Below are positions 1 to 64,000 of a stretch of 64,000 nucleotides of DNA, one piece after another. This stretch comes from Schmidtea polychroa. Lineage: Eukaryota. A program made the position numbers and the translations under genes. The notes beneath the pieces are model-generated. The model had not been told where the DNA came from and ran no database searches. It worked only from the letters and a program-made list of their open reading frames with translations. Location of the stretch: contig CM097886.1 of the NCBI GenBank assembly GCA_044892525.1, forward strand, positions 31,496,001 to 31,560,000. Reading direction: 5' to 3'. How positions within the stretch are numbered: the stretch's first letter is position 1; the number at the start of each line of letters is the position of its first letter.

Positions 1-1113
1 GTTGCGACCCAATCGTAGTCATTTTCTGTTATAATATTACACCATATTCAATTCTAGACGATGCCATTGTTCTTTCGAAAATGTGCCTTTGTCAAGAGTA
101 GAGAAATTGAGTCTGTCCAGTAAGCTAATCATCATTTCAATCATTATATCGTCTTTAGTATGATTCTTATCAAATTATTATACACAAAATGTAATTCATT
201 TGGGATATCTACACAAGTAATTGGCATTACATAAAATATTGTACACTTAGAGCCGATTGCAGTCCACTGACCCAATGCTTCTATAAGAATAAAGTTGAGA
301 ATAAAATCGACGTAAAGTAATAGAATATCAATGATCTATTGCTGTTAAGAACGAAAATGGAGTGTTAGCTCCCGAATAAATAAGACTGTAAATTTGAACC
401 AAAAGTAATTGGGAGTGTAAAGATTAGTTCAGTAATGCACAATCAACCATTCTACCGGAAGTATGTTGATAAAACGTGAAAATATAAAAAACACAAGTGT
501 ATTACAATATAGTATAATAATTAATAATTTATTATCTAATAGTTAACAATATATATTTAACTATGTTATGTTCATTTAAATTATTATTTGATCAATTACA
601 TTGCATTCTTTTTCACTAATTTACATACTAAAATCCTGATGATTATAATAATTATTTCAAAAACATGACAAGATAATTAAATTAATTACTTCAATATTAT
701 CTGCTCTATTTGATAGTCTATTTATAATATTTCGTAATTCAGTATTTTCAGCATTCAATGCCTCGATATTTCTCTAAATATATAAATTAATTAATTAAAT
801 AATTCGAATAACGATAATTAAATATGAATTACTGTAGCAATCTATTCTTTAAAAAAATTATAAAAACCATCGAAATTATTTGACTTATTTAGTTGTTCAT
901 TTTAATTTTATAATTATTAACCTCTTAACGGTCGAATTAATATACCGGAAAACCCGGTCAAAAAATAACCATATTTTTTTATTTTATTTTATGAAAAAAT
1001 TAAGTTATTTGGATGTAAGTGATAAGAAAATTTCAACAAAATTGTTAATATTTACTGAAAAAAATATTTTTTTGACAACTGAATTTTTCAATGGATTTGC
1101 CAGAGTATACTCG

Positions 1114-4100
1114 TGTTGGGGTTACACCTCGGCTGACCATTCTACCATGTTGGCGGGTCTAAGGGTTGATTGTCCATCTCGAATAAAAGGTGCCACCGAT
1201 TTGTCAACCTGGAGTGAAACCCCACATAACTTTCTTCCAACATAGTGCCCGTGAATCACTTCACGTTGGTACTGCACTATGCAGGCGAGACGCCAGCAAG
1301 CAGGTGAGCTTCTGCCTTAAAACTACTCCTTGCTGAGGCCTCGACTTCCCATTCACGACTGCCGATAGAAGGGCTTACGTCCATTTCCTTACACAACCAC
1401 CTATCAGGATTCGCTGAATGCAAATTGGGAAATTCTCACTAGATCTTGCGGGTTCTCTACTCAACCCACTTAATTAAAGTCTAATTATTCATGAACGAAA
1501 ACGTGTAAGACAACAAGATTTATTAATTTCAACGTTATGACACAAGGATTCAGCTGTACACTTTACTAATGTTTGTCGAAAGAAGAGAAAACATCATAAT
1601 CAACATAGATCGGATCCTTGTTCCCCATCCTGACCGCCACTGGGGTTTTATTGTTTCTCCCATTCAGTGTCGGCGAATAATTCGTCGAGGTTGAAAAACT
1701 CGGAAGCGTTCTCTTCCCACCTTACGCCAGCGGCTGATATGATTCGCGCTGAGGGTCCCGTTGTTAGGTCGATGGACACGTGAGAGTTGCCACCGTTGGT
1801 TGAGTCCTCTATTGATGGGATGTTTGGCTTTGCAGTAGCGCGCTCGCGCTGTCTCTTCTTGCGCTCTGCACGAGAGAGTTGTTTACGCTTGGGTTTGCTT
1901 GAAGATGCCACTTGCAGAAGGGTGACTGATACAGATGGACTAGCAGTGGGGGGCTTACTGGTACCCGTGATGACAACGTCTGGACGCTTGGGGGACCATT
2001 CGGTTTCGACGCAGTCTCGGCACGGTCTCTTGAACGGTGGAGATGGATTCGAGGAAAGGTTGTGATGAGGCGGAAAGATGTCATCGGCCTCTCGGATGGG
2101 AATCTGCACGATTTTTCGGGTTGTAGCCGCCTGCACGTAAACCTTATGCAGTGCCTCGGATTGTTCTCTGATTAGACTTCTTTGGGCGCGGCTCTCAGAT
2201 ATTAGCGCGTCCCGGCAATGCTCGCTACGATCGAGCTTCTTTTGGATCTCTTTCATCCGAGCGGGACTAAACCATGTCCCTTCCAGCTCGTCTATCTTCC
2301 TCTTGTAACGTCCAATCTGAGTTTGTAGGTCCTTTATCACCGTATTTTTATCCGCGCACGAGAAGCACGGCCGTAATGCCGATTTAGTGGTTGGTAGCAT
2401 GCTTGCTATAAATAATACTAATGAAATGGAGAACATACGATTTTAGAATAAATTAGATACGACCCGCGTCCATTCGTGGATACTTGACCGTCGAAAAGAA
2501 GGAAAACTTATTCTACAATCCGGCTTTACTACGGATCTTAGTTGTTAAAACAGTTTATTTAACCAAATGCCATCGGCTTGACGCATGTTATTAACTTTGA
2601 CTATCTATTGATCTAACTGTATGCATGAGGGACGTAATAATTGATAGGGTGTAAATATAATATTGGTGAAATAATATAATAATACTTTAGTAGAGGGACA
2701 TTATAGTATGCGACCAAACCTTGCTATATGTTATCTATTTTAATTTATTAAAAACAAATTACTATCGCTCTCAACATATTTTTGATTCGAAATTTGTTAT
2801 TGGAAGTGCACTTTTAATTCGGTAGGGAATGTGATTATCTATATTGTCTACCATTGGTCTGAAAATATGTGATGAGTTTACATCAGCCATTACTTTACCA
2901 CCCTCATGGAAAATCCCATCGGTCATAACATATCCAAATTTACGGATACTGCTGTCGACTGGTTGATTACATTATCGACCTATTGTGAATGTCACGTGTC
3001 GCGACTACTATGTATGCTAGTCTGATATTCTGTGCTCTCACCGCATGGATTCGTGTATGGCTACTATCTTATCTCACTCACTTGGTGTATGCCATTTTCA
3101 CGGTGATTTTATCGATCCTGCTGTTGTATGATTTTCTCTGCACAGTGATTTATTTGAGTTATGATTTATGCTACCGCCAGTTCTCATCGCGGAATTTTAC
3201 CCTTATCAACTTGTGTGAATGATCACCATCGTTTGGAAATTTATTGGATCTTTTCAGTGATCGTCGAGGGAATAATTCTACCAAATACTGGAGCATATTA
3301 CTACTCTCGTCATTCTACTCGGATTTGCCTATTCAGATGTAATGCCGTCTCGATGAAACCTGTCCTTTTCTCTCAGGTTCAATAATTTGGATATATACAG
3401 AGATGACCTGGCTCTTATTGTAGAAATAAATGTTATTAATTAAATTTGGTGATATTTTACCTGTTTATAATTTTTGAAATAACTAAGTCTATAAAAACTT
3501 TCTGATTATAATACTAGAGAGGTTTTCGTAGAATCTCGCATTTTATAGTTTCGAGTTAGTTAAAGTTTTTAGAATACTTTCGTAACTTGACATACAATCT
3601 GGACAGGTTAGATGACATTGGGTCTATGATAATGGAATTTCATACGAATTTAGTTCTACTGAGTCCGGCAAATAGACGTTGTCGCAATTAATTTGATAAA
3701 CCCATGTTTCCAGATGAAGCGTACTATGAGATGTTGTTATTTTTGACGAAGTTCACTAAATCGTGGTCTGGATCTCTTTTTTCAATAGGGGTAAGACTTA
3801 CGAAAACGACTTGACGAAAGAAGAATGCGACGCCCTTAATCACTGTGCAAATCCTTGAAAATCCCTTCATTCGTATGACTATCTTTGTGAAATCATTGTC
3901 TACCGGTTATTTTTTATCCATACCCCATTGTGATAATTTAGTCGCATCTTCAGCGATAGGACCCGTGAAGAAGCCTTCACATTTCGGCCCAATCTAGCTG
4001 CGCGATTGAAATACTCCATGTCCACCGGCTGAGCTCCCGAAGGCACCTCATACCATGACATGGAGTATCTCAACTCCACGTTACTCGTTAAATGAAAATT

Positions 4101-4955
4101 CATAAAATCTTTAATTCAGATAAAATACGGACATCTGGATAAAAATATTTTATTGATTCTGAAATACTTAAATAATACAAATTCCATCAATACGTTAAAG
4201 TTATTAAAATGGAGAATCAAATGAAGAGAGTTAACTAAAATGTTTAATCGTTAATATTTAACATTATTATTAGCTTTGCAAATACTTAAATAAATCTATA
4301 AACAAATGAAATACCCCTTACTATTGTTAGGCTGAGTCAAAATTCAATGTTGTTCGTTCCAAATAGTTCTAATGGTGGTCCGTTGGATGTCGATTATTGT
4401 GATGAATGGTATTTCGGTCTCTGAACTGGTTTTGAATAGTTGTGGAGTTTTCTGAATGACGGTTGCTTGGCTAGTAGTGTCGATCCTATGAAATGCTCGG
4501 GGTTAACAGTAAACAGTAAACATTCTTTCTTACCTATGAAATGCTCGGGGTTAACAGTAAATTTAATGTTTTTGGTAGTTGTATATATATCAAATTCTTA
4601 TTTGTGCGGACCAATCAGAGTTGAGTACCGCTTATTTCTATTAATTTAATATAATTTTCTTGTTTTTAGGTTGTTTTTTCCTTATTTTCTTTATTTTTAA
4701 TATGTTTTTCTATTTATTTCCTTAATTTCCTTATTATTTCTTGAATTCCTCTTTATTTATTTGTCAACTTGTTCTATTTTAATCTTTTCTTAATTTTATT
4801 TTTTTTTGTTTTAATTCTTATGTCTTAATTATTATTTTCCTTATATCTTATTCTATTTTATTTCTGATTTTATTTATTTTATTTTTATTTTTCTTAATGT
4901 TCTACTTCCCCACTTTCTTATTTTTCAACGATTAAATTTTCGACTCAGCCCAACA
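1114..4955 (-). repeat. 3' LTR (3,842 bp)
   Basis: TG...CA ends with a 7 bp terminal inverted repeat. Every ORF-track entry inside it recurs with identical translation 26,054 bp downstream. Confidence 0.97.
1648..2436 (-). CDS. LTR-encoded protein (262 aa), coiled coil plus basic NLS-like tract; 3' LTR copy
   Basis: Longest ORF in the LTR. CFSC and CRDC pairs, ELEGTWF, SKPKRKQLSRAERKKRQR, AATAAA at 1519-1524 (minus). A diverged homologue at 49396-49905 supports coding status. Confidence 0.8.
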   Translation of the reverse strand: MFSISLVLFIASMLPTTKSALRPCFSCADKNTVIKDLQTQIGRYKRKIDELEGTWFSPARMKEIQKKLDRSEHCRDALISESRAQRSLIREQSEALHKVYVQAATTRKIVQIPIREADDIFPPHHNLSSNPSPPFKRPCRDCVETEWSPKRPDVVITGTSKPPTASPSVSVTLLQVASSSKPKRKQLSRAERKKRQRERATAKPNIPSIEDSTNGGNSHVSIDLTTGPSARIISAAGVRWEENASEFFNLDELFADTEWEKQ

Positions 4956-5181
4956 AATCACTCGGGGACCCATCAAAATTGCGTCCCGCAATTGCATAAT
5001 TAACTTAATTCATTCATTCAAAAAAAAATATAACACGAACACTGAAAATTATACAACAATGATAAAAATTTTATTGTAAGATCAAGGTCAAAGCAAGACC
5101 AAGCAAGTATCACTTAAGGTGATAGTTGGTACATACAATAAAAGTTTCCACATATAATAACACAAATGTTTGAATTAGAGT

Positions 5182-5850
5182 TTATGAATTGTTAACCATT
5201 GATGCTTCTGCTGGCGGCTGTTGGTTGGTTTGGGTATTGATGTTGAGATAGGTCTGACTATTAGATTTCGGCTGGATTGGTTGATTACTCGGGGTTCGAG
5301 GTCGGAATGGGGTTGGGTTAAGATTTGTCAGGGGCACTTCTTGAGGATTTTGGTTCGAGGTTACTCTTATTGATGTCGAGATTCTACATCTATTTCGAAC
5401 TTCGTAAATTTTCATGAATATTGGTAGACATAGGAGGAGGGTTTCTGCGATCACCACATATATGAGATAATGGGCGTTATTGATTTCGGGAGGTATTTTT
5501 GGCTTTTCTACCAGATTTCCAAAATTCTCTTGTTGCATTTGTTGTTCCAACTGGTCGAATTGTTGAATTTGTTCGAGGATTTGTTTGTTTATCATTTTAC
5601 AAATGGGATTCTTTTTACACATTGTTTGGATGTTGTTGATGTGTGATCGGGTTGATTGAATGGTTTGGATGATATGGGTTTTTATGGTCATCGGGTATGT
5701 GCATTGACTGGATTCTTGTTTAGGTTCTTGATTTTGATTTCGGTAATCTCGTACGATTTTCGGTTGGGCGTCTATTTGTTTGCTCTCCATCAGAATCATC
5801 AATACCATCATTGTTATCATCATCTCGCCTCGCATGATACTATTATACAT
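5182..5850 (-). CDS. Putative type I membrane protein (222 aa)
   Basis: Met-rich signal-like MMITMMVLMILMESKQIDAQ, ectodomain with Cys, TM YLIYVVIAETLLLCLPIFMKI, P/Q/N-rich tail, AATAAA at 5070-5075 (minus). Confidence 0.7.
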   Translation of the reverse strand: MYNSIMRGEMMITMMVLMILMESKQIDAQPKIVRDYRNQNQEPKQESSQCTYPMTIKTHIIQTIQSTRSHINNIQTMCKKNPICKMINKQILEQIQQFDQLEQQMQQENFGNLVEKPKIPPEINNAHYLIYVVIAETLLLCLPIFMKIYEVRNRCRISTSIRVTSNQNPQEVPLTNLNPTPFRPRTPSNQPIQPKSNSQTYLNINTQTNQQPPAEASMVNNS

Positions 5851-5890
5851 TCATTATGTTTATTTACAATTGGTTTTAATGACCCTTAAT

Positions 5891-6643
5891 TTAATGGTTC
5901 TGATTTGGATTATTTTTGCCGATTCTCATCAAGGTGGACTCTGCTTTAATTACCCTGTGTCTTAACTCGGGCAGCATTTCCAATTGTCGGTCTTTTTCAC
6001 GGGCTTCTCTCTTTAGATGTCTAATTTCTTTTTCCAAGCGTCTAATTTCTTCCCTTTTCTTTTCAAGGTTTCTTTTTAGCTCGATTTGTAGGAGATCTTG
6101 TTCGTTTTCTTGCAGGTAATTTTGTTGTTGATGTTTTCTTTCTATTTCTCTATATTTGCGGACCCACTTCCTCATTTCTTTACTTTCCCGTTGGTTTTCT
6201 TCTAGTTGTCGTTTTAATTTATTTATAGCTGTTTGGCGCTCCTTCGCCTCAGTTTTCCAGTAGTCTTGGATTACCTCCTTTGCTTTGAAGCTTGCCCTCT
6301 CTTTCCATAGTTCTTCCGCTATCTTTTCCCAGTTTTTCCCTCGCTTCCTTTGTTCGTGTAGCCATTCATTTTCCTCTTCCGTTTCTCTTTTTATTTCCCC
6401 CAACGCTTCGCACTCTTTCTTTAACACCTTTATCATTTTCCGGTCCTCTAGGTATTTGTTTATTAATCTCCCGTTTTCGTATTTCTCTTCCCGTAACTCG
6501 GCCTTTAGCGTTTGTGTTTCTGTTGTTTCTGCCTCAATCTCTCCCTCTTCTACGTCGCTCATAATTTCTATCATTTCCTCGATTTTCATATCTATAATAT
6601 GTACAGTTAATGGTGCGCTATAGTGCGACTTATACGTATACAT
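5891..6643 (-). CDS. Coiled-coil accessory protein (250 aa; likely start Met19 at 6589)
   Basis: E/K/R-rich heptads with W residues similar in style to the neighbouring 369 aa ORF, no recognisable family. Confidence 0.7.
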   Translation of the reverse strand: MYTYKSHYSAPLTVHIIDMKIEEMIEIMSDVEEGEIEAETTETQTLKAELREEKYENGRLINKYLEDRKMIKVLKKECEALGEIKRETEEENEWLHEQRKRGKNWEKIAEELWKERASFKAKEVIQDYWKTEAKERQTAINKLKRQLEENQRESKEMRKWVRKYREIERKHQQQNYLQENEQDLLQIELKRNLEKKREEIRRLEKEIRHLKREAREKDRQLEMLPELRHRVIKAESTLMRIGKNNPNQNH

Positions 6644-6771
6644 TGATATAAAATTTAATAGTTTGGGTTACAGTCCCTTGAATACTTTTACAATACTTTA
6701 ATTTTTTTTTTTTTTTTTTTTTGTTTGGGATATACGTCCCGGTTTTTAGTTTTTCATCTTTTCATCCACCC

Positions 6772-7881
6772 TTATACGAAGGTTTCCTCCTGGCCTACAT
6801 AACCTTCATCACTATCGACCGCGGGATGTAACTGTATCGCAATAGGGTCGTATGGTAGGTAATATTGGGGGATTTGAGCTCTCAATTCATTAATTTCGTC
6901 TCTTAGAGCTCGAGTGATGTTCAATTCCTCGTCGAGCAGATAGGTGAGATACCTTGTCTCTTCGTCTTTCGCCTCTATCTGTTTGTCTAGGGCCTTGATT
7001 TTCTCGTCGCCCTTCCATTTTTCAATTTCTATTTCTAAGTTTTTAATATTTTCGGTGTACATTTTCCTTTCGTTTTCTAATTTTCTGTTTTTTCCCGCTA
7101 GGACCATGTTTCTTTGTTCCAGCGATCCTTGTAATCCATTAAGGTCTCTTTTCATCTCTTCTACCTGATTTACTAATTCCACAACCCGTCCCGCTTGTTG
7201 GGTTATCATCTCTTCCATTGCGGCATTCTCGTGCTCTCTTATGTCGCACTTCATTGCCAAATGTCGCTCAAACTCCATAGCCTTTGTTTGCCAGGTTTGG
7301 CTTCGGGCGGCGACCTTTCTCAACCTTTTCAATTCTTCCTTTATTATTAAATTCTCCTCCCATTTACCTTGTTCGCTTTCATATCCGAGTCTCATGGGCA
7401 ATTCTTTCATCTCTTTTTTCATTTCTCTGTTTTGTCTTTTCCATTTTCTCGCTTCTGCCACTAAGTGCATCATTTTCCTGTCTTCTATTTGTTTTTCCGC
7501 TTCGCGCTTGGTGTTCTCATCGGTAAGTCTTTTTCTCGCTTCCTGCACTAGCTGCTTTAAGTAGTGGCTGTGTGCTTCTTGGCGGGTATTTTCTAGTGAC
7601 GCCCATTTTGATGCTCTTTTGCATGCTTCTGCTTCCGCTCTTAAGTTGTGTATTAACCATTGGTATTGACTATTCTCATCTTCTCTAGTTTCTTCGATGT
7701 GATTTCGGGTGAGATTAGTTAGTTGGAACATTACTTTGTTCCATTTTTTATTATGTTCTCGGGGAATTTGTGTCTTGTTGACATTGGTTGGGGCTATCGC
7801 AGTTTCGGTTATTTTCTCTTGTGTCATCTCTAAATCATAGACATCGATTAATCTTTTTATTATGAAAAGGAATTTATTCAT
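6772..7881 (-). CDS. Long coiled-coil accessory protein (369 aa; likely start Met19 at 7827)
   Basis: Open 1.1 kb ORF, E/K/R-rich heptads, same strand as the element, no recognisable family. Confidence 0.75.
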   Translation of the reverse strand: MNKFLFIIKRLIDVYDLEMTQEKITETAIAPTNVNKTQIPREHNKKWNKVMFQLTNLTRNHIEETREDENSQYQWLIHNLRAEAEACKRASKWASLENTRQEAHSHYLKQLVQEARKRLTDENTKREAEKQIEDRKMMHLVAEARKWKRQNREMKKEMKELPMRLGYESEQGKWEENLIIKEELKRLRKVAARSQTWQTKAMEFERHLAMKCDIREHENAAMEEMITQQAGRVVELVNQVEEMKRDLNGLQGSLEQRNMVLAGKNRKLENERKMYTENIKNLEIEIEKWKGDEKIKALDKQIEAKDEETRYLTYLLDEELNITRALRDEINELRAQIPQYYLPYDPIAIQLHPAVDSDEGYVGQEETFV

Positions 7882-8019
7882 TATTTACTGTTTCTTGGGA
7901 AATTTTCGCATCATTTTTGGGTTTTCGTATTTAGGGTTTTCATACTATTATTATATAATATTTTATTGGTTATATACACCGATATATACAGATTATTATA
8001 TACAACATTATTCGATTGG

Positions 8020-9363
8020 TTACTCCGTTCTACCCTTCTCCTCTTTCCTCACGGTCATCTTGATATATATGGTATCATTTCCTGTTGCTGATCCTTCTTC
8101 GTTGAGGGGCCTCTGGTAAGCTATTTGATTCCCCGTTGTTTTGAAGCTTTGCTCATGTATACTTTGGTTGTTCATCAGAGTAATATCGATTTTTGCCTGG
8201 AACGGCCATTCTAATATTTCGTCGTATTCTCCTTTACATAACAGAAAGAAAATCGAAAAGTGCGTATCCAATCCGGTTCCGTCCCCGTTGGGATATACCT
8301 TCATTTTCATTTTGTACCCATTTTTCCAAGAATGGAATGTAGGACTTGTTATTCTTGTCTCTTCTCCGGTTTTTGCTTTTCGTATTCTTTCTTTTACTCC
8401 CGTTATTTTCCATATGTAGGGTGCTGTTGGGGTTATCTCATTTAGATTTATTTCCCGTATTTTCTGATGTAGCTCCTTGGCCTGATTATTACTGATTTCT
8501 GTTCGGTTTATTTGCATCTTTATGTTTGCTCGGGCTTCTTCGAACGCTTCCCTTTCTTCTAGTAGTTCTTTGACTAACACTTTCAACGATGTTATCTCTA
8601 TCTCCATTTGTTTTACTTTCTCTTCGCTTTCTTGTAGCGCAGTCGACCACATTTCTGCGTGAGTTGAAGCATTTTCTACTAAATGATGTGGTAACTCACC
8701 TCGGTGTAGTAGTTTCTGACAACCCCATCTACCTAGTACACATGTCATTCTTTTCTTTGCGCATTCCCTTAGATGCTGTGCCACCTTCATTATTTCCCCT
8801 TGGTTACATCCGTTTGGGCATTCCCCACTGAACTCTGCACATACTCTCTCCTCTTGGACATTGTGATGTTTGAGGGTGAGATTTATCCACGTATCTATTT
8901 CTCCACAGTGTTCACATCTTTCCAATCTCTCTTCACACTGCCTTTGATGCTCTTTTTCTTCGCTTGCTCGAATGGTTTTATGGCACCTTTCACACTGGCC
9001 AATTCTGTACATACATTCTCCCATATGTTGTACTACCTTCCATATTACTCCTTTCCATTCGCATGGGGCATTTTTGCATCCCAGGTTGGTGTTTAACATG
9101 TCTTTCACTGCGGCTTTATCCTCGTTAGTGTCTTCTAAACTCGATATTAGTGTCTCTTTACACACCGGGCACCTCTGTGGTCTATTCTTTATTGCTTCAC
9201 TGATACATTCTTTACATACTCTGCATCCACATTGCGTTTGGTGAGGTTCCTTTAACAACTTTTCACATATTCCGCACATAACATGTTTGTGTATTCTGAT
9301 CGTTGTAGATTTTCGGACTTGCTCGACAATCTCTCTGAACTCTTCTCTTTGTCGTTTATCCAT
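8020..9363 (-). CDS. Intronless TRAF-family protein (RING, TRAF zinc fingers, coiled coil, MATH)
   Basis: CGICEKLLKEPHQTQCGCRVCKEC...CPVC; CKNAPCEWKG; CEHC; CPNGC; YIWKI...SPTF...GYKMKMKVYPNGDGTG..THFSIFF....GEYDEILEWPF. The MATH C-terminus looks shortened. Confidence 0.93.
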   Translation of the reverse strand: MDKRQREEFREIVEQVRKSTTIRIHKHVMCGICEKLLKEPHQTQCGCRVCKECISEAIKNRPQRCPVCKETLISSLEDTNEDKAAVKDMLNTNLGCKNAPCEWKGVIWKVVQHMGECMYRIGQCERCHKTIRASEEKEHQRQCEERLERCEHCGEIDTWINLTLKHHNVQEERVCAEFSGECPNGCNQGEIMKVAQHLRECAKKRMTCVLGRWGCQKLLHRGELPHHLVENASTHAEMWSTALQESEEKVKQMEIEITSLKVLVKELLEEREAFEEARANIKMQINRTEISNNQAKELHQKIREINLNEITPTAPYIWKITGVKERIRKAKTGEETRITSPTFHSWKNGYKMKMKVYPNGDGTGLDTHFSIFFLLCKGEYDEILEWPFQAKIDITLMNNQSIHEQSFKTTGNQIAYQRPLNEEGSATGNDTIYIKMTVRKEEKGRTE

Positions 9364-9448
9364 TCTATAATTATATGTACAAATAGTTCTTATCGATACA
9401 GGTTCGATATTTTATTTACAATTATTTACATTTTAAGCTAGGTTTGGT

Positions 9449-9808
9449 TTAGGGTTCGGAAGAGTCGGCTTCGTGCCCGCTCTCCTCTCTATTCATTAGC
9501 CATTCCGACCAGTCTTCTATTTCTGTCTGTTCTGCTTCCTCCCTCATTCGGTCTATTTCAATTTCCTGTCGACGGCTATATTGGGTTATCCTCTCTATCT
9601 CTCTTTGCATTTGTTCGATTTTTAACCTCTGGTCTTCAATTATCTTCAAATAACTAAATCCTCTGTTCATACTCTCGATCAGGTTTCTGTGCATCGTCAG
9701 TCCTTGTTCTTGCAAATTGGACACTAATTGTGCTAATACGGCACATTGTTGCTTCCATAATTCTTCAGTTACTGTATTGTGGTTCATTTCGTTATTTCCT
9801 TGATCCAT
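9449..9808 (-). CDS. Small coiled-coil accessory protein (ATG start at 9808; ORF track starts at 9832)
   Basis: Q/E/R-rich heptad sequence, same strand as the element, acceptor-like AAATTAG before the ATG, AATAAA at 9411-9416 (minus). Confidence 0.6.
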   Translation of the reverse strand: MDQGNNEMNHNTVTEELWKQQCAVLAQLVSNLQEQGLTMHRNLIESMNRGFSYLKIIEDQRLKIEQMQREIERITQYSRRQEIEIDRMREEAEQTEIEDWSEWLMNREESGHEADSSEP

Positions 9809-9968
9809 TCCTAATTTATATACACTTTTCAACTCTTATGTAAATTTAATTTTATTTTATGATTCCCGTTATTGTATAATATTGATACCGCGCTTATATA
9901 GAGATATAGTACTGTTATATACATAAGATATACTTACTTTTTACAATTATATACAGTCATATTCCTTT

Positions 9969-12900
9969 CTATATACGTGAGTTTGGAGGGCGCTGAACGT
10001 TCCAGGCCTCCACCCACTGTCCTTGTTTGATATCACTTGGTCGTTTCACTCGATGTTGGAAGTTTCTGATTCGGGTCATTTCTAGTTCTCCGCGATGTCG
10101 TTTATCTTTAATTATTTTTATTGTTCCCCCCGTTATGATTAGGAATGCCCCTGTTATTATTATCCCACTGATCCACATCATCTGCTTCACGCTTATACTC
10201 TCTGGTTTTTCCTTGTTGGTTAATGTTGATATCGCTTCTGTACTTTTCTCGTTTCCTCTTTTGCCATTTCCTTTCATCATTTCCCGTATTCTTGCTATTT
10301 CCTCGTTCATACCCTCCTTTGCCATCTTTTGTATTTTTTCCATCTCTTCCTCCGAAACATAGTTGTCCTGAGCTTCCTCACCAGTTTTCTTGTGCTTTCC
10401 TCCTTCGTTCTTTTCGTCGTGGTTTTTTCTTTTCTTTCCTCTTTTCCCCGGGTATCGTCGGCATTCTCTTTTTGATTCATTCCTCCAGATACAAACCGTG
10501 TATTCTTTCGGCGGCTGCTGCTGCGTCACATATTGATGGCATCTCTCACCTGGTCCTAATCTTGAAATACAGACTTTGTGCTCTTTTCTAGGTTGGATCT
10601 GCGTTATTACTACTTCACCACCTTTTCCTAGGTGTACCTCTTTTCCTTTGACGTTCGTTATTCTCTTCCCGTCTCGATTTCGGTATGCTTCTTGTATTCT
10701 TACTTCTGTTATTGGTTCTGTGTCCTCATTTATCAGTACTAATTTCTGATACGCTCTAGACATGCATCTTCCTAGTATGCACTTTTCCTTTAAGTCCCAT
10801 TCTTCCTTTAAATCCCACTGCTGCTCTTGTGCTTGCTTTCTCTTTTCTTGTTTTAGTTCATCCTCTTTGCTATCTTGATTCTCCGCTTCTTTGGTTTCTT
10901 TTATCGTTCTCGTCCCTCCCTGAGCTGTTACTAACTCTATCATGGTAAGCATAATTATCATTAATATCATATTTGTCTCTATTTCTTTGTTAGTGAAAGG
11001 TAGGCATACCCTCTGTTTTCCATTATTCGATTTTTCCTCCTCTTTGGTCTTGGTTCTCGGGCTGTTTCCCTCTCTTTTCGTATCCGAATCCTTGTTTTCT
11101 GGTTTACCCTCCTCCGGTTCTCTTTTCTCTTTATCCTCCTTTCGGTCTTTTCCGTTATTGTCATCGTGTTTATCTCCCTCGCTGTCATTTAAAATGTCGT
11201 CCTCGACATTTATATCGCTCAATAATCTGCGATATGCTGTTAGCACTCTGTTTCTTGCTAATTTTGCTTCGAATTCAAACTCTTTTCTACCCGTTGCAGC
11301 ATGTCTCTTTCTATTCCATTCTTTAACTAACTCTCTCAATTGCATACGACGATGTTTCCCAATTCGTTGTTGCTCGTTCTGATTTTGCGTGAATTTTAGG
11401 TCTTCTCTATTTAATACTATTAAAATAATTTTAGGCGTCCCCCCCTTAGTTAGGGTATTCTTTACCATCGCATTTTCTCCGTTTTCGTAGAATTCGTTTA
11501 CATTTATCGCATATTTATTATTTGGTGGTACTCTCCAGGTTAATAATAATTTCATTGCTTCTAGATTTTTCCGTACCGTATTCCATTGAAACTGAGATGT
11601 GTTTTTGCACATATTTTCAACTTCTTCTTCTGTCGCATTTTTGCAAATAAATCTGATCATTTCTAAGTTTGGCTGTATGGTTGCCCAGTCCAAGGTGGAA
11701 TTTCCTTCATTGGACCTTTCGTCTAGTTTCGATCCTGATTGATGTAGGATGTGGAGTGTTTTTGGGTGTATTTTCGTTATAGCTGCATACATCATGGCGG
11801 TTTCACCTTGTTCATTTTTCGTGTTGGTTTCCTCGCCCATCTCCCCAAGGATTCTCATGATCGTTATTGCTCTATTCTCTTTTGCAGCTAGTATTGCTTG
11901 TTGTAGGGGTGTTCGGGAATCCTTCGTTACCATCGTAAATGCTCGAGGCAAGAAGGTTTTGATTTTCCCGATATCTAAACCCGTGGTTTGATCTCTTGCG
12001 TATGTGTGTACGGCTTTTATTATTTTGGACAATATTATTTCGTCTGGCAGCTCTAGCATTTCCTCAAAGAACACTTCTTTTGCTTTGCGTATTATTGCCT
12101 CTTGATCTATACTCATTGATTTGGTTTCGATGACGTTGTTTGTGACCGTTCGGTTCGTTGTTGACTTTGATTCCCTGGATTTCTCATACCTTATTTTCGT
12201 TTTCTTTCCGTTTGGATTATTGATTCGTTCCTCTGCTGTAAGTATTTGGATAATATCCATGTAATTCTCGCGGATGTTATTCATCGTGTCCATCATATAT
12301 AACACACTTACTGTTTCCCAATATTTATGTCGTACTTGGTTAGTAAATTGGAATAGTGATTTTTCGAATGTGTCGATTCGCTTTTTTGTTAACTGTTCGT
12401 CTTTGTGATTTGTGAATTTTATCCCTCGTTCTAGTAATTGATTCGGGATTTCGAATAAATGATGTCCTTTCATAGCTTCTCTCATCAGCGTGTTCTCTCC
12501 TCTCGTGAACGCTTCGTTTACGTTGATCATATAATCGTTTCGAATTGGATTTCTCCATGTAATTAATATTCCGGTAATTGTCGTCAGTTTTTCTTTGATC
12601 GCTGTTAGCAATCCATCATACATGTTTCCGACTTCCCGATTGTCCTCATATGATAGTAGTTCCATCAATGACGTGAACGCCTCGGTACTTCTCCCTCTGA
12701 TAGCATGATGTAGAGCGTTTTTCCGCTCGTGGTCTTGTGTAGTTATTTTCGATCCGGTATCGAGTAATGCGGTTATAATGTCTTTTGTTTTGCCTCTGTT
12801 TGCGGCCATCATTAATGGTGTGTAACCTTGGTTGTTTGTTTGTTCTGTTGATCGCTTGCAGTCGTGAAATGCTTCTATTGTTTCTAGTATTTGCTCGTTG

Positions 12901-15900
12901 TTACCTACTTTCATGAGTTTGTGTAATGGTGTGTCTCCGTAATGATCTGTTATTGTAAATAATATTGGCCATTGGCTTTTGACTACTCGCAATAATGGGT
13001 GTGTCCTTTCTCTATTTGCATAGTTCTCGATCATCGTCAATAATCCTCCTAATATTTCGAAATCTAATCGATCTTTCGCCCATCCAGGTATTTTAATTTT
13101 TACCTCTTTTACAATCTTTTCCGCTTCTGATGGTTGGATACCTAATCGTCCAGTGATCGGTTCTGCGAGTTGTTGCATCATGTTCATTCGGTAGGTTTGC
13201 GAACGTGTGGTTAATGTACGGCCTTCTGGTTGACTAGTGGCTGTTTTTGGAATTGATTTGCATCGTGCCACGTTTACGTATATTGGTCTGGTAAAGGGGT
13301 TATTTACCAATTTCACTCTTACATTAGTTTCGCCTACGAATAAGATCTCATATGGTCCTTTTCCGTTGCGTTGTAACTTTTTTGTGGTTCCTGGAATTAA
13401 TTCCGGGGTTTCTATCATTACCCAATCACCTGTTTGGAACGTATGTTGCTTCACGTTTTTCTTTCGATCGTGTAAATCTTTATAACTTTCCTGGTAGAAC
13501 TTGATATTTAATCCCGCAGTTTCCCAAATTTCTTGCATTCTTTCCTTGAATTTCGTAACATAATCATCGATCTCCATATACTGCGATATCGGTGGTTGGT
13601 ATTCCAGGTCCATTGGCATATTACATTCTCTTCCGTACATTAATTTGAATGGGCTCATTTTCGTTGATGCGTGAATCGACATTCTGTACGCCATAAGACA
13701 TAGGTTTATATATTCGTCCCAATCTCGTTGGTGACGGTCAACGTAGTTTGATAACATTTGTATAAGTGTTCCATTAAATCTTTCCGTCATCCCATTGGTT
13801 TGAGGGTGGTATGGAGATGTTCTTAGTTTTGCTATTTTGAAGTAATTTGTTACTTCGCTCATTATCTCACTCATAAAATTTGTTCCCTGATCGGTTAAGA
13901 TTTGTTTTGGTGTTCCATATCGGCAACATATCTCTTCTACCAAAATTTTTGCGATTGTTTTAGCTTTTTGGTCTGGCATCGCGAATGCTTCTGGGAATTT
14001 CGTAAGAAAGTCTGTGATCACCAGAATGTAAACGTTTCCTTTATCTGACTCTGGTAGTGGACCAACTACGTCCATGGATATCATTGTCATTGGTTCTATT
14101 GGTACTGGCATTGGCGTTAAAGGTGCTTTCCATTTCGATCCCGTATTCTTCCTGGTTGCACAAGTTAGACAATTTTTTACCCATTCGGTTACATCTTCCG
14201 TTAACGTAGGCCAAAAATATTTCTGTTTCATTCTTGCTAACGTCTTTTTCGATGACATATGTCCTCCCAATCTCCCATCGTGATATTGCGTTAGTAACTC
14301 TTTTCGTCGGTTTTCCGGTATACACATTAATCGTTTTTCCCCATCCATTATCAGCAACCAATCTTTCTCTATAATATATCGGTGTCGGTGTTTATCCATA
14401 TGTTCTTTTAATTTTTGGTCTTTCGCATATACATCTGTCTGTCCGGTTTTTATATAATCGATAATTTGTTTTAATTCCGCGTCCTCTTGTTGGTCCTTTC
14501 GCAATTGACAGAAATCCAAATCTTCCGCTACTATTAAGCATATGCGTTGCATTTCTGAATCCACCAAATCTGGGAAAATAAATCTTGACATACAATCGGC
14601 GTTGGCATTTGCTCTTCCCGCTTTAAATTTTATAAATGGGGAGTATTCTTGCAATTGCATGGCCCATCTCATCAGTCTACTGGACGCTTCTTTATGTTGC
14701 CCTAACCACACTAATGGTTGATGGTCTGTGGTTATGCATATCTCATGTCCCCATAGTAAATATCGGAAGTGTTTGATAGCTTGTATTATAGCCAATGCTT
14801 CTCGTTCTGTTACCGAATAGTTCTTTTCGTGCTTTTTGAATGTTCGACTGTAATACCCGATTACTCTCTCTTTTCCCTCATCGTCCAATTGTCCCAGAAT
14901 CGCGCCTGCCGCGTACCCGCTTGCATCCGTTGCCAATAGAAATGGCTTCTTAAAATCTGGGTGTACGAGGATAGGTGCTTCGATTAGTTTGTCTCTCAGC
15001 GTTTCAAACGCCTCTTGTTGTTCCTTCCCCCATAAGAACGAAATGTCCTTCTTTACTAATTCCTGGATTGGTTTTGCAATTCCTGCATAATTTTTGATAA
15101 ATTTGCGATAGTATCCGCATAATCCTAGAAATTCCTGAACTTGGGTGACAGTTTTCGGTGCTGGACATGTTTTTATTTTCTCAATGTTTCTTGGATCTGG
15201 CTCCTTTCCTTTAGCTGACACTATGTGTCCTAAAAACGTGACTTTTTCCTTTGCCCAATCGCATTTTGATGGTTTGAGTTTGAGTTTCCACTGTCTTAAT
15301 CTAATAAATACGTTTCGGATATCTTCTAGATGTTGTTCAAATGTCGCTGAATAGATTAGTAAATCATCAATATATACCATACATTGTTTGATTCCATGGG
15401 TGACAAAGTTCATACACCGTTGAAATGATGCTGGTGCGTTAGTCAGTCCAAATGGCATTTTCCTGAATTGATATAGATCTCGTCCCAACGTGAAAGCTGT
15501 TTTCTCTTTGTCCTCATCTTTGACTTTAATCTGCCAGTATCCACTTTTTAGATCTAAAGAAGTAAAATATGCTGCCCCTTGCAACATCAATAACATCTCA
15601 TTGATGTCCGGCAATGGATAGGTATCTCTCTTGGTCACTGCGTTTAACTTCCGATAATCGATACAGAATCGTTGGGTGCCATCTTTCTTTTTCACCATGA
15701 CCACTGGGAATTGCCAGGGTGAGCAACTTGGTTCGATTACTTTTGCGTCTAGCATCTTTTGTACTTCTGTTTCGGCTATTTCTTTCTGCATTTCTGCTAG
15801 CTTGTATGGTCTCAATGCAATTGGGGTTTCGTCTATGAGTGGTATTGCATGTAAGGTAACATCACATGTACCCAAGTCTAAATCTGAGATGGCGAATATA

Positions 15901-18900
15901 TCTTTATATTCTACCAACAATCGGTGCAATTTTTTCTTTTCGTCATTCGTCAACAACATACTATCTATTGTCCATAATTCATCATCTTTGATCATCTCGT
16001 TGGTCACTTTCGGTAATTCTATGTCCATCATTGGGGTCAATCTTCCCAATTTTTCGTTCTCATAAATGATTTTGTCTTCCTCTTCAAAATTCGTGATGTT
16101 GAGCGGTATCACTCCTTCTTGGTTTATTGTGATTATTTCTCTTGCGAGTGGTAATTCTCGTCGCTTTTCAAATGACTTGCTTGGTTCAAAGATAACTTCT
16201 CCTTCCATACCCGTATCCACTTTTATCTGACAAATCATCTGTGATTTTGCTGGTACTATTATTTTTTCTGGACATCTGATGACTGCATTCATTTTGCATA
16301 TTCTACCGGTTTTGTCTTTTAAACACATGGTTGTTAAGTCAATTACGACTTCTTTTAACAATTCTGGCATCAAATCCGTTCCGATTATGCATGGTACGCT
16401 AAGTTTTGGTATTACTGCCAAATACGTTTCAATTTCGTTGTCCTGGTATCTCAATGTAGTCCACCATCTTCCGACCACGTCCACTGTTTCTTTACTACAT
16501 GCTATGATGTGAATTGTTGTTGATTCGATATCCTTCCAGTGTTTACTGGGGATTTGATTAATCGCTATCGCTGATACATTAGCTCCGGTGTCTATCATAG
16601 CATTGGTTTCTTTACCATTGATTTGAATCATAACTGTTACTGCTGGACCTCCAGGTAAACTCATCGCTGCTATTGTTCTTACGTCATCTGCTTGATCTAC
16701 ACTTTTGGTACGTCGTGTTGGCATATAATGCATACCGGGTTGACTCGGTAATTGCGGATACATATTTTGTGTCATGGTCAAAGCTGTTTGTGGTCCCACG
16801 ATATCCGGTGGTATATAGCTTCCATTGGCGATCCAGGTGTTTGTCTTTTCCTTTTCCCAATATGGTGCCGTTTCCATTGGTTTTTCGTTTGGGTTTCTGT
16901 TTGGATAAAGACATTTATCGTTCCCGTTATCATCGTCGTCACTATCGCTGTTAGATGATTGGCTTCTAAATCGGTCCAAGAATTTTGGCTTATTCTTTTT
17001 CAATTGTCGTCTTGTTGCTTCATCGTACATTACTTTCCGGAATCGTCTGCCTACTTCCTCGTCGGTTCCTTTAATCTTTGTTAATATTTTAATCAATCGC
17101 TTTATCCGATGAATGTCTTTTGAGTGGCCATGTAATACCATGGTCTTAGCTAAAAATGGTAAGAAGCCTACTATCATTTTCCAATTAACTTTCTTTTCCC
17201 GCTTGTATATATCGAAACAAGCTAACATTTGTGTTAGTATTACTCTGACTATCTGAATTATGAGTATGATCCCTAATATCCCGGCCATCATTTGTCCAAA
17301 AACTAAGAATCTTCCCCACATTGCTTTCATCATGTTTGACGTAGCTTGTTGAAAATGGTCTGGCGATAATAGCAGCTCGTAATTCGGGCCTGATTGATAG
17401 TTTGTGCCCCCAGTTATTGTTACCATATTAGACAAAATGGATTCTCGTCTGGCTGGGAAGAGTACGTTAAGTCGTGCTGTTTCTAGATCTTCTGGGGAAT
17501 ACATACCACCGTTTGACACGTCTATAGGTTTGAAATCCAGCTCTGTGGCGAGTTCTATTAATCCAAATTTCTTGGGCTCCTCGGATATGGTTTTTCCCGG
17601 TAACATCATCCATTTCCCATCGGGCCTTTCATATAAAGGTCCGTATGCATTAGAACAGTTAAAGAGATTTGGGTAGAAACCCACTGGATTCATAATTCTA
17701 GTGACTGGTTGGACGAATCGATTTTGTCCTTTATAACGGATTTCTAATTCATTTGCACATCTCTTTTCGGGTAGTATGGATTTTTCTGGCATTCGTGCAT
17801 ACGTCTTGGTACACTGGTATGTGTACATCACTTCTCCTACCATTCTACCAAAGTGTCCATCTGGTAATGGGAGTGATGGCATCGTGTTATCTGGGTGCGT
17901 TATCGCAATAGCTAGCTTTGTTTTCAATATTTCTTTATTCAATGAACAATCGTTTTGTATTAGATCGTAATATACTTTTTGCAAGGTCGTTTGTCCGCGA
18001 TGAAATAGAAAATCCATTTTATTATTTGCATATAAGTATAGTTTTACGTCCTCCGTTGCTATCTTTCCCACTGCTCTATCGATTATTTGTCTCGACATAT
18101 AGATACCTGCGTAATTGGTTTTATATACTATACTGTCACATTTGGTGGTTTCTTTCTCTTTGATAAATCTCATACCTAGATCTGGATCGTCTGTGATTAA
18201 TGCTGTTGGTGTCTTCTGCGTTGAAAGTCTCTTTTCTCTGGGAGATGGTGGCATTGGTTTTCCATTTCGCATTCTCACTCTGTCGTTTCCATCCTCGTCG
18301 TTCTCGTTCTCATATATTTCTCCTTTTACTTCATTGAACAAAGCACTTTTTAACAGTTGGAGTCGGCATTTTTGGGTATTAGCTTCATAGATTATAGTTG
18401 ATACTCCTGTCCTGCATACGTTTTCTGTAGCTCTACACGTTGGGTTGGTCTTCATTTGGTAATTATTTGCGTCAAATTGCGCTTCGTATTCTTTTAATTC
18501 GACCGTGTAAGACTCGATCACTACAACTCCCGATATTACCTCGCCTCGGATCGTATACGTACCTCCGTTACATGACCCATCTGATGATTTTACTTTTCCG
18601 GATACGTAAACACTTTCGGTTTTAATCATTCCAGTTTGTCCGTGAATTGTCACTCCGTTATGCATTTTTAGCGCTCCGGTTCTAAATAGTTCTTTACAAT
18701 CCTCTCGTTGTATTGATACGATTTCTTTATCCAGACCGGGTAGTATAAGAGTCGAATACGAATATTGTCCACAGTAATATGCGAGTACCTTTTTTGATAC
18801 TACGCATTCCCTTGCTTGCGTTCTGATGAAATCTGATTCTTGATATACATGGTAAGTAACTTTTGTTCTCACGATGTCCAATTTGTTGGGTGAGGCTTGT

Positions 18901-21900
18901 CTGCATTCTTCTATGTCTCTCAATGAGTATTTATCTCTCATTATCATATTATCACAATCGTAGATGGTAAAACCCGTTGCTCCACTTGTGCACAACATCC
19001 ATATCATCATAGTCATCATTAACGAATTTATTGATGCTTTTCTGCTTGCGGGATCTTTCATCGGTAGTTCCCATTCTAGTTCATTTAACAGTTTTTTCAA
19101 TCTAACTTGCATCGACCTTTCTTGCTCATTTTTCCGTGGCGCTTGTATCAGTCTTTTCCATCCTCCTGCACGAATAATGTGTGGTTCAATAGTATTCTCT
19201 ATGATTGAAACGGTCATTTCTACATGATTTGCAAACTGTTTATTTGGTATTTTCCTCGCAGCTAGTCCCATCAAATTATACATCAAATAAGTGATTACCA
19301 CTAGGTGATGCTCGTCATCATTTGCATTTGTCGTGAGCTGCTCAATCACTCTCTTTGTTTCGTCCCAATCCGTTTTGGTGGTTTTCGTTTTCTCTTTGAT
19401 TAACTTTGGGATTATCCCCGAAATGGTGTGCCATAATTGTCTAGCTTCCGTACTGGCTACTTTCCGTTGCCACAAACGTCTAAGTTGTGGGTTTGTTATT
19501 ATTAACATATCTTTTAACAATTCTCGTATCCATTTTTCTCCTCTTTCGATCGTTGGTTGGGCTTCCTTTAGATCCCATACTATTTTATCCAATTTTTCTA
19601 ATCGAACTTGCCCTTGTTCTTGCTTTAATTGTTCTTTGGTTTTGAACTCAGACTTTTCTCCTTGTTTCTTGGGTCTTCCTTTTGCCCGTTTTTCCATCAT
19701 CGTTCCGGCTTCTCTGGTATTTTCGTAATTCGGATTTCTTTCGTTATCCGTTCTGGGTAATGAGCTATCGTTATTTCTTAGCCACTCATTCCATTCGTCT
19801 ATTATTTTGTCGGTTTGACTTTCTGGTGTTACTTTCGTTGGTTCTCTTTGCTTCTGGAATTGTTCATCCGTTTCGGTTTCCGTAGTATTGTCGATGATTT
19901 CTTTGATGTTCAGTTTCGTTGGTTGTTGATAACTCGTTGATGGCTGGTTATTAGTCCACATTTCGGCTCCTGTCGGCCATCTCACTAATAGCGGTGATCT
20001 TTCTCCTGGTTCATCGTCACTATCTTCCAGGATTATCTCTTCAACTTCTTCAGTTTCATTAGATTTACTTGGTGCTTTGTTCGGACTTGGAGTACTCAAA
20101 CTGCCTTTTGTTGGTTTAATAATTTTACTTTTCCTTTTTAACGGTTTTCCCAACGTTTCTGCCATTGTTAATACATTTGTCTCTTCCAATCTCATGGGGG
20201 TTATCCCGACGTCTGCATTATCGTCTAGTGATTTTCCGAACAGTTGCAGATGGAATGGAGTTTCATATGCTAATTTCTTTTTTAATTCTCTAATTTTTGT
20301 TGTTGGATGCACCTCTAGTTCCTCGATGCTCTTGTCTGGATACTTGATTCGGATGTGATACCTCTCCTGGGTGTCTTGTGCCCATTCCTGATTTCTCCAT
20401 TTTCGAATAATTTGTTCTAGCTGTTCTGGATACCATTCATTATATTGCCGGTATTCCTCTATTGCCTTTGCCATTCCTCTCAGATTGTGGATGTCCTCTG
20501 ATGTCTTTAAGATGATGTTAGCCAACGCTACTACTTGGCGTCTTTGATTTTTCGCTCCCATTGCTAAGATATCGCCTAATTGTTTATATCTTTCTTTCTC
20601 TTCTCGTTCTCTTGCTTCCGTCGCTTCCTCGCCGTCCATATCAGCATATTCACGTTCCTTTTTCCTCATTGCATGAATATGTCTCGCTTCATTTTCGCTT
20701 TCTGATGTGACATCCGTCTCGCCTTCGTCATCTGATGTCTGTTCCCTTGCTTCCTCTTCATATTTTGGAGGTTCCTCTTCTTCTTCCTCCGATTCACTTT
20801 CTGTCTCACCAATGTCTGTTTCCACGAAGGTTCCTTTCCGGATTTCCCATTCCTTACTTTCTGCATTCCACACTCTTTCCCATGGGGTTCGTCTGCAGGA
20901 TCTGGTGCTTAATTTCGTGATTTTTCCTTGTAGTTCTTTTTCTTTTAACCATTGTTGGTGGATTTTAATTATTTCCGTAGATTTTTGATATAACGTTTTC
21001 ATCCGGTCTCGTATTTCTTTTTGATAGGTTACATCTCTTGTTCGAAATTCATCCATTGGTACTATCCTGATTATCTGGTGATTGTCCCACATACCCATTT
21101 CGCTTAACGAGGTGTCGTCCTCCGCTCGTAATATTATCTTATCGTACATCATGACTACATCATCCACCATACCATCACTACTTTCGCTACGTACCTTTTC
21201 CGTTATCTCTTGGTTTATTTTTGATACCAAGTCATCTACTGTACTCTGATTGCTCATTTTTATTCGTCGTTTTTCTTCGTTCGGTAACCATATGGTTATT
21301 TCCAACCTCTGTGGCTGGGTTTCTTTTAACCTTCCATATTTGTGGATCAAATTTATGGTTCTCCAATCACTCATTCGGAGCATTTCTGTATCTCGCAACC
21401 GGCTCATTAGTTCGTACATGGCTGGGGCTCGTCTGGTGATGAGTAAATCCCAGTTGTCTTCTACTTGTTCTTGAATTTGTTTGATCAGCTTATCCAGGTT
21501 TCGTCTCAGAGTACATTGTTTTATTTGTTCTAATTTCAATTTGATATTAAAATCATATTCTGCCTTGGCATCTTTAGCCCAATCGTAAAGGTTGGCTGGT
21601 TGTTTTTCTTTATGCAACTTCAGTATTTGCGTTTCTCCTGGCCATATTAGTGCATCTACTAAGTGCATATCTGGTTTGATCTGTTCTCCTTGGTATTGAT
21701 ACAGATATTCTTTCTTTCTCGAACTTCCCAAATGCTCTCGTATCCAATCGAAAAGTTCGTCGGTGACTGTATTTTTTATCCACATTCTTTCAAGTCCTCT
21801 ACTCGTTCCGATTTTTATTACATACCGCGTGGTATCGGCCTGCTTCATTTTTTCCATATAATTTTTTATAATTGATTTTTCCTCGTTTGGTATTAAATCT

Positions 21901-23822
21901 TTCTCGTTTCTTTCCAATTTCATCACTTTTTGCACGAATCGCCTGAATGGTATTACGTCAATGAACTCTTGGTTCCTCACTACTACTGGGAGTATTTCCG
22001 CTACTTGTTTTATCGCTTCCTCCTTCCCTTTTCTCAACTTTATTTCGATATCCTCGTCTTCACTTTCGCTGGTTATCTCGCTTTCGCCTTCTTCCTCTTT
22101 GATTTCCCCTTTTGGAGGTTCGCTTATTTCATTCAGCTGTAGTATTTCTCCACCCAAACTACTTACATAGTCTTCTTCCTCGTCTGACGATGCTACATCT
22201 TTTGTCCTTTTCATCATATTGATTTGCAAGTTTCTCATCCTTGGTACTCTCTTTAGTTTCTTTCTTTCGAATATCGTTGTTTCTTCTGATTCTAATTCCT
22301 GTAGCATTTGGTGGTTTAATTGACTGGTTTGTTCCTTGCTCTTGTTATTTTCATCTTCTGTCTCGGCTTTCGCTTTATTATGTTCTTTTTCGATTTTATC
22401 TTTTATCTTTTTCCAGAATATTTTCTGAATTCTCTGGTTTCCTTTTAAAATCGTGGTTGAATTCTCTGTTTTCATTTCCGTTGTTATTTCTTTTACCTTT
22501 TCTGGTTCAGTCATGGGTACTACCCTTGGGCTTTTCCCGTAATTGTAGCAATACTGGCTCTTCATGTCTTTTACTAACTTCATCATATTTATTCGCAATG
22601 GTTGTTCTTGTCGTTGTTGGTTGCGTTCTTGTTTTATCCTCTCTTCCTCGGCCTGTAGCCTTTGCCATTCTTGTACATGTTGATGCACTTCATAATTGTT
22701 GAGATTTTCGGTACTCCACATCATACGTATATTCTGGGTTTGTTGTGGTGCTGATTCTTGTCTTGGTCTCATCATTTGTTGCATCATCTGTTTCATCTGC
22801 GAAATTTCCTGCATAACGTTCATTTGTTTTCCTTCGTTAGGGTTACTTTGTCGTTGCGGATTCGCTATATAATTATTATTTCGCTGTGGTGGTCGTTGTT
22901 GTTGGCCCCTTTCTCGGCAATCTCTGGAGATGTGACCTGGCTGACCACAGTTAAAACAGCCTCGCAATTGGCATACATTTTCGGTATGTCCACGCCGTCC
23001 GCAACGATTACAATTTGAATTTCTATAACAATCTCTGTCCCAGTGTCCTGGTTTACCGCATGTTCGGCACTGCTTGTTATCGTTCATATTTCGTCGATTA
23101 TTGAAATTGTTCTCATTATTCGGGTTGTTACGATTACCATTATTCCCGTTTGATCGTCCTTGTGGTGGTTTGAAAATTTGGTGCGCTCCTGGTATAAATT
23201 GATTCATTTTCGGTTCTTGATTGTTGTTATCTCCGTTATCCGCTTTCGCTATTGCTGTCGCTATCCTTCCCTCCTCTTGCATAATATTCATTTGAGCTGG
23301 AAGGTGGAGCTCGCATCTTGTAGCCCAATCTATGGCTTCCTCTAATGTTTTGCACATTTGACAACCTACTGAGGCTCTTACTTCTTCTCGGCGTAATCCC
23401 TCTATGAAATAACCGATCAGATTTTCTTCGGGTAATTTTCCATTCATTGCTTTCTTCGCTAATCTCCGCAATTCACTGGCATATAATGTTATCGATTCGT
23501 TTGCTCTTTGTTTCCTATTTGCTAGTTCGCCCAACGCCTGGTTGATTGGCTTACTGGCTCCGAAGGTTTTCTTCAGGAATGTTTTAATATCTTCCCACTT
23601 TTCTAATTTCGTGTCTCTCTCTTTAGCTTCTAAATATACCTCTAATGCACTATCGCACAAAAACAACGGCATCCTTTTACTAATTGCTTCGGGTGTCCAT
23701 CCACACACAGTGATATAAACTTCAAAATTAGTTATGAACGATGCTAGCTTGTTTGCGTTTCCGTTGAAAGGTTCTCCTCTGAACTTCTCTTTATACTCGT
23801 CGGTTTTTACGACATTCGTCAT
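9969..23822 (-). CDS. 4,617 aa Gag-[accessory]-Env-PR-RT-RH-IN-ankyrin-membrane polyprotein
   Basis: Single stop-free ORF containing three CX2CX4HX4C knuckles, IDTGA protease, YIDD RT, TDAS RNase H, HHCC plus D,D(35)E integrase and ankyrin TPLH/TPLM motifs. Confidence 0.97.
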   Translation of the reverse strand: MTNVVKTDEYKEKFRGEPFNGNANKLASFITNFEVYITVCGWTPEAISKRMPLFLCDSALEVYLEAKERDTKLEKWEDIKTFLKKTFGASKPINQALGELANRKQRANESITLYASELRRLAKKAMNGKLPEENLIGYFIEGLRREEVRASVGCQMCKTLEEAIDWATRCELHLPAQMNIMQEEGRIATAIAKADNGDNNNQEPKMNQFIPGAHQIFKPPQGRSNGNNGNRNNPNNENNFNNRRNMNDNKQCRTCGKPGHWDRDCYRNSNCNRCGRRGHTENVCQLRGCFNCGQPGHISRDCRERGQQQRPPQRNNNYIANPQRQSNPNEGKQMNVMQEISQMKQMMQQMMRPRQESAPQQTQNIRMMWSTENLNNYEVHQHVQEWQRLQAEEERIKQERNQQRQEQPLRINMMKLVKDMKSQYCYNYGKSPRVVPMTEPEKVKEITTEMKTENSTTILKGNQRIQKIFWKKIKDKIEKEHNKAKAETEDENNKSKEQTSQLNHQMLQELESEETTIFERKKLKRVPRMRNLQINMMKRTKDVASSDEEEDYVSSLGGEILQLNEISEPPKGEIKEEEGESEITSESEDEDIEIKLRKGKEEAIKQVAEILPVVVRNQEFIDVIPFRRFVQKVMKLERNEKDLIPNEEKSIIKNYMEKMKQADTTRYVIKIGTSRGLERMWIKNTVTDELFDWIREHLGSSRKKEYLYQYQGEQIKPDMHLVDALIWPGETQILKLHKEKQPANLYDWAKDAKAEYDFNIKLKLEQIKQCTLRRNLDKLIKQIQEQVEDNWDLLITRRAPAMYELMSRLRDTEMLRMSDWRTINLIHKYGRLKETQPQRLEITIWLPNEEKRRIKMSNQSTVDDLVSKINQEITEKVRSESSDGMVDDVVMMYDKIILRAEDDTSLSEMGMWDNHQIIRIVPMDEFRTRDVTYQKEIRDRMKTLYQKSTEIIKIHQQWLKEKELQGKITKLSTRSCRRTPWERVWNAESKEWEIRKGTFVETDIGETESESEEEEEEPPKYEEEAREQTSDDEGETDVTSESENEARHIHAMRKKEREYADMDGEEATEAREREEKERYKQLGDILAMGAKNQRRQVVALANIILKTSEDIHNLRGMAKAIEEYRQYNEWYPEQLEQIIRKWRNQEWAQDTQERYHIRIKYPDKSIEELEVHPTTKIRELKKKLAYETPFHLQLFGKSLDDNADVGITPMRLEETNVLTMAETLGKPLKRKSKIIKPTKGSLSTPSPNKAPSKSNETEEVEEIILEDSDDEPGERSPLLVRWPTGAEMWTNNQPSTSYQQPTKLNIKEIIDNTTETETDEQFQKQREPTKVTPESQTDKIIDEWNEWLRNNDSSLPRTDNERNPNYENTREAGTMMEKRAKGRPKKQGEKSEFKTKEQLKQEQGQVRLEKLDKIVWDLKEAQPTIERGEKWIRELLKDMLIITNPQLRRLWQRKVASTEARQLWHTISGIIPKLIKEKTKTTKTDWDETKRVIEQLTTNANDDEHHLVVITYLMYNLMGLAARKIPNKQFANHVEMTVSIIENTIEPHIIRAGGWKRLIQAPRKNEQERSMQVRLKKLLNELEWELPMKDPASRKASINSLMMTMMIWMLCTSGATGFTIYDCDNMIMRDKYSLRDIEECRQASPNKLDIVRTKVTYHVYQESDFIRTQARECVVSKKVLAYYCGQYSYSTLILPGLDKEIVSIQREDCKELFRTGALKMHNGVTIHGQTGMIKTESVYVSGKVKSSDGSCNGGTYTIRGEVISGVVVIESYTVELKEYEAQFDANNYQMKTNPTCRATENVCRTGVSTIIYEANTQKCRLQLLKSALFNEVKGEIYENENDEDGNDRVRMRNGKPMPPSPREKRLSTQKTPTALITDDPDLGMRFIKEKETTKCDSIVYKTNYAGIYMSRQIIDRAVGKIATEDVKLYLYANNKMDFLFHRGQTTLQKVYYDLIQNDCSLNKEILKTKLAIAITHPDNTMPSLPLPDGHFGRMVGEVMYTYQCTKTYARMPEKSILPEKRCANELEIRYKGQNRFVQPVTRIMNPVGFYPNLFNCSNAYGPLYERPDGKWMMLPGKTISEEPKKFGLIELATELDFKPIDVSNGGMYSPEDLETARLNVLFPARRESILSNMVTITGGTNYQSGPNYELLLSPDHFQQATSNMMKAMWGRFLVFGQMMAGILGIILIIQIVRVILTQMLACFDIYKREKKVNWKMIVGFLPFLAKTMVLHGHSKDIHRIKRLIKILTKIKGTDEEVGRRFRKVMYDEATRRQLKKNKPKFLDRFRSQSSNSDSDDDDNGNDKCLYPNRNPNEKPMETAPYWEKEKTNTWIANGSYIPPDIVGPQTALTMTQNMYPQLPSQPGMHYMPTRRTKSVDQADDVRTIAAMSLPGGPAVTVMIQINGKETNAMIDTGANVSAIAINQIPSKHWKDIESTTIHIIACSKETVDVVGRWWTTLRYQDNEIETYLAVIPKLSVPCIIGTDLMPELLKEVVIDLTTMCLKDKTGRICKMNAVIRCPEKIIVPAKSQMICQIKVDTGMEGEVIFEPSKSFEKRRELPLAREIITINQEGVIPLNITNFEEEDKIIYENEKLGRLTPMMDIELPKVTNEMIKDDELWTIDSMLLTNDEKKKLHRLLVEYKDIFAISDLDLGTCDVTLHAIPLIDETPIALRPYKLAEMQKEIAETEVQKMLDAKVIEPSCSPWQFPVVMVKKKDGTQRFCIDYRKLNAVTKRDTYPLPDINEMLLMLQGAAYFTSLDLKSGYWQIKVKDEDKEKTAFTLGRDLYQFRKMPFGLTNAPASFQRCMNFVTHGIKQCMVYIDDLLIYSATFEQHLEDIRNVFIRLRQWKLKLKPSKCDWAKEKVTFLGHIVSAKGKEPDPRNIEKIKTCPAPKTVTQVQEFLGLCGYYRKFIKNYAGIAKPIQELVKKDISFLWGKEQQEAFETLRDKLIEAPILVHPDFKKPFLLATDASGYAAGAILGQLDDEGKERVIGYYSRTFKKHEKNYSVTEREALAIIQAIKHFRYLLWGHEICITTDHQPLVWLGQHKEASSRLMRWAMQLQEYSPFIKFKAGRANANADCMSRFIFPDLVDSEMQRICLIVAEDLDFCQLRKDQQEDAELKQIIDYIKTGQTDVYAKDQKLKEHMDKHRHRYIIEKDWLLIMDGEKRLMCIPENRRKELLTQYHDGRLGGHMSSKKTLARMKQKYFWPTLTEDVTEWVKNCLTCATRKNTGSKWKAPLTPMPVPIEPMTMISMDVVGPLPESDKGNVYILVITDFLTKFPEAFAMPDQKAKTIAKILVEEICCRYGTPKQILTDQGTNFMSEIMSEVTNYFKIAKLRTSPYHPQTNGMTERFNGTLIQMLSNYVDRHQRDWDEYINLCLMAYRMSIHASTKMSPFKLMYGRECNMPMDLEYQPPISQYMEIDDYVTKFKERMQEIWETAGLNIKFYQESYKDLHDRKKNVKQHTFQTGDWVMIETPELIPGTTKKLQRNGKGPYEILFVGETNVRVKLVNNPFTRPIYVNVARCKSIPKTATSQPEGRTLTTRSQTYRMNMMQQLAEPITGRLGIQPSEAEKIVKEVKIKIPGWAKDRLDFEILGGLLTMIENYANRERTHPLLRVVKSQWPILFTITDHYGDTPLHKLMKVGNNEQILETIEAFHDCKRSTEQTNNQGYTPLMMAANRGKTKDIITALLDTGSKITTQDHERKNALHHAIRGRSTEAFTSLMELLSYEDNREVGNMYDGLLTAIKEKLTTITGILITWRNPIRNDYMINVNEAFTRGENTLMREAMKGHHLFEIPNQLLERGIKFTNHKDEQLTKKRIDTFEKSLFQFTNQVRHKYWETVSVLYMMDTMNNIRENYMDIIQILTAEERINNPNGKKTKIRYEKSRESKSTTNRTVTNNVIETKSMSIDQEAIIRKAKEVFFEEMLELPDEIILSKIIKAVHTYARDQTTGLDIGKIKTFLPRAFTMVTKDSRTPLQQAILAAKENRAITIMRILGEMGEETNTKNEQGETAMMYAAITKIHPKTLHILHQSGSKLDERSNEGNSTLDWATIQPNLEMIRFICKNATEEEVENMCKNTSQFQWNTVRKNLEAMKLLLTWRVPPNNKYAINVNEFYENGENAMVKNTLTKGGTPKIILIVLNREDLKFTQNQNEQQRIGKHRRMQLRELVKEWNRKRHAATGRKEFEFEAKLARNRVLTAYRRLLSDINVEDDILNDSEGDKHDDNNGKDRKEDKEKREPEEGKPENKDSDTKREGNSPRTKTKEEEKSNNGKQRVCLPFTNKEIETNMILMIIMLTMIELVTAQGGTRTIKETKEAENQDSKEDELKQEKRKQAQEQQWDLKEEWDLKEKCILGRCMSRAYQKLVLINEDTEPITEVRIQEAYRNRDGKRITNVKGKEVHLGKGGEVVITQIQPRKEHKVCISRLGPGERCHQYVTQQQPPKEYTVCIWRNESKRECRRYPGKRGKKRKNHDEKNEGGKHKKTGEEAQDNYVSEEEMEKIQKMAKEGMNEEIARIREMMKGNGKRGNEKSTEAISTLTNKEKPESISVKQMMWISGIIITGAFLIITGGTIKIIKDKRHRGELEMTRIRNFQHRVKRPSDIKQGQWVEAWNVQRPPNSRI
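11460..12950 (-). other. Two ankyrin-repeat modules C-terminal to integrase
   Basis: GDTPLH, GYTPLMMAA, KNALHHAI; RTPLQQAI, GETAMMYAA, GNSTLDWA. Both modules end in related LITWR..INVNE..GEN segments. Confidence 0.85.
13300..14300 (-). other. Integrase (HHCC, DDE, GPY/F-like)
   Basis: HDGRLGGH...CLTC, SMDVVGP, TDQGTNF, QTNGMTERFN with D-35-E spacing (13890 to 13782), and KGPYEI. Confidence 0.97.
14580..15900 (-). other. Reverse transcriptase and RNase H
   Basis: RFCIDYRKLN, LDLKSGYWQI, MPFGLTNAPASFQ, YIDD (15363-15374); TDASGYAAGA, EREALA, TDHQPL, ANANADCMSR. Confidence 0.98.
16350..16650 (-). other. Retropepsin aspartic protease
   Basis: AMIDTGANVS (DTG at 16584-16592) and IIGTDL. Confidence 0.95.
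17150..19037 (-). other. Envelope glycoprotein (class III, gB/chuvirus-G-like) embedded in the polyprotein
   Basis: Hydrophobic signal (SLMMTMMIWMLCTSGATG), then YDC..SL..C..YCGQYS, a Cys-rich ectodomain of about 550 aa, furin-type REKR (18228-18239), GRMVGEVMY..C..C.NEL...PVTRI, and a TM helix (WGRFLVFGQMMAGILGIILIIQIVRVIL). Confidence 0.8.
19146..19620 (-). other. Bcl-2-family-like domain within the polyprotein
   Basis: ...RVIEQL...LVVITYLMYNL...IEPHIIRAGGWKRLI aligns by eye to Bcl-xL VVNEL...IVAFFSFGGAL...LEPWIQENGGWDTFV, with 56 vs 55 residues between the L and GGW. BH1 NWGR is not conserved. Confidence 0.7.
20160..20361 (-). other. Ubiquitin-like domain within the polyprotein
   Basis: YHIRIKYPDKSIEELEVHPTTKIRELKKKL...LQLFGKSLDDNADV follows the beta-grasp Ubl pattern (LEV.P..TI..LK.KI...L.F.GK.L.D). 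Two weaker Ubl-like segments lie at about 21058-21310 and 21610-21825. Confidence 0.65.
22917..23069 (-). other. Nucleocapsid with three CCHC zinc knuckles
   Basis: CRTCGKPGHWDRDC, CNRCGRRGHTENVC, CFNCGQPGHISRDC. Confidence 0.95.
23300..23800 (-). other. Ty3/gypsy Gag capsid domain
   Basis: PFNG...FITNFE...W...KTFLKKTFG...RKQRANESITLYASELRRLA...FIEGLR...TLEEAI pattern typical of retrotransposon Gag. Confidence 0.85.
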
Positions 23823-25129
23823 GATTGGTGTTCTAGGTTCGTCTGTTTCTTTTAAATTGTCTAACGATGTGACTAAACTTTGGGCTGATAATTCCTCGGT
23901 TGACGTTGCTAAACTATTAGTGATATCGGACAGACTTTCTCTACTTCGAGATCGACTAGGGGTATATCCGAGATTTTCTTGGTCAAATATGGGTACTTGA
24001 TTGGTTCTTCTGGATCCTTGTGATATTCCTCTTTGATGTTTAATGGATCGTCCTCTTTTGAGTTGTTGTAATTCGTCTCCTGAAAATAATACGTCTCCTG
24101 GCTTACTAGAAGATCTAAGATTGGGTTTATCCGTGATTCCTTTCTTACGCTTCTTGGTAATTAGCGGCTATTGAATTGGACGCGTTCGGTTCTGATTGTG
24201 TTTCCTTCGATAAATATTCTGTATGAATCTGCTACTGAGATCCTGAGGAGATTTACTAATCCTTGGCAGATGGCTGCTAATACTTCTTCCGTTCTGGAGT
24301 CTTCCGGTTGCTGTGTCTCTCGGTGCGGGTTCTGAATGGATTTATCCTTGGTTGATTGTCGATTTCTTCGAATTCCTTTTGTGCAGGTTCTGGATTGTCT
24401 TGGTTGGCTGGATTGGCTTGATATCTAAAATGAAAAAATGATCTCGTGTTGCATTTGCTTACACGACTTCATCATTCTTTCTACAACATTCAAAAACAGA
24501 CGCCTTTTAGGTTTCTGTTTGTGCTTCCCCTATCTTTTTGTGAAATCCTTTCTGCGGGTTATAATATCCCATCAGCCCGTATTTTCCGTCGATTTTAAAT
24601 TATCTATATGGGGTAGTAACAATTATCTATAAAGTCGTAATAATTATCTATTCGTTATCAATTATAGTAAAAATAGGTCGTTGTCAGTCTCTGCTTATTA
24701 CCCCCCTTCGTTTTCTTATTCCTTTGCGCTGTTGTCGCTGTTTTACTTTTCGTATTTACTATTATCCCACTCGGTTCTACTCTGGAACCGGTAAAAATAC
24801 ATTTTCCCGGTTTACAAAAAAAAAAATTCCGTAGAGTTTCTCTACTTCACTGGGATCCCTTTAATTAGTTAGTTACTTTCCTCTTTACTCATTATCATCA
24901 TTTCATCTATTCTTTATTTTCTATTATCTCTTTAATTCGTTTCCTTCTTCCCTTTCCTTTTTCATTATAATCTTATTTTCTTTTCCACGAGCTCGTTTAT
25001 TTCCTCTCTAAACTCGAATTTTCAAAATTACATTCAATTTGTTCTAGCTAGCTTTAATATTCCATATCACTAGTAATTTAAATATTATCTCATTGTAGCT
25101 TAACTGCTATCTCTCGCTTTTCTAGGCCT

Positions 25130-25759
25130 TTACGACTGGCTGGCACTATTCAACAGCTCAATCTTCTTCCTTCTGATCGGTTAGACTATTCAACAACTCG
25201 ATCTTACGACTGGCTGGCACTATTCAACAGCTCAATCTTCCTCCTTCCTGATCGGTTGGACTTTTCACAACTCGACCTTACGACTGGCTGGCACTATTCA
25301 ACAGCTCAATCTTCTTCCTTCTGATCGGTTGGATTATTCAACAACTCGATCTTACGACTGGCTGGCACTATTCAACAGCTCAATCTTCCTCCTTCCTGAT
25401 CGGTTGGACTTTTCACAACTCGACCTTACGACTGGCTGGCACTATTCAACAGCTCAATCTTCTTCCTTCTGATCGGTTGGACTATTCAACAACTCGATCT
25501 TACGACTGGCTGGCACTATTCAACAGCTCAATCTTCCTCCTTCCTGATCGGTTGGACTTTTCACAACTCGACCTTACGACTGGCTGGCACTATTCAACAG
25601 CTCAATCTTCTTCCTTCTGATCGGTTGGACTATTCAACAACTCGATCTTACGACTGGCTGGCACTATTCAACAGCTCAATCTTCCTCCTTCCTGATCGGT
25701 TGGACTTTTCACAACTCGACCTTACGACTGGCTGGCACTATTCAACAGCTCAATCTTCT
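25130..25759. repeat. Tandem array of 8.5 x 74 bp units alternating two variants (148 bp higher-order unit)
   Basis: Units start TTACGACTGGCTGGCACTATTCAACAGCTCAATCTTC at 25130, 25204, 25278, 25352, 25426, 25500, 25574, 25648 and 25722 (partial). A units end CTCGATC and B units end CTCGACC. Confidence 0.95.
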
Positions 25760-26339
25760 ATATTCCTCGCTCTGCATGCTTCTATTTCTCTTTTCTTCTT
25801 TTACTCTAGTTTACCATTTTCTCTGTCTACTTTTAATTTGTCGACTTAATCTTTACCGCTTGGGAGTGTTTCCCCTTTCCCCCCTTGCTCAAAACGTACG
25901 ACGATCGCGATGATCCATTTCTACCTTGGCATGGTGATCAGTCATGTCGCAAAAACTTCTCATCATATGCGATGGTACCCCGCCCTACGCTTCTTACTTG
26001 GGTTGATCAGTTATCCCCTCCCAACGGGTTCTTGCAATAAGACGTACCGCCCGAAGGTGGCTCGGTTTGTACCCCTGCAGTCTATATTGGGACTAATTCC
26101 ACGTTATTCAACCCTCTCTTCATTTGATTCCAAAAAAAAAAAAAGGAATAAAACAAAACAAACACGCAAATATTCATTCGTCATGCAAATTTTATTAGTC
26201 CTAATCATCAAAACTTTTTAAAGACGAATTTTTTTTATCATAAACATAAAGATTGAATCATTAACAGTACGTGTTACTTCAACAATTTCATGCATTCTTG
26301 TTCAAACATCGTATACTTGCCGTTACATCGCCGGCCGTT

Positions 26340-26825
26340 TCATTCGCCATAATAGACCATATGGGTCTCTTTTATTTCATATTTGCACATCGTGCATCTT
26401 TTTAGGTCTTTTACACACTCTTCACAGTGACTGAGGTGTCCACACGGCAAGAATAATACGCGAATAGGACGGAGTTTGCAGGCTATACAAGTTCGTAATT
26501 GGTTAACTTTTTCCTGTATTTTTTGTTCGATTGCATCTGGTATTGTATTTAGTGAGTCTTTTAGACGCTGATAATCTAGATTTAATGTTGGGTGGTTCAA
26601 TCTCTCTTGATACCACTGATATACGGTTTCGGGGTTTATTTTTCCATCTGGGCGACTTAGGCCTGTGGCTAATATCATATGATTAGGTACGACTGGTGTT
26701 TGTCCGATTGCTTGCAGTAATATCGCGTTGATTTTTTCTCTTTTATGCGTCAGTGTTGTTAGGGAGTCGTTTTCTATATCGATAAACTTGAGCAGTTGTT
26801 GCATTTGGTTCGCGAATTCTGTCAT
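26340..26825 (-). CDS. 161 aa protein with C-terminal IAP/MYLIP-type C3HC4 RING (putative E3 ligase)
   Basis: CIACKLRPIRVLFLPCGHLSHCEECVKDLKRCTMCKYEI at the extreme C-terminus. Acceptor-like TTTTCCAACAG lies 2 nt before the ATG, with AATAAA at 26191-26196 (minus). Confidence 0.85.
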   Translation of the reverse strand: MTEFANQMQQLLKFIDIENDSLTTLTHKREKINAILLQAIGQTPVVPNHMILATGLSRPDGKINPETVYQWYQERLNHPTLNLDYQRLKDSLNTIPDAIEQKIQEKVNQLRTCIACKLRPIRVLFLPCGHLSHCEECVKDLKRCTMCKYEIKETHMVYYGE

Positions 26826-27142
26826 AGCTGTTGGAAAAGTAATGTTTTAATAATATGTAGTAAATTAATAGTTAATTCGTTAATTGGTTTCTTTAACCAT
26901 TGTTAATTATTTAATTTGACTACTTTATCTCCTTTATTTATATATATCCTTAATTTTTCTATTATCTACATTTTGATTTTCTCTACTTAGTTCCTAATAT
27001 AATTTAATAATCAATAGTCACTTTGCATTCGTCAAGCAATGGTCGGTTGAAAATAGAAAATCGATGTGATAAATCCCTTTAATTTTGTATGAAACTCCCG
27101 GTGAATTTCGCATTCGTTAATAGAAATTTCGATCGACTGTAG

Positions 27143-27160
27143 ATCCCGGCTGAGCCCCCA
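27143..27160 (-). promoter_or_regulatory. Primer binding site, tRNA-Pro type
   Basis: Minus strand reads TGGGGGCTCAGCCGGGAT, 7 nt inside the 5' LTR end. This is 16/18 identical to the classical tRNA-Pro PBS TGGGGGCTCGTCCGGGAT and complementary to a tRNA end ...ATCCCGG-CTGAGCC-C-CCA. Confidence 0.85.
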
Positions 27161-27167
27161 AAAATCA

Positions 27168-30100
27168 TGTTGGGGTTACACCTCGGCTGACCATTCTACC
27201 ATGTTGGCGGGTCTAAGGGTTGATTGTCCATCTCGAATAAAAGGTGCCACCGATTTGTCAACCTGGAGTGAAACCCCACATAACTTTCTTCCAACATAGT
27301 GCCCGTGAATCACTTCACGTTGGTACTGCACTATGCAGGCGAGACGCCAGCAAGCAGGTGAGCTTCTGCCTTAAAACTACTCCTTGCTGAGGCCTCGACT
27401 TCCCATTCACGACTGCCGATAGAAGGGCTTACGTCCATTTCCTTACACAACCACCTATCAGGATTCGCTGAATGCAAATTGGGAAATTCTCACTAGATCT
27501 TGCGGGTTCTCTACTCAACCCACTTAATTAAAGTCTAATTATTCATGAACGAAAACGTGTAAGACAACAAGATTTATTAATTTCAACGTTATGACACAAG
27601 GATTCAGCTGTACACTTTACTAATGTTTGTCGAAAGAAGAGAAAACATCATAATCAACATAGATCGGATCCTTGTTCCCCATCCTGACCGCCACTGGGGT
27701 TTTATTGTTTCTCCCATTCAGTGTCGGCGAATAATTCGTCGAGGTTGAAAAACTCGGAAGCGTTCTCTTCCCACCTTACGCCAGCGGCTGATATGATTCG
27801 CGCTGAGGGTCCCGTTGTTAGGTCGATGGACACGTGAGAGTTGCCACCGTTGGTTGAGTCCTCTATTGATGGGATGTTTGGCTTTGCAGTAGCGCGCTCG
27901 CGCTGTCTCTTCTTGCGCTCTGCACGAGAGAGTTGTTTACGCTTGGGTTTGCTTGAAGATGCCACTTGCAGAAGGGTGACTGATACAGATGGACTAGCAG
28001 TGGGGGGCTTACTGGTACCCGTGATGACAACGTCTGGACGCTTGGGGGACCATTCGGTTTCGACGCAGTCTCGGCACGGTCTCTTGAACGGTGGAGATGG
28101 ATTCGAGGAAAGGTTGTGATGAGGCGGAAAGATGTCATCGGCCTCTCGGATGGGAATCTGCACGATTTTTCGGGTTGTAGCCGCCTGCACGTAAACCTTA
28201 TGCAGTGCCTCGGATTGTTCTCTGATTAGACTTCTTTGGGCGCGGCTCTCAGATATTAGCGCGTCCCGGCAATGCTCGCTACGATCGAGCTTCTTTTGGA
28301 TCTCTTTCATCCGAGCGGGACTAAACCATGTCCCTTCCAGCTCGTCTATCTTCCTCTTGTAACGTCCAATCTGAGTTTGTAGGTCCTTTATCACCGTATT
28401 TTTATCCGCGCACGAGAAGCACGGCCGTAATGCCGATTTAGTGGTTGGTAGCATGCTTGCTATAAATAATACTAATGAAATGGAGAACATACGATTTTAG
28501 AATAAATTAGATACGACCCGCGTCCATTCGTGGATACTTGACCGTCGAAAAGAAGGAAAACTTATTCTACAATCCGGCTTTACTACGGATCTTAGTTGTT
28601 AAAACAGTTTATTTAACCAAATGCCATCGGCTTGACGCATGTTATTAACTTTGACTATCTATTGATCTAACTGTATGCATGAGGGACGTAATAATTGATA
28701 GGGTGTAAATATAATATTGGTGAAATAATATAATAATACTTTAGTAGAGGGACATTATAGTATGCGACCAAACCTTGCTATATGTTATCTATTTTAATTT
28801 ATTAAAAACAAATTACTATCGCTCTCAACATATTTTTGATTCGAAATTTGTTATTGGAAGTGCACTTTTAATTCGGTAGGGAATGTGATTATCTATATTG
28901 TCTACCATTGGTCTGAAAATATGTGATGAGTTTACATCAGCCATTACTTTACCACCCTCATGGAAAATCCCATCGGTCATAACATATCCAAATTTACGGA
29001 TACTGCTGTCGACTGGTTGATTACATTATCGACCTATTGTGAATGTCACGTGTCGCGACTACTATGTATGCTAGTCTGATATTCTGTGCTCTCACCGCAT
29101 GGATTCGTGTATGGCTACTATCTTATCTCACTCACTTGGTGTATGCCATTTTCACGGTGATTTTATCGATCCTGCTGTTGTATGATTTTCTCTGCACAGT
29201 GATTTATTTGAGTTATGATTTATGCTACCGCCAGTTCTCATCGCGGAATTTTACCCTTATCAACTTGTGTGAATGATCACCATCGTTTGGAAATTTATTG
29301 GATCTTTTCAGTGATCGTCGAGGGAATAATTCTACCAAATACTGGAGCATATTACTACTCTCGTCATTCTACTCGGATTTGCCTATTCAGATGTAATGCC
29401 GTCTCGATGAAACCTGTCCTTTTCTCTCAGGTTCAATAATTTGGATATATACAGAGATGACCTGGCTCTTATTGTAGAAATAAATGTTATTAATTAAATT
29501 TGGTGATATTTTACCTGTTTATAATTTTTGAAATAACTAAGTCTATAAAAACTTTCTGATTATAATACTAGAGAGGTTTTCGTAGAATCTCGCATTTTAT
29601 AGTTTCGAGTTAGTTAAAGTTTTTAGAATACTTTCGTAACTTGACATACAATCTGGACAGGTTAGATGACATTGGGTCTATGATAATGGAATTTCATACG
29701 AATTTAGTTCTACTGAGTCCGGCAAATAGACGTTGTCGCAATTAATTTGATAAACCCATGTTTCCAGATGAAGCGTACTATGAGATGTTGTTATTTTTGA
29801 CGAAGTTCACTAAATCGTGGTCTGGATCTCTTTTTTCAATAGGGGTAAGACTTACGAAAACGACTTGACGAAAGAAGAATGCGACGCCCTTAATCACTGT
29901 GCAAATCCTTGAAAATCCCTTCATTCGTATGACTATCTTTGTGAAATCATTGTCTACCGGTTATTTTTTATCCATACCCCATTGTGATAATTTAGTCGCA
30001 TCTTCAGCGATAGGACCCGTGAAGAAGCCTTCACATTTCGGCCCAATCTAGCTGCGCGATTGAAATACTCCATGTCCACCGGCTGAGCTCCCGAAGGCAC

Positions 30101-31009
30101 CTCATACCATGACATGGAGTATCTCAACTCCACGTTACTCGTTAAATGAAAATTCATAAAATCTTTAATTCAGATAAAATACGGACATCTGGATAAAAAT
30201 ATTTTATTGATTCTGAAATACTTAAATAATACAAATTCCATCAATACGTTAAAGTTATTAAAATGGAGAATCAAATGAAGAGAGTTAACTAAAATGTTTA
30301 ATCGTTAATATTTAACATTATTATTAGCTTTGCAAATACTTAAATAAATCTATAAACAAATGAAATACCCCTTACTATTGTTAGGCTGAGTCAAAATTCA
30401 ATGTTGTTCGTTCCAAATAGTTCTAATGGTGGTCCGTTGGATGTCGATTATTGTGATGAATGGTATTTCGGTCTCTGAACTGGTTTTGAATAGTTGTGGA
30501 GTTTTCTGAATGACGGTTGCTTGGCTAGTAGTGTCGATCCTATGAAATGCTCGGGGTTAACAGTAAACAGTAAACATTCTTTCTTACCTATGAAATGCTC
30601 GGGGTTAACAGTAAATTTAATGTTTTTGGTAGTTGTATATATATCAAATTCTTATTTGTGCGGACCAATCAGAGTTGAGTACCGCTTATTTCTATTAATT
30701 TAATATAATTTTCTTGTTTTTAGGTTGTTTTTTCCTTATTTTCTTTATTTTTAATATGTTTTTCTATTTATTTCCTTAATTTCCTTATTATTTCTTGAAT
30801 TCCTCTTTATTTATTTGTCAACTTGTTCTATTTTAATCTTTTCTTAATTTTATTTTTTTTTGTTTTAATTCTTATGTCTTAATTATTATTTTCCTTATAT
30901 CTTATTCTATTTTATTTCTGATTTTATTTATTTTATTTTTATTTTTCTTAATGTTCTACTTCCCCACTTTCTTATTTTTCAACGATTAAATTTTCGACTC
31001 AGCCCAACA
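27168..31009 (-). repeat. 5' LTR (3,842 bp)
   Basis: Copy of 1114-4955, followed on the minus strand by the PBS. Confidence 0.97.
27702..28490 (-). CDS. LTR-encoded protein (262 aa); 5' LTR copy
   Basis: Identical translation to 1648-2436. Confidence 0.8.
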   Translation of the reverse strand: MFSISLVLFIASMLPTTKSALRPCFSCADKNTVIKDLQTQIGRYKRKIDELEGTWFSPARMKEIQKKLDRSEHCRDALISESRAQRSLIREQSEALHKVYVQAATTRKIVQIPIREADDIFPPHHNLSSNPSPPFKRPCRDCVETEWSPKRPDVVITGTSKPPTASPSVSVTLLQVASSSKPKRKQLSRAERKKRQRERATAKPNIPSIEDSTNGGNSHVSIDLTTGPSARIISAAGVRWEENASEFFNLDELFADTEWEKQ

Positions 31010-31829
31010 CTCGGGTGAACAATAAAATTTTGAAAAAAATAATAATAAAATATTGCAACTTGGCTCAAACCTTTTAAGAACAAAAAGAAATACATTTTCT
31101 TAGAAATTTGATTTAATATAAACAATTTATTGTGGCTTCACTGTGATATTTTCTAAAAACATCCTACTACACATAAAGAAACGTTTCACTCGTTACACTG
31201 ATAACGAGTTTCCGGTCGAAATTTTTTCTGGGCATATATAAAATGTAAACGAGTATACTCTGTTGGAAACAAAATGAAACAGACAGCGCAGAACTTTATA
31301 ATATTTAACACTAGATTTACGGATAAAATTAGCCGTAAAAATAAGTATACTTAATTCGATATGCGAAGTGAGGGATTCGGTAGAGGAGAGTAATTAATAT
31401 TTACCTATATTTCATGACGTATCTAAAAATGAACATATGTATTCAAAAAATAAAAAATAAGTATTATATATATGTAGCAATAGAATTTTAAATGAGTCAA
31501 ATTGGCTCAGTTCTTAAATTTAGTGTTAATATGCAGTTTGCCCGAGTATTCTCGGGATATACCAAATTTGCTTTTTTTATTGCCCAAGTATACTCGGATG
31601 AGACAGTTAAGGGATTAACTTTGATTTCAGTTGTAATACTTTATGTAATTTGTTTAAACCAATAGTATTTATGATAACAATTTAAAAACTTACCTAATTT
31701 ATAAGTTTACTTAGATTTAATTGTTTTAATTACTTTTTTACAGCTTTCATTAGTATTTTAGTGATGAATATTAAAATGATATTTATTAAATAAAAATAAG
31801 TTGTTTTAATATTATTGTGTAATTTAATA

Positions 31830-32478
31830 CACCTAAAACTAGATTTGCGTTGTTCGGAATTGCGTCGTTTACGAAGTTGCGTCGTTAATTAGTTGACGCT
31901 ACAAATTGTTACAAAGAAATTTATTTGGAAAAAAAATCTTTGTCAATTCAGCAAACTTTGGACAGTTTTTTGATGAAATTACCACAACAACCAAATCAGC
32001 CAATAGAAATTACTATTGATAAAGAATCTTTAAGTTCAGGATAAGTTCAGAATGCTATTTTAAAAATTATACTTTCTGTGAAATTTATTGAATTTTTGTT
32101 GTTTTAATTTATAATTTTTTATGTTGTTTTATTTAATGTGAGGTCTTTAAGTTTAAAATGAATTAAAGGATTTAAAAAATTATCAAATGTAAAAATTATA
32201 AATTTTATTAATTTAGCAAACTTTTGTTTTAATTTAATAATATTTTAAGATTTTTTATTTAATGTACTGTTTTAATTTATAATGAATTAAAGTTTCTGTT
32301 GATATTCATACACTTATGATATAAAAACATGTTTTATTAAAAAAAATTTGGTTTTTTTCATGAAAATTACTACAAGATACCAATTAATGAAATCTGGTAT
32401 AAATACATACGATAAATTATTTCGATTTGCGTCGTCTTTCTACGGTTCCAATTAACGACGCAAATCGAGGTTTAGGTG
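31830..32478. mobile_element. TA-flanked MITE (Tc1/mariner-like)
   Basis: TIRs CACCTAAAACTAGATTTGCGTTGTT and revcomp CACCTAAACCTCGATTTGCGTCGTT, TA on both sides, internal TTGCGTCGT subrepeats. Confidence 0.75.
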
Positions 32479-34598
32479 TATATTTGAAAAATAATTGAAA
32501 ATTTTATTACTACTATTGTTGTGAAATTAATTGGAACATTTCCCATTTTTGGTTTGCTATTTATGATAATTACCTTTGTGTGTACATTGTGTGTGTGCTT
32601 TTATTTGCTATTCTTTTGTATCGTTTTGGTTAGATTATTTGATATTGATTTTGGAATTAGCTTTCCTTGTTTTAAAAAGTTTAAAACTGAATTCAAAAAT
32701 AAAACTTACGTGTCTTAGTTAGTTCTATGGATATAAATATTCAAATAGATGAAATTATATCAATTATTTGTTTAACAAGAAAGGCTAAAAATTATGCAAA
32801 TTCGAAAAATATAATTACAAACACATTATCAACGTTCAATACAGAATAATGTTAGTTTTGTTACGGATGTGCAAAGAAATTGAGAATCATTATGACATTT
32901 ACGTTAATGACAACAATAAGGTTATAACGCCATTGAATATGAATAAAGATTTTAGAGGAGTTGGATTTAATAACCGCCGCAAACATTTCGATATAGCATC
33001 GATAAATCACGCAGATCAATATCTGAAATCTGTCAATAATGTTATTTGGAGTATAAAACTACACTATGATGCTATAAGACTTAGAAAAGCTCCAATCCCA
33101 ACTCAAATTGATGGATGGATTGAACAACATGATCAAAATTGTGAACCAAAAAGGTTGAATTTAATGCATTTTATAAAGAAATCAAACTTCTTTTAAGACT
33201 ATGAACTTTCAATTTTTGCATTTATTGAATTTTTTCCAGTGTGATTAAATTTTTATATTTTAAATGTGAAGTGTAAAATTACTTGTTATAATGCACCTTA
33301 TTGAAGCAGTGTTGAATGTCATTTTCCTAAATTTGGAAGTTTTCTAATTACTCTATTCAAAATTTCTATTAAGTTCTGTGAATTCATTCGAATTATTTCC
33401 AATTAAACTTGATGAACTACTAAATAGGACAGAGATGTTGACTCTCAGCACGCCATGTCATCAAGGTTTATGTACAAAACCTTGAAAAATTTTAATGTAA
33501 ATTTCTATAAAAAATAAATTTACTTAGAAAGTTATTAAAATATTCCTATATGGATTTATTTTAACATGTTGATGGACACAAAATGTACTGAAAGTTCAAA
33601 ATTTGACAATCCGAAATATAGAAACAAACAAGTTTAAACTTTCACAATAAAATAATTTGCTGTGCCATAATGATTGTATTGATAGGCCGTATTGTGACAC
33701 AATGTGCACAGGTTTATACTGTTAAATGGACGAACTGATTGTCACAGCCGTCGTGTCACAAATTTGAAATCTTGGATGACGGCCGTAGCCGGTTTATCCG
33801 TCAATGTGTTAATACAATTAGTAATTGTTTAAATTTGAAATTTAAAGTTGTCTAATTTATAGTTCCTTGGGCTTTTTTTTAATTTATCGTTCACCGGAAC
33901 AATTTTCCAGTTTATCGGTAATGAAGTAACTTTGAAAAATTAATAAGCGAGAGATAAAAAGTACTCACTGACGTAAAATAGTAAGTAAAAAAATTATGAA
34001 AAACATTACATGTAAAATAAATATCGTAGTGGCCTCTCTCGATCGTTCTTTGTGATGAAGGGAATTTTAGAAAAATATAGAGGTTTTTAATTTTATTTTG
34101 TATTGAATTTGAATAGTAATTCTTTTATTTTTCCATTTCCACAAATTAAATTAGACACTTTTTCATTCAATACCATTATTTAGTTTGTTAAAATTATCAG
34201 TATATACACAACATAAATTTTCATAAATAATTTAAGATTTATAAGAAAACGTCAATCAAACATTCTTTTCACGATATATTTCGACAGTTTTTCTGTCATC
34301 ATCAGGTGGGATATAATAAATATATAAATTAAGGATTTTAAACAAATTTATTAATTTTATTAATTATATAAAAAAATTTTTATTATTTAATAAAAACATT
34401 TCATTTCTTAAAAATCATAATTAAAATTATATATTATTTTTAAAAAATTTTTAACGTTTATAATTTAATTTAATAATTTAAAAGATTTTATTAATTAATT
34501 CATTTAACAAACAACAATCAATACATACAATATTCAAAAAATTATTTAAAAATATTTAAAACACAAGTATTCACTGCATTCTGCATATTAATTTTCAG

Positions 34599-35870
34599 AT
34601 TCAAACATCCCAAATTTCTTTACAGACGAAAACGGGACACCACAAAAATGGCTAGAATTCGCCAAACTAACATTAAGTCTATCAGGCATCAAATCATCAA
34701 AAACAGTTTTCTCTCACATAATTGCCGCCCTTCCAAGCAACATCCTCAACGAAATAGCCGATAGAATAGAGGAAATATCAAAGGATGACAACCCTTTCGA
34801 AAACTTGTACAACACCCTAATAAACAGGAACAAAATAAACAGACGAGAACTATTCGAATCCTGTTTAAAAGATATACAATTGGGTAATGACAAACCGTCT
34901 GAATTCCTGCGAAATTTAAAAACAAAACTCGAATACTTACAACCTAAAATAACAAGCACCGGGTCAAAAGAGTTTATCAAAGACCTATTCATATGCGCAA
35001 TGCCACCTGAAATACGCCGGATTCTAGCTGTCAGCAACTGTACAGACCTCGAAACTCTGGCAAACATAGCAGACAAAATCAACGACGAAATATACCCAAC
35101 AATATGTAGAACATACCAAAACAAAAATTATTCCAAAAACAACGACCAAAACATTCCGGTACACAATAGCTCAGAAACAACAGAAACGAATAAACTCCTA
35201 TAAACTTTGGTAACAAAATTCGACGAAATAATTATCGAAAACAAAAGTCTAAGAAAAGACATTACCGAATTACAAAGAAGAGAATCCAGGAGAACGCAAT
35301 ATTATGAAAACAGGCAAAATTATCCAAGACAAAATACAAGATCAGGCAGTCGCAACAGCTTTGACAGAAATAAAACAACCAGAATAAATGCACAAACCAA
35401 AACTATTGTTATTACCACAATAAATTTGGGAATAAAGCATACAAATGCAACAAACCCTGCACCTTCTACAAAGAAGAGTCGGGAAACATATAAAGTCACC
35501 AATGATAGCACCGACAATTGGTGACAGCCAAACTTTCACGGTGCATAGCAATGGCCTTAATTTTCTTGTTGATTCAGTTTCAATAATTTCATTGTTACCG
35601 AATTACCTATACAAAAACACAAAAACTGAAACCGCGAATTTGTGCGCAGCAAACGGCAGCCCAATTAAAAAGTTCGGAAAGCAAAGCATTAACATCACCA
35701 TCAACAACACACAATACAATTGGCAATTCACTATCGCCGAAGTCAAACAAGCCATTTTAGGAGCAGATTTCCTCTCAAACTTCAATCTACTAGTCGACTG
35801 TAAGAATGGAAAAGTCATACCAAACAATTTAAATAACATACACCACAAAAATAAACAATCTAAAAAACAA
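34599..35870 (+). pseudogene. Decayed Ty3/gypsy gag-protease fragment (CsRn1/Mag-like Gag)
   Basis: LGNDKPSEFLR...LFICAMPPEIRRILA...LANIADKI; CYYHNKFGNKAYKCNKPC knuckle; FLVDSV (DSG lost)...AANGSPI...AILGADFL. Split over three frames with no RT. Confidence 0.85.
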
Positions 35871-36738
35871 ATCAATTGTGACATCGGAGTAATAAAAAAA
35901 AATAAAAGAACTTTGAAAAATCTCTTATCAACCTTTACAACCGAAATTAGAATCATCAAACTCTGCAAACAACTCAATAATATTTAAATTTCCATTATTC
36001 ATTTTAAATTATTTTATAAATTAAATAAATGTATCGTTAAAAATAATTAATTTTGATTTGAGCTACATAAAATTCTGAGAATTTTTTAGAAAAACAATAA
36101 AAATCGTTAAAATTAAACAATTTTGATTTGATCTACTTATTTTTTATTTGTCATATATGATCCAGAGGTGGCCTGTGTTTTTGGTATACATAAAACTCTG
36201 GAAAATTATGTGAAAAAATAATATAAATGATGAGAAATTACTGAGTTTGATTTCACCTACATAAAACTAAAGATCTCGGGAAATAATAAAAACTTAGTTT
36301 TATTGTTATATAAATAAATTTACATTAAATTTAATTGTTATGAACCAGAAAACAAGATTTATAGAAACCAATTTTAAAATTATATCTTTATTTCTCCAAA
36401 TTGTCTCTGGCACAAAAAAAAAGATCTTGGTACTTAAAACAAAAAGTTTCGCCATCCCGGTTATGAGGAAGTTGATAGATTCTTAAAGATTTAATTAGAA
36501 ATTGTGTTAAATTTAAAAAAATTTTATTTTTGAAAAATATTTTAAAAAGAAGACTGAAATTTGTTTAAATAACAAAAATAAGAAAGACAAGTTTTTTGAG
36601 TGTAAAATTTATTGAATAAAATTTATGCAATTATTTAGAGATTTGCAAACAGATATTAATGTTGTAACGGATGAGAATCTTAATACATGTTATGAGAGAT
36701 ATTCCAAAAAAAGGTCAAAAGAATTTTTAATAAATTAC

Positions 36739-37575
36739 TTGAAATTCATTTGATAGTCCATTTAAAATGTTTCGTGAGTCCATGTTCTGAGTTTTTAATG
36801 TTTCGATATCTCTCTAAATATATAGCTTGATTGATTAAATAATACATTATATGATATGCCTTACATGAAAGTCTTGGTTTGTTAACTTTAACACTTCTAT
36901 TTCTTGAATTTTTTCATTGAAAATCCCCTGTAGTTCATAAAATGCATCCTAAAACAAAATTAATAAAAATTCAGATTATGTTACTAAGTACACCTGATTC
37001 TGTCCATTGGTGGTTTTAATTTCTTGGACTTCATTATTCAAATTTCCTGTCTGCAGTTTCAAATTTTCAATATTTTTTTTCAAATTTTTATCAATGACAT
37101 CCATCAACATTTTGATGTGGTCATCTTCATGAGATCTCAAATGGTCTTTGATGCTATCATGAGTTATGTCGTCTAAGTCGCAACCAATATTCTGATATGG
37201 ACAGTTGATAATTTGAAATTTTCCTTTTTCAATGTGCTCTCCCATTTTTGACAACTCTAATTCGACTTTGCATGATTGTTCTGGGCATTTGACCTTTAAA
37301 TTGGAAATCATGTTGTTTATCTGATAATTGATAGCAACGGATTTTTTCGAAATAATTTTACATTTATTCGTTGTACCCGGACACATTTTATCTTCATCAC
37401 CAAGATAATTTTCTATGCATTCTAGACAATATGTACATCCGCACGGTACACTATGAGGATTTATCATTATTTCCCCACATATCCGACACAGACATTCCGC
37501 ATCAATTTTGTCAACTGGAAATTTATGCTTCTTTAATATTTCCCAAACGTCTGTATAACCTAAACTATTATTCAT
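36739..37575 (-). CDS. Host TRAF-like gene (RING, zinc finger, coiled coil): exons 37575-36994, 36948-36865, 36813-36739; 3' end not resolved
   Basis: CRICGEIMINPHSVPCGCTYCLEC...CPG; LKVKCPEQSC; INCPYQNIGC...HLRSHEDDHIKML. Two GT-AG introns of 45 and 51 bp keep the frame open. No MATH exon found. Confidence 0.8.
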
Positions 37576-38421
37576 TTTGTGTAACAATTTGGAAGATTAT
37601 TATCAAGTTATATATGATTAAATATATGTGCAGTGAACACGAATGGTCAAAGTTCCATATTCCAGTAAATAGTACCAATATAATTTATTCATAGTGAATA
37701 TGTTAAAACAAAATATTTGTGATTAAAAAAATGGTAATAATAATTATTATTATTGTTGACTAAAATCAGGCTTGAGACTAAAATTATTAATTTTATTTTT
37801 GCACATCGAAAACACAGTGCAAAGAAACTAGCAAGTTTAATCAGAATCTAAAAAACCAATTATTTTGACCAATTAAACAAAACAAAAACGTCAAAGAAAA
37901 CTGAACAAATAAAAAAACATGAAAAATTAACTAAAATAAAAACAAGTGCATCAAGTATAGTACGGAAATAAATAAATATATAACAAAAAGAACAACAAGG
38001 TGAAACAAGTTTTAAAATCAAAATGGAAGTAAGAAAAGAAAAAGTGAAATGAAGTGAAATTATTGAAACAAAATGAAATTTAATAAAATATATAGTCCAT
38101 CGTTATAATTCCATTAAATTAGAAGAGAAAAGAATAAAATGGATAAAAATATTTAAAAGGTTAATGAAATACATTATGATGACGAAAAATAAGACAATAA
38201 AATTAAATAAATGAAAAGAAAAATAGAACAACGAAAATAAATAAAAATATTTAGACTTGTTTTATCACATGAATTACTCATATAGAAATACACAAACAAA
38301 ATGATTATCAAAAGTGATACGTAAACGCGAAAAGTTAACGTTTATGCACATTAGAGAGTTTTGGAAAAATCTCAATATAATCAATAGTAAACACTTTTGA
38401 TTTGTTTGGGTTATACAAAAG

Positions 38422-39255
38422 CGGAGCGGGACATTTCAGTTCCATCCGAATCAGTCCTGGTCAGATCAGTCCCATCCGAATCAGTCCCGTCTGCTTCAAT
38501 CCCAACCAAATTCATATAGATGTTATACATGTTAATAAACAAAATCAAAGGACATCTACATAATATTCCTCGGGAATTATTAGTTCGGCTAAGTTGGTTG
38601 GATTTGCTACAGCCATGGCCAATCGATTTCTGATCCTTTGAATAACCTTATTGTTTGCATCTTTATTTGGCATCTGACCCATCGTTACTAGATCGATACC
38701 CTGTATGACATGGTTTATGATTTGTGCAGGTTGTTCCATTGTTTCCTCGGCTCGCCTCTTATCGATGTTTTAACTTTAACCACCTCAAATCGAGCAGCAT
38801 TGCTTCCGTGACTGTGACTTCCACTTCTATTGACTATGGCATCGTTAAGATCAGTATGAATCCGGGCTTTTATTGTCCCTGATTATCGCATCTCGAGAAC
38901 TTCTTGTGTCCTTTTGCGCTCATTTTGTGGAAGCTGAAAAGATGCCCTTCATCTGCCAACTTCTTACGTTCTCGTTGAGACTTCAAATCATCAGTCATGA
39001 CGGTTAGTTTAGTTAAAATTTAACGTTTTGCGAATAAATATATTAATAATTCCTAATATTTACTAATACTAATGTTTTTGTTTACATTTGTCTAAGCGTG
39101 TTTTCGTTTTCTTTTCGTCACAATGTTTCATCCAAAATAAGGCCTTAGGACTTAAACGGTCAGTACTGAAACAGTCGGGACTGATTTGACCAGGACTGAA
39201 TCGATGGGACTGAATCGGCGGGACTGAAACGGTGGGACTGAATAGTCACGGACCG
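38422..39255 (-). mobile_element. Internally deleted MULE/Mutator-type DNA transposon
   Basis: 9 bp TSD ATACAAAAG (38413-38421, 39256-39264). Imperfect TIRs begin CGG..CG.GAC..TTCAGT.CC with CAGTCCC subrepeats. Frameshifted FLYWCH-like remnant (ARIHT...HSH) runs into ORF 38545-38739. Confidence 0.85.
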
Positions 39256-42200
39256 ATACAAAAGATATTATCAAGTAAAAATCAATATTTTTCAGAAGTG
39301 GAGGAGTCGTAACCTGCGGCAAATGAAATTCTGAAGACGAATAAAATAATTTCGAATTGATCAGAGGTCCATAGAAGGGTCAGGGCCCAAAAAAAATTAA
39401 TTAATTAAGTTTCAACAAAGTCAGATTCAATTGGTTGCCGAGAACTAAGATAAGGTAATAAATTATTCAATCTACACAGTTGCTTGTCAGATGGATGGAG
39501 TGCCGGGAATTAGGAGAATTGGCAGCGAATTTTTCAGCCGGATGAGGCAAAGATTAATGATCAGCGAGATACAATATAACCAGCTATCAAAAAAACAGAG
39601 AATTTCAACTGGACAAAGAGTGAAATAATTATAAAAGCAAAATAAATTAAAGAAGGCGAACGAGATACATTCAGAAATGAGTGATAAACTAAATTGTGTC
39701 TTGACTTACTTATTAGGGTGATATCCATAGAGCATTTACCCAGTTATTTTAAACCAAAAAATCACCATCTGAAAATAAAGATTTTGTTGAGATTTGACAT
39801 ATATTTCTTTGATTGCTGAACACGAGGAGTCGAATCAAGATTTAGTTCCATTGACAAACATTAAAATATCCCAACAGACGTAAGTTATGGAAACAAAATC
39901 ATTAGTTTGTCAATTTAAGTATTCATTAAAGGACCGCAAATATACCCACATTCGTTTGGATTTCACTTTAATTTAAATGGAGGATGAGCTGTAAAACATC
40001 GATAGTGCGGAATAGATGTAATTTAATTTCACAATATTTCAGCAGCGACCCACTTAAATAATATTCACTGGCATCTAAAGACTAGAAATAATCAATAAAG
40101 TACAAAACCTTGAGTTAGAAATGGTAATATTGAGCAGTGCATAGAGCGTGAGCTGAGTTCAAATAAGGATATATATAACAATATATAATAATTCAACACA
40201 AAAAATCTGATAAACTCAAAACATAAAGTCCAAATAATAACCTAATTACATGATTGATCAATGGATAAATAAACCGAAGTACGTAATCTGATTTCCTTGA
40301 ACCAAATCAGGTAGTATTATATCATCAGTGCGGAGAGAATACCACTCTCGGACACCGTAAATAGGAAATGCACTCAAATGATGTAAGAACAGTTGTTGGC
40401 TGGATACAAGTAAGCCCCGTGTCGTATCCATTACAAATTTTTTGATTAGCATGAGTGAATTATCACTATCGAATCACGACAAATCCCGAGGAAAAGTTAT
40501 AGTAGAGAAGCTCTCCAAGCACCCAATAGATCTCGACCACGACTATCCAACCTATTATAGTAAGTGCTCATTTTGGTTTTCGGCCCTTAAAATAAATTCT
40601 CTTTCATACATATTACGATTTTATCTAACACCTCAGAACAAGCCATACGCATAACAAGCATCCGACTAGTGGTGACTTTTCCGACGCCATGTCTGCGGCA
40701 TCCCGGTGTAATTGACCCAGTTTAGTAGATGCACATTTATTGAAAGAAAGACATGAATTTAAAATTTTGTTGGGAATTACCTACTTACCCATCAATCCGG
40801 TTTATATCAAATCTTGTTACGAGGAAGACATCAATGACCGATCGGCGAAATCAAATATTTGAGGTATTTTCTATTTCACCCTCCTATTTTCACTGAAACT
40901 GAACAACGTTCTAGTAAAACTGTCATGAGCTGAATTGAGAGTAGTTGCGTACAGTTCGTGAGTGATGTAATTTATTTTCACGATGAATTCAAATTATTAG
41001 CCATTAATACTGTGTATTTGAATTAAACGGATGATTCCCACCTAGAGGTTATGAGTAGCTGACATATATTCTTAATGTATGCTATTCTAATCAAATGACT
41101 ATTGGCTAAGGTATTTTAGATTAAAGAAAACTTATCCTGTATTTAGCTATATTTATTTTAGCCGAAAATTATTACTTAAGAAATTGTATGCTAACCACGT
41201 CGTAATGTTCCCCTACCTGATTTCAAAATTGATGATAATTGTTCATAATTGTTGAATGAAGACAGCATGATCCTATCCAATGCCAACATCAAACATTAGA
41301 ACATGTTAAGACCATATTGTAGTATGACAAGGCATTTGGCAATTACAGTGCACTGGGATGCGCTCCCATTTTGCGAATGTTCAACCATTCAATGCAGTTA
41401 CAACATTAAACAATCAACGAATATTGAGTCGCAGGCAACGTTTGTATTCTAGGTTGTACTGGAAACAACTCAAAAAGATAAAATGTTGGTTACCTGTAAC
41501 CCAGCACTTTAAAGATTATAATTACACAAAAAATTGAATTAACATGCATTAATTAATGAAACAAACTAATAATTTATTAAAAGCTAATTAATAAAATAAT
41601 ACTTAATACGATTAATACGTTAAGTAATACGACTTTAACACTGAAGGCATTGTGTCCGAATTAATATCAACACTGAACTACGAATGTGATATAAACAGGT
41701 GTAAAATAATAAATTAAAAAAAATAAAATCAATAAGCCCAAGTGGGCATAATAATAATAATATTAATAATAATAATGATAATAATAATAGACAATAAAAT
41801 TTCTCAAGCACAAAGAATATTGTACTGGTCATATAATCTGAATATAATCGTATTTACTATAAAATAAAGTTTTCATCAATAACTATTTTCACTAATATTA
41901 TATATTAGATTTTTCTATTAGATTTTTCTATTCAAATTTCTATTAAATTATCTATATTTAATATTTACATTAAAGTATTTACATAGTTAAAAATAAAATA
42001 AAGTTTGTTTAAATAAACATATGAAGGTTATTCCAGAAAAATCCAGGAATTCAACACGAGAAACCGAAAACTTTATGTATTTTGATATTACAAACAATTT
42101 GATTTCCAATATACAAAAATAAATATCATATTCTATAAAATTTACTTGCGATTCCGACAAAGTAATTTCAAATTTCTACAAAATAGGCTCATATGCAGAC

Positions 42201-43690
42201 CGATCAATTATAAATACTGATAAATCACATTCTTTGGCTGATCAGAAGATTTATTTCAACAACATTTGAAACAAACAAGCTTTCAATAAGCATTCAATTT
42301 CGAATATTAATAATTAAATGCTCAGTAAGGACGGACAAATATTATAGACACTTCTATTTATCATTTCGTGTTACTAGTAAATCTGCCTAAATTTTATATT
42401 CCATAACGATGAACGAAACGTAAAAATTGATAAAAATTAAACGAATTCAAGTAAGCTTTGGTCTCACTACTTGGACGCCCCATAATTTTAAGTATTCGCG
42501 AGCAATGTCTTCATGACGACCGTTATGTTGCTAATGCACACTGTCGGTGAAAAGTAAAGAGCAGGAGCTACTCCCCTATACTTTTCGAAAGTTTCCGTCA
42601 GAAGGACTTACGCCCAAACTCTGTTAGTTTCTCTAGATATATCTTTATATTTTCCGTGAACTCTACCGCATCATTTCGTTATCCCATATTATATTCCGAA
42701 TGAAAACAAAAACATAGTGAAGGAATTCATTATTTAACAAAACCAAAACACAGCTCAACAAACAAAAAGTCGTTGCCGAAAATTGCTATTCACAAAATTG
42801 ACTGTATTTTTGATCTATGGCTTCACCAGCCATTTCGCATGATATCGGCAATACCAGATACATGCGATGAGTCGACTCAGTGATTCTATTTCGTGCAATG
42901 GGTGTGTGTACAAGTATTATTTCAGTCATACAGGATTCTTATTAGCCCTCTGAAATTTCAATACTGAAACAAATGCATAAATTTAATGTCCTCGCATTTT
43001 GGGAGCCTTCGTTGTGGTTACCTACCAATCTTGTTCCAAGCTTCTATGACGATCTACGCCACGTTCGTATGGGTGTTGTAGGTTCTATACAAGGATCACG
43101 GTCAATGGTGATTGGCTCATTCACGAGAGAGCATGTATCAACAATTTTTGGGCCGAAGTAAGTTCCCTGGGGGTGCCTCTCAGCTTGCTAGGTTGTTGCT
43201 ATTAATAGATGTGGTTCTATTGGTCGAATTTGGCCACTTCGAAAAAATCAATAATTTCTGTTTCTAAATTTTCTTATTAATAGTAACGTGCCAAATCGAT
43301 AAATCCCAGTCCATACTCCATATTATAAAGTCGATGATAAAGGCTTTTTGGGCATCAGAGTGCGTGAAAGTTTACTTAAATAAATCCAAAATTCCTTAAT
43401 TGATGATATTTTTAAAATGATAATTATTATACGGTTTGCAAACTAGCAAACGAGAATATTGAATGATTTTCATACTTTCGGATATAAATTACTATCTGAC
43501 ACATGGTAAATCCAAATTTTTAATATGAAAACACAATAATTAAAATATAAAATTTTATCCATCCTAATATGGGTAGTGTATGCGGTGAATCATAAGGCTT
43601 AAAATTAATACTTTTACATTTATTAACCAAATAATATAGACATTAATATTAATAATAATAATACGTGATAAATATAGACAATAATGAACA

Positions 43691-45063
43691 ATATATACCT
43701 ATTTTCTGTGTGCAAATACGTGTGTGTGCGCTGATGCAGTAAAACAAGCTCGAATTCTTTTTAATTCTAGAACATTCTATTTTTGATTTTTAACGATTTT
43801 AACGGCAATTTTTGTGCCATAATTTTTGTTTTTATTTTAAAAGCTTATTTTTGAATTATTTTTTATTAATTTTGCCTCCATGATGGATTTGGGAATTTCC
43901 AGAACATTCCATATTAGATTAAAGTTAATTTTTATTTTAGAATCGTTTTCTATGAATTCTTTTTTTGAATTTTTATTTTTTAAGCTAATTTATTTATTTT
44001 TGTTATTAATTTATTTATTTCATTGTATTACATGACATCCATGGTGGATTTCTCCATCTTTATGGATTGTTCTGGGTTTTTGTCTAGAATTTAGATTTTC
44101 TAAAGTTTCGAGTTTGTTTTTTGTATTTTCATGTTTCTCTGTTATGTTTGAGTTGATTTTCCTGCGATACTTCTTGTATTTGATTTATTTTATTTTTTTA
44201 TTTAAATGTTTTTTTTTGTTATTTTTACTCCTAATTTATTATTGATTATTTGATGTTATGTATTATCTATTTAAATAAACTTAATGTTAGGTATGCATGT
44301 TATTTACCACCGCATTTCATCACTTTTTCAAGGTTTGGGTCTAGAATTCAGTTCTAGTCCAACACAGTTCTAAAATTTATCAAAGAATAAAAATAAAAAT
44401 AAGTTAAATAAGAGTTATCTAAAAGGTGTTGGGCTAGAACTGACTTCTAGACCCAAATTTCTAATTGTGACTGAAATGTGTAGGTACACAACATGCAAAA
44501 AGCAAAAAGTATAGTTAAATATTAAAAATACACCAAATAAACAATATTAATTGACGGAGAAAACAACAAAAAATAAACACGGAAATTAAATAAAATTATA
44601 CAAAAGCAAGAAGTTATGTAAAATCGAACTCAGAAATAATCAAATAAACATAGAGTTACAAAAAAAAGACTCGAATAACTTAAAAGACAGTAAAAACAGT
44701 GAAAAATTCCAGAAAAACCCAGAACATTCCATAAAAATGGCGATGACCATCGCAAAAGCCATAAAAGTTGGAAAAATAAATGAATTAGTATTAAAAAAAA
44801 AATAAAAATCTTAAAAAGAAATTCGTAAAACATCAGTTAAAATAAAAATAAAATTAAAATTAACATGGACTGTTCTGGAACCGTTCCAAATCCATCATGG
44901 ACGTAAAATTAACGAAAAATAATTTAAAAATAAAAACAAAAATTATGGCACAAAAATTGCCATTAAAAATATCAAAATCGCAAAATAGAAAATTCTGGAA
45001 TAAAAAGAATTCAAGTTTGTTTTAATGCATCAATACATACACGTGTACAAAATAGGTATATAT
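43691..45063. repeat. Foldback (long inverted-repeat) element, arms of about 640-675 bp around a 60 bp loop
   Basis: Outer ends ATATATACCTATTTT and AAAATAGGTATATAT. Matching internal blocks (AATTTTTGTGCCATAATTTTTG; CCATGATGGATTTGG; TTTGGGTCTAGAA.TCAGTTCTAG.CCAACAC). Loop at 44366-44425. Confidence 0.85.
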
Positions 45064-45959
45064 ACTGACGCATTTCAGTCACAATTTAATCACTTTATGC
45101 CAAATTTATTTTTCTGGAAAAAATTCTTGGAATACTAGTAGTAAGAACTATTTTATTTACATTGTAATATATATCTTTTTGGATGTATAATTCATACTAT
45201 TTTTAAAATTTTTGTTTATTTTATTTCTTTTAGATCGTTGGATGGAAGAGTGATTAGAGTCGTGCCGATTGTGTACGCCTCTGATCAGCCTTGCATTCAA
45301 CCAAGCTATAAAATTTATCACAACATGCGGACATGCATTACCGTTACTATTTTTTTTTCTTTTCGGTCATCGGAGGTCGTCCACTTCATGGTTTTGCCAT
45401 GGAGTTGTGTCGATAAAACCCCTCTGCTATGGCTCCAACTATTTATTATCGGTCGACAACGGTATGTTTCGACTCTATATAACAGTAAGGCTTGTCGTAG
45501 CGGTCACAGTGGGGCCGTGTAAGCAAGCACTCTTCCCGAATCCAAGAGCAGTACACAATTAAAATCAACACTAAAAATTTCACACACTACTTAACACTAG
45601 GATCCTAATTTGAGTAGAACTCAGACCCAAACTTATACAATTCTACAATTTAGTAATGTAATCGGGTGAACATCAATAGAGATTCCAGTTATGCTTATGC
45701 GTTTGCCGAATTTAGATAAATATAAAATAAAATTTATTAGTGATTAAAGTAATCGAAATATTTCTCATAAAGGTGTTCGGCATACGTATAGGTAGGACTT
45801 AATCCATAAGTTGAGTAGGTCATTGAATTAATTATAGGACTAATAAATCTAATATGTATATTTATATCATAAATTTAACTTCCTCCAATATAAATTATGG
45901 ACCTATATCGATTTAAGTGGTCACCCTAAAATAGTTATATGAATTAAGAATTTATACTA

Positions 45960-47620
45960 ATATCAATTATAAATCTCAAATGGTTGTAGGCAAATTATAA
46001 ATGCACCCTGGTCATCAAGTTGAAGTATTATAAATTTTTATTGATAAATGGCCATCTATAAAGTATTAGCAAGTTAAAATGCAATTTCTGATTATATATA
46101 TAATGCTTTACCAAGTTGTATAAGTATAACTCATAGACATACAATCATAAAACATAATCGATTTTAAATCTACCATTCTCAGATTCCGAGTTAAAATCAT
46201 AATTTATAAATGTATATAATCATACTTTATAGCCTTATGCTTTATCTAGTATATACTTCCCTAATGCCTAAACTGGAAACTATAATTATATCAGCTAAGA
46301 AGTCTAGATTAAAAACTATAATTTTATATAGAATGTGCAAGTATCTCAGCCTGAAAATATAACTTATAAAGACTCGAATTATAAAATATAATCTTATGCT
46401 AATTTTGAAATCTGACTTATAAATATGAGAGGCTATGTATAGATTATATATGTATGATGGTAATAAAATATAAGCCCTTAACCCGAAATACGACATATAA
46501 ATGGTAACTGTATCTCGATTATTAAGTATAAATGATAAATGGTTATATATAAATTATAAATGTATCTTAATTATAAAAATACAATCTAAAAATAATTATA
46601 CGAAAAATTTCAATTATAGAAATATAATTTATAAATAGTTATATATAACTCTGAATTTAAAAATATAAAGTATAAATAGTTATATGTAAATTATTAAAAT
46701 ATAATCTATAAAGATTATACCTAAAATTTTATAAAAATATAATTTACCAATAGTTATATGCAAATCCGAGTTTAAAAATATAACATATAAATGGTTATAT
46801 GTAAATTATCAATGTATCTTAATTATAAAATACGATCTACAAATGATTATGCATAAAACTTTGGCTATGAAAATATAATTTCTAAATAGTTATGTATAAA
46901 TTTGGATCTAAGAATATAAATTATAAATAGTTACATATAAATTTTACTTACAAGACTATAAATTATAAATAATTATATAAAAATTTTGATTATAAAATAT
47001 AAAGTATAAATAGTTATACATAAATTATATACGTATATTGACCATAGAAATATAATCTATAAATAGTTACGAAATAAATTTTACGTACAAAATATAAATT
47101 ATAAATGATTATATATAAATTTTGATTACAGAATATAAAATATAAGTAGTTGGTTATAAATTATATAGGTATATTGATGGTTACGGATTAATTTTACGTA
47201 CAAAAATATCAAATATAGATAATTATATATAAATTTGGATTATAAAAATATAATTTATAACTAGTAATAAATAAATTATAAATGTAGCGTGACTATAAAC
47301 ACTAATTATAAACAGTCATATATAACTTCTGATCTTAAAAAACACGAATTCTAGATAGTTATTTAGAGTTACTAATGCAACTAGATTATAAGATAAAAAC
47401 CAGGAATAATTATATATAAATTATGTATGGATCTGGGTTATCGAAATAGAAATTCTAAATAGTATTATAAAATTATGTGTAAGAATGCAAATTACAAGTT
47501 TGTATTTGACTAGAACCTAAATTATAAATACCTAAACTATGAACTGTGGTGTTGTATTTCTCTTCAAGATATAATTCATAATTACTTATATTATATGAAC
47601 TACCTCTACCGATTAAGGAT
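45960..47620. repeat. Highly AT-rich degenerate minisatellite (about 40 bp periodic TATAAATAGTTATATATAAA-like motif)
   Basis: Recurrent ATAAATAGTTAT / AAATATAA motifs, no ORF of substance. Confidence 0.7.
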
Positions 47621-48777
47621 AAATTATAATCCATAAATGAGCGCTGTTTCTGAAACGCATAAAATTTTATTCAAGGATATCACTGTATGCTAGCTGAACC
47701 TCGCAAAATAAGTATTAGCATTTGTTATGGTTAAGATCATCACTAGCACTGTTATTACTATCTCTATCGCTCCCCATAATTACCGTTATCCTGAATATCA
47801 TCATAATTCCCCTTACTGCATTACAAATTAGTTACAATAATTGTTAGCATAAAATCGGATTTGCATCACAAAATTTAGCTTACCTTGAAAAAATGGGAAA
47901 TTGCATATCCAAGCATTCAGTGCACGAACATAGAAGTAAAATCCCAACTAAAACACGCAGCCATGAGTAGGCTAATAGTCTTCTTTAGGAGGAAACCAGC
48001 AGGGTGAACGCTACCGATGCGAACTCGGCATTGGAATTTCATGAAAGATGGGCATAAATCCACGATTTCAGGTAAGTTAAGGGGCATTTTGATTACAACA
48101 TCACCGTAGCGTTGATATTGATATTCGTCCGGAAATGGACCAAACAACCTAAAATTCGTATAAAAACAAAAGTAACGGTCACACTGAATATGACAACCCG
48201 GTCTAAGTGAGGATGAGGTGGGAAACTAAGTTCCAACAGCTCACCCAGCACCGACGGGGCTGGTTGATTCAGTAGTTAAATAATTAGCATAAAATAAAAT
48301 ATTATGTCGATGACATAACAAACATTAAAAATAAACCATAGAATTTTCAATAATTAGGTTAGATAAACAAAGTGCAAATTTTTTTTAAAAAATATAAAAG
48401 TTGATTTGCTGTAATTAACACGGTCGAATAGAGTTAGATCTTCAGAAATTAATTTTTGTTATTTTTATTTTTTTTTATTTAACTGTGAATTTGGTAGAGT
48501 ATCTGCGGTACTGATTTAACAGTGGAAAAAGAAAATTTTTAATTTATAAATTACATAACGGATTAATAACCGAGATTTAAATCAATATACGCTCAATTTA
48601 GCAAAATCCATAATTCCCCCACAATCTATAACGCGGATTATGATAAGACGATCCACAAATTGACCCACTCATCATTTTTGCGACTTTGTCGAATGGATAA
48701 ACCATAGAAACGAAATTCCGAATCTACCAAAAAATTGATACTAATATCTCCTTTAATTGGGCTTATTTAATAACAGA

Positions 48778-49140
48778 ATGTCTCAAACAAGTGGACCCGA
48801 CGAAGCGGAATACAGGCAGATGATCACGCGGCTCCGGACCCGGTACATCTGGTACCGGATTCATGATTGGAACCGGGGGCTAGACCTGGATAATTATGGC
48901 CCGGTCATCCGAAGTGGCCCAGAGCCCGATGCCCCGGCGTGGATGAAAGCAGAGCCCACTAACAATCTGCTACGAGAAGCCCGCGATCGAGCGGCTATCG
49001 AGGTAGAAGCCGCCCAGTTGCGGCTGAGGAAAATCGAGCTCCAGCTCAGAGCCGAGACAGAGGGAGTAACCCTCGAAGAGCTGGAAGAGATAGACACCCC
49101 TCCACGAAAACGAGGGAGGCCCCGGAAGAACCCTGCCTAA
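48778..49140 (+). CDS. 120 aa protein with C-terminal AT-hook
   Basis: GC-rich ORF in an AT-rich setting ending PPRKRGRPRKNPA. Acceptor-like TTAATAACAG lies 1 nt before the ATG. Confidence 0.65.
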   Translation: MSQTSGPDEAEYRQMITRLRTRYIWYRIHDWNRGLDLDNYGPVIRSGPEPDAPAWMKAEPTNNLLREARDRAAIEVEAAQLRLRKIELQLRAETEGVTLEELEEIDTPPRKRGRPRKNPA

Positions 49141-49395
49141 TCCGCCGGCAGTGACAACTGGAATAAAACTATTTGATTAAGTTGATCTAATGATATTGTG
49201 TTTGCTTTTGACTTCATTAGTAGCTAGTATGACAAATTGTAGATTTTTTTTTGTATTAAAGTTTTTGACATTATATTTTGGCGTGTGTCTTCATCATATA
49301 ATAAATTATCTTTCGGTTATTACATTTGGGCCTTATAACTTATGGGGTGTCCCCAGGATTGAGGTGGCCCTCCCCATCCCTCATCTATTAATTTT

Positions 49396-49905
49396 ATGCA
49401 ATTATTCGAATCACCTTTACGCACATGGAAGCGAGCGATGAAATTTTATTATTGTTTTCCTTCAGTGTACAAATTACTCGAAAATCTACGCAAGGACCGC
49501 GAACAGGCCCAGCAACAGGCCGAAGACCTCCGAAGTCGGGTCGAGAAGCTCAAAGTCAAGTGCCGAGAACTCGAAGGTACTTGGTTCATTCCGGCTGAGA
49601 TTAAGAAACGAACAACACACATCTCGCAACTCCAGACCCAGGCGGAGCAGGACCAACTCGAAATCCGAGCACTGAAGTTACAAGTGCGCACGCTCGAGAG
49701 TAGATTGAACGAAAGGTTCATCCAGGACACTCTCCGAGAGCAGATTCGTCCACTTCCCGTGGAGCTGGCTAAGATATACCCACCAGCTCAGGCAAGCAAG
49801 CCAAAACGTAAACGGCTAGGGAGGAATACACGAGAAAAATTGAAAAGGGCCTGGCTGGCCGAGCAGGAAAAATCGAAAGAGTCTGCAGCCACTCCACGAT
49901 CCTGA
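49396..49905 (+). CDS. Homologue of the LTR-encoded 262 aa protein (probably an exon starting at the acceptor near 49465)
   Basis: DLRSRVEKLKVKCRELEGTWFIPAEIK vs DLQTQIGRYKRKIDELEGTWFSPARMK; ASKPKRKRLGRNTREK vs SSKPKRKQLSRAERKK. Confidence 0.75.
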   Translation: MQLFESPLRTWKRAMKFYYCFPSVYKLLENLRKDREQAQQQAEDLRSRVEKLKVKCRELEGTWFIPAEIKKRTTHISQLQTQAEQDQLEIRALKLQVRTLESRLNERFIQDTLREQIRPLPVELAKIYPPAQASKPKRKRLGRNTREKLKRAWLAEQEKSKESAATPRS

Positions 49906-50585
49906 GGAATGTTCGAGAGTGCGACCCCTCCTGGGTAAAACCGACATTGTGATATTGTAGAATTTAAATAAATAATTTCATTGTCTGATGGGTATGTGAT
50001 TAAATTTTGTGATTGTTCAGAGCAAGACGGTTGACAGAAAAGAGTTTGGGAAAGCAATCTCGATAAGGGACCGAAATAAATCGGACATATGCCTTCTATC
50101 GGCCGTCCGTGAACCCATGGAGTGCTCGACAATTATAGCGCTCTTAGCGCGCTCCCTTTTTTTGAGTACTCAACCCCTTGGTACAGCACCAACGTTGATT
50201 ACTCAACGGGTACCAAGTGGAAAATAAGGTTGCATGCTGGGTTACGCTGGTAACAGCACTAAAGAGCAAAATATTTGATCATCAGTAACCCACCAAAGGT
50301 GAAACCATTAAGCTACGATGGACGATGCCTAAAAAAACATAAGTCTACTTCTATTGACTTTTAATTATAAAATGGAATACTAAAAACGGAATACTTGAAA
50401 ATAGGTACAATATTATTAGAATGGTTAGTTCATGTGATAATCGAAAGGGGGATACCTTAACTACATCGTTTAAAGTTTTTTTAAATTTCTACAACCAAGA
50501 AAGATCAAGATACTAGAACTTAAATTTTAATTATACTATAGCATTATTACCCAATTATAAAAATTATATAATATATTAATAAAAT

Positions 50586-51052
50586 CAGTGCTTTTTTCCT
50601 GGGAAAAAGGTGCCGGAACGTATCTGTACTATCCTTTATATGCAAAAAATGACGCTGAAATTAGCTAACAAATAAAATAATGATGCAGGACACAAAATAT
50701 AGTATATTTAATATACACTTATTAACTATTAGTAACTTATTACCGATAAATTTTATAATGTAAAAAAAATGTAAAGAAAAATTAATCGTAAAGTTGTTTA
50801 TAGTAAATTCCATTATAATAATAGTAATTTCATTATTATAATAATAGTAATAACACATAGGAAGCACGGAGTTATGATTCACTCGCTTTGGCGTTCGAAT
50901 ACTACTTTTAATTTGATTGTAATTGACTATTTGAAATGTCAGAAATAGAAATATGACAAAAAACCAAAACATATGTCAATTTTTTAAAATCATTCGGCGA
51001 AAAAAGGTACTGGAACACCGTTCCGGAGCGTTCCGTCAGTAAAAAAGCACTG
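50586..51052. mobile_element. hAT-type MITE
   Basis: TIR CAGTGCTTTTTT / AAAAAAGCACTG, 8 bp TSD AATAAAAT (50578-50585, 51053-51060). Confidence 0.88.
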
Positions 51053-53508
51053 AATAAAATGCAAAACAAAATTTACCATTTTAGAATTCCAATAATAATT
51101 ATCGCGTCCCAGAGTGAATATGAATACAAAATTTCAAGAATTGTACAATCAAGCGTAAAATCAAACAGTTCCGTTGAAATTTCAAAATTGGTAAGTGAAT
51201 TTTGACAATTCTGAAAAAATTGTTCTGAAGTTATACGAAGTAATTGAAAAAATAGGTTGGATCTTTGCAAAAATTAGTTTCACAAGATTTTTAGAATAAA
51301 GTGGTTGAAAATATTGATAGTAGCTTGGATGAAGTGCTTTAAAATTTAAACAAATTGTATAACAAAAAAGTGGTAAAGTGGCTAACCCTTTATATAGTCT
51401 TATTGTGTATGTCTTCGACCAATCAGGATCGAATGTGCGTGTTTCAGATATCTTATTTTTCTATTTTCGATCTGAAATTCCAATCATTCTTATTGCCTGA
51501 TCTCTTTATTTTAATTAATTTTTCGGTTTTTATTTTTAATGTTTACTTTTCTTTCTCCCGATTGCAAATTAAACATTGTAAAACTGTACAAAAAGCGCGT
51601 ATTTTTATTTAAAAAAAATAATTTTCAGAAAGTCTCAGATGACCGCTAGCAAATTGTTAAGCGAGTTTAAGGCCATCGATATGCAGATGCTTCAGAAAGT
51701 CAACCACATTACACAAGAACAAGCCATGAGGGACCTAAATGAATTGTGAAAGTATGAACTTCGAATAAGACAGTTAGAAACAGAAATAACCCAAGGGCAA
51801 ACCGATGATGAGATCATGTGTCCATTTTTTATGACTACACTTCCAAACAAGTATGCTAAACATTTCCAGGTTTCACAATGTTATTATGACCATTTATGGC
51901 CTCATTAATATCATGCCAGTGTAAATAACAAATTAATTTAAACTAAATACATCTTGGGGCATTGGCAGGATGGGATTTTGTCCGGGTAGGATATTGTCGA
52001 CTCGATTATGTATATTTTTAAATGATTTATAATAATTTAACATATTTTTTGACATTACTTTAGTCTTTTAGTATTTCAATTTTCATGTATTGTTTTAGTA
52101 ATATTTTCATAAACATCTACAAAACTTAAAATTTTCACAAAATGAATTCTTTAGTCTTTATTTTCGCCATATCAAAGTGTATTAAAAGTAATAGCCTCTA
52201 AAATAATTTCAAATTTCATGTTATTTAAAAAATTAAGCTAAATAAATATTCCAAATATATAAAAATAAAATATTCAATTCCACTGCAAGTTTGCTTGTTA
52301 TCTTTATTATGTGTTGTGTTTGTATCTTTTACAAGAAAAATAATTGGGAATATTACTCAATTTTCGGATCAGTATCGATAAAGACTAGAAGGTCAATCTA
52401 AGAACCTTTCACTCAGTTAAAACATGAAAAAATATTTGAGGTGCATCAGAGCCTTATTGTTAAAATAGAATGGTTTTTATATCAAGCTTTAAATAATTTA
52501 TTTAATTGAATGAGTAAAAGACAGAATAGCTTCTATACGGATGATGGAACTGTAAAGGAATGTATTTGTAAAGATGAGAGCAATTCAATTATTAAAAGTG
52601 GAAATGCACGAAGGTCCTGAGTTGAGGAGTGATGCATAGAATTCAATATTTAGTTAAACAATCATACCAGTTCTAGTATATAAATTTCTATTTATTAAAA
52701 TGACGGGATCCAGTAAAAGATTCAACACGTGTAAATTCTCTGTTTTCAATCAGATCGAACTAAAGATAATTTATGGAAATAAGAGGGAAAACGCGATAGA
52801 TCTATCATGTACAATACATTTAGAATATGTATATATACATGTATATATATATATGTATATATATATATGAAATTGAATCATCAAATATAACAAATGGATC
52901 AGACAATACCAGTGGAGGTTTTCTCACAAATATATATTTCAAAAAAGACCAATAGGAATGACGATAAATCTGAACCAAGCCAAGAGAAACTGTCCTAATA
53001 AAATACGGCAATTGTAACCAAGGAGATTCCAATAAGAATGACTGCTAAATTATTTGATTCCTTAAAAGACTAGGGAAATCGATAGTGAGTTAGAAGATCT
53101 ATTGAACTCATTGATCTTACAGGACAAAATTAATTTAACTTTGGTGGTCAAGGACAACGGCTACTTGTGATATCGCTACAGTACCCACAATTATTAACTT
53201 TTAAAAAGATTTGACAGAAATATGCTGTTACTAAAATAAATATATAAGATAATCAGCCAACCCAAAATAAAAAAAAGTTATATAAATTTTCATTTGTGTT
53301 TACATTGTATTTATATTCATCCATAATTTGAAAATTTAGTGATAAGTTAAATAAATTGTTCAAATTCACATTTTAAATTCATTTTGTTTAATTGTATTAC
53401 TGAAATTATTTTTATAAAAATCTTTACAAGGAATCCAATTTTTAACTTAAAATTATTTGTAAATTTAAATTAAATATAAATCATAACTTTTATTAAATAA
53501 AATTCTAG

Positions 53509-54042
53509 ATGGCAAACCCATTTCTAGATCACGATTCTAGTAATTATGGTAGCAAACAAGTAATCTTTGTACAGACTTTGTTGAAGTTAAAATAATATTT
53601 CTTAGAGCCAGTTGCAAGAAACAAGATCCAAAGTTTTAGACAGCCAAAAAAATGCCTTGAGGTCACTTTATAATTCTGAACAAGTTGGTGTGGCAACAGC
53701 TAATGAATTAATGGATCAAGGTGAAAAATTAGATAGAACTAATCAAAGATTAGATGAAATTGCTGAAAAGCAAAAAGTTAGCGATAAACATATTAAGAAT
53801 TTGAATTCAGGATTTGTTACTTCATTGTTTGGCTTATTTAAGAAGTATCTTTGTAATTATTTGGTTTAAATATTTATTAAATATAATTAAGAAAAGAAGC
53901 TCCAACTCAAACAATATCTAGCAAAGATAGAGTATATGACACCTATAGAGATCCTAATTTATCACAAGTGGTTACAGCTTATAAACCAACTGAATCTAGT
54001 AGAAGTAATGATGTTGCTGAAGGCGATGGAAGCGACTATAGG
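53509..54042 (+). CDS. snap29: SNAP29-like SNARE, 5' exons (53509-53559, 53606-53844, 53892-54042); second SNARE motif not found in window
   Basis: N-terminal MANPF (NPF motif), Qb SNARE SQKNALRSLYNSEQVGVATANELMDQGEKLDRTNQRLDEI...KHIKNLNS, GT-AG introns of 46 and 47 bp preserving frame. Confidence 0.8.
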
Positions 54043-55090
54043 GTAATTAAGATAAAGATAATTCAATGTTTCATTTAAATATATTTTTCCAAATATTATC
54101 TAATAATTGGTTTGTAAGATGCTTCCTTCAATTAAATTTCAACTGGCTTATAATTTTTACTCTATGCTATTAGTAGATTTTGAAATAGTTTATAAATGCA
54201 TGTAAACGAAATCGAAATATTCACAATGTTTTGTTGCAATAATGATAATTATGAATAATAATTGAACTTGTTTTTAACAAAGGTTTCGCTAAATAAAATC
54301 CTCGAGAACTTAAATTTTTTGTTTTTTTATATTTCCTGTAAAATTAAATTCTAGATAAATTGGAGGAAAAAATAAAATTCAATTATGATTTAACTAAAAC
54401 TTGGCTACTTTTTAAATTTTTGAGTTTATAAAGACGCACACACAAATTAATGCACGTATGTCTAACAATACTATAATCTTATTGGTCAATCACAATTTGA
54501 GTCATCTGGGTGACCTAAACCTACCCCAAGGTAAAATAAATTTCGGCAAAAGAAAGCTAGTTGAAAACACAATAGTCGGTTAAAAAATCAATATATTTTC
54601 AATTATTTTGGTACATCTATATCAAAAGTTGTTCAAAAATATCATTAGGTAGCTTCTGTAACGACTGCGTGCGTTGATCTATTGATCCATATTTATTTTG
54701 GCCATATTATCCAAGATCGTAGCCTTCAGCAAGTACATGATATTGTAGAAATACTTGTTGCTTTTGGTCAGCAACATTGGTGTTAAGCAGATTACCTGAT
54801 AAAAAAACAGACCCTTGTTGGAATTGGTACAACTAATAATGATATACAGTCCGAAAAACGAATCCAAATAACCAGGATAAACCAAAAATATGCTTGTTGA
54901 ATTTTGCAGTATTTATTTGTTTTTTCTCTTTTTAATTCTTTTGCATTATATTTTTATTTCATTTCTAATTTATATTTATTAAGTACTTCCTAAAATTTCT
55001 AATTTATGTAATTTACCTTATTCGCGATTCCATATCCAATTTTGCGTATTCATCCACTGCGTTCCCTTTTTACATGTTTTATTTTATTAA

Positions 55091-55306
55091 ATGTTGTTAA
55101 TTACTGTGTGTCACAAGTACACATTTGTGGATAGAGATACAAATGTACACACTCAAAATGTTGAAAGTTATAACAGCAAATTAAAAATATGCATCAAAAA
55201 AATGAAAGGATTAGATTCAACAGGTAGGTTTGCATTTATAAATGAATTTATGTTTCATGATTTATTCAAAGAAGAAACCTTTAGAAAAATAATTGAACTC
55301 CTTTAA
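55091..55306 (+). pseudogene. Merlin/IS1595-type transposase C-terminal fragment
   Basis: HKYTFVDRDTNVHTQNVESYNSKLK...G...FINEFMF matches the H..FVD..T..HTQ.IE...G...EF pattern of ISXO2/Merlin transposases. Confidence 0.7.
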
Positions 55307-55508
55307 TAAATCATTTTATGTATTTTACTTTAAATTAATTTAATGTTTTATTTTATTTACTAATTTTATATATATATTTCTTATTTATTTATTTTCGGGG
55401 CCTACTTTTTACATGTTCGGGGCTTACTTTTTACATGATTCGATAATTTAACCTATTACAAGCGCATTTTTTCCTATATCTTATTCTATTTTTAATTCTT
55501 TCTGTTAA

Positions 55509-55697
55509 CCTTTTGCGTCTCGTAAAAAAAGTTACCCACCAGGTCCACAATTGTTTTAATGATTTTTTGTATATATGATTTTCTTGAACTAAATTGGGTT
55601 TTTTAATAAACTTTTTTTTGGAATTAAAATTTTATTTTATGACAATCATACAATATAAATAATCATTCAAAAAGACTCGACATAGGACCGCAAAGGG
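55509..55697. mobile_element. piggyBac-like MITE (189 bp)
   Basis: TTAA on both sides (55505-55508, 55698-55701), ends CCTTTTGCG / CGCAAAGGG. Confidence 0.65.
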
Positions 55698-57990
55698 TTA
55701 AAATTTTATTTTTATCTTTTATTTCTTATTATTGCCTTCTCTCTGAATTTGTCTTAATTTTGTTATTTATTATTAGTTAGGTCGGTATTTTTTTCTTACT
55801 GAACTTCTTGTACGTTATTATTTTTATGTTTATAATTTTCTGTCTGTTTTCTCCTTACTTAATTGTTTATTTGGTGTTTTTATCGTGTTTTGGGTTTAAA
55901 TCGGCCTAATGTTATGTTTTTCGAGTCGTGTTACTAACATATTTCCACAAAAAATTGTTTTATCTTGAGAGTTTTGGCCTCACAAAGTTATTTAAATTTT
56001 TTTTTAATTTACCAAATTCGATTTATTCAATTATAAATCATGAAAAATTCGGGCCAAATCGATGAGAATCTCAATGTCGTTAAACATATTATTTTAAATA
56101 TGTTCAATTATAATAAAAGATATTCATAAAAGATATTAAAAAAGATATTCATAACATTCCATATATCATTTCATTTATTTCTTATCTAAATTTAATAGTT
56201 ATTTGATTGTTGCTAAGCAACTGTAACAATAAATAGTAGGTCAATTGATGTTCGACATAACTATGCTGATTAAATATTTATTTTATAAACTTAAAGATTT
56301 TTAATTCAATATATTAATTAATAAAATAAGATAATTAACACAGAATAATTGGTTTTGAAATGCAGTCAGGTTTTTCTATATTGTCTACATTTTTTACTAT
56401 TTTTCTCCTGCAATTTTCGCAAAAAAATAATTAGATTAGCTAACAATTAAATAATTAAATGAACTGTATTTTGTTGACAACAAGACAATTTGACAGGTGA
56501 CCTCTAGTCTCTCTGCCCAAATATCCCATTCAGCTAATTTAATATTGGGTAAAAAAGCTTTATTGACTTTTGAGAAAGAGTTAGTCTCACTATTTTCTCA
56601 TTTATCACATGGCTCGGGTTATCCACATAGGTACTAAATTACTTATTTATTTTTAATAAATTTGTATTTTTTGAATATCTTCTTCGTCTCATTATTTGTC
56701 ATCCGTACATACCTGTTTCCCCCCGAAATACACCAATTTTTAATTTTCCAAATATTTTATTGATTTTTAATTTTTATAAATCGTGACATTTTATCGATTT
56801 GCACATCCCAATTTCTTTTAAAAAGTGTCATGAAATTAGAATCTATGTGTAATCAAATATCACTTATTTTGGCTAATAACAGTACATTTCGATGTAGTTC
56901 AATCCCATTTTGAGAAACTATGTTTACATGATGGGGCATGCTTTAGAAAATCGGACAAAAGTATATAACTGTTGAATTAGTATTATTGCTCGCTATGATA
57001 GAGCTAATGATCTAATTTTCCATGTTCGCTATCAGAATAAGAACTCAACACAATAAATTTTATTTGTACTACAAAATCACAATTGCTACAATTTTTACTA
57101 ACAATATTAAAACTTTGCTTGAAATTATCTGCAGGAAAACCTAAGGGAAATCGTCTTAAGCCAAAATTGAAAAACAGCTAGTACAGTAGATTATTGAAAA
57201 TCAATAATTCGTGTGTTATGTATTTACATAATATAATTAATCTCTATTTTATGCAAAATACGCAATACTAATCTTTGATTAATAATGCGGTTCGGATTAA
57301 TCAAATCGATTAGCACTCACGAAGCAATGAATTCATTAAGCAAATCATAATCAATTATCAACCGGCTAATTATTACATAATTCAATTTAATTTATTTATT
57401 TTCATATAAATTATTGATTTTTTAAATATGCACATTTTATTTTATTGATCATTACATTTTTCATCTTGATTTTTGAAGAACAATGGTATCTGAAAACTTT
57501 TCATGCATCGAATACCAAAGTATAAAGATTGAATATATATTATCAAAAAATTGTAAATAGTAATTATACTTGTTTTTCTTTATACATTCGACAACAATTG
57601 CACAAAAATATTTTCCCATACCTTCTAAAAATCGAATCAAAAATTTCAAATTTTCATTAATTCCTATTTTTGTGTGAAATTCACTTTCATCGAATGTACA
57701 TTTTGAATATATTGAAAATATTTTTCATTTTTTTAATTTATTAAATTTAAAATTCAAATGTAAAGAAACCATATAAAATGAAATCGGTTGTTCAATTGCA
57801 AAATTTGCTTTAAATCATTGTTTCCCAACCTTTTTTAGCTCATGTCCCCCCTAGCTGAATTTTTTTTTCTTTTGTCCCCCCTATGCAAAACATTTTACAG
57901 TTTTTAAAAAATTTCCAACTATTTTTATTGATATACGTAATTAATAGATAAAGATTAATTTTTTTATTCAATGAGACGATTGACTCTGAT

Positions 57991-60900
57991 TAGGGTGCCA
58001 ATGAAATACATGGCAAAAATTTAAGTGTAATATTTTTCAGGTCTTACCCCCTAATTTTGTTCCTATTGATATGGTAATCAACTGGTATTTTTTTCTTCAA
58101 CATTCAATTATATTTAGAGGTTGCTCACTGGCATCATAGTCCAACATATTGTACGTTATGGGTTTATTCCTAATAAAATACAACATTGAGTTGAATGAGT
58201 TTACTTACTTATTAGTGTGAGTCATTGCAATTATATATTCTTTGGAGATTGTTGTTGTCTGCATTTTTATTGGATTTTAAATTTTGTTCTTTATTGCGTG
58301 TGTGACTTGTGACTTTCTTATTTAATGCAAAGCTAACTCTGGGTAAATGTATTGTTTCATAACACTTAATTTATGAATATTTAATTGGTGCAATAGACTG
58401 ATTTGTTGCAAATTGGCCAGTGGGCCTGTCAGTGTCTAGTTGTCTAGTCCTGCTACTTATTTTTTGTTGTTGTTGCAATGCAGTATAACGTTGCTTATTA
58501 TAATGGATCTGAGCTACTGACTACTGACTGACTTGCGAGCTTGTTTTATATTTTTCTGTGCATATACTTGCAGATATCCTGGTTCAATGGCAGCTGTGTG
58601 TATAAGTAAAGGCAAAGATCGAGGCATCTGGTTGATTGGTGGAACATTGAGTGAACTAACAGGCAGCAAACTACCATCAAATCGTCAAGTACTTGCAAGA
58701 TTTTTCCACTTTCATTTGAATGAAAAGCTGACTATTCAGGACAGTGCTGTATCAACAACAAGAGAACTATTACAATTTTGGATGAAAGCCAGAATACCAA
58801 CCCGACAGGACTATAATATTGTTGCCAAGTTGAAGGATTTGCATGCAAAATGGCAAGCGCTTAAGAAAAATATGGCAAGGATGTCCAAAGTGCAAAAGAG
58901 TAAAGAGGATGCATTTTCGGAAAGTTTGGATGATTTATTCGATGTTGCACATGCAAATGCAATGAAACTCATCAAAATTGAAGAGGACAAGAAATTCTTG
59001 GAAGCACAGCGAGAAAAGGGCAGGCGGGGATGCATGGGTGCAGTAGACACAAAGCTTACGAAGCAGGAGGAAAGACGCCGGCAGCGAGAACTTTTAGAGG
59101 AGCAAAGAAAGGTCAGAGAAGAGCAGAGACAGTGCGATGCTTCAGTCGTAAGAAGTTTGGGTGAAAGCAGTGAAAGTGAAGATGACAGCAGTAGTCTAAC
59201 AGTGTCGGATCCCAGTCTGTCTATGCCAGCGCCAAAACGTCACCGTCCAATGAACATACTTACTCCAGAGCTGGCATCTGCACTTGATCGGACGAAAGTA
59301 AGTGACAGAAATGCCACGTACATTTTGGCTGCCGCTGCCAAGTCACTTGGCCACAATCCCAGTGAGCTAACTTTAAACAAAGAGTCAACCAGACTAGCTC
59401 GAAGGCAACATCGTGCAGACATTGCTGCTGAAGTGCGAAACAGTTTTTCACCCGATACGCCATTGACAGTTCACTGGGATGGCAAGCTGCTTCCCGAGTT
59501 GACAGGAAAAGAGACTGTGTATAGACTTGCAATAATTGTGTCTGGGGATGGCGTAATGAAACTGTTGGCTGTTCCCAAGTTATCAAGTGGAACTGGTGAA
59601 GCTCAGGCTACAGCAGTACATGAAGTGTTACTGGACTGGAATTTAACCGATCGAATTATTGGCATGTCATTTGACACCACAGCAAGCAACTCCGGAAATA
59701 AAGCTGGCGCATGCGTTTTGTTGGAAAACAAGTTGAAGAAACAGCTGTTGAGTTTGGCATGCAGGCACCACATTCATGAACTTATTGTCGCTAAAGTCTT
59801 TGAAACAGTGATTGAAAAGGCATCAAGTGGTCCACAGATCAAATTGTTCCAGAGATTCTCAGCAGCATGGAGAACAATCAACAGACAAGCGTTTGAAAGT
59901 GGTATCGGTGATGATCAACTTGCCAGTGAACTAAATCCAATCAAAGAAGAAATGCTTGTCTTTCTGAAGCAGCAGCTTCTGACATTCCAGCCAAGAGACG
60001 ACTATAAGGAGTTACTTCAGTTGAGCATTTTGTTTCTTGGTGATGCGTCTGATAATGTCACTGTGCATGCACCAGGAGCCTATCACAGAGCCAGGTGGAT
60101 GGTCAAACTTATATACTGTCTCAAAATTTACTTGTACCGTTCACAGTTTCATCTTACACCTCGAGAACTTTCAGGACTTCGACAAATGAATGTTTTCGTC
60201 ATCACCATCTACCTGAAGGTGTGGTTTACTTGTCCATCGGCACCTTCAGCTCCGCAACATGACTTGGAATTGTTGCAGCAACTGGTCCAGTACAAAACAA
60301 GAAATGAAGCAGTTGCCAATGCAGCACTCATTACCTTTCTTCGCCATCTGTGGTACCTCGGTGAAACCCTGATCGGTTTGGCTTTCTTTGATGACGAAGT
60401 GCCGGTCGAGAGTAAAGAGCTAATGGTTGCCGCACTATCGCGTGAAGGTGAAGATGAGCCATGCAAACGTATACAACTGGATGAGAAGGACATTTCTACA
60501 AAGAAACTCTCAGATTTCGTCACAACCAATACCAGGCAGTTCTTTGTCGCACTCGAAATTCCACAGGACTTCCTCCGACAGCATCCTTTAGGATGGAAAT
60601 CTAACTCTGACTACATTCGGGGTCTGAGTCGTTTCAAGGCTCTTAAAGTTGTCAATGATGCAGCTGAACGTGGCGTATCACTGATACAATCATTTAATGC
60701 TGTCATTACAAACCAGGAGGAACAGAAACAGTTTTTACTTCAGGTGGTCGAGAAGCATCGCCACGACTACCCGGACCCCAAGAAGTCTACGCTTGCAGGC
60801 TGCTCCAGTGACAATTAAACTTGCACTTTTACTTAAGTAGATTCAGCTAAGCACAGTGTAATGTGTGTAATAGCACTAAACTTCACTTTGCAGAATGCAG

Positions 60901-61154
60901 AGTAACATTTATTTTCCAAATCATCATTCATTAACTGTGTACTGTATAATATGTTTTATTAATATTGTTTTTTCTTAAGCATTACAATATTAGTCGTTGA
61001 CCGTACATACAGTAAACGGTCACATCCATTGAGCAAGTGGTAAACATAACCCAATTCAAATTATTTTTTGGCTAGATAAATAGGATGCCAATATGAACAA
61101 ATTTAGGGGGTAAGAACTGGCAAAATTAGCATTTCATTTTTCATTGGCACCCTA
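57991..61154 (+). mobile_element. Nested intact hAT-superfamily element (hATm-like), 3,164 bp
   Basis: 16 bp perfect TIR TAGGGTGCCAATGAAA, 8 bp TSD ACTCTGAT (57983-57990, 61155-61162). Confidence 0.93.
58587..60818 (+). CDS. Intact hAT-like DDE transposase (743 aa from the first ATG; ORF track starts at TTG 58533)
   Basis: VHWDGKLL, MSFDTTASNSG, LACRHHIHEL, RARWM, RHLWYL, VNDAAERGV; no stops. Confidence 0.9.
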   Translation: MAAVCISKGKDRGIWLIGGTLSELTGSKLPSNRQVLARFFHFHLNEKLTIQDSAVSTTRELLQFWMKARIPTRQDYNIVAKLKDLHAKWQALKKNMARMSKVQKSKEDAFSESLDDLFDVAHANAMKLIKIEEDKKFLEAQREKGRRGCMGAVDTKLTKQEERRRQRELLEEQRKVREEQRQCDASVVRSLGESSESEDDSSSLTVSDPSLSMPAPKRHRPMNILTPELASALDRTKVSDRNATYILAAAAKSLGHNPSELTLNKESTRLARRQHRADIAAEVRNSFSPDTPLTVHWDGKLLPELTGKETVYRLAIIVSGDGVMKLLAVPKLSSGTGEAQATAVHEVLLDWNLTDRIIGMSFDTTASNSGNKAGACVLLENKLKKQLLSLACRHHIHELIVAKVFETVIEKASSGPQIKLFQRFSAAWRTINRQAFESGIGDDQLASELNPIKEEMLVFLKQQLLTFQPRDDYKELLQLSILFLGDASDNVTVHAPGAYHRARWMVKLIYCLKIYLYRSQFHLTPRELSGLRQMNVFVITIYLKVWFTCPSAPSAPQHDLELLQQLVQYKTRNEAVANAALITFLRHLWYLGETLIGLAFFDDEVPVESKELMVAALSREGEDEPCKRIQLDEKDISTKKLSDFVTTNTRQFFVALEIPQDFLRQHPLGWKSNSDYIRGLSRFKALKVVNDAAERGVSLIQSFNAVITNQEEQKQFLLQVVEKHRHDYPDPKKSTLAGCSSDN

Positions 61155-64000
61155 ACTCTGATGGTTACTGCAGAGTGATTTAATATTAGGTTCGAAGTTG
61201 GTAAGTTTAAGCCTTAGATCTCCTCTTTCGATGATATCTAAATGATTTCTCTTCTTGATAAGTAAATCATTAATTACACTAAATCCACATTCAGATAAAT
61301 AGGTAGTGGGAAATGGTAATAATAGTTTTCTTGCATAAGATGTTGACATTGGATATTTTTTATTCATCTCATCGCTAAGCCATGCCATTATCCCTTTCAA
61401 ACCAAACAGATTTTTTATTGATTCATCGTTTTGAATCTCAGCGATTTCTTCTATATATTCGAAATTTTCGAATTCTGCCAAATCTATAAGCATCGGCTGT
61501 GTTATCCAATTTGGGAAGATAATTTCTTTTAAGTCTGAAAACCTCTCTTCTAAGTCTTCTATAAGTTATTTTAAATGGTCAAGAATCACTGACTTGGCTG
61601 ATTCACTTACTTCACATTTCTGAAGCCAATTAAAACTTTCAAAGTTTTTCTTTGAGAGTGATTTAATACTTTTTTTTAAAAGCGAAATAAAACTAAAAAT
61701 TTTTGCTTTAACTTCAATAAGATTTCTGTTTTTCCCTTGAAGTTGCTTGTTGAGAGTATTAAACTTCTCAAAGATATCTGTTAAATAGCTCAAATAAGCC
61801 TTACCATCTTTCGTCATTAAGAATTTCATCTCAATCTTGTCGGAAAGAAAGACACTAAGACTATCAAAAAGCTCCATGAATCTAGCCAAACAATTTCCTT
61901 TTGAAAGCCATCTTACTTCAGTATGTAATAAAAGTCGAATATATTCTTCATTTTGTTCTTTACAGAATAACTTAAAAAGACGTTCATTCTTTGAATTGGC
62001 TTTAATGAAATTAATACATTTTATAACTGACTGTAAAACTTCATTTAACTTAGGAGAAATCTTCTTGGCTACCAAATTTTCTCTGTGAATGACACAATGA
62101 ATAATCATCATTTCTGGATTTTCGTCTTTAAGTAATTTAAGGCAGCCATTTTTTTTCCCATCATGCTAGGAGCTCCATCTGAAGCACAGGAAGTAATATT
62201 ACTTAGAGGTATATTATTAATTGTAAGATAATCTTTTAGATGATTTAAAATATCTTTCGCAGTTGTACTTTCCAGCGATCTGCTGAATAAAAATTCTTCA
62301 AAAAATTCCTCTTTATCAATGTATCTTACGTAAGCAATTAATATCGATTCGCTGTCTCTAAAAGTTGATTCGTCCATTTGTAAAGAGAAATTTAAAGTTT
62401 TTAGTTTCTCAACAAGTTGATTCTCCACATCTTTACTCATTTCATCAATTCTTCTACTGACAGTATTATTACTTAACGGCATTCCCTTAACATCCGCGTC
62501 ATCTTTACCCATAACTATCCTAGGAAATGCAGAAATCGAAGGCTTGATCAGACTTTCTCCTACTGTATGATTTTTTCCAGATTTTGCAATCATCTTTGAA
62601 ATTTCAAAACTAGCTTCAAGTGTACGATCACTTATAGAACTATGAAGGGTAAACAAAGATGTCAAAGTTGTTCTCTGTTCGAATTGTTTCTTTAAGGATT
62701 GAAAGAAAGCCAAATCAGATGTTTTATAAGAACTATGCTTGGCCAAAAAGTGTGCTTCGAGGCGACCTCGTTTCATTGATTCATTTGTAAGACATTGCTT
62801 ACAAAGCAGACACAAAGGTAATCATAAGTTGCAGGTATAAAACCAAATTTCAAATATTCTAGTGAGTACTTACGAATTTTTTTTTGTCAAGCGCACTTTT
62901 CTTGTTCTATCATTATAATTTTTTTCCTTCATTTTTCTGTTACCCCTAAAAAAAATTTTATATTTTTTAAAAGACACAATGATCAAAAGTTTTTAAAATA
63001 TTCAAAAAAATAATGAAAATTTGAACATAACTAAACAATTAAGAAGCTAAAATTTCTTACTATTATTTTAAATATAACATAACTAAACAATTAAGAAACT
63101 AAAATTTCTTACTATTATTTTTCATTATTTAAAAAACCTATGGATAAGATTTGAAGAAAAAATCAAAAAAAGTTGCCATAGTTTTTTTGCGGATGAAAAA
63201 TAAAGAATTGAATCTTTTAACACGATTTTACTCATTATCTATTGTTTTTATGCTTACCATACTGTTTAATTATAAACATAAAAAGAGATAATGAAAAAGA
63301 TGATCTTCTGCTTAGATAAAACCCAAAAATTTTCTTACTAAAAATATAATGAAAATAATAATTTTTCGATCTATAATAAAGTCATAAAACTAAATAAGAA
63401 TTGGATATTAAAATTTCGTAGACTATTCTCGAATTTTACTGAAGAAAATAAAGAAAACGTAACCCAAACATAAAATTAACATATATTCCCTAAAATTGAA
63501 ATTGCCCCCCTGGAAATCGAAATTGCCTCCAAGTGGGGCGTGGGCCCCACGTTGGGAAACACTGCTTTAAATCATAAATTTTTTTAATTTTATTGTGGGT
63601 TGAATTTTGTTAAGTTATTTTCCCTGAACATTCAAACAATCATATTTAGCTTTGTAAATATGCTAATCTCTTAGTGATTCTAGACTGTGTTTCAGTAATC
63701 ATCTAGTATCTGTTTTCTCTTATATGGGAACAGGGAAATCTTCTAAAGACTATCGCCAACTCGCAACCTTTTAAACAAATAATCTTGCAATACTATATTT
63801 GGCACAAATCAAATATAGATATTTGTAGTATTCAATCGATGGTCGGTTTGTACAAAGAACGTAGACGTAGTTAGTGTTTACTAGGAACTCGTTTGAGTGG
63901 AATAGTTTCAATTCCCTATTCCTAGCACGACAGTGATTTAGCAAGTTACTCTTTAATTTCTAGCTAGTAATTAAACTCGTTGTTACCACCACTGTAGTGC

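What the first reader, a model, noticed from the sequence alone, without database searches (positions are those of the whole stretch)
1114..31009. A 30 kb enveloped retroelement carrying a cell-death / NF-kB control kit
Seen: one LTR element encodes an IAP-type RING, Ubl and death-fold-like segments, a Bcl-2-like domain, ankyrin repeats and a full TRAF, plus an envelope protein. Established: these are the families that large DNA viruses (pox-, baculo-, herpesviruses) capture to block apoptosis and innate signalling (vBcl-2, vIAP, ankyrin IkB mimics, TRAF binders), whereas typical Ty3/gypsy elements are 5-15 kb with only gag/pol/env. Inference: this is a virus-like retroelement that keeps its host cell alive or immunologically quiet. 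Giant 'Burro' gypsy elements are known from planarians, so this may be a member or relative and the class itself may not be new.
Basis: partly seen in the sequence, partly recalled or inferred. Interest (0 to 1): 0.95.

Follow-up and report, generated by a model that had tools for sequence, protein, structure and literature searches.

The report
Intact giant Burro-type planarian retroelement
This is a complete, very recently inserted 29.9 kb copy of a giant "Burro"-type gypsy retrovirus-like element that carries its own envelope gene and host-like ubiquitin and cell-death signalling genes; it is real and striking, but the class, its gene content and the idea that it meddles with host apoptosis were already published.

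Summary
Window 1114-31009 (minus strand) is one LTR retroelement. Its two 3,842-bp LTRs are 100% identical, end in TG..CA and are flanked by a 4-bp target duplication. No gene is broken.

One 4,617-codon ORF encodes Gag with three CCHC knuckles, a ubiquitin-like domain, a Bcl-2-like domain, a class III envelope protein (Pfam E 5e-70), PR-RT-RNaseH-IN, two duplicated ankyrin modules and a C-terminal membrane module. Separate ORFs encode an IAP-type RING without BIR (E 2e-10 to cIAP2) and a full TRAF (E 1e-24 to TRAF1/2/3).

- **Weak homology:** the Ubl and Bcl-2-like calls are remote (best E 0.0046 and 0.008), but both are conserved in distant relatives.
- **Not found:** death-fold, BIR and dUTPase.
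- **Not new:** Arkhipova & Yushenova 2019 (PMC6431247), citing Jurka 2007 and Grohme 2018, describe Burro elements with this repertoire, in-frame env and the apoptosis/ubiquitin hypothesis.
- **Function:** untested.

My increments are three. TRAF is a complete downstream gene here. A UGUAWAUA motif follows the stop codons of the 3' gene cassette. Four hydrophobic segments suggest a membrane-threaded polyprotein.

Interest is moderate to low.

The parts
27168..31009 (-). 5' LTR (3,842 bp, TG..CA); contains a 262-aa ORF at 27702-28490
   Evidence: 100% identical to the other LTR
1114..4955 (-). 3' LTR (3,842 bp); the same ORF lies at 1648-2436
1110..1113 (.). Target-site duplication CTCG, left copy
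31010..31013 (.). Target-site duplication CTCG, right copy
27142..27160 (-). Primer-binding-site-like sequence starting TGG, 7 nt after the 5' LTR; the tRNA was not identified
   Evidence: no tRNA gene in the window; inference from sequence
26340..26825 (-). Leader ORF, 161 aa: IAP-type C3HC4 RING at residues ~100-156, no BIR
25130..25759 (-). Tandem array in the 2.5 kb leader, 8.5 copies of 74 bp (148-bp higher-order unit)
9969..23822 (-). Giant ORF, 4,617 codons, intact: Gag - accessory - Env - Pol - accessory
   Evidence: 0 internal stops
22893..23822 (-). Gag: Retrotrans_gag plus three CCHC knuckles (aa 1-310)
20838..22256 (-). Conserved accessory region (aa 523-995) holding two candidate beta-grasp modules; 32% identical to P0001
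   Evidence: fold unconfirmed
20127..20375 (-). Ubiquitin-like domain (aa 1150-1232)
19128..19550 (-). Bcl-2-like helical domain (aa 1425-1565) with a BH2-type GGW motif
17043..19037 (-). Envelope: internal signal peptide, class III fusion ectodomain, TM at aa 2177-2197, tail (aa 1596-2260)
16359..16634 (-). Aspartic protease (aa 2397-2488)
15219..15695 (-). Reverse transcriptase (aa 2710-2868), YxDD present
14643..15032 (-). RNase H (aa 2931-3060)
13752..14321 (-). Integrase: H2C2 zinc domain plus core (aa 3168-3357)
12393..13055 (-). Ankyrin module 1 (aa 3590-3810)
11370..12035 (-). Ankyrin module 2 (aa 3930-4151), a diverged duplicate of module 1
9972..10982 (-). C-terminal membrane module (aa 4281-4617): hydrophobic segment, ~250-aa Cys-containing stretch, TM, short tail
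   Evidence: no homologue found
9449..9832 (-). ORF of ~119 aa counted from its first ATG; acidic and helical; no family
8020..9363 (-). TRAF gene, 447 aa: RING, TRAF zinc fingers, coiled coil, MATH/TRAF-C
6772..7881 (-). ORF of 369 aa, charged coiled-coil type, no family; an A21 run follows it
5891..6643 (-). ORF of 250 aa, highly charged coiled-coil type, no family
5182..5850 (-). ORF of 222 aa: signal-peptide-like N-terminus, one TM at residues 126-151, P/Q/N-rich tail
5860..9955 (-). Span holding nine UGUAWAUA motifs, all in the intercistronic spacers of the 3' cassette

Best explanation
The region is an intact, very young provirus-like copy of a Burro-type giant Ty3/gypsy element, the kind known from dugesiid planarians.

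Shown: identical LTRs with a target-site duplication, and a Gag-Env-Pol backbone in one reading frame. Added to that backbone are a ubiquitin-like domain and a Bcl-2-like domain just before Env, two ankyrin modules and a small membrane module after integrase, an IAP-type RING gene in the leader, and a 3' cassette of five ORFs that includes a complete TRAF.

Inferred: the full-length RNA is translated into a polyprotein threaded through the ER membrane by four hydrophobic segments. Gag, Ubl, Bcl-2-like, Pol and ankyrin parts would stay cytosolic, and Env and the C-terminal module would face the lumen. Signal peptidase and the element's protease would cut it into pieces. The class III Env would let particles pass between cells.

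Also inferred: the host-derived modules (RING E3, TRAF adaptor, Ubl, Bcl-2-like, ankyrin) most likely act on the host's ubiquitin, TRAF and apoptosis pathways so that the producing cell survives. I put about 0.9 on the identity and anatomy and about 0.45 on this function.
For: Anatomy.

Domain identities. Remote-level calls: 47, 65, 68, 96.

Match to the published Burro description (PMC6431247):
- total size over 30 kb
- giant ORF1 starting with Gag and three CCHC knuckles
- env in frame between gag and pol, with mononegavirus-type hits
- BCL2-like motif before env, and a Ubl before that
- MATH/TRAF, RING, ankyrin and tandem repeats

Conservation of the accessory parts in other elements:
- P0001 is 32% identical over 471 aa.
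- L002 is colinear from the Ubl through the Bcl-2-like domain into Env, E 4e-19.
- L003 has a Ubl and a Bcl-2-like domain with GGW before Env.
- P0003 is a TRAF at 36% identity.
- Env shares 14 of 16 and 12 of 12 cysteines with its two relatives.

Base composition is uniform across core and accessory modules (A 38-47%, GC3 0.35-0.44). This argues for long residence in the element rather than fresh capture.

The giant ORF has four hydrophobic segments, an even number.

BURRO1 RNA is expressed in differentiated intestinal cells and rises when SMEDWI-2 is lost (PMC8532177).
Against: - No expression, protein or activity data exist for this copy.
- Bcl-2 and Ubl homology is remote. Pfam scores fall below the gathering cut-offs, both AlphaFold models were poor (pLDDT 48 and 42), and Foldseek found nothing significant.
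- No BIR or death-fold domain was found. The ankyrin repeats show no specific likeness to IkB.
- No reference Burro sequence was available, so family assignment rests on architecture and on relatives of unknown origin.
- The organism could not be identified.
- The topology and processing model is inference only.
- With identical LTRs, the intactness of this one copy says nothing about selection on it.
Confidence: 0.6

Rival explanations
1. Same element, but the accessory modules serve its own life cycle and not host cell-death control. Ubl and RING/TRAF E3 activity would mark Gag or Env for sorting and budding, or remove host restriction factors. The ankyrin modules would be adaptors. The Bcl-2-like fold would be a membrane-associated structural domain next to Env.
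For: The Ubl and Bcl-2-like domains sit inside the structural half of the polyprotein, between Gag and Env, in all relatives that have them. The BH1 region is not recognisably conserved; only the BH2-type motif is. RING and TRAF are E3-ligase and adaptor architectures with many roles besides cell death.
Against: The combination of Bcl-2-like domain, IAP-type RING and TRAF consists of families known for apoptosis and TNF/NF-kB-type signalling (established knowledge). None of these modules is needed by ordinary Ty3/gypsy elements. Relative L004 has Gag-Env-Pol in one frame without them.
Confidence: 0.25
2. The extra domains are passenger fragments of host genes picked up during reverse transcription. 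They are carried along without function.
For: An encoded A21 run lies directly after the 369-aa ORF, which looks like the footprint of a captured polyadenylated mRNA. TRAF modules move between polyprotein and stand-alone positions in different families.
Against: The modules remain alignable as protein at 22-36% identity between elements whose DNA no longer aligns. All frames are open. Composition matches that of pol. The ankyrin duplication is old (25% identity) yet both copies are intact.
Confidence: 0.08
3. The 30 kb unit is an assembly chimera, or a nest of several elements and host genes that happens to lie between two LTRs.
For: Its size is unusual, and TRAF-like host sequence lies nearby (RING plus zf-TRAF ORF at 36976-37587).
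Against: - The LTRs are identical, with matching 4-bp duplications.
- Every ORF is on one strand with 40-138 bp spacers.
- Composition is uniform inside and drops sharply to 26-30% GC outside.
- There is no internal LTR or second pol.
- The same gene order is published for Burro.
- The nearby host ORF is only 34% identical, over 44 residues.
Confidence: 0.02

Closest known systems
[quoted passage not shown] 2018; Arkhipova & Yushenova 2019, PMC6431247)
   Same: A giant gypsy-type LTR element of about 30 kb. It has one huge ORF starting with Gag and three CCHC knuckles, env in frame between gag and pol, a Ubl then a BCL2-like motif before env, PR-RT-RH-IN, ankyrin, RING, a MATH/TRAF module, coiled-coil ('Smc') ORFs and tandem repeats.
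   Different: Here ORF1 is 4,617 aa, not 4,873. MATH is not in the polyprotein; an acidic linker occupies the place where relative P0001 carries MATH. TRAF is instead a complete RING-ZnF-CC-MATH gene downstream of pol. No BIR or dUTPase-like domain was detected. Sequence identity to Burro1 could not be measured.
Burro-like element of Dugesia (Girardia) tigrina (PMC6431247)
   Same: The polyprotein lacks MATH, which is encoded by a separate accessory ORF. Gag-Env-Pol lie in one frame.
   Different: There the accessory ORF is upstream, ORF1 is 5,140 aa with a midasin-like region, and Gag has two CCHC knuckles. Here TRAF is downstream, the upstream ORF is an IAP-type RING, and Gag has three knuckles.
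GAG-ENV-POL 'errantivirus' Ty3/gypsy elements with class III (gB-type) Env in Platyhelminthes, Nematoda and Bryozoa (Chary & Hayashi, eLife 2026, PMC13524379)
   Same: Gene order gag-env-pol, class III fusion protein, Ty3/gypsy pol. Relative L004 found here is of this plain type, with one 2,693-aa frame.
   Different: Those elements are of ordinary size and are not described with Ubl, Bcl-2-like, ankyrin, TRAF or RING additions.
Anti-apoptotic and signalling mimics of large DNA viruses (viral Bcl-2, viral IAP, ankyrin host-range proteins); comparison from general knowledge
   Same: The same host families are borrowed by a virus-like entity.
   Different: Here the carrier is a reverse-transcribing LTR element. 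The modules are largely fused into the Gag-Pol polyprotein. No activity has been shown, there is no BIR, and the Bcl-2 likeness is remote.
Flavivirus/pestivirus-type polyproteins threaded through the ER membrane; analogy from general knowledge
   Same: One polyprotein with internal signal and anchor segments that alternate cytosolic and lumenal parts. The capsid-side protein ends at a signal sequence.
   Different: Analogy of topology only, with no homology. It is predicted here from four hydrophobic segments and is not demonstrated.

Membership tests
Ty3/gypsy (Metaviridae) LTR retroelement | LTRs with TG..CA ends and a short target-site duplication | tested here: met
Ty3/gypsy (Metaviridae) LTR retroelement | Pol order PR-RT-RNaseH-IN, with integrase after RT | tested here: met
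   residues 2397-2488, 2710-2868, 2931-3060, 3168-3357
Ty3/gypsy (Metaviridae) LTR retroelement | RT groups with Ty3/gypsy in a phylogeny | not testable with these tools
   No reference RT set (GyDB, Repbase) was available. Pfam RT_RNaseH and RT_RNaseH_2 hits (E 7e-39) are typical of the group, but that is not a phylogeny.
Burro giant elements of planarians | Total length near or above 30 kb with multi-kb LTRs | tested here: met
   29,896 bp; LTRs of 3,842 bp; compare PMC6431247
Burro giant elements of planarians | One giant ORF beginning with Gag and CCHC knuckles, with env in frame between gag and pol | tested here: met
Burro giant elements of planarians | Accessory set: MATH/TRAF, RING, Ubl, BCL2-like, ankyrin, tandem repeats | tested here: met
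   BIR and dUTPase-like, reported for Burro1, were not found.
Burro giant elements of planarians | Sequence similarity to a published Burro reference; host is a dugesiid planarian | not testable with these tools
   No reference sequence or planarian genome was reachable. The window's proteins are absent from the protein collection. Flanks at 26-30% GC fit the >70% A/T reported for S. mediterranea (PMC11410931).
Bcl-2 family | Helical bundle with BH1 and BH2 motifs, recognised by the family profile | tested here: inconclusive
   Pfam Bcl-2 scored 14.8 bits against a cut-off of 31.4. The four-sequence profile reached E 0.008 with only Bcl-xL at the top, mainly over the BH2 region. Eight helices are predicted, but the model is poor. 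BH1 is not recognisable.
IAP family | At least one BIR domain | tested here: not met
   Only the C-terminal IAP-type RING is present. No BIR appears in any ORF of the element.
TRAF family | N-terminal RING, TRAF zinc fingers, coiled coil, C-terminal TRAF-C/MATH | tested here: met
Ubiquitin-like (beta-grasp) domains | Recognised by a ubiquitin-family profile over the full domain | tested here: inconclusive
   Residues 1150-1232: Pfam E 0.044 here and 0.0046 in L003. All 5 PDB profile hits are ubiquitin folds, but at E 0.35-0.9. The two upstream candidates are unsupported.
Death-fold (DD/DED/CARD/PYD) | Match to any death-fold profile or structure | tested here: not met
   No hit up to E = 1. 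A fold-level test was not possible because the models were poor.
IkB-type ankyrin proteins | Specific similarity to IkB beyond generic ankyrin repeats | tested here: not met
   The top matches are ankyrins, latrotoxin, KIDINS220 and designed repeat proteins.
Class III viral fusion glycoproteins (rhabdovirus G / gB-like, Pfam PF24664) | Family profile match over the ectodomain, signal peptide, C-terminal TM, conserved cysteines | tested here: met

The most novel reading that the evidence does not exclude
Beyond the published description, this family may run a retroviral genome like a small polycistronic chromosome.

(a) The five ORFs after pol may be separated by a dedicated gene-end signal. 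UGUAWAUA appears in 1-3 copies, the first starting 13-22 nt after the stop codon. The motif matches both the PUF/Pumilio recognition consensus and a UGUA-type 3'-processing element. It would allow separate mRNAs, for instance by 3' processing plus trans-splicing, or cell-type-specific repression.

(b) The 4,617-aa polyprotein may be threaded through the ER membrane, so that cleavage at the Env signal peptide leaves the Bcl-2-like domain with a C-terminal hydrophobic anchor. That is the topology of cellular Bcl-2 proteins.

(c) Env may let the element move from permissive differentiated cells into the stem cells that found the next generation.
Probability: 0.2. Interest if true: 0.6.

Novelty: already known. 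Interest (0 to 1): 0.33.

Why it matters
Burro elements show that a reverse-transcribing element can grow to 30 kb and gather a set of host-derived signalling genes that was thought typical of large DNA viruses. They make up a sizeable share of planarian genomes. What those genes do remains open.

This copy is useful as a clean, uninterrupted example with exact bounds. It also shows that the TRAF module can exist as a complete separate gene. The relatives found here suggest stepwise growth: plain Gag-Env-Pol (L004), then Ubl and Bcl-2-like added (L003, L002), then the full giant. None of this changes the published picture, so the practical value is annotation and a few testable details.

Tried and rejected
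**Searches with little or no yield**
- A word-index protein search with the accessory N-terminal region gave no hit, because candidate length is tied to the 4,617-aa parent.
- Exact look-up of all eight ORFs found none in the collection, so the organism could not be identified.
- An exhaustive HMMER search with residues 400-1599 found only two relatives, both UniParc/MetaClust entries without context.
- phmmer against the PDB found nothing for the accessory N-terminal region, for Env, or for the Bcl-2-like segment alone.
- A scan of viral contigs with Env found no relative.
- The rest of the window holds no second Burro copy and no DNA similarity to the element.
- The original Burro paper (Grohme 2018) is not held in the library, so Burro-2, -3 and -4 could not be compared.

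**Structure predictions that failed**
- The single-sequence AlphaFold model of the Bcl-2-like segment had pLDDT 48. Foldseek gave no match below E = 1. Several Mcl-1, sponge and herpesvirus Bcl-2 entries appear among the noise, which I count only as a hint.
- The AlphaFold model of residues 590-1230 with a three-row alignment had pLDDT 42 and was unusable, so I did not send it to a fold search.

**Domain tests that were negative**
- hhalign among the three candidate Ubl modules: Ubl2 against Ubl3 gave only 22% probability, and Ubl1 gave nothing.
- dUTPase between PR and RT was not detected.
- L004 was tested for a Bcl-2-like domain and rejected, with no GGW motif and 11% identity.

**Readings rejected**
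- Internal TATA promoters as the meaning of the spacer motif. The copy before the 222-aa ORF lies only 10-18 nt from its ATG.
- The bacterial-type promoter and terminator scan of the LTR is uninformative for a eukaryote.

1. I stopped and used it in no tool. The Bcl-2 verdict rests only.
2. While reading tool-printed gene bounds of a metagenomic relative, I worked out in my reasoning where its frame is interrupted. I do not repeat that place here.

Full report
**1. What is there**

A direct-repeat search and BLAST show two long terminal repeats, at 1114-4955 and 27168-31009. They are 3,842 bp long and identical. The one mismatch BLAST reported lies in the three bases outside the true TG..CA termini. 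A 4-bp duplication, CTCG, flanks the element at 1110-1113 and 31010-31013.

The element is 29,896 bp, which matches the finding's coordinates. GC is about 39% inside and 26-30% outside. The coding (minus) strand is strongly A-rich. The window has no N. All genes lie on the minus strand, and none is interrupted.

**2. Gene map, 5' to 3' on the minus strand**

- The 5' LTR contains a 262-aa ORF with no family.
- A TGG-initiated primer-binding-like sequence lies 7 nt after the LTR.
- A 161-aa ORF has a C-terminus that is an IAP-type RING. Pfam zf-C3HC4_3 gives E 3.4e-11. The best solved relatives are the cIAP2, cIAP1 and XIAP RINGs, E 2.4e-10. It has no BIR.
- A 2.5 kb non-coding leader holds 8.5 copies of a 74-bp repeat.
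- A single 4,617-codon ORF follows.
- Five further ORFs of about 119, 447, 369, 250 and 222 aa are separated by 40-138 bp.

The 447-aa ORF is a complete TRAF with RING, TRAF zinc fingers, coiled coil and MATH. The TRAF1/2/3 TRAF-C domain gives E about 1e-24. TRAF6 RING-ZnF aligns over residues 28-154 at E 1.5e-14. The 369- and 250-aa ORFs are highly charged coiled-coil types. The 222-aa ORF looks like a small type I membrane protein.

**3. The giant ORF**

Pfam gives these assignments:

| Module | Residues | Support |
|---|---|---|
| Retrotrans_gag | 52-145 | Pfam |
| Three CCHC knuckles | 252-302 | Pfam, regex |
| Monjiviricetes_fusion glycoprotein | about 1600-2207 | E 5.3e-70 |
| Protease | 2397-2488 | Pfam, D[ST]G present |
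| Reverse transcriptase | 2710-2868 | Pfam, YxDD present |
| RNase H | 2931-3060 | Pfam |
| Integrase | 3168-3357 | Pfam |
| Ankyrin repeats | two blocks | Pfam, PDB |

The two ankyrin modules (3590-3810 and 3930-4151) are old duplicates of each other, 25% identical, E 5e-14. They match generic ankyrin proteins, not IkB specifically.

The C-terminal 340 residues have a hydrophobic segment, a cysteine-containing stretch and a transmembrane segment, with no relatives.

**4. The weakly supported domains**

*Ubiquitin-like (residues 1150-1232).* Pfam ubiquitin gives E 0.044. The homologous segment of relative L003 gives E 0.0046. A two-sequence profile finds only ubiquitin-fold chains in the PDB, full length, but at E 0.35-0.9.

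*Two upstream candidate beta-grasp modules.* They lie within residues 648-930. They have a beta-beta-alpha pattern in a poor model and a weak PI3K_rbd hit, but no real support.

*Bcl-2-like (about 1425-1565).* Pfam Bcl-2 scores 14.8 bits, E 0.043, below the cut-off. A three-sequence profile puts Bcl-xL or Bcl-2 in the top 52 PDB hits at E 0.18. Adding a fourth natural relative improves this to E 0.008, with Bax also listed and one alignment spanning profile positions 73-140. Improvement on adding relatives, and a conserved GGW motif at the BH2 position in three elements, favour true remote homology. The single-sequence AlphaFold model predicts eight helices but is poor (pLDDT 48), and its fold search is not significant.

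*Death-fold.* Nothing was found.

*dUTPase-like and BIR.* Both are reported for Burro1. Neither was detected here.

**5. Relatives**

Public protein collections hold very few.

- **P0001** (882 aa) is 32% identical over 471 residues of the region between Gag and the Ubl. It carries a MATH domain where the window's element has an acidic linker.
- **P0002 and P0003** share TRAF zinc fingers. In P0002 they are fused after the polyprotein segment. In P0003 they are part of a stand-alone RING-ZnF protein that is 36% identical to the window's TRAF. The TRAF module therefore moves between polyprotein and separate gene.
- **Four metagenome contigs** carry related Env proteins at 25-40% identity.
  - L002 is colinear with the window from the Ubl through the Bcl-2-like domain and signal peptide into Env, E 4e-19.
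  - L003 has Gag, one Ubl and a Bcl-2-like domain before Env.
  - L004 is a plain 2,693-aa Gag-Env-PR-RT-RH-IN frame with none of the additions. Its pol is 35-41% identical to the window's.
- **Env cysteines** are shared 14 of 16 and 12 of 12 with P0004 and P0005.

The short contigs are not all intact:
- L001 shows one change of frame upstream of env, and a stop between env and protease.
- L002 shows one stop within env.
- L003 shows one stop between the Bcl-2-like region and env.

I did not examine these further. The series suggests that accessory modules were added step by step to a Gag-Env-Pol backbone. That is inference.

**6. Signs of long residence and of capture**

Base composition and third-position usage are the same in core and accessory modules. 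The accessory modules are therefore not fresh acquisitions. An encoded run of 21 A directly after the 369-aa ORF looks like the trace of a captured polyadenylated mRNA, which is also inference.

**7. A motif not mentioned in the literature I could read**

UGUAWAUA occurs 11 times on the element's coding strand. Nine of these lie in the 527 nt of spacers between the 3' ORFs, where 0.04 would be expected. The first copy starts 13-22 nt after the stop codons of the giant ORF, the 119-aa ORF, TRAF and the 250-aa ORF.

Its constant distance from the upstream stop suggests a gene-end or 3'-UTR signal. It could be a 3'-processing element or a PUF-type binding site. It is not a promoter, since one copy lies 10-18 nt from the next ATG.

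**8. How it probably works**

*Shown.* The parts list of an enveloped Ty3/gypsy provirus is complete and open.

*Inferred.*
- The giant ORF has four hydrophobic segments, at 1601-1611, 2177-2197, 4284-4299 and 4551-4565.
- With that even number, Gag, Ubl, the Bcl-2-like domain, Pol and the ankyrin modules would remain cytosolic. Env and the C-terminal module would enter the ER lumen, as in membrane-threaded viral polyproteins.
- Cleavage after the Env signal peptide would leave the Bcl-2-like domain next to a hydrophobic C-terminal anchor.
- The RING, TRAF, Ubl, Bcl-2-like and ankyrin modules belong to families that in animals handle ubiquitin transfer, TNF-receptor/NF-kB-type signalling and mitochondrial apoptosis (established knowledge).
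- The most likely use is to keep the producing cell alive and to bend its signalling.
- A rival is that they serve particle assembly or remove restriction factors.
- Published work shows BURRO1 RNA in differentiated intestinal cells and its rise on loss of the PIWI protein SMEDWI-2 (PMC8532177).
- An Env would then give a route from such cells to stem cells. This is also inference.

**9. Comparison with what is known**

Arkhipova and Yushenova (2019, PMC6431247), summarising Jurka (2007) and Grohme et al. (2018), describe Burro elements as follows:
- more than 30 kb long, in thousands of copies
- a 4,873-aa ORF1 with Gag and three CCHC knuckles
- MATH_TRAF_C, a SUMO-like Ubl and BCL2-like modules
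- env in frame between gag and pol, with mononegavirus glycoprotein hits
- PR, dUTPase-like, RT, RH and IN
- ankyrin, BIR, RING, Smc-like motifs and tandem repeats

They state that accessory ORFs may alternatively be polyprotein subdomains, and that the element may meddle with apoptosis and ubiquitination. Chary and Hayashi (2026, PMC13524379) describe GAG-ENV-POL elements with class III Env in flatworms.

The window's element fits this description feature by feature. It differs in detail:
- a shorter ORF1
- TRAF as a full downstream gene
- a RING-only leader ORF
- no BIR or dUTPase detected

**10. Verdict**

The functional idea is plausible, unproven and already published. I rate novelty as 'already known'; at most this is another member of the Burro group. 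Interest is 0.33.

**11. Slips**

In my reasoning I once recalled a human Bcl-2-family stretch from memory, and once worked out the place of an interruption in a relative contig.

Noticed in passing
window 5860-9955, minus strand: UGUAWAUA (TGTAWATA) motif: nine copies confined to the spacers between the ORFs downstream of pol. The first copy starts 13-22 nt after four of the stop codons. About 0.04 copies are expected by composition. It matches the PUF/Pumilio recognition consensus and UGUA-type 3'-processing elements.
   Followed up: partly
window 6700-6722 (spacer 6644-6771), minus strand: A run of 21 A is encoded directly after the 369-aa ORF. It may be the footprint of a captured polyadenylated host mRNA.
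   Followed up: no
window 27702-28490 and 1648-2436 (minus); 49396-49905 (plus): The 262-aa ORF inside each LTR has a paralogue elsewhere in the window (30% identity over 88 aa, pairwise E 1e-8), with a shared ELEGTWF motif. The paralogue lies in a GC-rich island at about 47.6-50.3 kb. Both have GC3 of about 0.53, unlike the rest of the element. The island might be an LTR of another family.
   Followed up: partly
window 36976-37587, minus strand: An ORF outside the element has RING, zf-TRAF and Sina zinc-finger hits. It is probably an exon of a host TRAF/SIAH-like gene, 6 kb from the element. It is only 34% identical to the element's TRAF, over 44 residues.
   Followed up: partly
window 708-803 and 36748-36843: A 96-bp direct repeat, 79% identical, lies in the left flank of the element and next to the host RING/zf-TRAF ORF. 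It is a dispersed repeat of unknown kind.
   Followed up: no
window 63837-64000, minus strand: A match to the 3' end of eukaryotic SSU rRNA (Rfam RF01960, 51.3 bits, just above threshold), cut by the window edge. No 5.8S or LSU follows, so it may be an rDNA fragment.
   Followed up: no
window 58533-60818, plus strand: A 761-aa ORF in a 37-41% GC island has no Pfam match. By eye it looks like a transposase-type or domesticated transposon protein. Two further ORFs lie opposite it at 61566-62815.
   Followed up: no
window 46486-47463: A very AT-rich array (16-23% GC) of degenerate repeats of about 115-156 bp.
   Followed up: no
giant ORF residues 4281-4617 (window 9972-10982) and ORF 5182-5850: Two small type I membrane-protein-like modules have similar methionine/isoleucine-rich signal-like N-termini, also resembling the Env signal peptide. 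Neither has any detectable relative.
   Followed up: partly
P0002, P0003 (relatives): Near-identical TRAF zinc-finger stretches occur in two contexts: fused behind the polyprotein segment, and in a stand-alone RING-ZnF protein. This is evidence of module shuffling within a related family.
   Followed up: partly

Follow-up and report, generated by a model that had tools for sequence, protein, structure and literature searches.

An uninterrupted open reading frame (ORF) encoding a TRAF protein lies on the minus strand at positions 8020–9363 of a 64,000-nucleotide stretch of the Schmidtea polychroa genome (contig CM097886.1, positions 31,496,001–31,560,000; hereafter the window). A first-pass annotation, made from the letters alone, had described an intronless gene with an unusual Cys-for-His RING and a trimmed MATH domain, and had proposed a retro-captured host TRAF that may be dominant-negative or retargeted. 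The locus raises the question of whether a mobile element has reshaped a host signalling adaptor for its own use. We estimate the probability at about 80% that the ORF is the TRAF cargo of a Burro element, captured once and long ago from a host TRAF with an all-Cys RING, and that the window copy carries a private deletion predicted to cripple its MATH domain. Both headline oddities are ordinary: the trimmed MATH reflects the decay of one copy or an error made in copying it, and the Cys RING is characteristic of the host lineage.

The TRAF gene and its carrier element

The domain order of the TRAF family is present in a single intronless frame, as had been claimed. Pfam locates the RING at residues 29–68 and the TRAF MATH domain at residues 316–431 of the 447-residue product, and the alignment and structure models supply the parts between them. 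The features of the gene are as follows.

8020..9363, minus strand: TRAF accessory ORF, 447 aa here and 462 aa in sister copies
9160..9276, minus strand: RING, residues 30–68; all eight zinc ligands (8/8) are Cys
9223–9225, minus strand: Cys47 of the RING, at the position that is His in most animal TRAFs
8659..9096, minus strand: TRAF-type zinc fingers, residues ~90–235, from the alignment and models
8449..8658, minus strand: coiled coil, residues ~236–305, from the structure models
8044..8418, minus strand: MATH/TRAF-C domain, without most of the seventh strand and the next helix in the window copy
8080..8081, minus strand: junction of the private 45-bp in-frame deletion, with a microhomology of 2 bases

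Among solved structures, TRAF1, 2, and 3 are the best relatives of the MATH domain, whereas the RING and zinc fingers come closest to TRAF5 and 6. The mammalian TRAF1/2/3/5 proteins are the best solved relatives of the MATH domain both by sequence (E 1.5e-24) and by fold (TRAF3, E 9.4e-20), but they possess the RING His, the serine triad, and more zinc fingers. The window RING reads CGCRVC, whereas the solved human and fish TRAF5 and TRAF6 RINGs read CGHRFC, and thus the substitution noticed at first sight is real. The jump noticed in the MATH domain is equally real, since exactly 45 bases are absent in comparison with the sister copy L002. All of the sequence features described for the ORF are present; what fails is the reading of them as special to the element.

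The ORF resides in a complete long terminal repeat (LTR) element.

1114..31009, minus strand: whole Burro-type Gypsy LTR element, 29,896 bp, with TG...CA ends
1110–1113 and 31010–31013: 4-bp target duplication CTCG flanking the element
27168..31009, minus strand: 5' LTR, 3,842 bp, with a 262-aa ORF at 27702–28490
1114..4955, minus strand: 3' LTR, identical to the 5' LTR over 3,842/3,842 bases, with a 262-aa ORF at 1648–2436
26340..26825, minus strand: 161-aa ORF with a C3HC4 RING (PF13920, E 3.4e-11), upstream of the polyprotein
9969..23822, minus strand: 4,617-aa polyprotein with Gag, zinc knuckles, fusion glycoprotein, protease, RT, RNase H, integrase, and ankyrin repeats (Pfam)
5182..7881, minus strand: three further accessory ORFs (369, 250, and 222 aa)

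Because the LTRs are identical over their whole length and both the ends and the target duplication are intact, the insertion is very young. With its size of about 30 kb, long LTRs, Gag-Env-PR-RT-RH-IN order plus ankyrin repeats, Env in frame between gag and pol, and MATH/TRAF cargo, the element matches the Burro/GYPSM1-type giant Gypsy LTR retroelements; the assignment is by description, at the level of the kind of element rather than of a named family (Burro1–4). The 161-aa ORF bears a RING that we take to be of the IAP-like kind. Pfam searches detected no BIR domain, an accessory feature of such elements, in the 11 listed ORFs that were scanned, a lone RING ORF being the only related match, and gave no match above the cut-off for the 369-, 250-, and 222-aa accessory ORFs, the first of which is under purifying selection.

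MATH_TRAF_C is among the cargo reported for the Burro/GYPSM1 giant Gypsy-like retroelements of planarians (PMC6431247, citing Jurka 2007 and Grohme et al. 2018), and TRAF/MATH cargo in Burro elements is thus already known. The available text of that paper describes elements that share with ours a length of about 30 kb, LTRs, one huge ORF, an Env between gag and pol, ankyrin repeats, and MATH_TRAF_C; there the domain lies within the polyprotein, except in Dugesia tigrina, where it occupies a separate accessory ORF upstream of the polyprotein. In contrast, the present element carries a whole RING–zinc finger–coiled coil–MATH TRAF placed downstream of the polyprotein, and it differs further in the missing BIR match. 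The same text addresses neither selection nor where the TRAF came from. Neither a full-length TRAF gene under selection nor a single capture was described in the literature searched, which did not extend to Grohme 2018, Lee 2026, or supplements, so that the claim is a weak one; the supplements of those two papers may already describe this ORF.

Some further features of the element and the window were observed. The element leader contains a tandem array with a 74-base period (24982–25869). The spacers before the accessory ORFs (9809–9968, 9364–9448, and 7882–8019) are AT-rich with repeated TATATAA-like words, and two of them end in AG just upstream of an ATG; they may be internal promoters or splice acceptors. 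Outside the element, a 169-aa ORF (49396–49905) lies in a repeat (49330–49902) whose relative in L097 weakly matches it (E 6e-7), and a 743-aa ORF with three broken ORFs (58587–60818 and 61152–62776) looks DNA transposase-like by eye.

Two related families were found in the genome. A second Burro-type family (L081–L085, L100–L104, and L113) carries a 474-aa TRAF, which is 29% identical and likewise has the Cys form of the RING; behind it lies a 392-aa ORF that combines a BIR-like part (recognised by eye) with a RING. In the third (L087 and L088), a lone MATH domain lies inside a 4,791-aa open frame, and its groove is nearer to those of host TRAFs. A set of 479-aa frames was considered as a third TRAF family and rejected; they belong to a diverged subfamily of the same element, whose polyprotein is ~85% identical.

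The all-Cys RING and the origin of the gene

The RING had been regarded as unusual, a view that the host genome does not bear out. Cys occupies position 47 in 50/50 element copies (48 CGCRVC and 2 CGCRAC), and likewise in the diverged subfamilies and the sister element family. Among the host TRAF RINGs, which were found in 27 of 33 non-element sources picked by MATH score, Cys was present in 28/28, including a host gene in the window itself.

36976..37575, minus strand: host TRAF-like RING–zinc finger exon, also with Cys for His

Genome-wide, the pattern CGCR[FY]CxxC gave 233 matches and CGHR[FY]CxxC gave 0. Five of the 233 CGCR[FY]C matches were sampled, and all five are host-type RING and MATH genes, two of them with element polyprotein pieces a few kb away. 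Among 151 library proteins retrieved by a full HMMER search, 24 had Cys, 75 had His, and 52 had no RING match. Twenty library proteins were looked up for naming and 6 carried a species name; among the Cys forms, names could be given to Dendrocoelum lacteum TRAF-2, -4, and -5 and to three echinoderm TRAF3-like proteins. The element TRAF thus lacks the His fourth ligand of a C3HC4-type RING, which is not a defining feature in the planarian lineage. Cys itself can ligate zinc, and the structure model of the undeleted copy is confident around Cys47. Inheritance from the donor TRAF is the best reading of the Cys RING. The searched literature gave no account of a His-to-Cys change across the planarian lineage. 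The echinoderm proteins (P0041, P0058, and P0084) group with His-type TRAFs despite their Cys, and therefore the change likely arose more than once.

The planarian host TRAF-like family, to which Dendrocoelum TRAF-2, -4, and -5 belong, shares with the element TRAF the domain order, the Cys RING, a single open frame in a number of paralogues, and about 28–31% identity. The element TRAF differs in being mobile and multi-copy, in having no serine triad in the family of the window element (family A), and in the placement of its eighth ligand after a plain C-x-x-C. In several host TRAFs, one open frame of 454–476 aa covers everything from the RING through the MATH domain, with no Burro polyprotein match nearby, and the closest host genes by BLAST score (L031 and L033) are of this kind. 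Since these host genes also lack interruptions, the absence of introns from the element TRAF is not diagnostic of passage through an mRNA.

The element TRAFs were compared with host paralogues by phylogeny, one of the checks suggested for this locus. They form one clade in three trees (SH-aLRT 97 and 100, and 100/99 in the careful tree), and this clade sits with the planarian host TRAFs, separated from those of other animals by a branch with supports of 96, 99, and 100/100. The first tree used 62 of 110 rows, with one long-branch His-type row landing on the planarian side; the quick tree used 40 of these 62, after 22 long-branch or redundant rows were dropped; and the careful tree used 22 rows. 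In a MATH-only tree, the polyprotein-embedded MATH of the third family falls in the same element clade (86/93). An independent second capture of this embedded MATH, which is 48% identical to that of host L031, was considered and not upheld, the support for its joining the element MATHs being moderate. The best trees nest the elements among the host paralogues at 85/83 and 87/85; branches are long, and the AU test does not reject a tree in which the elements are the sister group of the planarian host TRAFs as a whole (p 0.29).

The trees support capture from a planarian host TRAF, and a single ancient capture common to the three element lineages is likely. The donor would already have had an all-Cys RING, and template switching is a likely capture route for an LTR element. 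The proposed retro-capture from a host mRNA therefore stands in part: the gene is element cargo and groups with planarian TRAFs, but its intronlessness, offered as a sign of an mRNA origin, is no proof of it.

The RING–zinc finger exon at 36976–37575 has a likely partner, a MATH exon with a splice acceptor 2.5 kb to the left of the window (L096:7460–7990), and no other RING exon was found between the two. The element thus likely sits in an intron of this host TRAF-like gene, in the same orientation.

The deletion in the window copy and selection on the full-length gene

The ORF of the window and that of L002 show 0 mismatches outside the missing 45 bases. In a protein search of the genome, in which 94 of 1,991 candidates were scored with a bias toward whole copies, the window copy spanned 1,341 bases and the other 93/93 scored copies spanned 1,386; one of these 93 contains a stop. 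The segment was present in 49/49 other translated copies, a set made up of the 29 best-scoring ones and 20 from the most diverged of those scored, and is retained across all subfamilies, down to 69% identity. As exact patterns, the undeleted junction has 95 genomic matches and the deleted junction has 1, the window's own. The trimmed MATH domain is thus damage private to one copy of about a hundred, a decay event or copying slip. The first-pass annotation had itself named a deletion unique to this copy as grounds against its proposal.

A structure prediction of the MATH domain, which had been suggested as a check, was made with AlphaFold2 using 83-row alignments. The undeleted copy L002 was modelled with a complete eight-stranded TRAF-C sandwich (pLDDT ~90 or more). 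In the model of the window protein, strand E423–434 and helix H435–441 are gone, seven strands are left, and residues 413–428 fall below pLDDT 50. Strand 7 of MATH belongs to the receptor-binding site (PMC6125299), and because the lost strand is part of this site, the window copy is predicted to be unable to bind receptors. The models suggest that the deletion cripples the receptor-binding MATH, which would make the window copy a probable by-product incapable of binding. Real template jumps and end joining typically leave a clean loss of this sort, here 45 bases with 2-base microhomology. The deletion probably arose from a template jump in the last reverse transcription or from repair after insertion, and it has not spread.

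The rates of substitution across element copies, another suggested check, revealed conservation of the full-length gene. Pairwise dN/dS against L002 was 0.13–0.27 for 20 more diverged copies, 0.11 (95% 0.08–0.16) at dS 0.62, and 0.06–0.08 at saturating distance; in the deepest pairs, some domains have reached dS saturation. By domain, dN/dS was 0.08 for the RING, 0.13 for the zinc fingers, 0.17 for the coiled coil, and 0.08 for MATH, values that resemble those of the ankyrin region (0.07–0.15) and are looser than that of RT (0.01). The full-length TRAF of the family is under purifying selection in every domain (dN/dS ~0.1), and therefore the full-length protein is useful for the spread of the element.

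Two explanations give the gap a different meaning. If it were an error of assembly or consensus calling, the animal's own copy would be full length; the perfect identity with L002 elsewhere in the ORF fits this, as do the contigs of four public runs, which contain the undeleted form only and break at the junction, none bridging the gap. Contigs, however, drop rare variants such as one copy in about a hundred, and the microhomology at a clean breakpoint has the look of a true event, so that we consider such an error unlikely. Contigs of two runs guessed to be RNA covered the ORF in 30/30 bins (X7) and 18/30 bins (X8), with 2 in X10 and 0 in X11; these contigs may be DNA, and their coverage speaks neither for nor against expression. 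Five contig joints within the ORF are each an unexplained single contig, with no splice form. The other explanation is the original one: evolution within the element would have produced a TRAF with a trimmed MATH and a Cys RING that serves as a weapon, either dominant-negative or retargeted. Because the loss preserves the reading frame and spares the RING, zinc fingers, and coiled coil, poisoning of TRAF oligomers by this one copy is conceivable in principle; hetero-oligomers formed through TRAF RINGs and coiled coils are known (PMC5702613), and a copy so young has had little time to spread. The copy counts nevertheless largely refute this explanation: the deleted form stands at one junction against 95, all other scored copies are full length, every subfamily keeps the missing segment, and the Cys RING is the host norm. 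A trimmed dominant-negative design is not borne out, and we regard it as highly improbable.

The receptor groove and the possible role of the full-length protein

A weaker form of the retargeting idea survives at residues of the full-length gene other than those first noticed. At the positions of the serine triad (defined in PMC6125299), three subfamilies of family A have Q-I-A, L-V-C, and Q-L-C and hence no Ser, while the first Ser is kept in six of seven single-frame host TRAFs. In the Arg/Tyr polar pocket of family A, Tyr is kept and Arg is Lys or Arg; as a whole, the groove does not qualify as a TRAF1/2/3/5-type site. The loss of the triad leaves room for changed partners. In the RING, the residue after the second Cys is Glu or Lys in the element and Leu in TRAF6, where the Leu is presumably needed for Ubc13 binding.

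These replacements raise the possibility that the full-length TRAF is a decoy or retargeted adaptor, which keeps the fold but has partners differing from the usual TRAF receptors and dampens signalling. We hold this only tentatively: host TRAFs are also without that Leu and vary widely in the receptor groove, the sister element family retains a Ser in the triad, and dN/dS shows conservation with no burst of change. Even if correct, the decoy would refine our preferred explanation of an anciently captured, conserved TRAF cargo and not replace it. The direction of transfer might also be the opposite, with the intronless host TRAFs domesticated from the element. In favour of this, seven host TRAFs placed in the trees are single frames from RING to MATH; however, no sampled host TRAF falls inside the element clade in any tree, and several pair closely with proteins of the library, those of Dendrocoelum among them, which makes the reversed direction very improbable.

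With capture of a host TRAF by the element as the preferred reading, the full-length protein may be expected to act as a TRAF adaptor, trimerising via the coiled coil and MATH and dimerising via the RING. It would enter host complexes through these same contacts, given that TRAF RINGs and coiled coils form hetero-oligomers (PMC5702613), and would tilt host death or stress signalling toward survival of the element-bearing cells, presumably beside the element's other RING and ankyrin cargo. A pro-survival role is suggested by analogy, being borrowed from the Burro1 IAP and from RNAi of host TRAF-like genes, which are reported as required for cell survival (PMC7586133 and PMC8807557). Burro1 is reported to be expressed (PMC8532177), and its B-IAP is described as anti-apoptotic and protective of stem cells (Lee et al. 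2026, as cited in PMC13465017). As far as these sources describe it, B-IAP resembles the element TRAF in being a host-type cell-death regulator on the same kind of element, and the sister family adds a BIR-like and RING ORF after its TRAF; it differs in being an IAP rather than a TRAF. After B-IAP, the element TRAF is the obvious second candidate for host manipulation or mutualism. One could speculate, with some reserve, that an ancestral Burro captured one all-Cys TRAF, that purifying selection has since preserved it in its descendants both as a free full-length gene and as a polyprotein MATH, and that in family A the serine-less groove marks a mobile, retargeted TRAF that rewires stem-cell survival together with IAP-type cargo.

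An active element carries some hundred full-length TRAF genes that are nearly identical and under selection, and therefore counts of the expanded planarian TRAFs and TRAF RNAi experiments may include element genes. An expanded TRAF-like family in planarians is already in print (PMC6109357). In the present genome, large arrays (C1 at ~2–17 Mb and 258–261 Mb, and C2 at ~110–124 Mb) consist of host TRAF-like genes that contain introns and bear the CGCR[FY]C RING, and the host expansion appears to exceed what could be resolved with the 121 transcripts cited for S. mediterranea.

Follow-up and report, generated by a model that had tools for sequence, protein, structure and literature searches.

Introduction

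Giant gypsy-like LTR retrotransposons of planarians are known as Burro and GYPSM1 (Grohme 2018 and Jurka 2007, as cited in PMC6431247). In planarian Burro elements, an env placed in frame after gag and before pol was called the first such case, and a dUTPase-like domain was detected by HHpred (PMC6431247). Knock-down of PIWI increases BURRO1 RNA levels (PMC8532177). GAG-ENV-POL errantiviruses with an HSV/gB-type ENV have been described from three phyla, nematodes, bryozoans and flatworms, in a set that includes Smed_errantivirus_1 to _6. Their gB-type ectodomains are flanked by a signal and a TM segment or by two TMs (PMC13524379). Herein, we analyzed an element in a 64-kb stretch of DNA (the window) for which an original prediction had proposed an Env inside a Gag-Pol chain. 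The single-chain gag-env-pol layout is real and odd, but it is already published for planarian Burro elements. The implied novelty was therefore overstated in view of the descriptions of Burro (PMC6431247) and of gB-type elements (PMC13524379).

Element Identity and Domain Map

The window carries a giant Ty3/gypsy element of the Burro type, young and intact, that measures 29,896 bp and has an internal region of 22.2 kb (Table 1). Its class was set by LTR features and domain order, and the Burro-type assignment on the architecture as compared with the published description. Self-BLAST paired positions 1111-4955 with 27165-31009 with a single mismatch, at 1113. Because this mismatch falls outside the TG start, the LTRs proper are identical. 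The LTR pair, with its TG...CA ends, is flanked by a target-site duplication of 4 bp (1110-1113 and 31010-31013), as in Ty3/gypsy (Metaviridae) elements. Pol follows the Ty3/gypsy order of protease, RT, RNase H and integrase, with the YxDD motif of RT present as YIDD at aa 2817; a BEL/Pao identity was rejected. The 18-mer directly inside the 5′ LTR presumably resembles a tRNA-Pro site, and no tRNA genes were found in the 64-kb window. The family is considered young because the LTRs are identical and near-identical full frames occur by the dozen.

Table 1. Features of the Element, with Positions in the Window
Feature	Position	Strand	Description
5′ LTR	27168..31009	(-)	3,842 bp, TG...CA ends; self-BLAST
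Primer-binding-site-like 18-mer	27143..27160	(-)	directly inside 5′ LTR
Accessory RING ORF	26340..26846	(-)	upstream of polyprotein; PF13920 E 4e-11
Gag-Env-Pol polyprotein ORF	9969..23822	(-)	4,617 aa, single frame, 0 internal stops
Gag	22917..23669	(-)	Retrotrans_gag PF03732 aa 52-145, E 6e-10; PF00098
Bcl-2-like segment	19158..19373	(-)	aa 1484-1555; weak Pfam E 0.025-0.063, below cut-off
Internal signal-peptide-like segment	18972..19037	(-)	aa 1596-1617; predicted cut after A-T-G
Env ectodomain	17343..18971	(-)	aa 1618-2160; PF24664, predicted class III fusogen fold
REKR furin-type motif	18228..18239	(-)	aa 1862, in low-confidence loop of model
Env TM helix	17223..17318	(-)	aa 2169-2200; hydrophobic helix extends to 2206
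Aspartyl protease	16359..16634	(-)	aa 2397-2488, DTG at 2411; PF00077 E 2e-9
RT, RNase H, integrase	13803..15695	(-)	aa 2710-3340; Pfam
Two ankyrin-repeat blocks	11649..12899	(-)	about aa 3642-3721 and 4019-4058; PF12796 E 1e-16
Second signal-like segment, spacer and TM	10125..10970	(-)	hydrophobicity scans
Accessory TRAF-like ORF (RING + MATH)	8020..9411	(-)	downstream of polyprotein; PF21355 E 2e-23
3′ LTR	1114..4955	(-)	self-BLAST

Env was predicted to lie in frame between Gag and protease in one polyprotein, and the 4,617-aa ORF bears this out, running without internal stops through Gag, the Bcl-2-like segment, signal, Env, TM, protease, RT, RNase H, integrase and ankyrins. The span originally singled out, 17150..19037, corresponds to aa 1596-2225. 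The ectodomain was Cys-rich as proposed, with 16 Cys in aa 1591-2219 and one N-glycosylation sequon. A hydrophobic helix at aa 2169-2206 agreed with the TM helix expected at about aa 2169-2200, and the DTG of the protease, anticipated about 210 aa past it, lies 211 aa after aa 2200. Gag has three CCHC knuckles at aa 252-302. A ubiquitin/SUMO-like domain before the Bcl-2-like segment stayed below the Pfam cut-off (PF00240, E 0.0065), and Pfam gave no match in the polyprotein for a dUTPase-like domain between protease and RT or for a BIR domain.

Fold and Conservation of Env

Env matched the Pfam family Monjiviricetes_fusion (PF24664, E 1.5e-72), which had matches in 0 of 14 control genomes. The motifs YDC, CGQYS, GEV and TRI start at aa 1621, 1684, 1996 and 2041, respectively. 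An AlphaFold2 model of the ectodomain reached a mean pLDDT of 89.2 and has a gB-like multi-domain fold with a long central helix at model residues 311-358. Foldseek placed a chuvirus-like G at the top among predicted structures (E 6e-37) and matched pseudorabies gB among solved structures (E 7e-13), where every PDB row among the matches listed was gB. The model and the solved-structure search relied on a 100-sequence alignment; single-sequence input gave a pLDDT of 33 and 0 matches, respectively. In the VIA comparison, the model aligned with HSV-1 gB at Z 10.2 and rmsd 6.9 over 418 residues. As modeled, Env is a class III fusogen of the gB/chuvirus G type, which agrees with the original prediction. 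A class I (retroviral or F-type) Env was rejected on the class III model and on the furin motif, found in 1/13 fused Envs. The motif in question, REKR, is present as predicted, but it is the sole R-x-[RK]-R site among the 13 fused Envs examined and was rejected as a conserved, family-wide furin site.

The in-frame Env is a family trait and not a one-copy accident. The full 4,732-codon frame is common to 46 of 70 scored copies, and 69 of the 70 hold a frame of at least 2,900 aa. Another 27 copies were picked by RT, none of them on the env-ranked list. All 27 have a collinear env, 19 show no break across 5.6 kb, and in none of them does a stop or indel interrupt the signal or the tail between Env and protease. 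This check of other copies for a separate env ORF found the fusion kept. Env also precedes the protease in one chain in two other families of this genome and in 11/22 scanned relatives, with the fusion retained between families only about 33% identical. An assembly error or a mutation private to this copy has practically no probability left as the source of the fusion: nothing was found in its favor, and the shared frame, the relatives and the publication of the layout from two planarian genera (PMC6431247) speak against it. A one-copy artefact was rejected on the shared frame, the other families and the collinear RT-picked copies.

Env is under purifying selection. In the 27 RT-picked copies, pN/pS was 0.06 for env, 0.08 for protease-RT and 0.13 for the flanks, counted as distinct codon changes relative to the window copy and not as tree events. 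A value of 0.01 from 30 env-ranked copies, counted in the same way, was set aside because of bias in how these copies were chosen, and was recomputed on the RT-picked set.

Membrane Topology and Expression

Comparison with fused and stand-alone homologs supported the predicted internal signal and stop-transfer helix. A hydrophobic stretch lies at most 30 aa before YDC in 16/16 fused or long chains, and 4/4 stand-alone homologs have their N-terminal signal at the equivalent spot relative to YDC. The Env TM is followed by basic residues and by an amphipathic stretch that is weaker but conserved (aa 2212-2230); TM and basic flank are conserved in the 10 chains compared. Hydrophobicity and comparison, which form the basis of the topology, give good support to both the signal and the stop-transfer helix, and a putative signal-peptidase cut would fall at the end of the aa 1596-1617 segment. 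The signal-like segment was recovered at aa 1598-1617, but its hydrophobic core is one of the weakest found in 16 fused relatives (mean over the best 10 residues 2.0, range 1.92-3.67), and a fraction of the chains may therefore not enter the ER. The segment ranks third on an insertion scale and opens with five Met residues, the Met cluster spanning aa 1602-1609.

Flavivirus-type multi-pass polyproteins use internal signals and stop-transfer helices to route parts of the chain to the ER lumen, and we draw on them as an analogy only, with no homology claimed. Gag would be synthesized in the cytosol until aa 1598-1617, acting as an internal signal, brings the ribosome to the ER. Signal peptidase would expose the Env N-terminus at F1618, and the ectodomain would fold in the lumen. 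Because the helix at aa 2169-2200 would halt transfer, the protease, RT, RNase H, integrase and ankyrins would return to the cytosol, where all of these would be released by the element's own protease. The cut signal would remain on the upstream piece as a C-terminal anchor beside the Bcl-2-like domain. Further along, close to the C-terminus, a second pair of signal and TM would make a second pass and yield another small surface protein. Env may coat particles budding at a membrane and mediate entry by class III fusion, a step suggested by fold and selection only. Taken as a whole, a Burro-type element with its Env in a polyprotein threaded through the ER, and with particles bearing Env, is probably the best explanation.

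Since gB-type Envs with two TMs occur (PMC13524379), the pre-Env segment may instead be an uncleaved signal-anchor. Env would then keep its link to the Bcl-2-like piece, its two ends would lie in the cytosol, and it would act in internal budding or cell-to-cell passage and not in free particles. The BH2-like motif preceding the segment, as in a tail anchor, fits this arrangement (GGW to YDC 48-82 aa in 6/16 chains). However, the segment has small residues at -3 and -1, its spacing to YDC equals that of stand-alone homologs with N-terminal signals, and its hydrophobic core is short for a stable TM. We consider an uncleaved anchor very unlikely. The continuous frame could also be mostly bypassed by spliced or internally started RNAs encoding Gag only, Gag-Pol that skips env, or Env from the Met cluster. 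The full chain would then be a minor product, and Gag:Env:Pol would therefore not be 1:1:1. Cer1, a gypsy element, splices gag exons to a downstream ORF to give a separate protein (PMC10309623), and both the Met residues at the signal start and the at least three downstream accessory ORFs, which require some sub-genomic route anyway, point the same way. Against such bypass, the env borders are free of stops and indels in all RT-picked and all 30 env-ranked copies, the fusion is maintained across the divergent families, and a crude scan of the sequence directly before the signal found no pyrimidine-rich acceptor. Predominant splicing or internal initiation thus appears unlikely. Contigs from four sequencing runs of presumed RNA origin, compared over 5000-24900, had no env-skipping joint among those listed, which carries no weight for or against splicing.

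The Bcl-2 assignment is weak. The segment ends in a BH2-like GGW 68 aa before YDC, and a 4-sequence profile matched Bcl-xL at E 0.003 over 35 positions. The Env signal occupies the place expected of a Bcl-2 tail anchor, an observation that is possibly unreported.

The second cassette comprises a signal-like segment (aa 4285-4300), a spacer of ~250 aa and a TM helix (aa 4548-4566), and by hydrophobicity scans it would be another type I membrane cassette of the polyprotein. A signal-plus-TM cassette follows the integrase in 5/5 full chains (this one and four others), which is possibly unreported. Searches of Pfam and Atlas gave no assignment for the cassette of this copy, and BLAST found no similarity to those of other families; in a sister family it is fibronectin-III-like. 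We tentatively suggest, at somewhat less than an even chance, that the chain makes four ER crossings, that the Env signal doubles as the Bcl-2-like tail anchor, and that the second cassette is a fast-changing surface protein, possibly the attachment partner of the gB-like fusogen. If so, Pol would loop through the cytosol, with a luminal glycoprotein on either side. Our literature search found no precedent for such a four-crossing, two-cassette reading of Burro-type polyproteins. If the two-cassette topology is true, this is a retroelement that substitutes the threading of a polyprotein through the membrane for splicing and frameshifting.

For studies of how such a layout is expressed, and of possible enveloped Burro particles that move from cell to cell, this family is well suited, being young and having an Env under constraint equal to that of the protease-RT region.

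Comparison with Known Systems

The element resembles the described Burro elements (PMC6431247) in its size of about 30 kb, an internal region of up to 25 kb, and one ORF of 4,600-5,100 aa. Shared features include retrotrans_gag with three CCHC knuckles at the N-terminus, env in frame between the BCL2-like part (weak here) and the protease, Env matches to mononegavirus-type glycoproteins, and a cargo of ankyrins and MATH/TRAF. Ubiquitin-like and BCL2-like segments are described for Burro, whereas both fall below the Pfam cut-off here. The TRAF/MATH domain forms a separate downstream ORF in our element, but of the two cases published it is part of the polyprotein in one or the other, or else located upstream. 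PMC6431247 ties Env to gypsy Env and to paramyxovirus and baculovirus fusion proteins, whereas our model is class III. The Burro passages of that paper considered here make no reference to topology, to an internal signal or to a further membrane cassette.

The errantiviruses of PMC13524379 share the gene order, the gB-type Env and the multi-copy state in flatworms. They are described with three ORFs, and the passages considered here are silent on single-chain translation. By eye, the Env of L039 and L054, which represent a second family in this genome, agrees almost letter for letter with the Smed_errantivirus_2 row. The Env studied here is about 55% identical over some 130 residues, also by eye, to the closest listed row, Smed_errantivirus_5, and therefore probably represents a sister family.

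Chuvirus glycoproteins and herpesvirus gB share the fold and Cys pattern of Env at 17-21% (chuvirus-like G) and about 10% (gB) identity, but are encoded by stand-alone genes with an N-terminal signal. A single Gag/Pol/Env chain likewise has a precedent. Atlas virus of hookworm (Belpaoviridae) carries Env within one Gag-Pol-Env polyprotein, without stops or introns (PMC9094657). It differs in that it is a BEL/Pao and not a gypsy element, and its Env has a class II fold and comes last, so that no enzyme need re-enter the cytosol after Env.

Env within the Polyprotein

The element is bounded by two identical LTRs with TG...CA ends, and a 4-bp duplication flanks it on both sides. The original prediction placed Env in frame between Gag and protease within a single chain, and this was borne out by the absence of a stop in the ORF and by the order of the Pfam domains. 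Every motif listed in that prediction was present at its position in the 4,617-aa ORF, and the distance from the Env TM to the protease DTG motif was 211 aa, where about 210 aa had been predicted. A tandem array with a 74/148-bp period was also observed in the 5' untranslated part. Outside the element, the window contains a 1.4-kb imperfect palindrome, an AT-rich minisatellite of ~41/115 bp, and a 765-codon ORF without a Pfam match that gives the impression of a DNA-transposon transposase.

Features of the element and its surroundings (nt, position in the window; aa, position in the polyprotein)
Feature	Position	Strand	Source
LTR element, total 29,896 bp	LTRs nt 1114-4955 and 27168-31009	minus	LTR comparison
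Polyprotein ORF, 4,617 aa	nt 9969-23822	minus	ORF translation
Retrotrans_gag	aa 52-145	minus	Pfam
CCHC knuckles	after Retrotrans_gag	minus	Pfam
Bcl-2 match, weak	aa 1484-1555	minus	Pfam
Monjiviricetes_fusion (Env)	between Bcl-2-like segment and protease	minus	Pfam, E 5e-70
Protease	aa 2397-2488	minus	Pfam
RT, RNase H, integrase, ankyrins	C-terminal to protease	minus	Pfam
Second signal-like segment and TM	nt 10125-10970	minus	one of five chains
Second signal-like segment and TM, another locus	L061:602-1730	minus	one of five chains
222-aa ORF	nt 5182-5850	minus	
Coiled-coil-rich ORFs, 258 and 370 aa	nt 5891-7884	minus	
264-codon LTR ORFs	nt 1648-2442 and 27702-28496	minus	
Tandem array	nt 25130-25759		
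Palindrome	nt 43691-45063		
Minisatellite	nt 46517-47463		
765-codon ORF	nt 58521-60818	plus	

Conservation of the Frame

From 2,862 candidates in the Schmidtea polychroa genome ranked by Env identity, 70 copies, including that of the window, were scored. The Env region was ~100% matched without an internal stop in all 70; 46 shared the same 4,732-codon frame, and 69 had frames of at least 2,900 codons. Because these copies were ranked by Env identity, a second set was taken from RT-ranked copies missing from the Env list (27 of 79). Env was collinear in all 27, and 19 were unbroken over 5.6 kb. Stops or indels occurred in seven, four of which were hit in env at differing sites, and one copy had a 50-base unaligned stretch; no breaks fell in the signal or the Env-to-protease tail of these 27 copies. 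Counted as distinct changes against one copy rather than by a tree-based estimate, pN/pS in this set was 0.06, 0.08, and 0.13 for env, protease-RT, and flanks, respectively.

Two further families of this species, with Env ~33% identical, showed the same order in one frame. Among 22 database relatives scanned, mostly long ones drawn from the best 150 of 1,061 matches, 11 carried the fusogen ahead of an aspartyl protease in one chain, three of these with Gag or a zinc knuckle upstream. A fusion confined to one copy was rejected, given the frame common to the 46 copies, the two other families, and the 11 relatives. These other env-bearing families, at least two in number, lie at loci L031-L064; in one of them a 3,334-codon frame recurs and broken copies are more frequent. 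At least two aspartyl-protease-like domains apparently follow Env in relatives P0001-P0004, P0008, and P0015, and in homolog P0140 Ig domains are fused ahead of a gB-type fusogen.

Predicted Fold and Membrane Topology

An AlphaFold2 model of Env built from a 100-sequence alignment had a mean pLDDT of 89.2 and a pTM of 0.70. Foldseek against predicted structures gave chuvirus-like glycoproteins as top matches, among them that of Tacheng tick virus 4 at E 6e-37, with TM-scores reaching 0.71. Against solved structures, all listed matches were herpesvirus gB (pseudorabies gB, E 7e-13, TM 0.45). VIA aligned 418 residues of the model with HSV-1 gB (Z 10.2, rmsd 6.9). The sequence profile alone gave weak gB matches only (E 0.005). 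These structural matches upheld the earlier class III guess; Env is class III by predicted fold, and fusion activity does not follow from a shared fold. The predicted furin-type REKR motif (aa 1862) is present, in a low-confidence loop of the model, but no comparable motif occurs in 12 of the 13 fused Envs examined.

All 16 fused or long chains have a hydrophobic stretch no more than 30 aa ahead of YDC (aa 1621), and an N-terminal signal occupies that spot in 4/4 stand-alone homologs. Small residues precede F1618 at -3 and -1. The signal core hydrophobicity of the window element's family (2.0) is among the weakest across chains (1.92-3.67). Because a BH2-like GGW stands 48-82 aa ahead of YDC in 6 of the 16 chains, the Env signal would occupy the place of a Bcl-2 tail anchor; the similarity to Bcl-2 scored weakly (E 0.003). 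Of 11 chains compared, the 10 that were listed all conserve the Env TM with its basic or amphipathic flank. Since aa 2212-2230 scored poorly as a TM on an insertion scale, the Pol portion is most likely back on the cytosolic side after the Env TM, as judged from sequence.

A second signal-like segment and TM followed integrase in all five chains long enough to judge, which include relatives P0001, P0006, and P0014; P0016, ending just past integrase, was left out. The cassette at L061, which belongs to a sister family, gave fibronectin-III matches in Atlas (0.92, recognition below threshold), a weak lead, and was 36-38% identical to the L063/L064 version. Domain searches including Pfam and Atlas returned no fibronectin-III lead for the window copy's cassette. 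The separate 222-aa ORF looks like signal, ectodomain, and TM, its signal being Met-rich like both polyprotein signals. The ORF within each LTR has a signal-like start; neither it nor the two coiled-coil-rich accessory ORFs had a confident Pfam match.

Comparison with Known Systems

The Env-internal architecture is real, was rightly read, and is already known. Besides splicing, selective turnover of Pol is a known escape from a fixed 1:1:1 ratio of Gag, Env, and Pol such as the original prediction proposed. The gypsy element Cer1 employs splicing (PMC10309623). The two-cassette topology was not found in our literature search, and Grohme 2018, its supplement, or a Burro review figure may show the signal or second cassette; we put this topology of the Burro-type polyprotein forward as a testable proposal.

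PMC13524379, which cites Sacco 2022, describes gB-type GAG-ENV-POL elements from nematodes, bryozoans, and flatworms, including six from Schmidtea mediterranea, with a furin site that is not always conserved. By eye, the second Schmidtea polychroa family matches the row of Smed_errantivirus_2 there nearly letter for letter, which is indicative of a planarian host, and the window element's family is ~55% identical to Smed_errantivirus_5. The single chain of Atlas virus runs Gag-Pol-Env (PMC9094657). The window element's family is probably a sister family of the described Burro elements, and our analysis adds the class III assignment and selection on Env for this Burro-type family.
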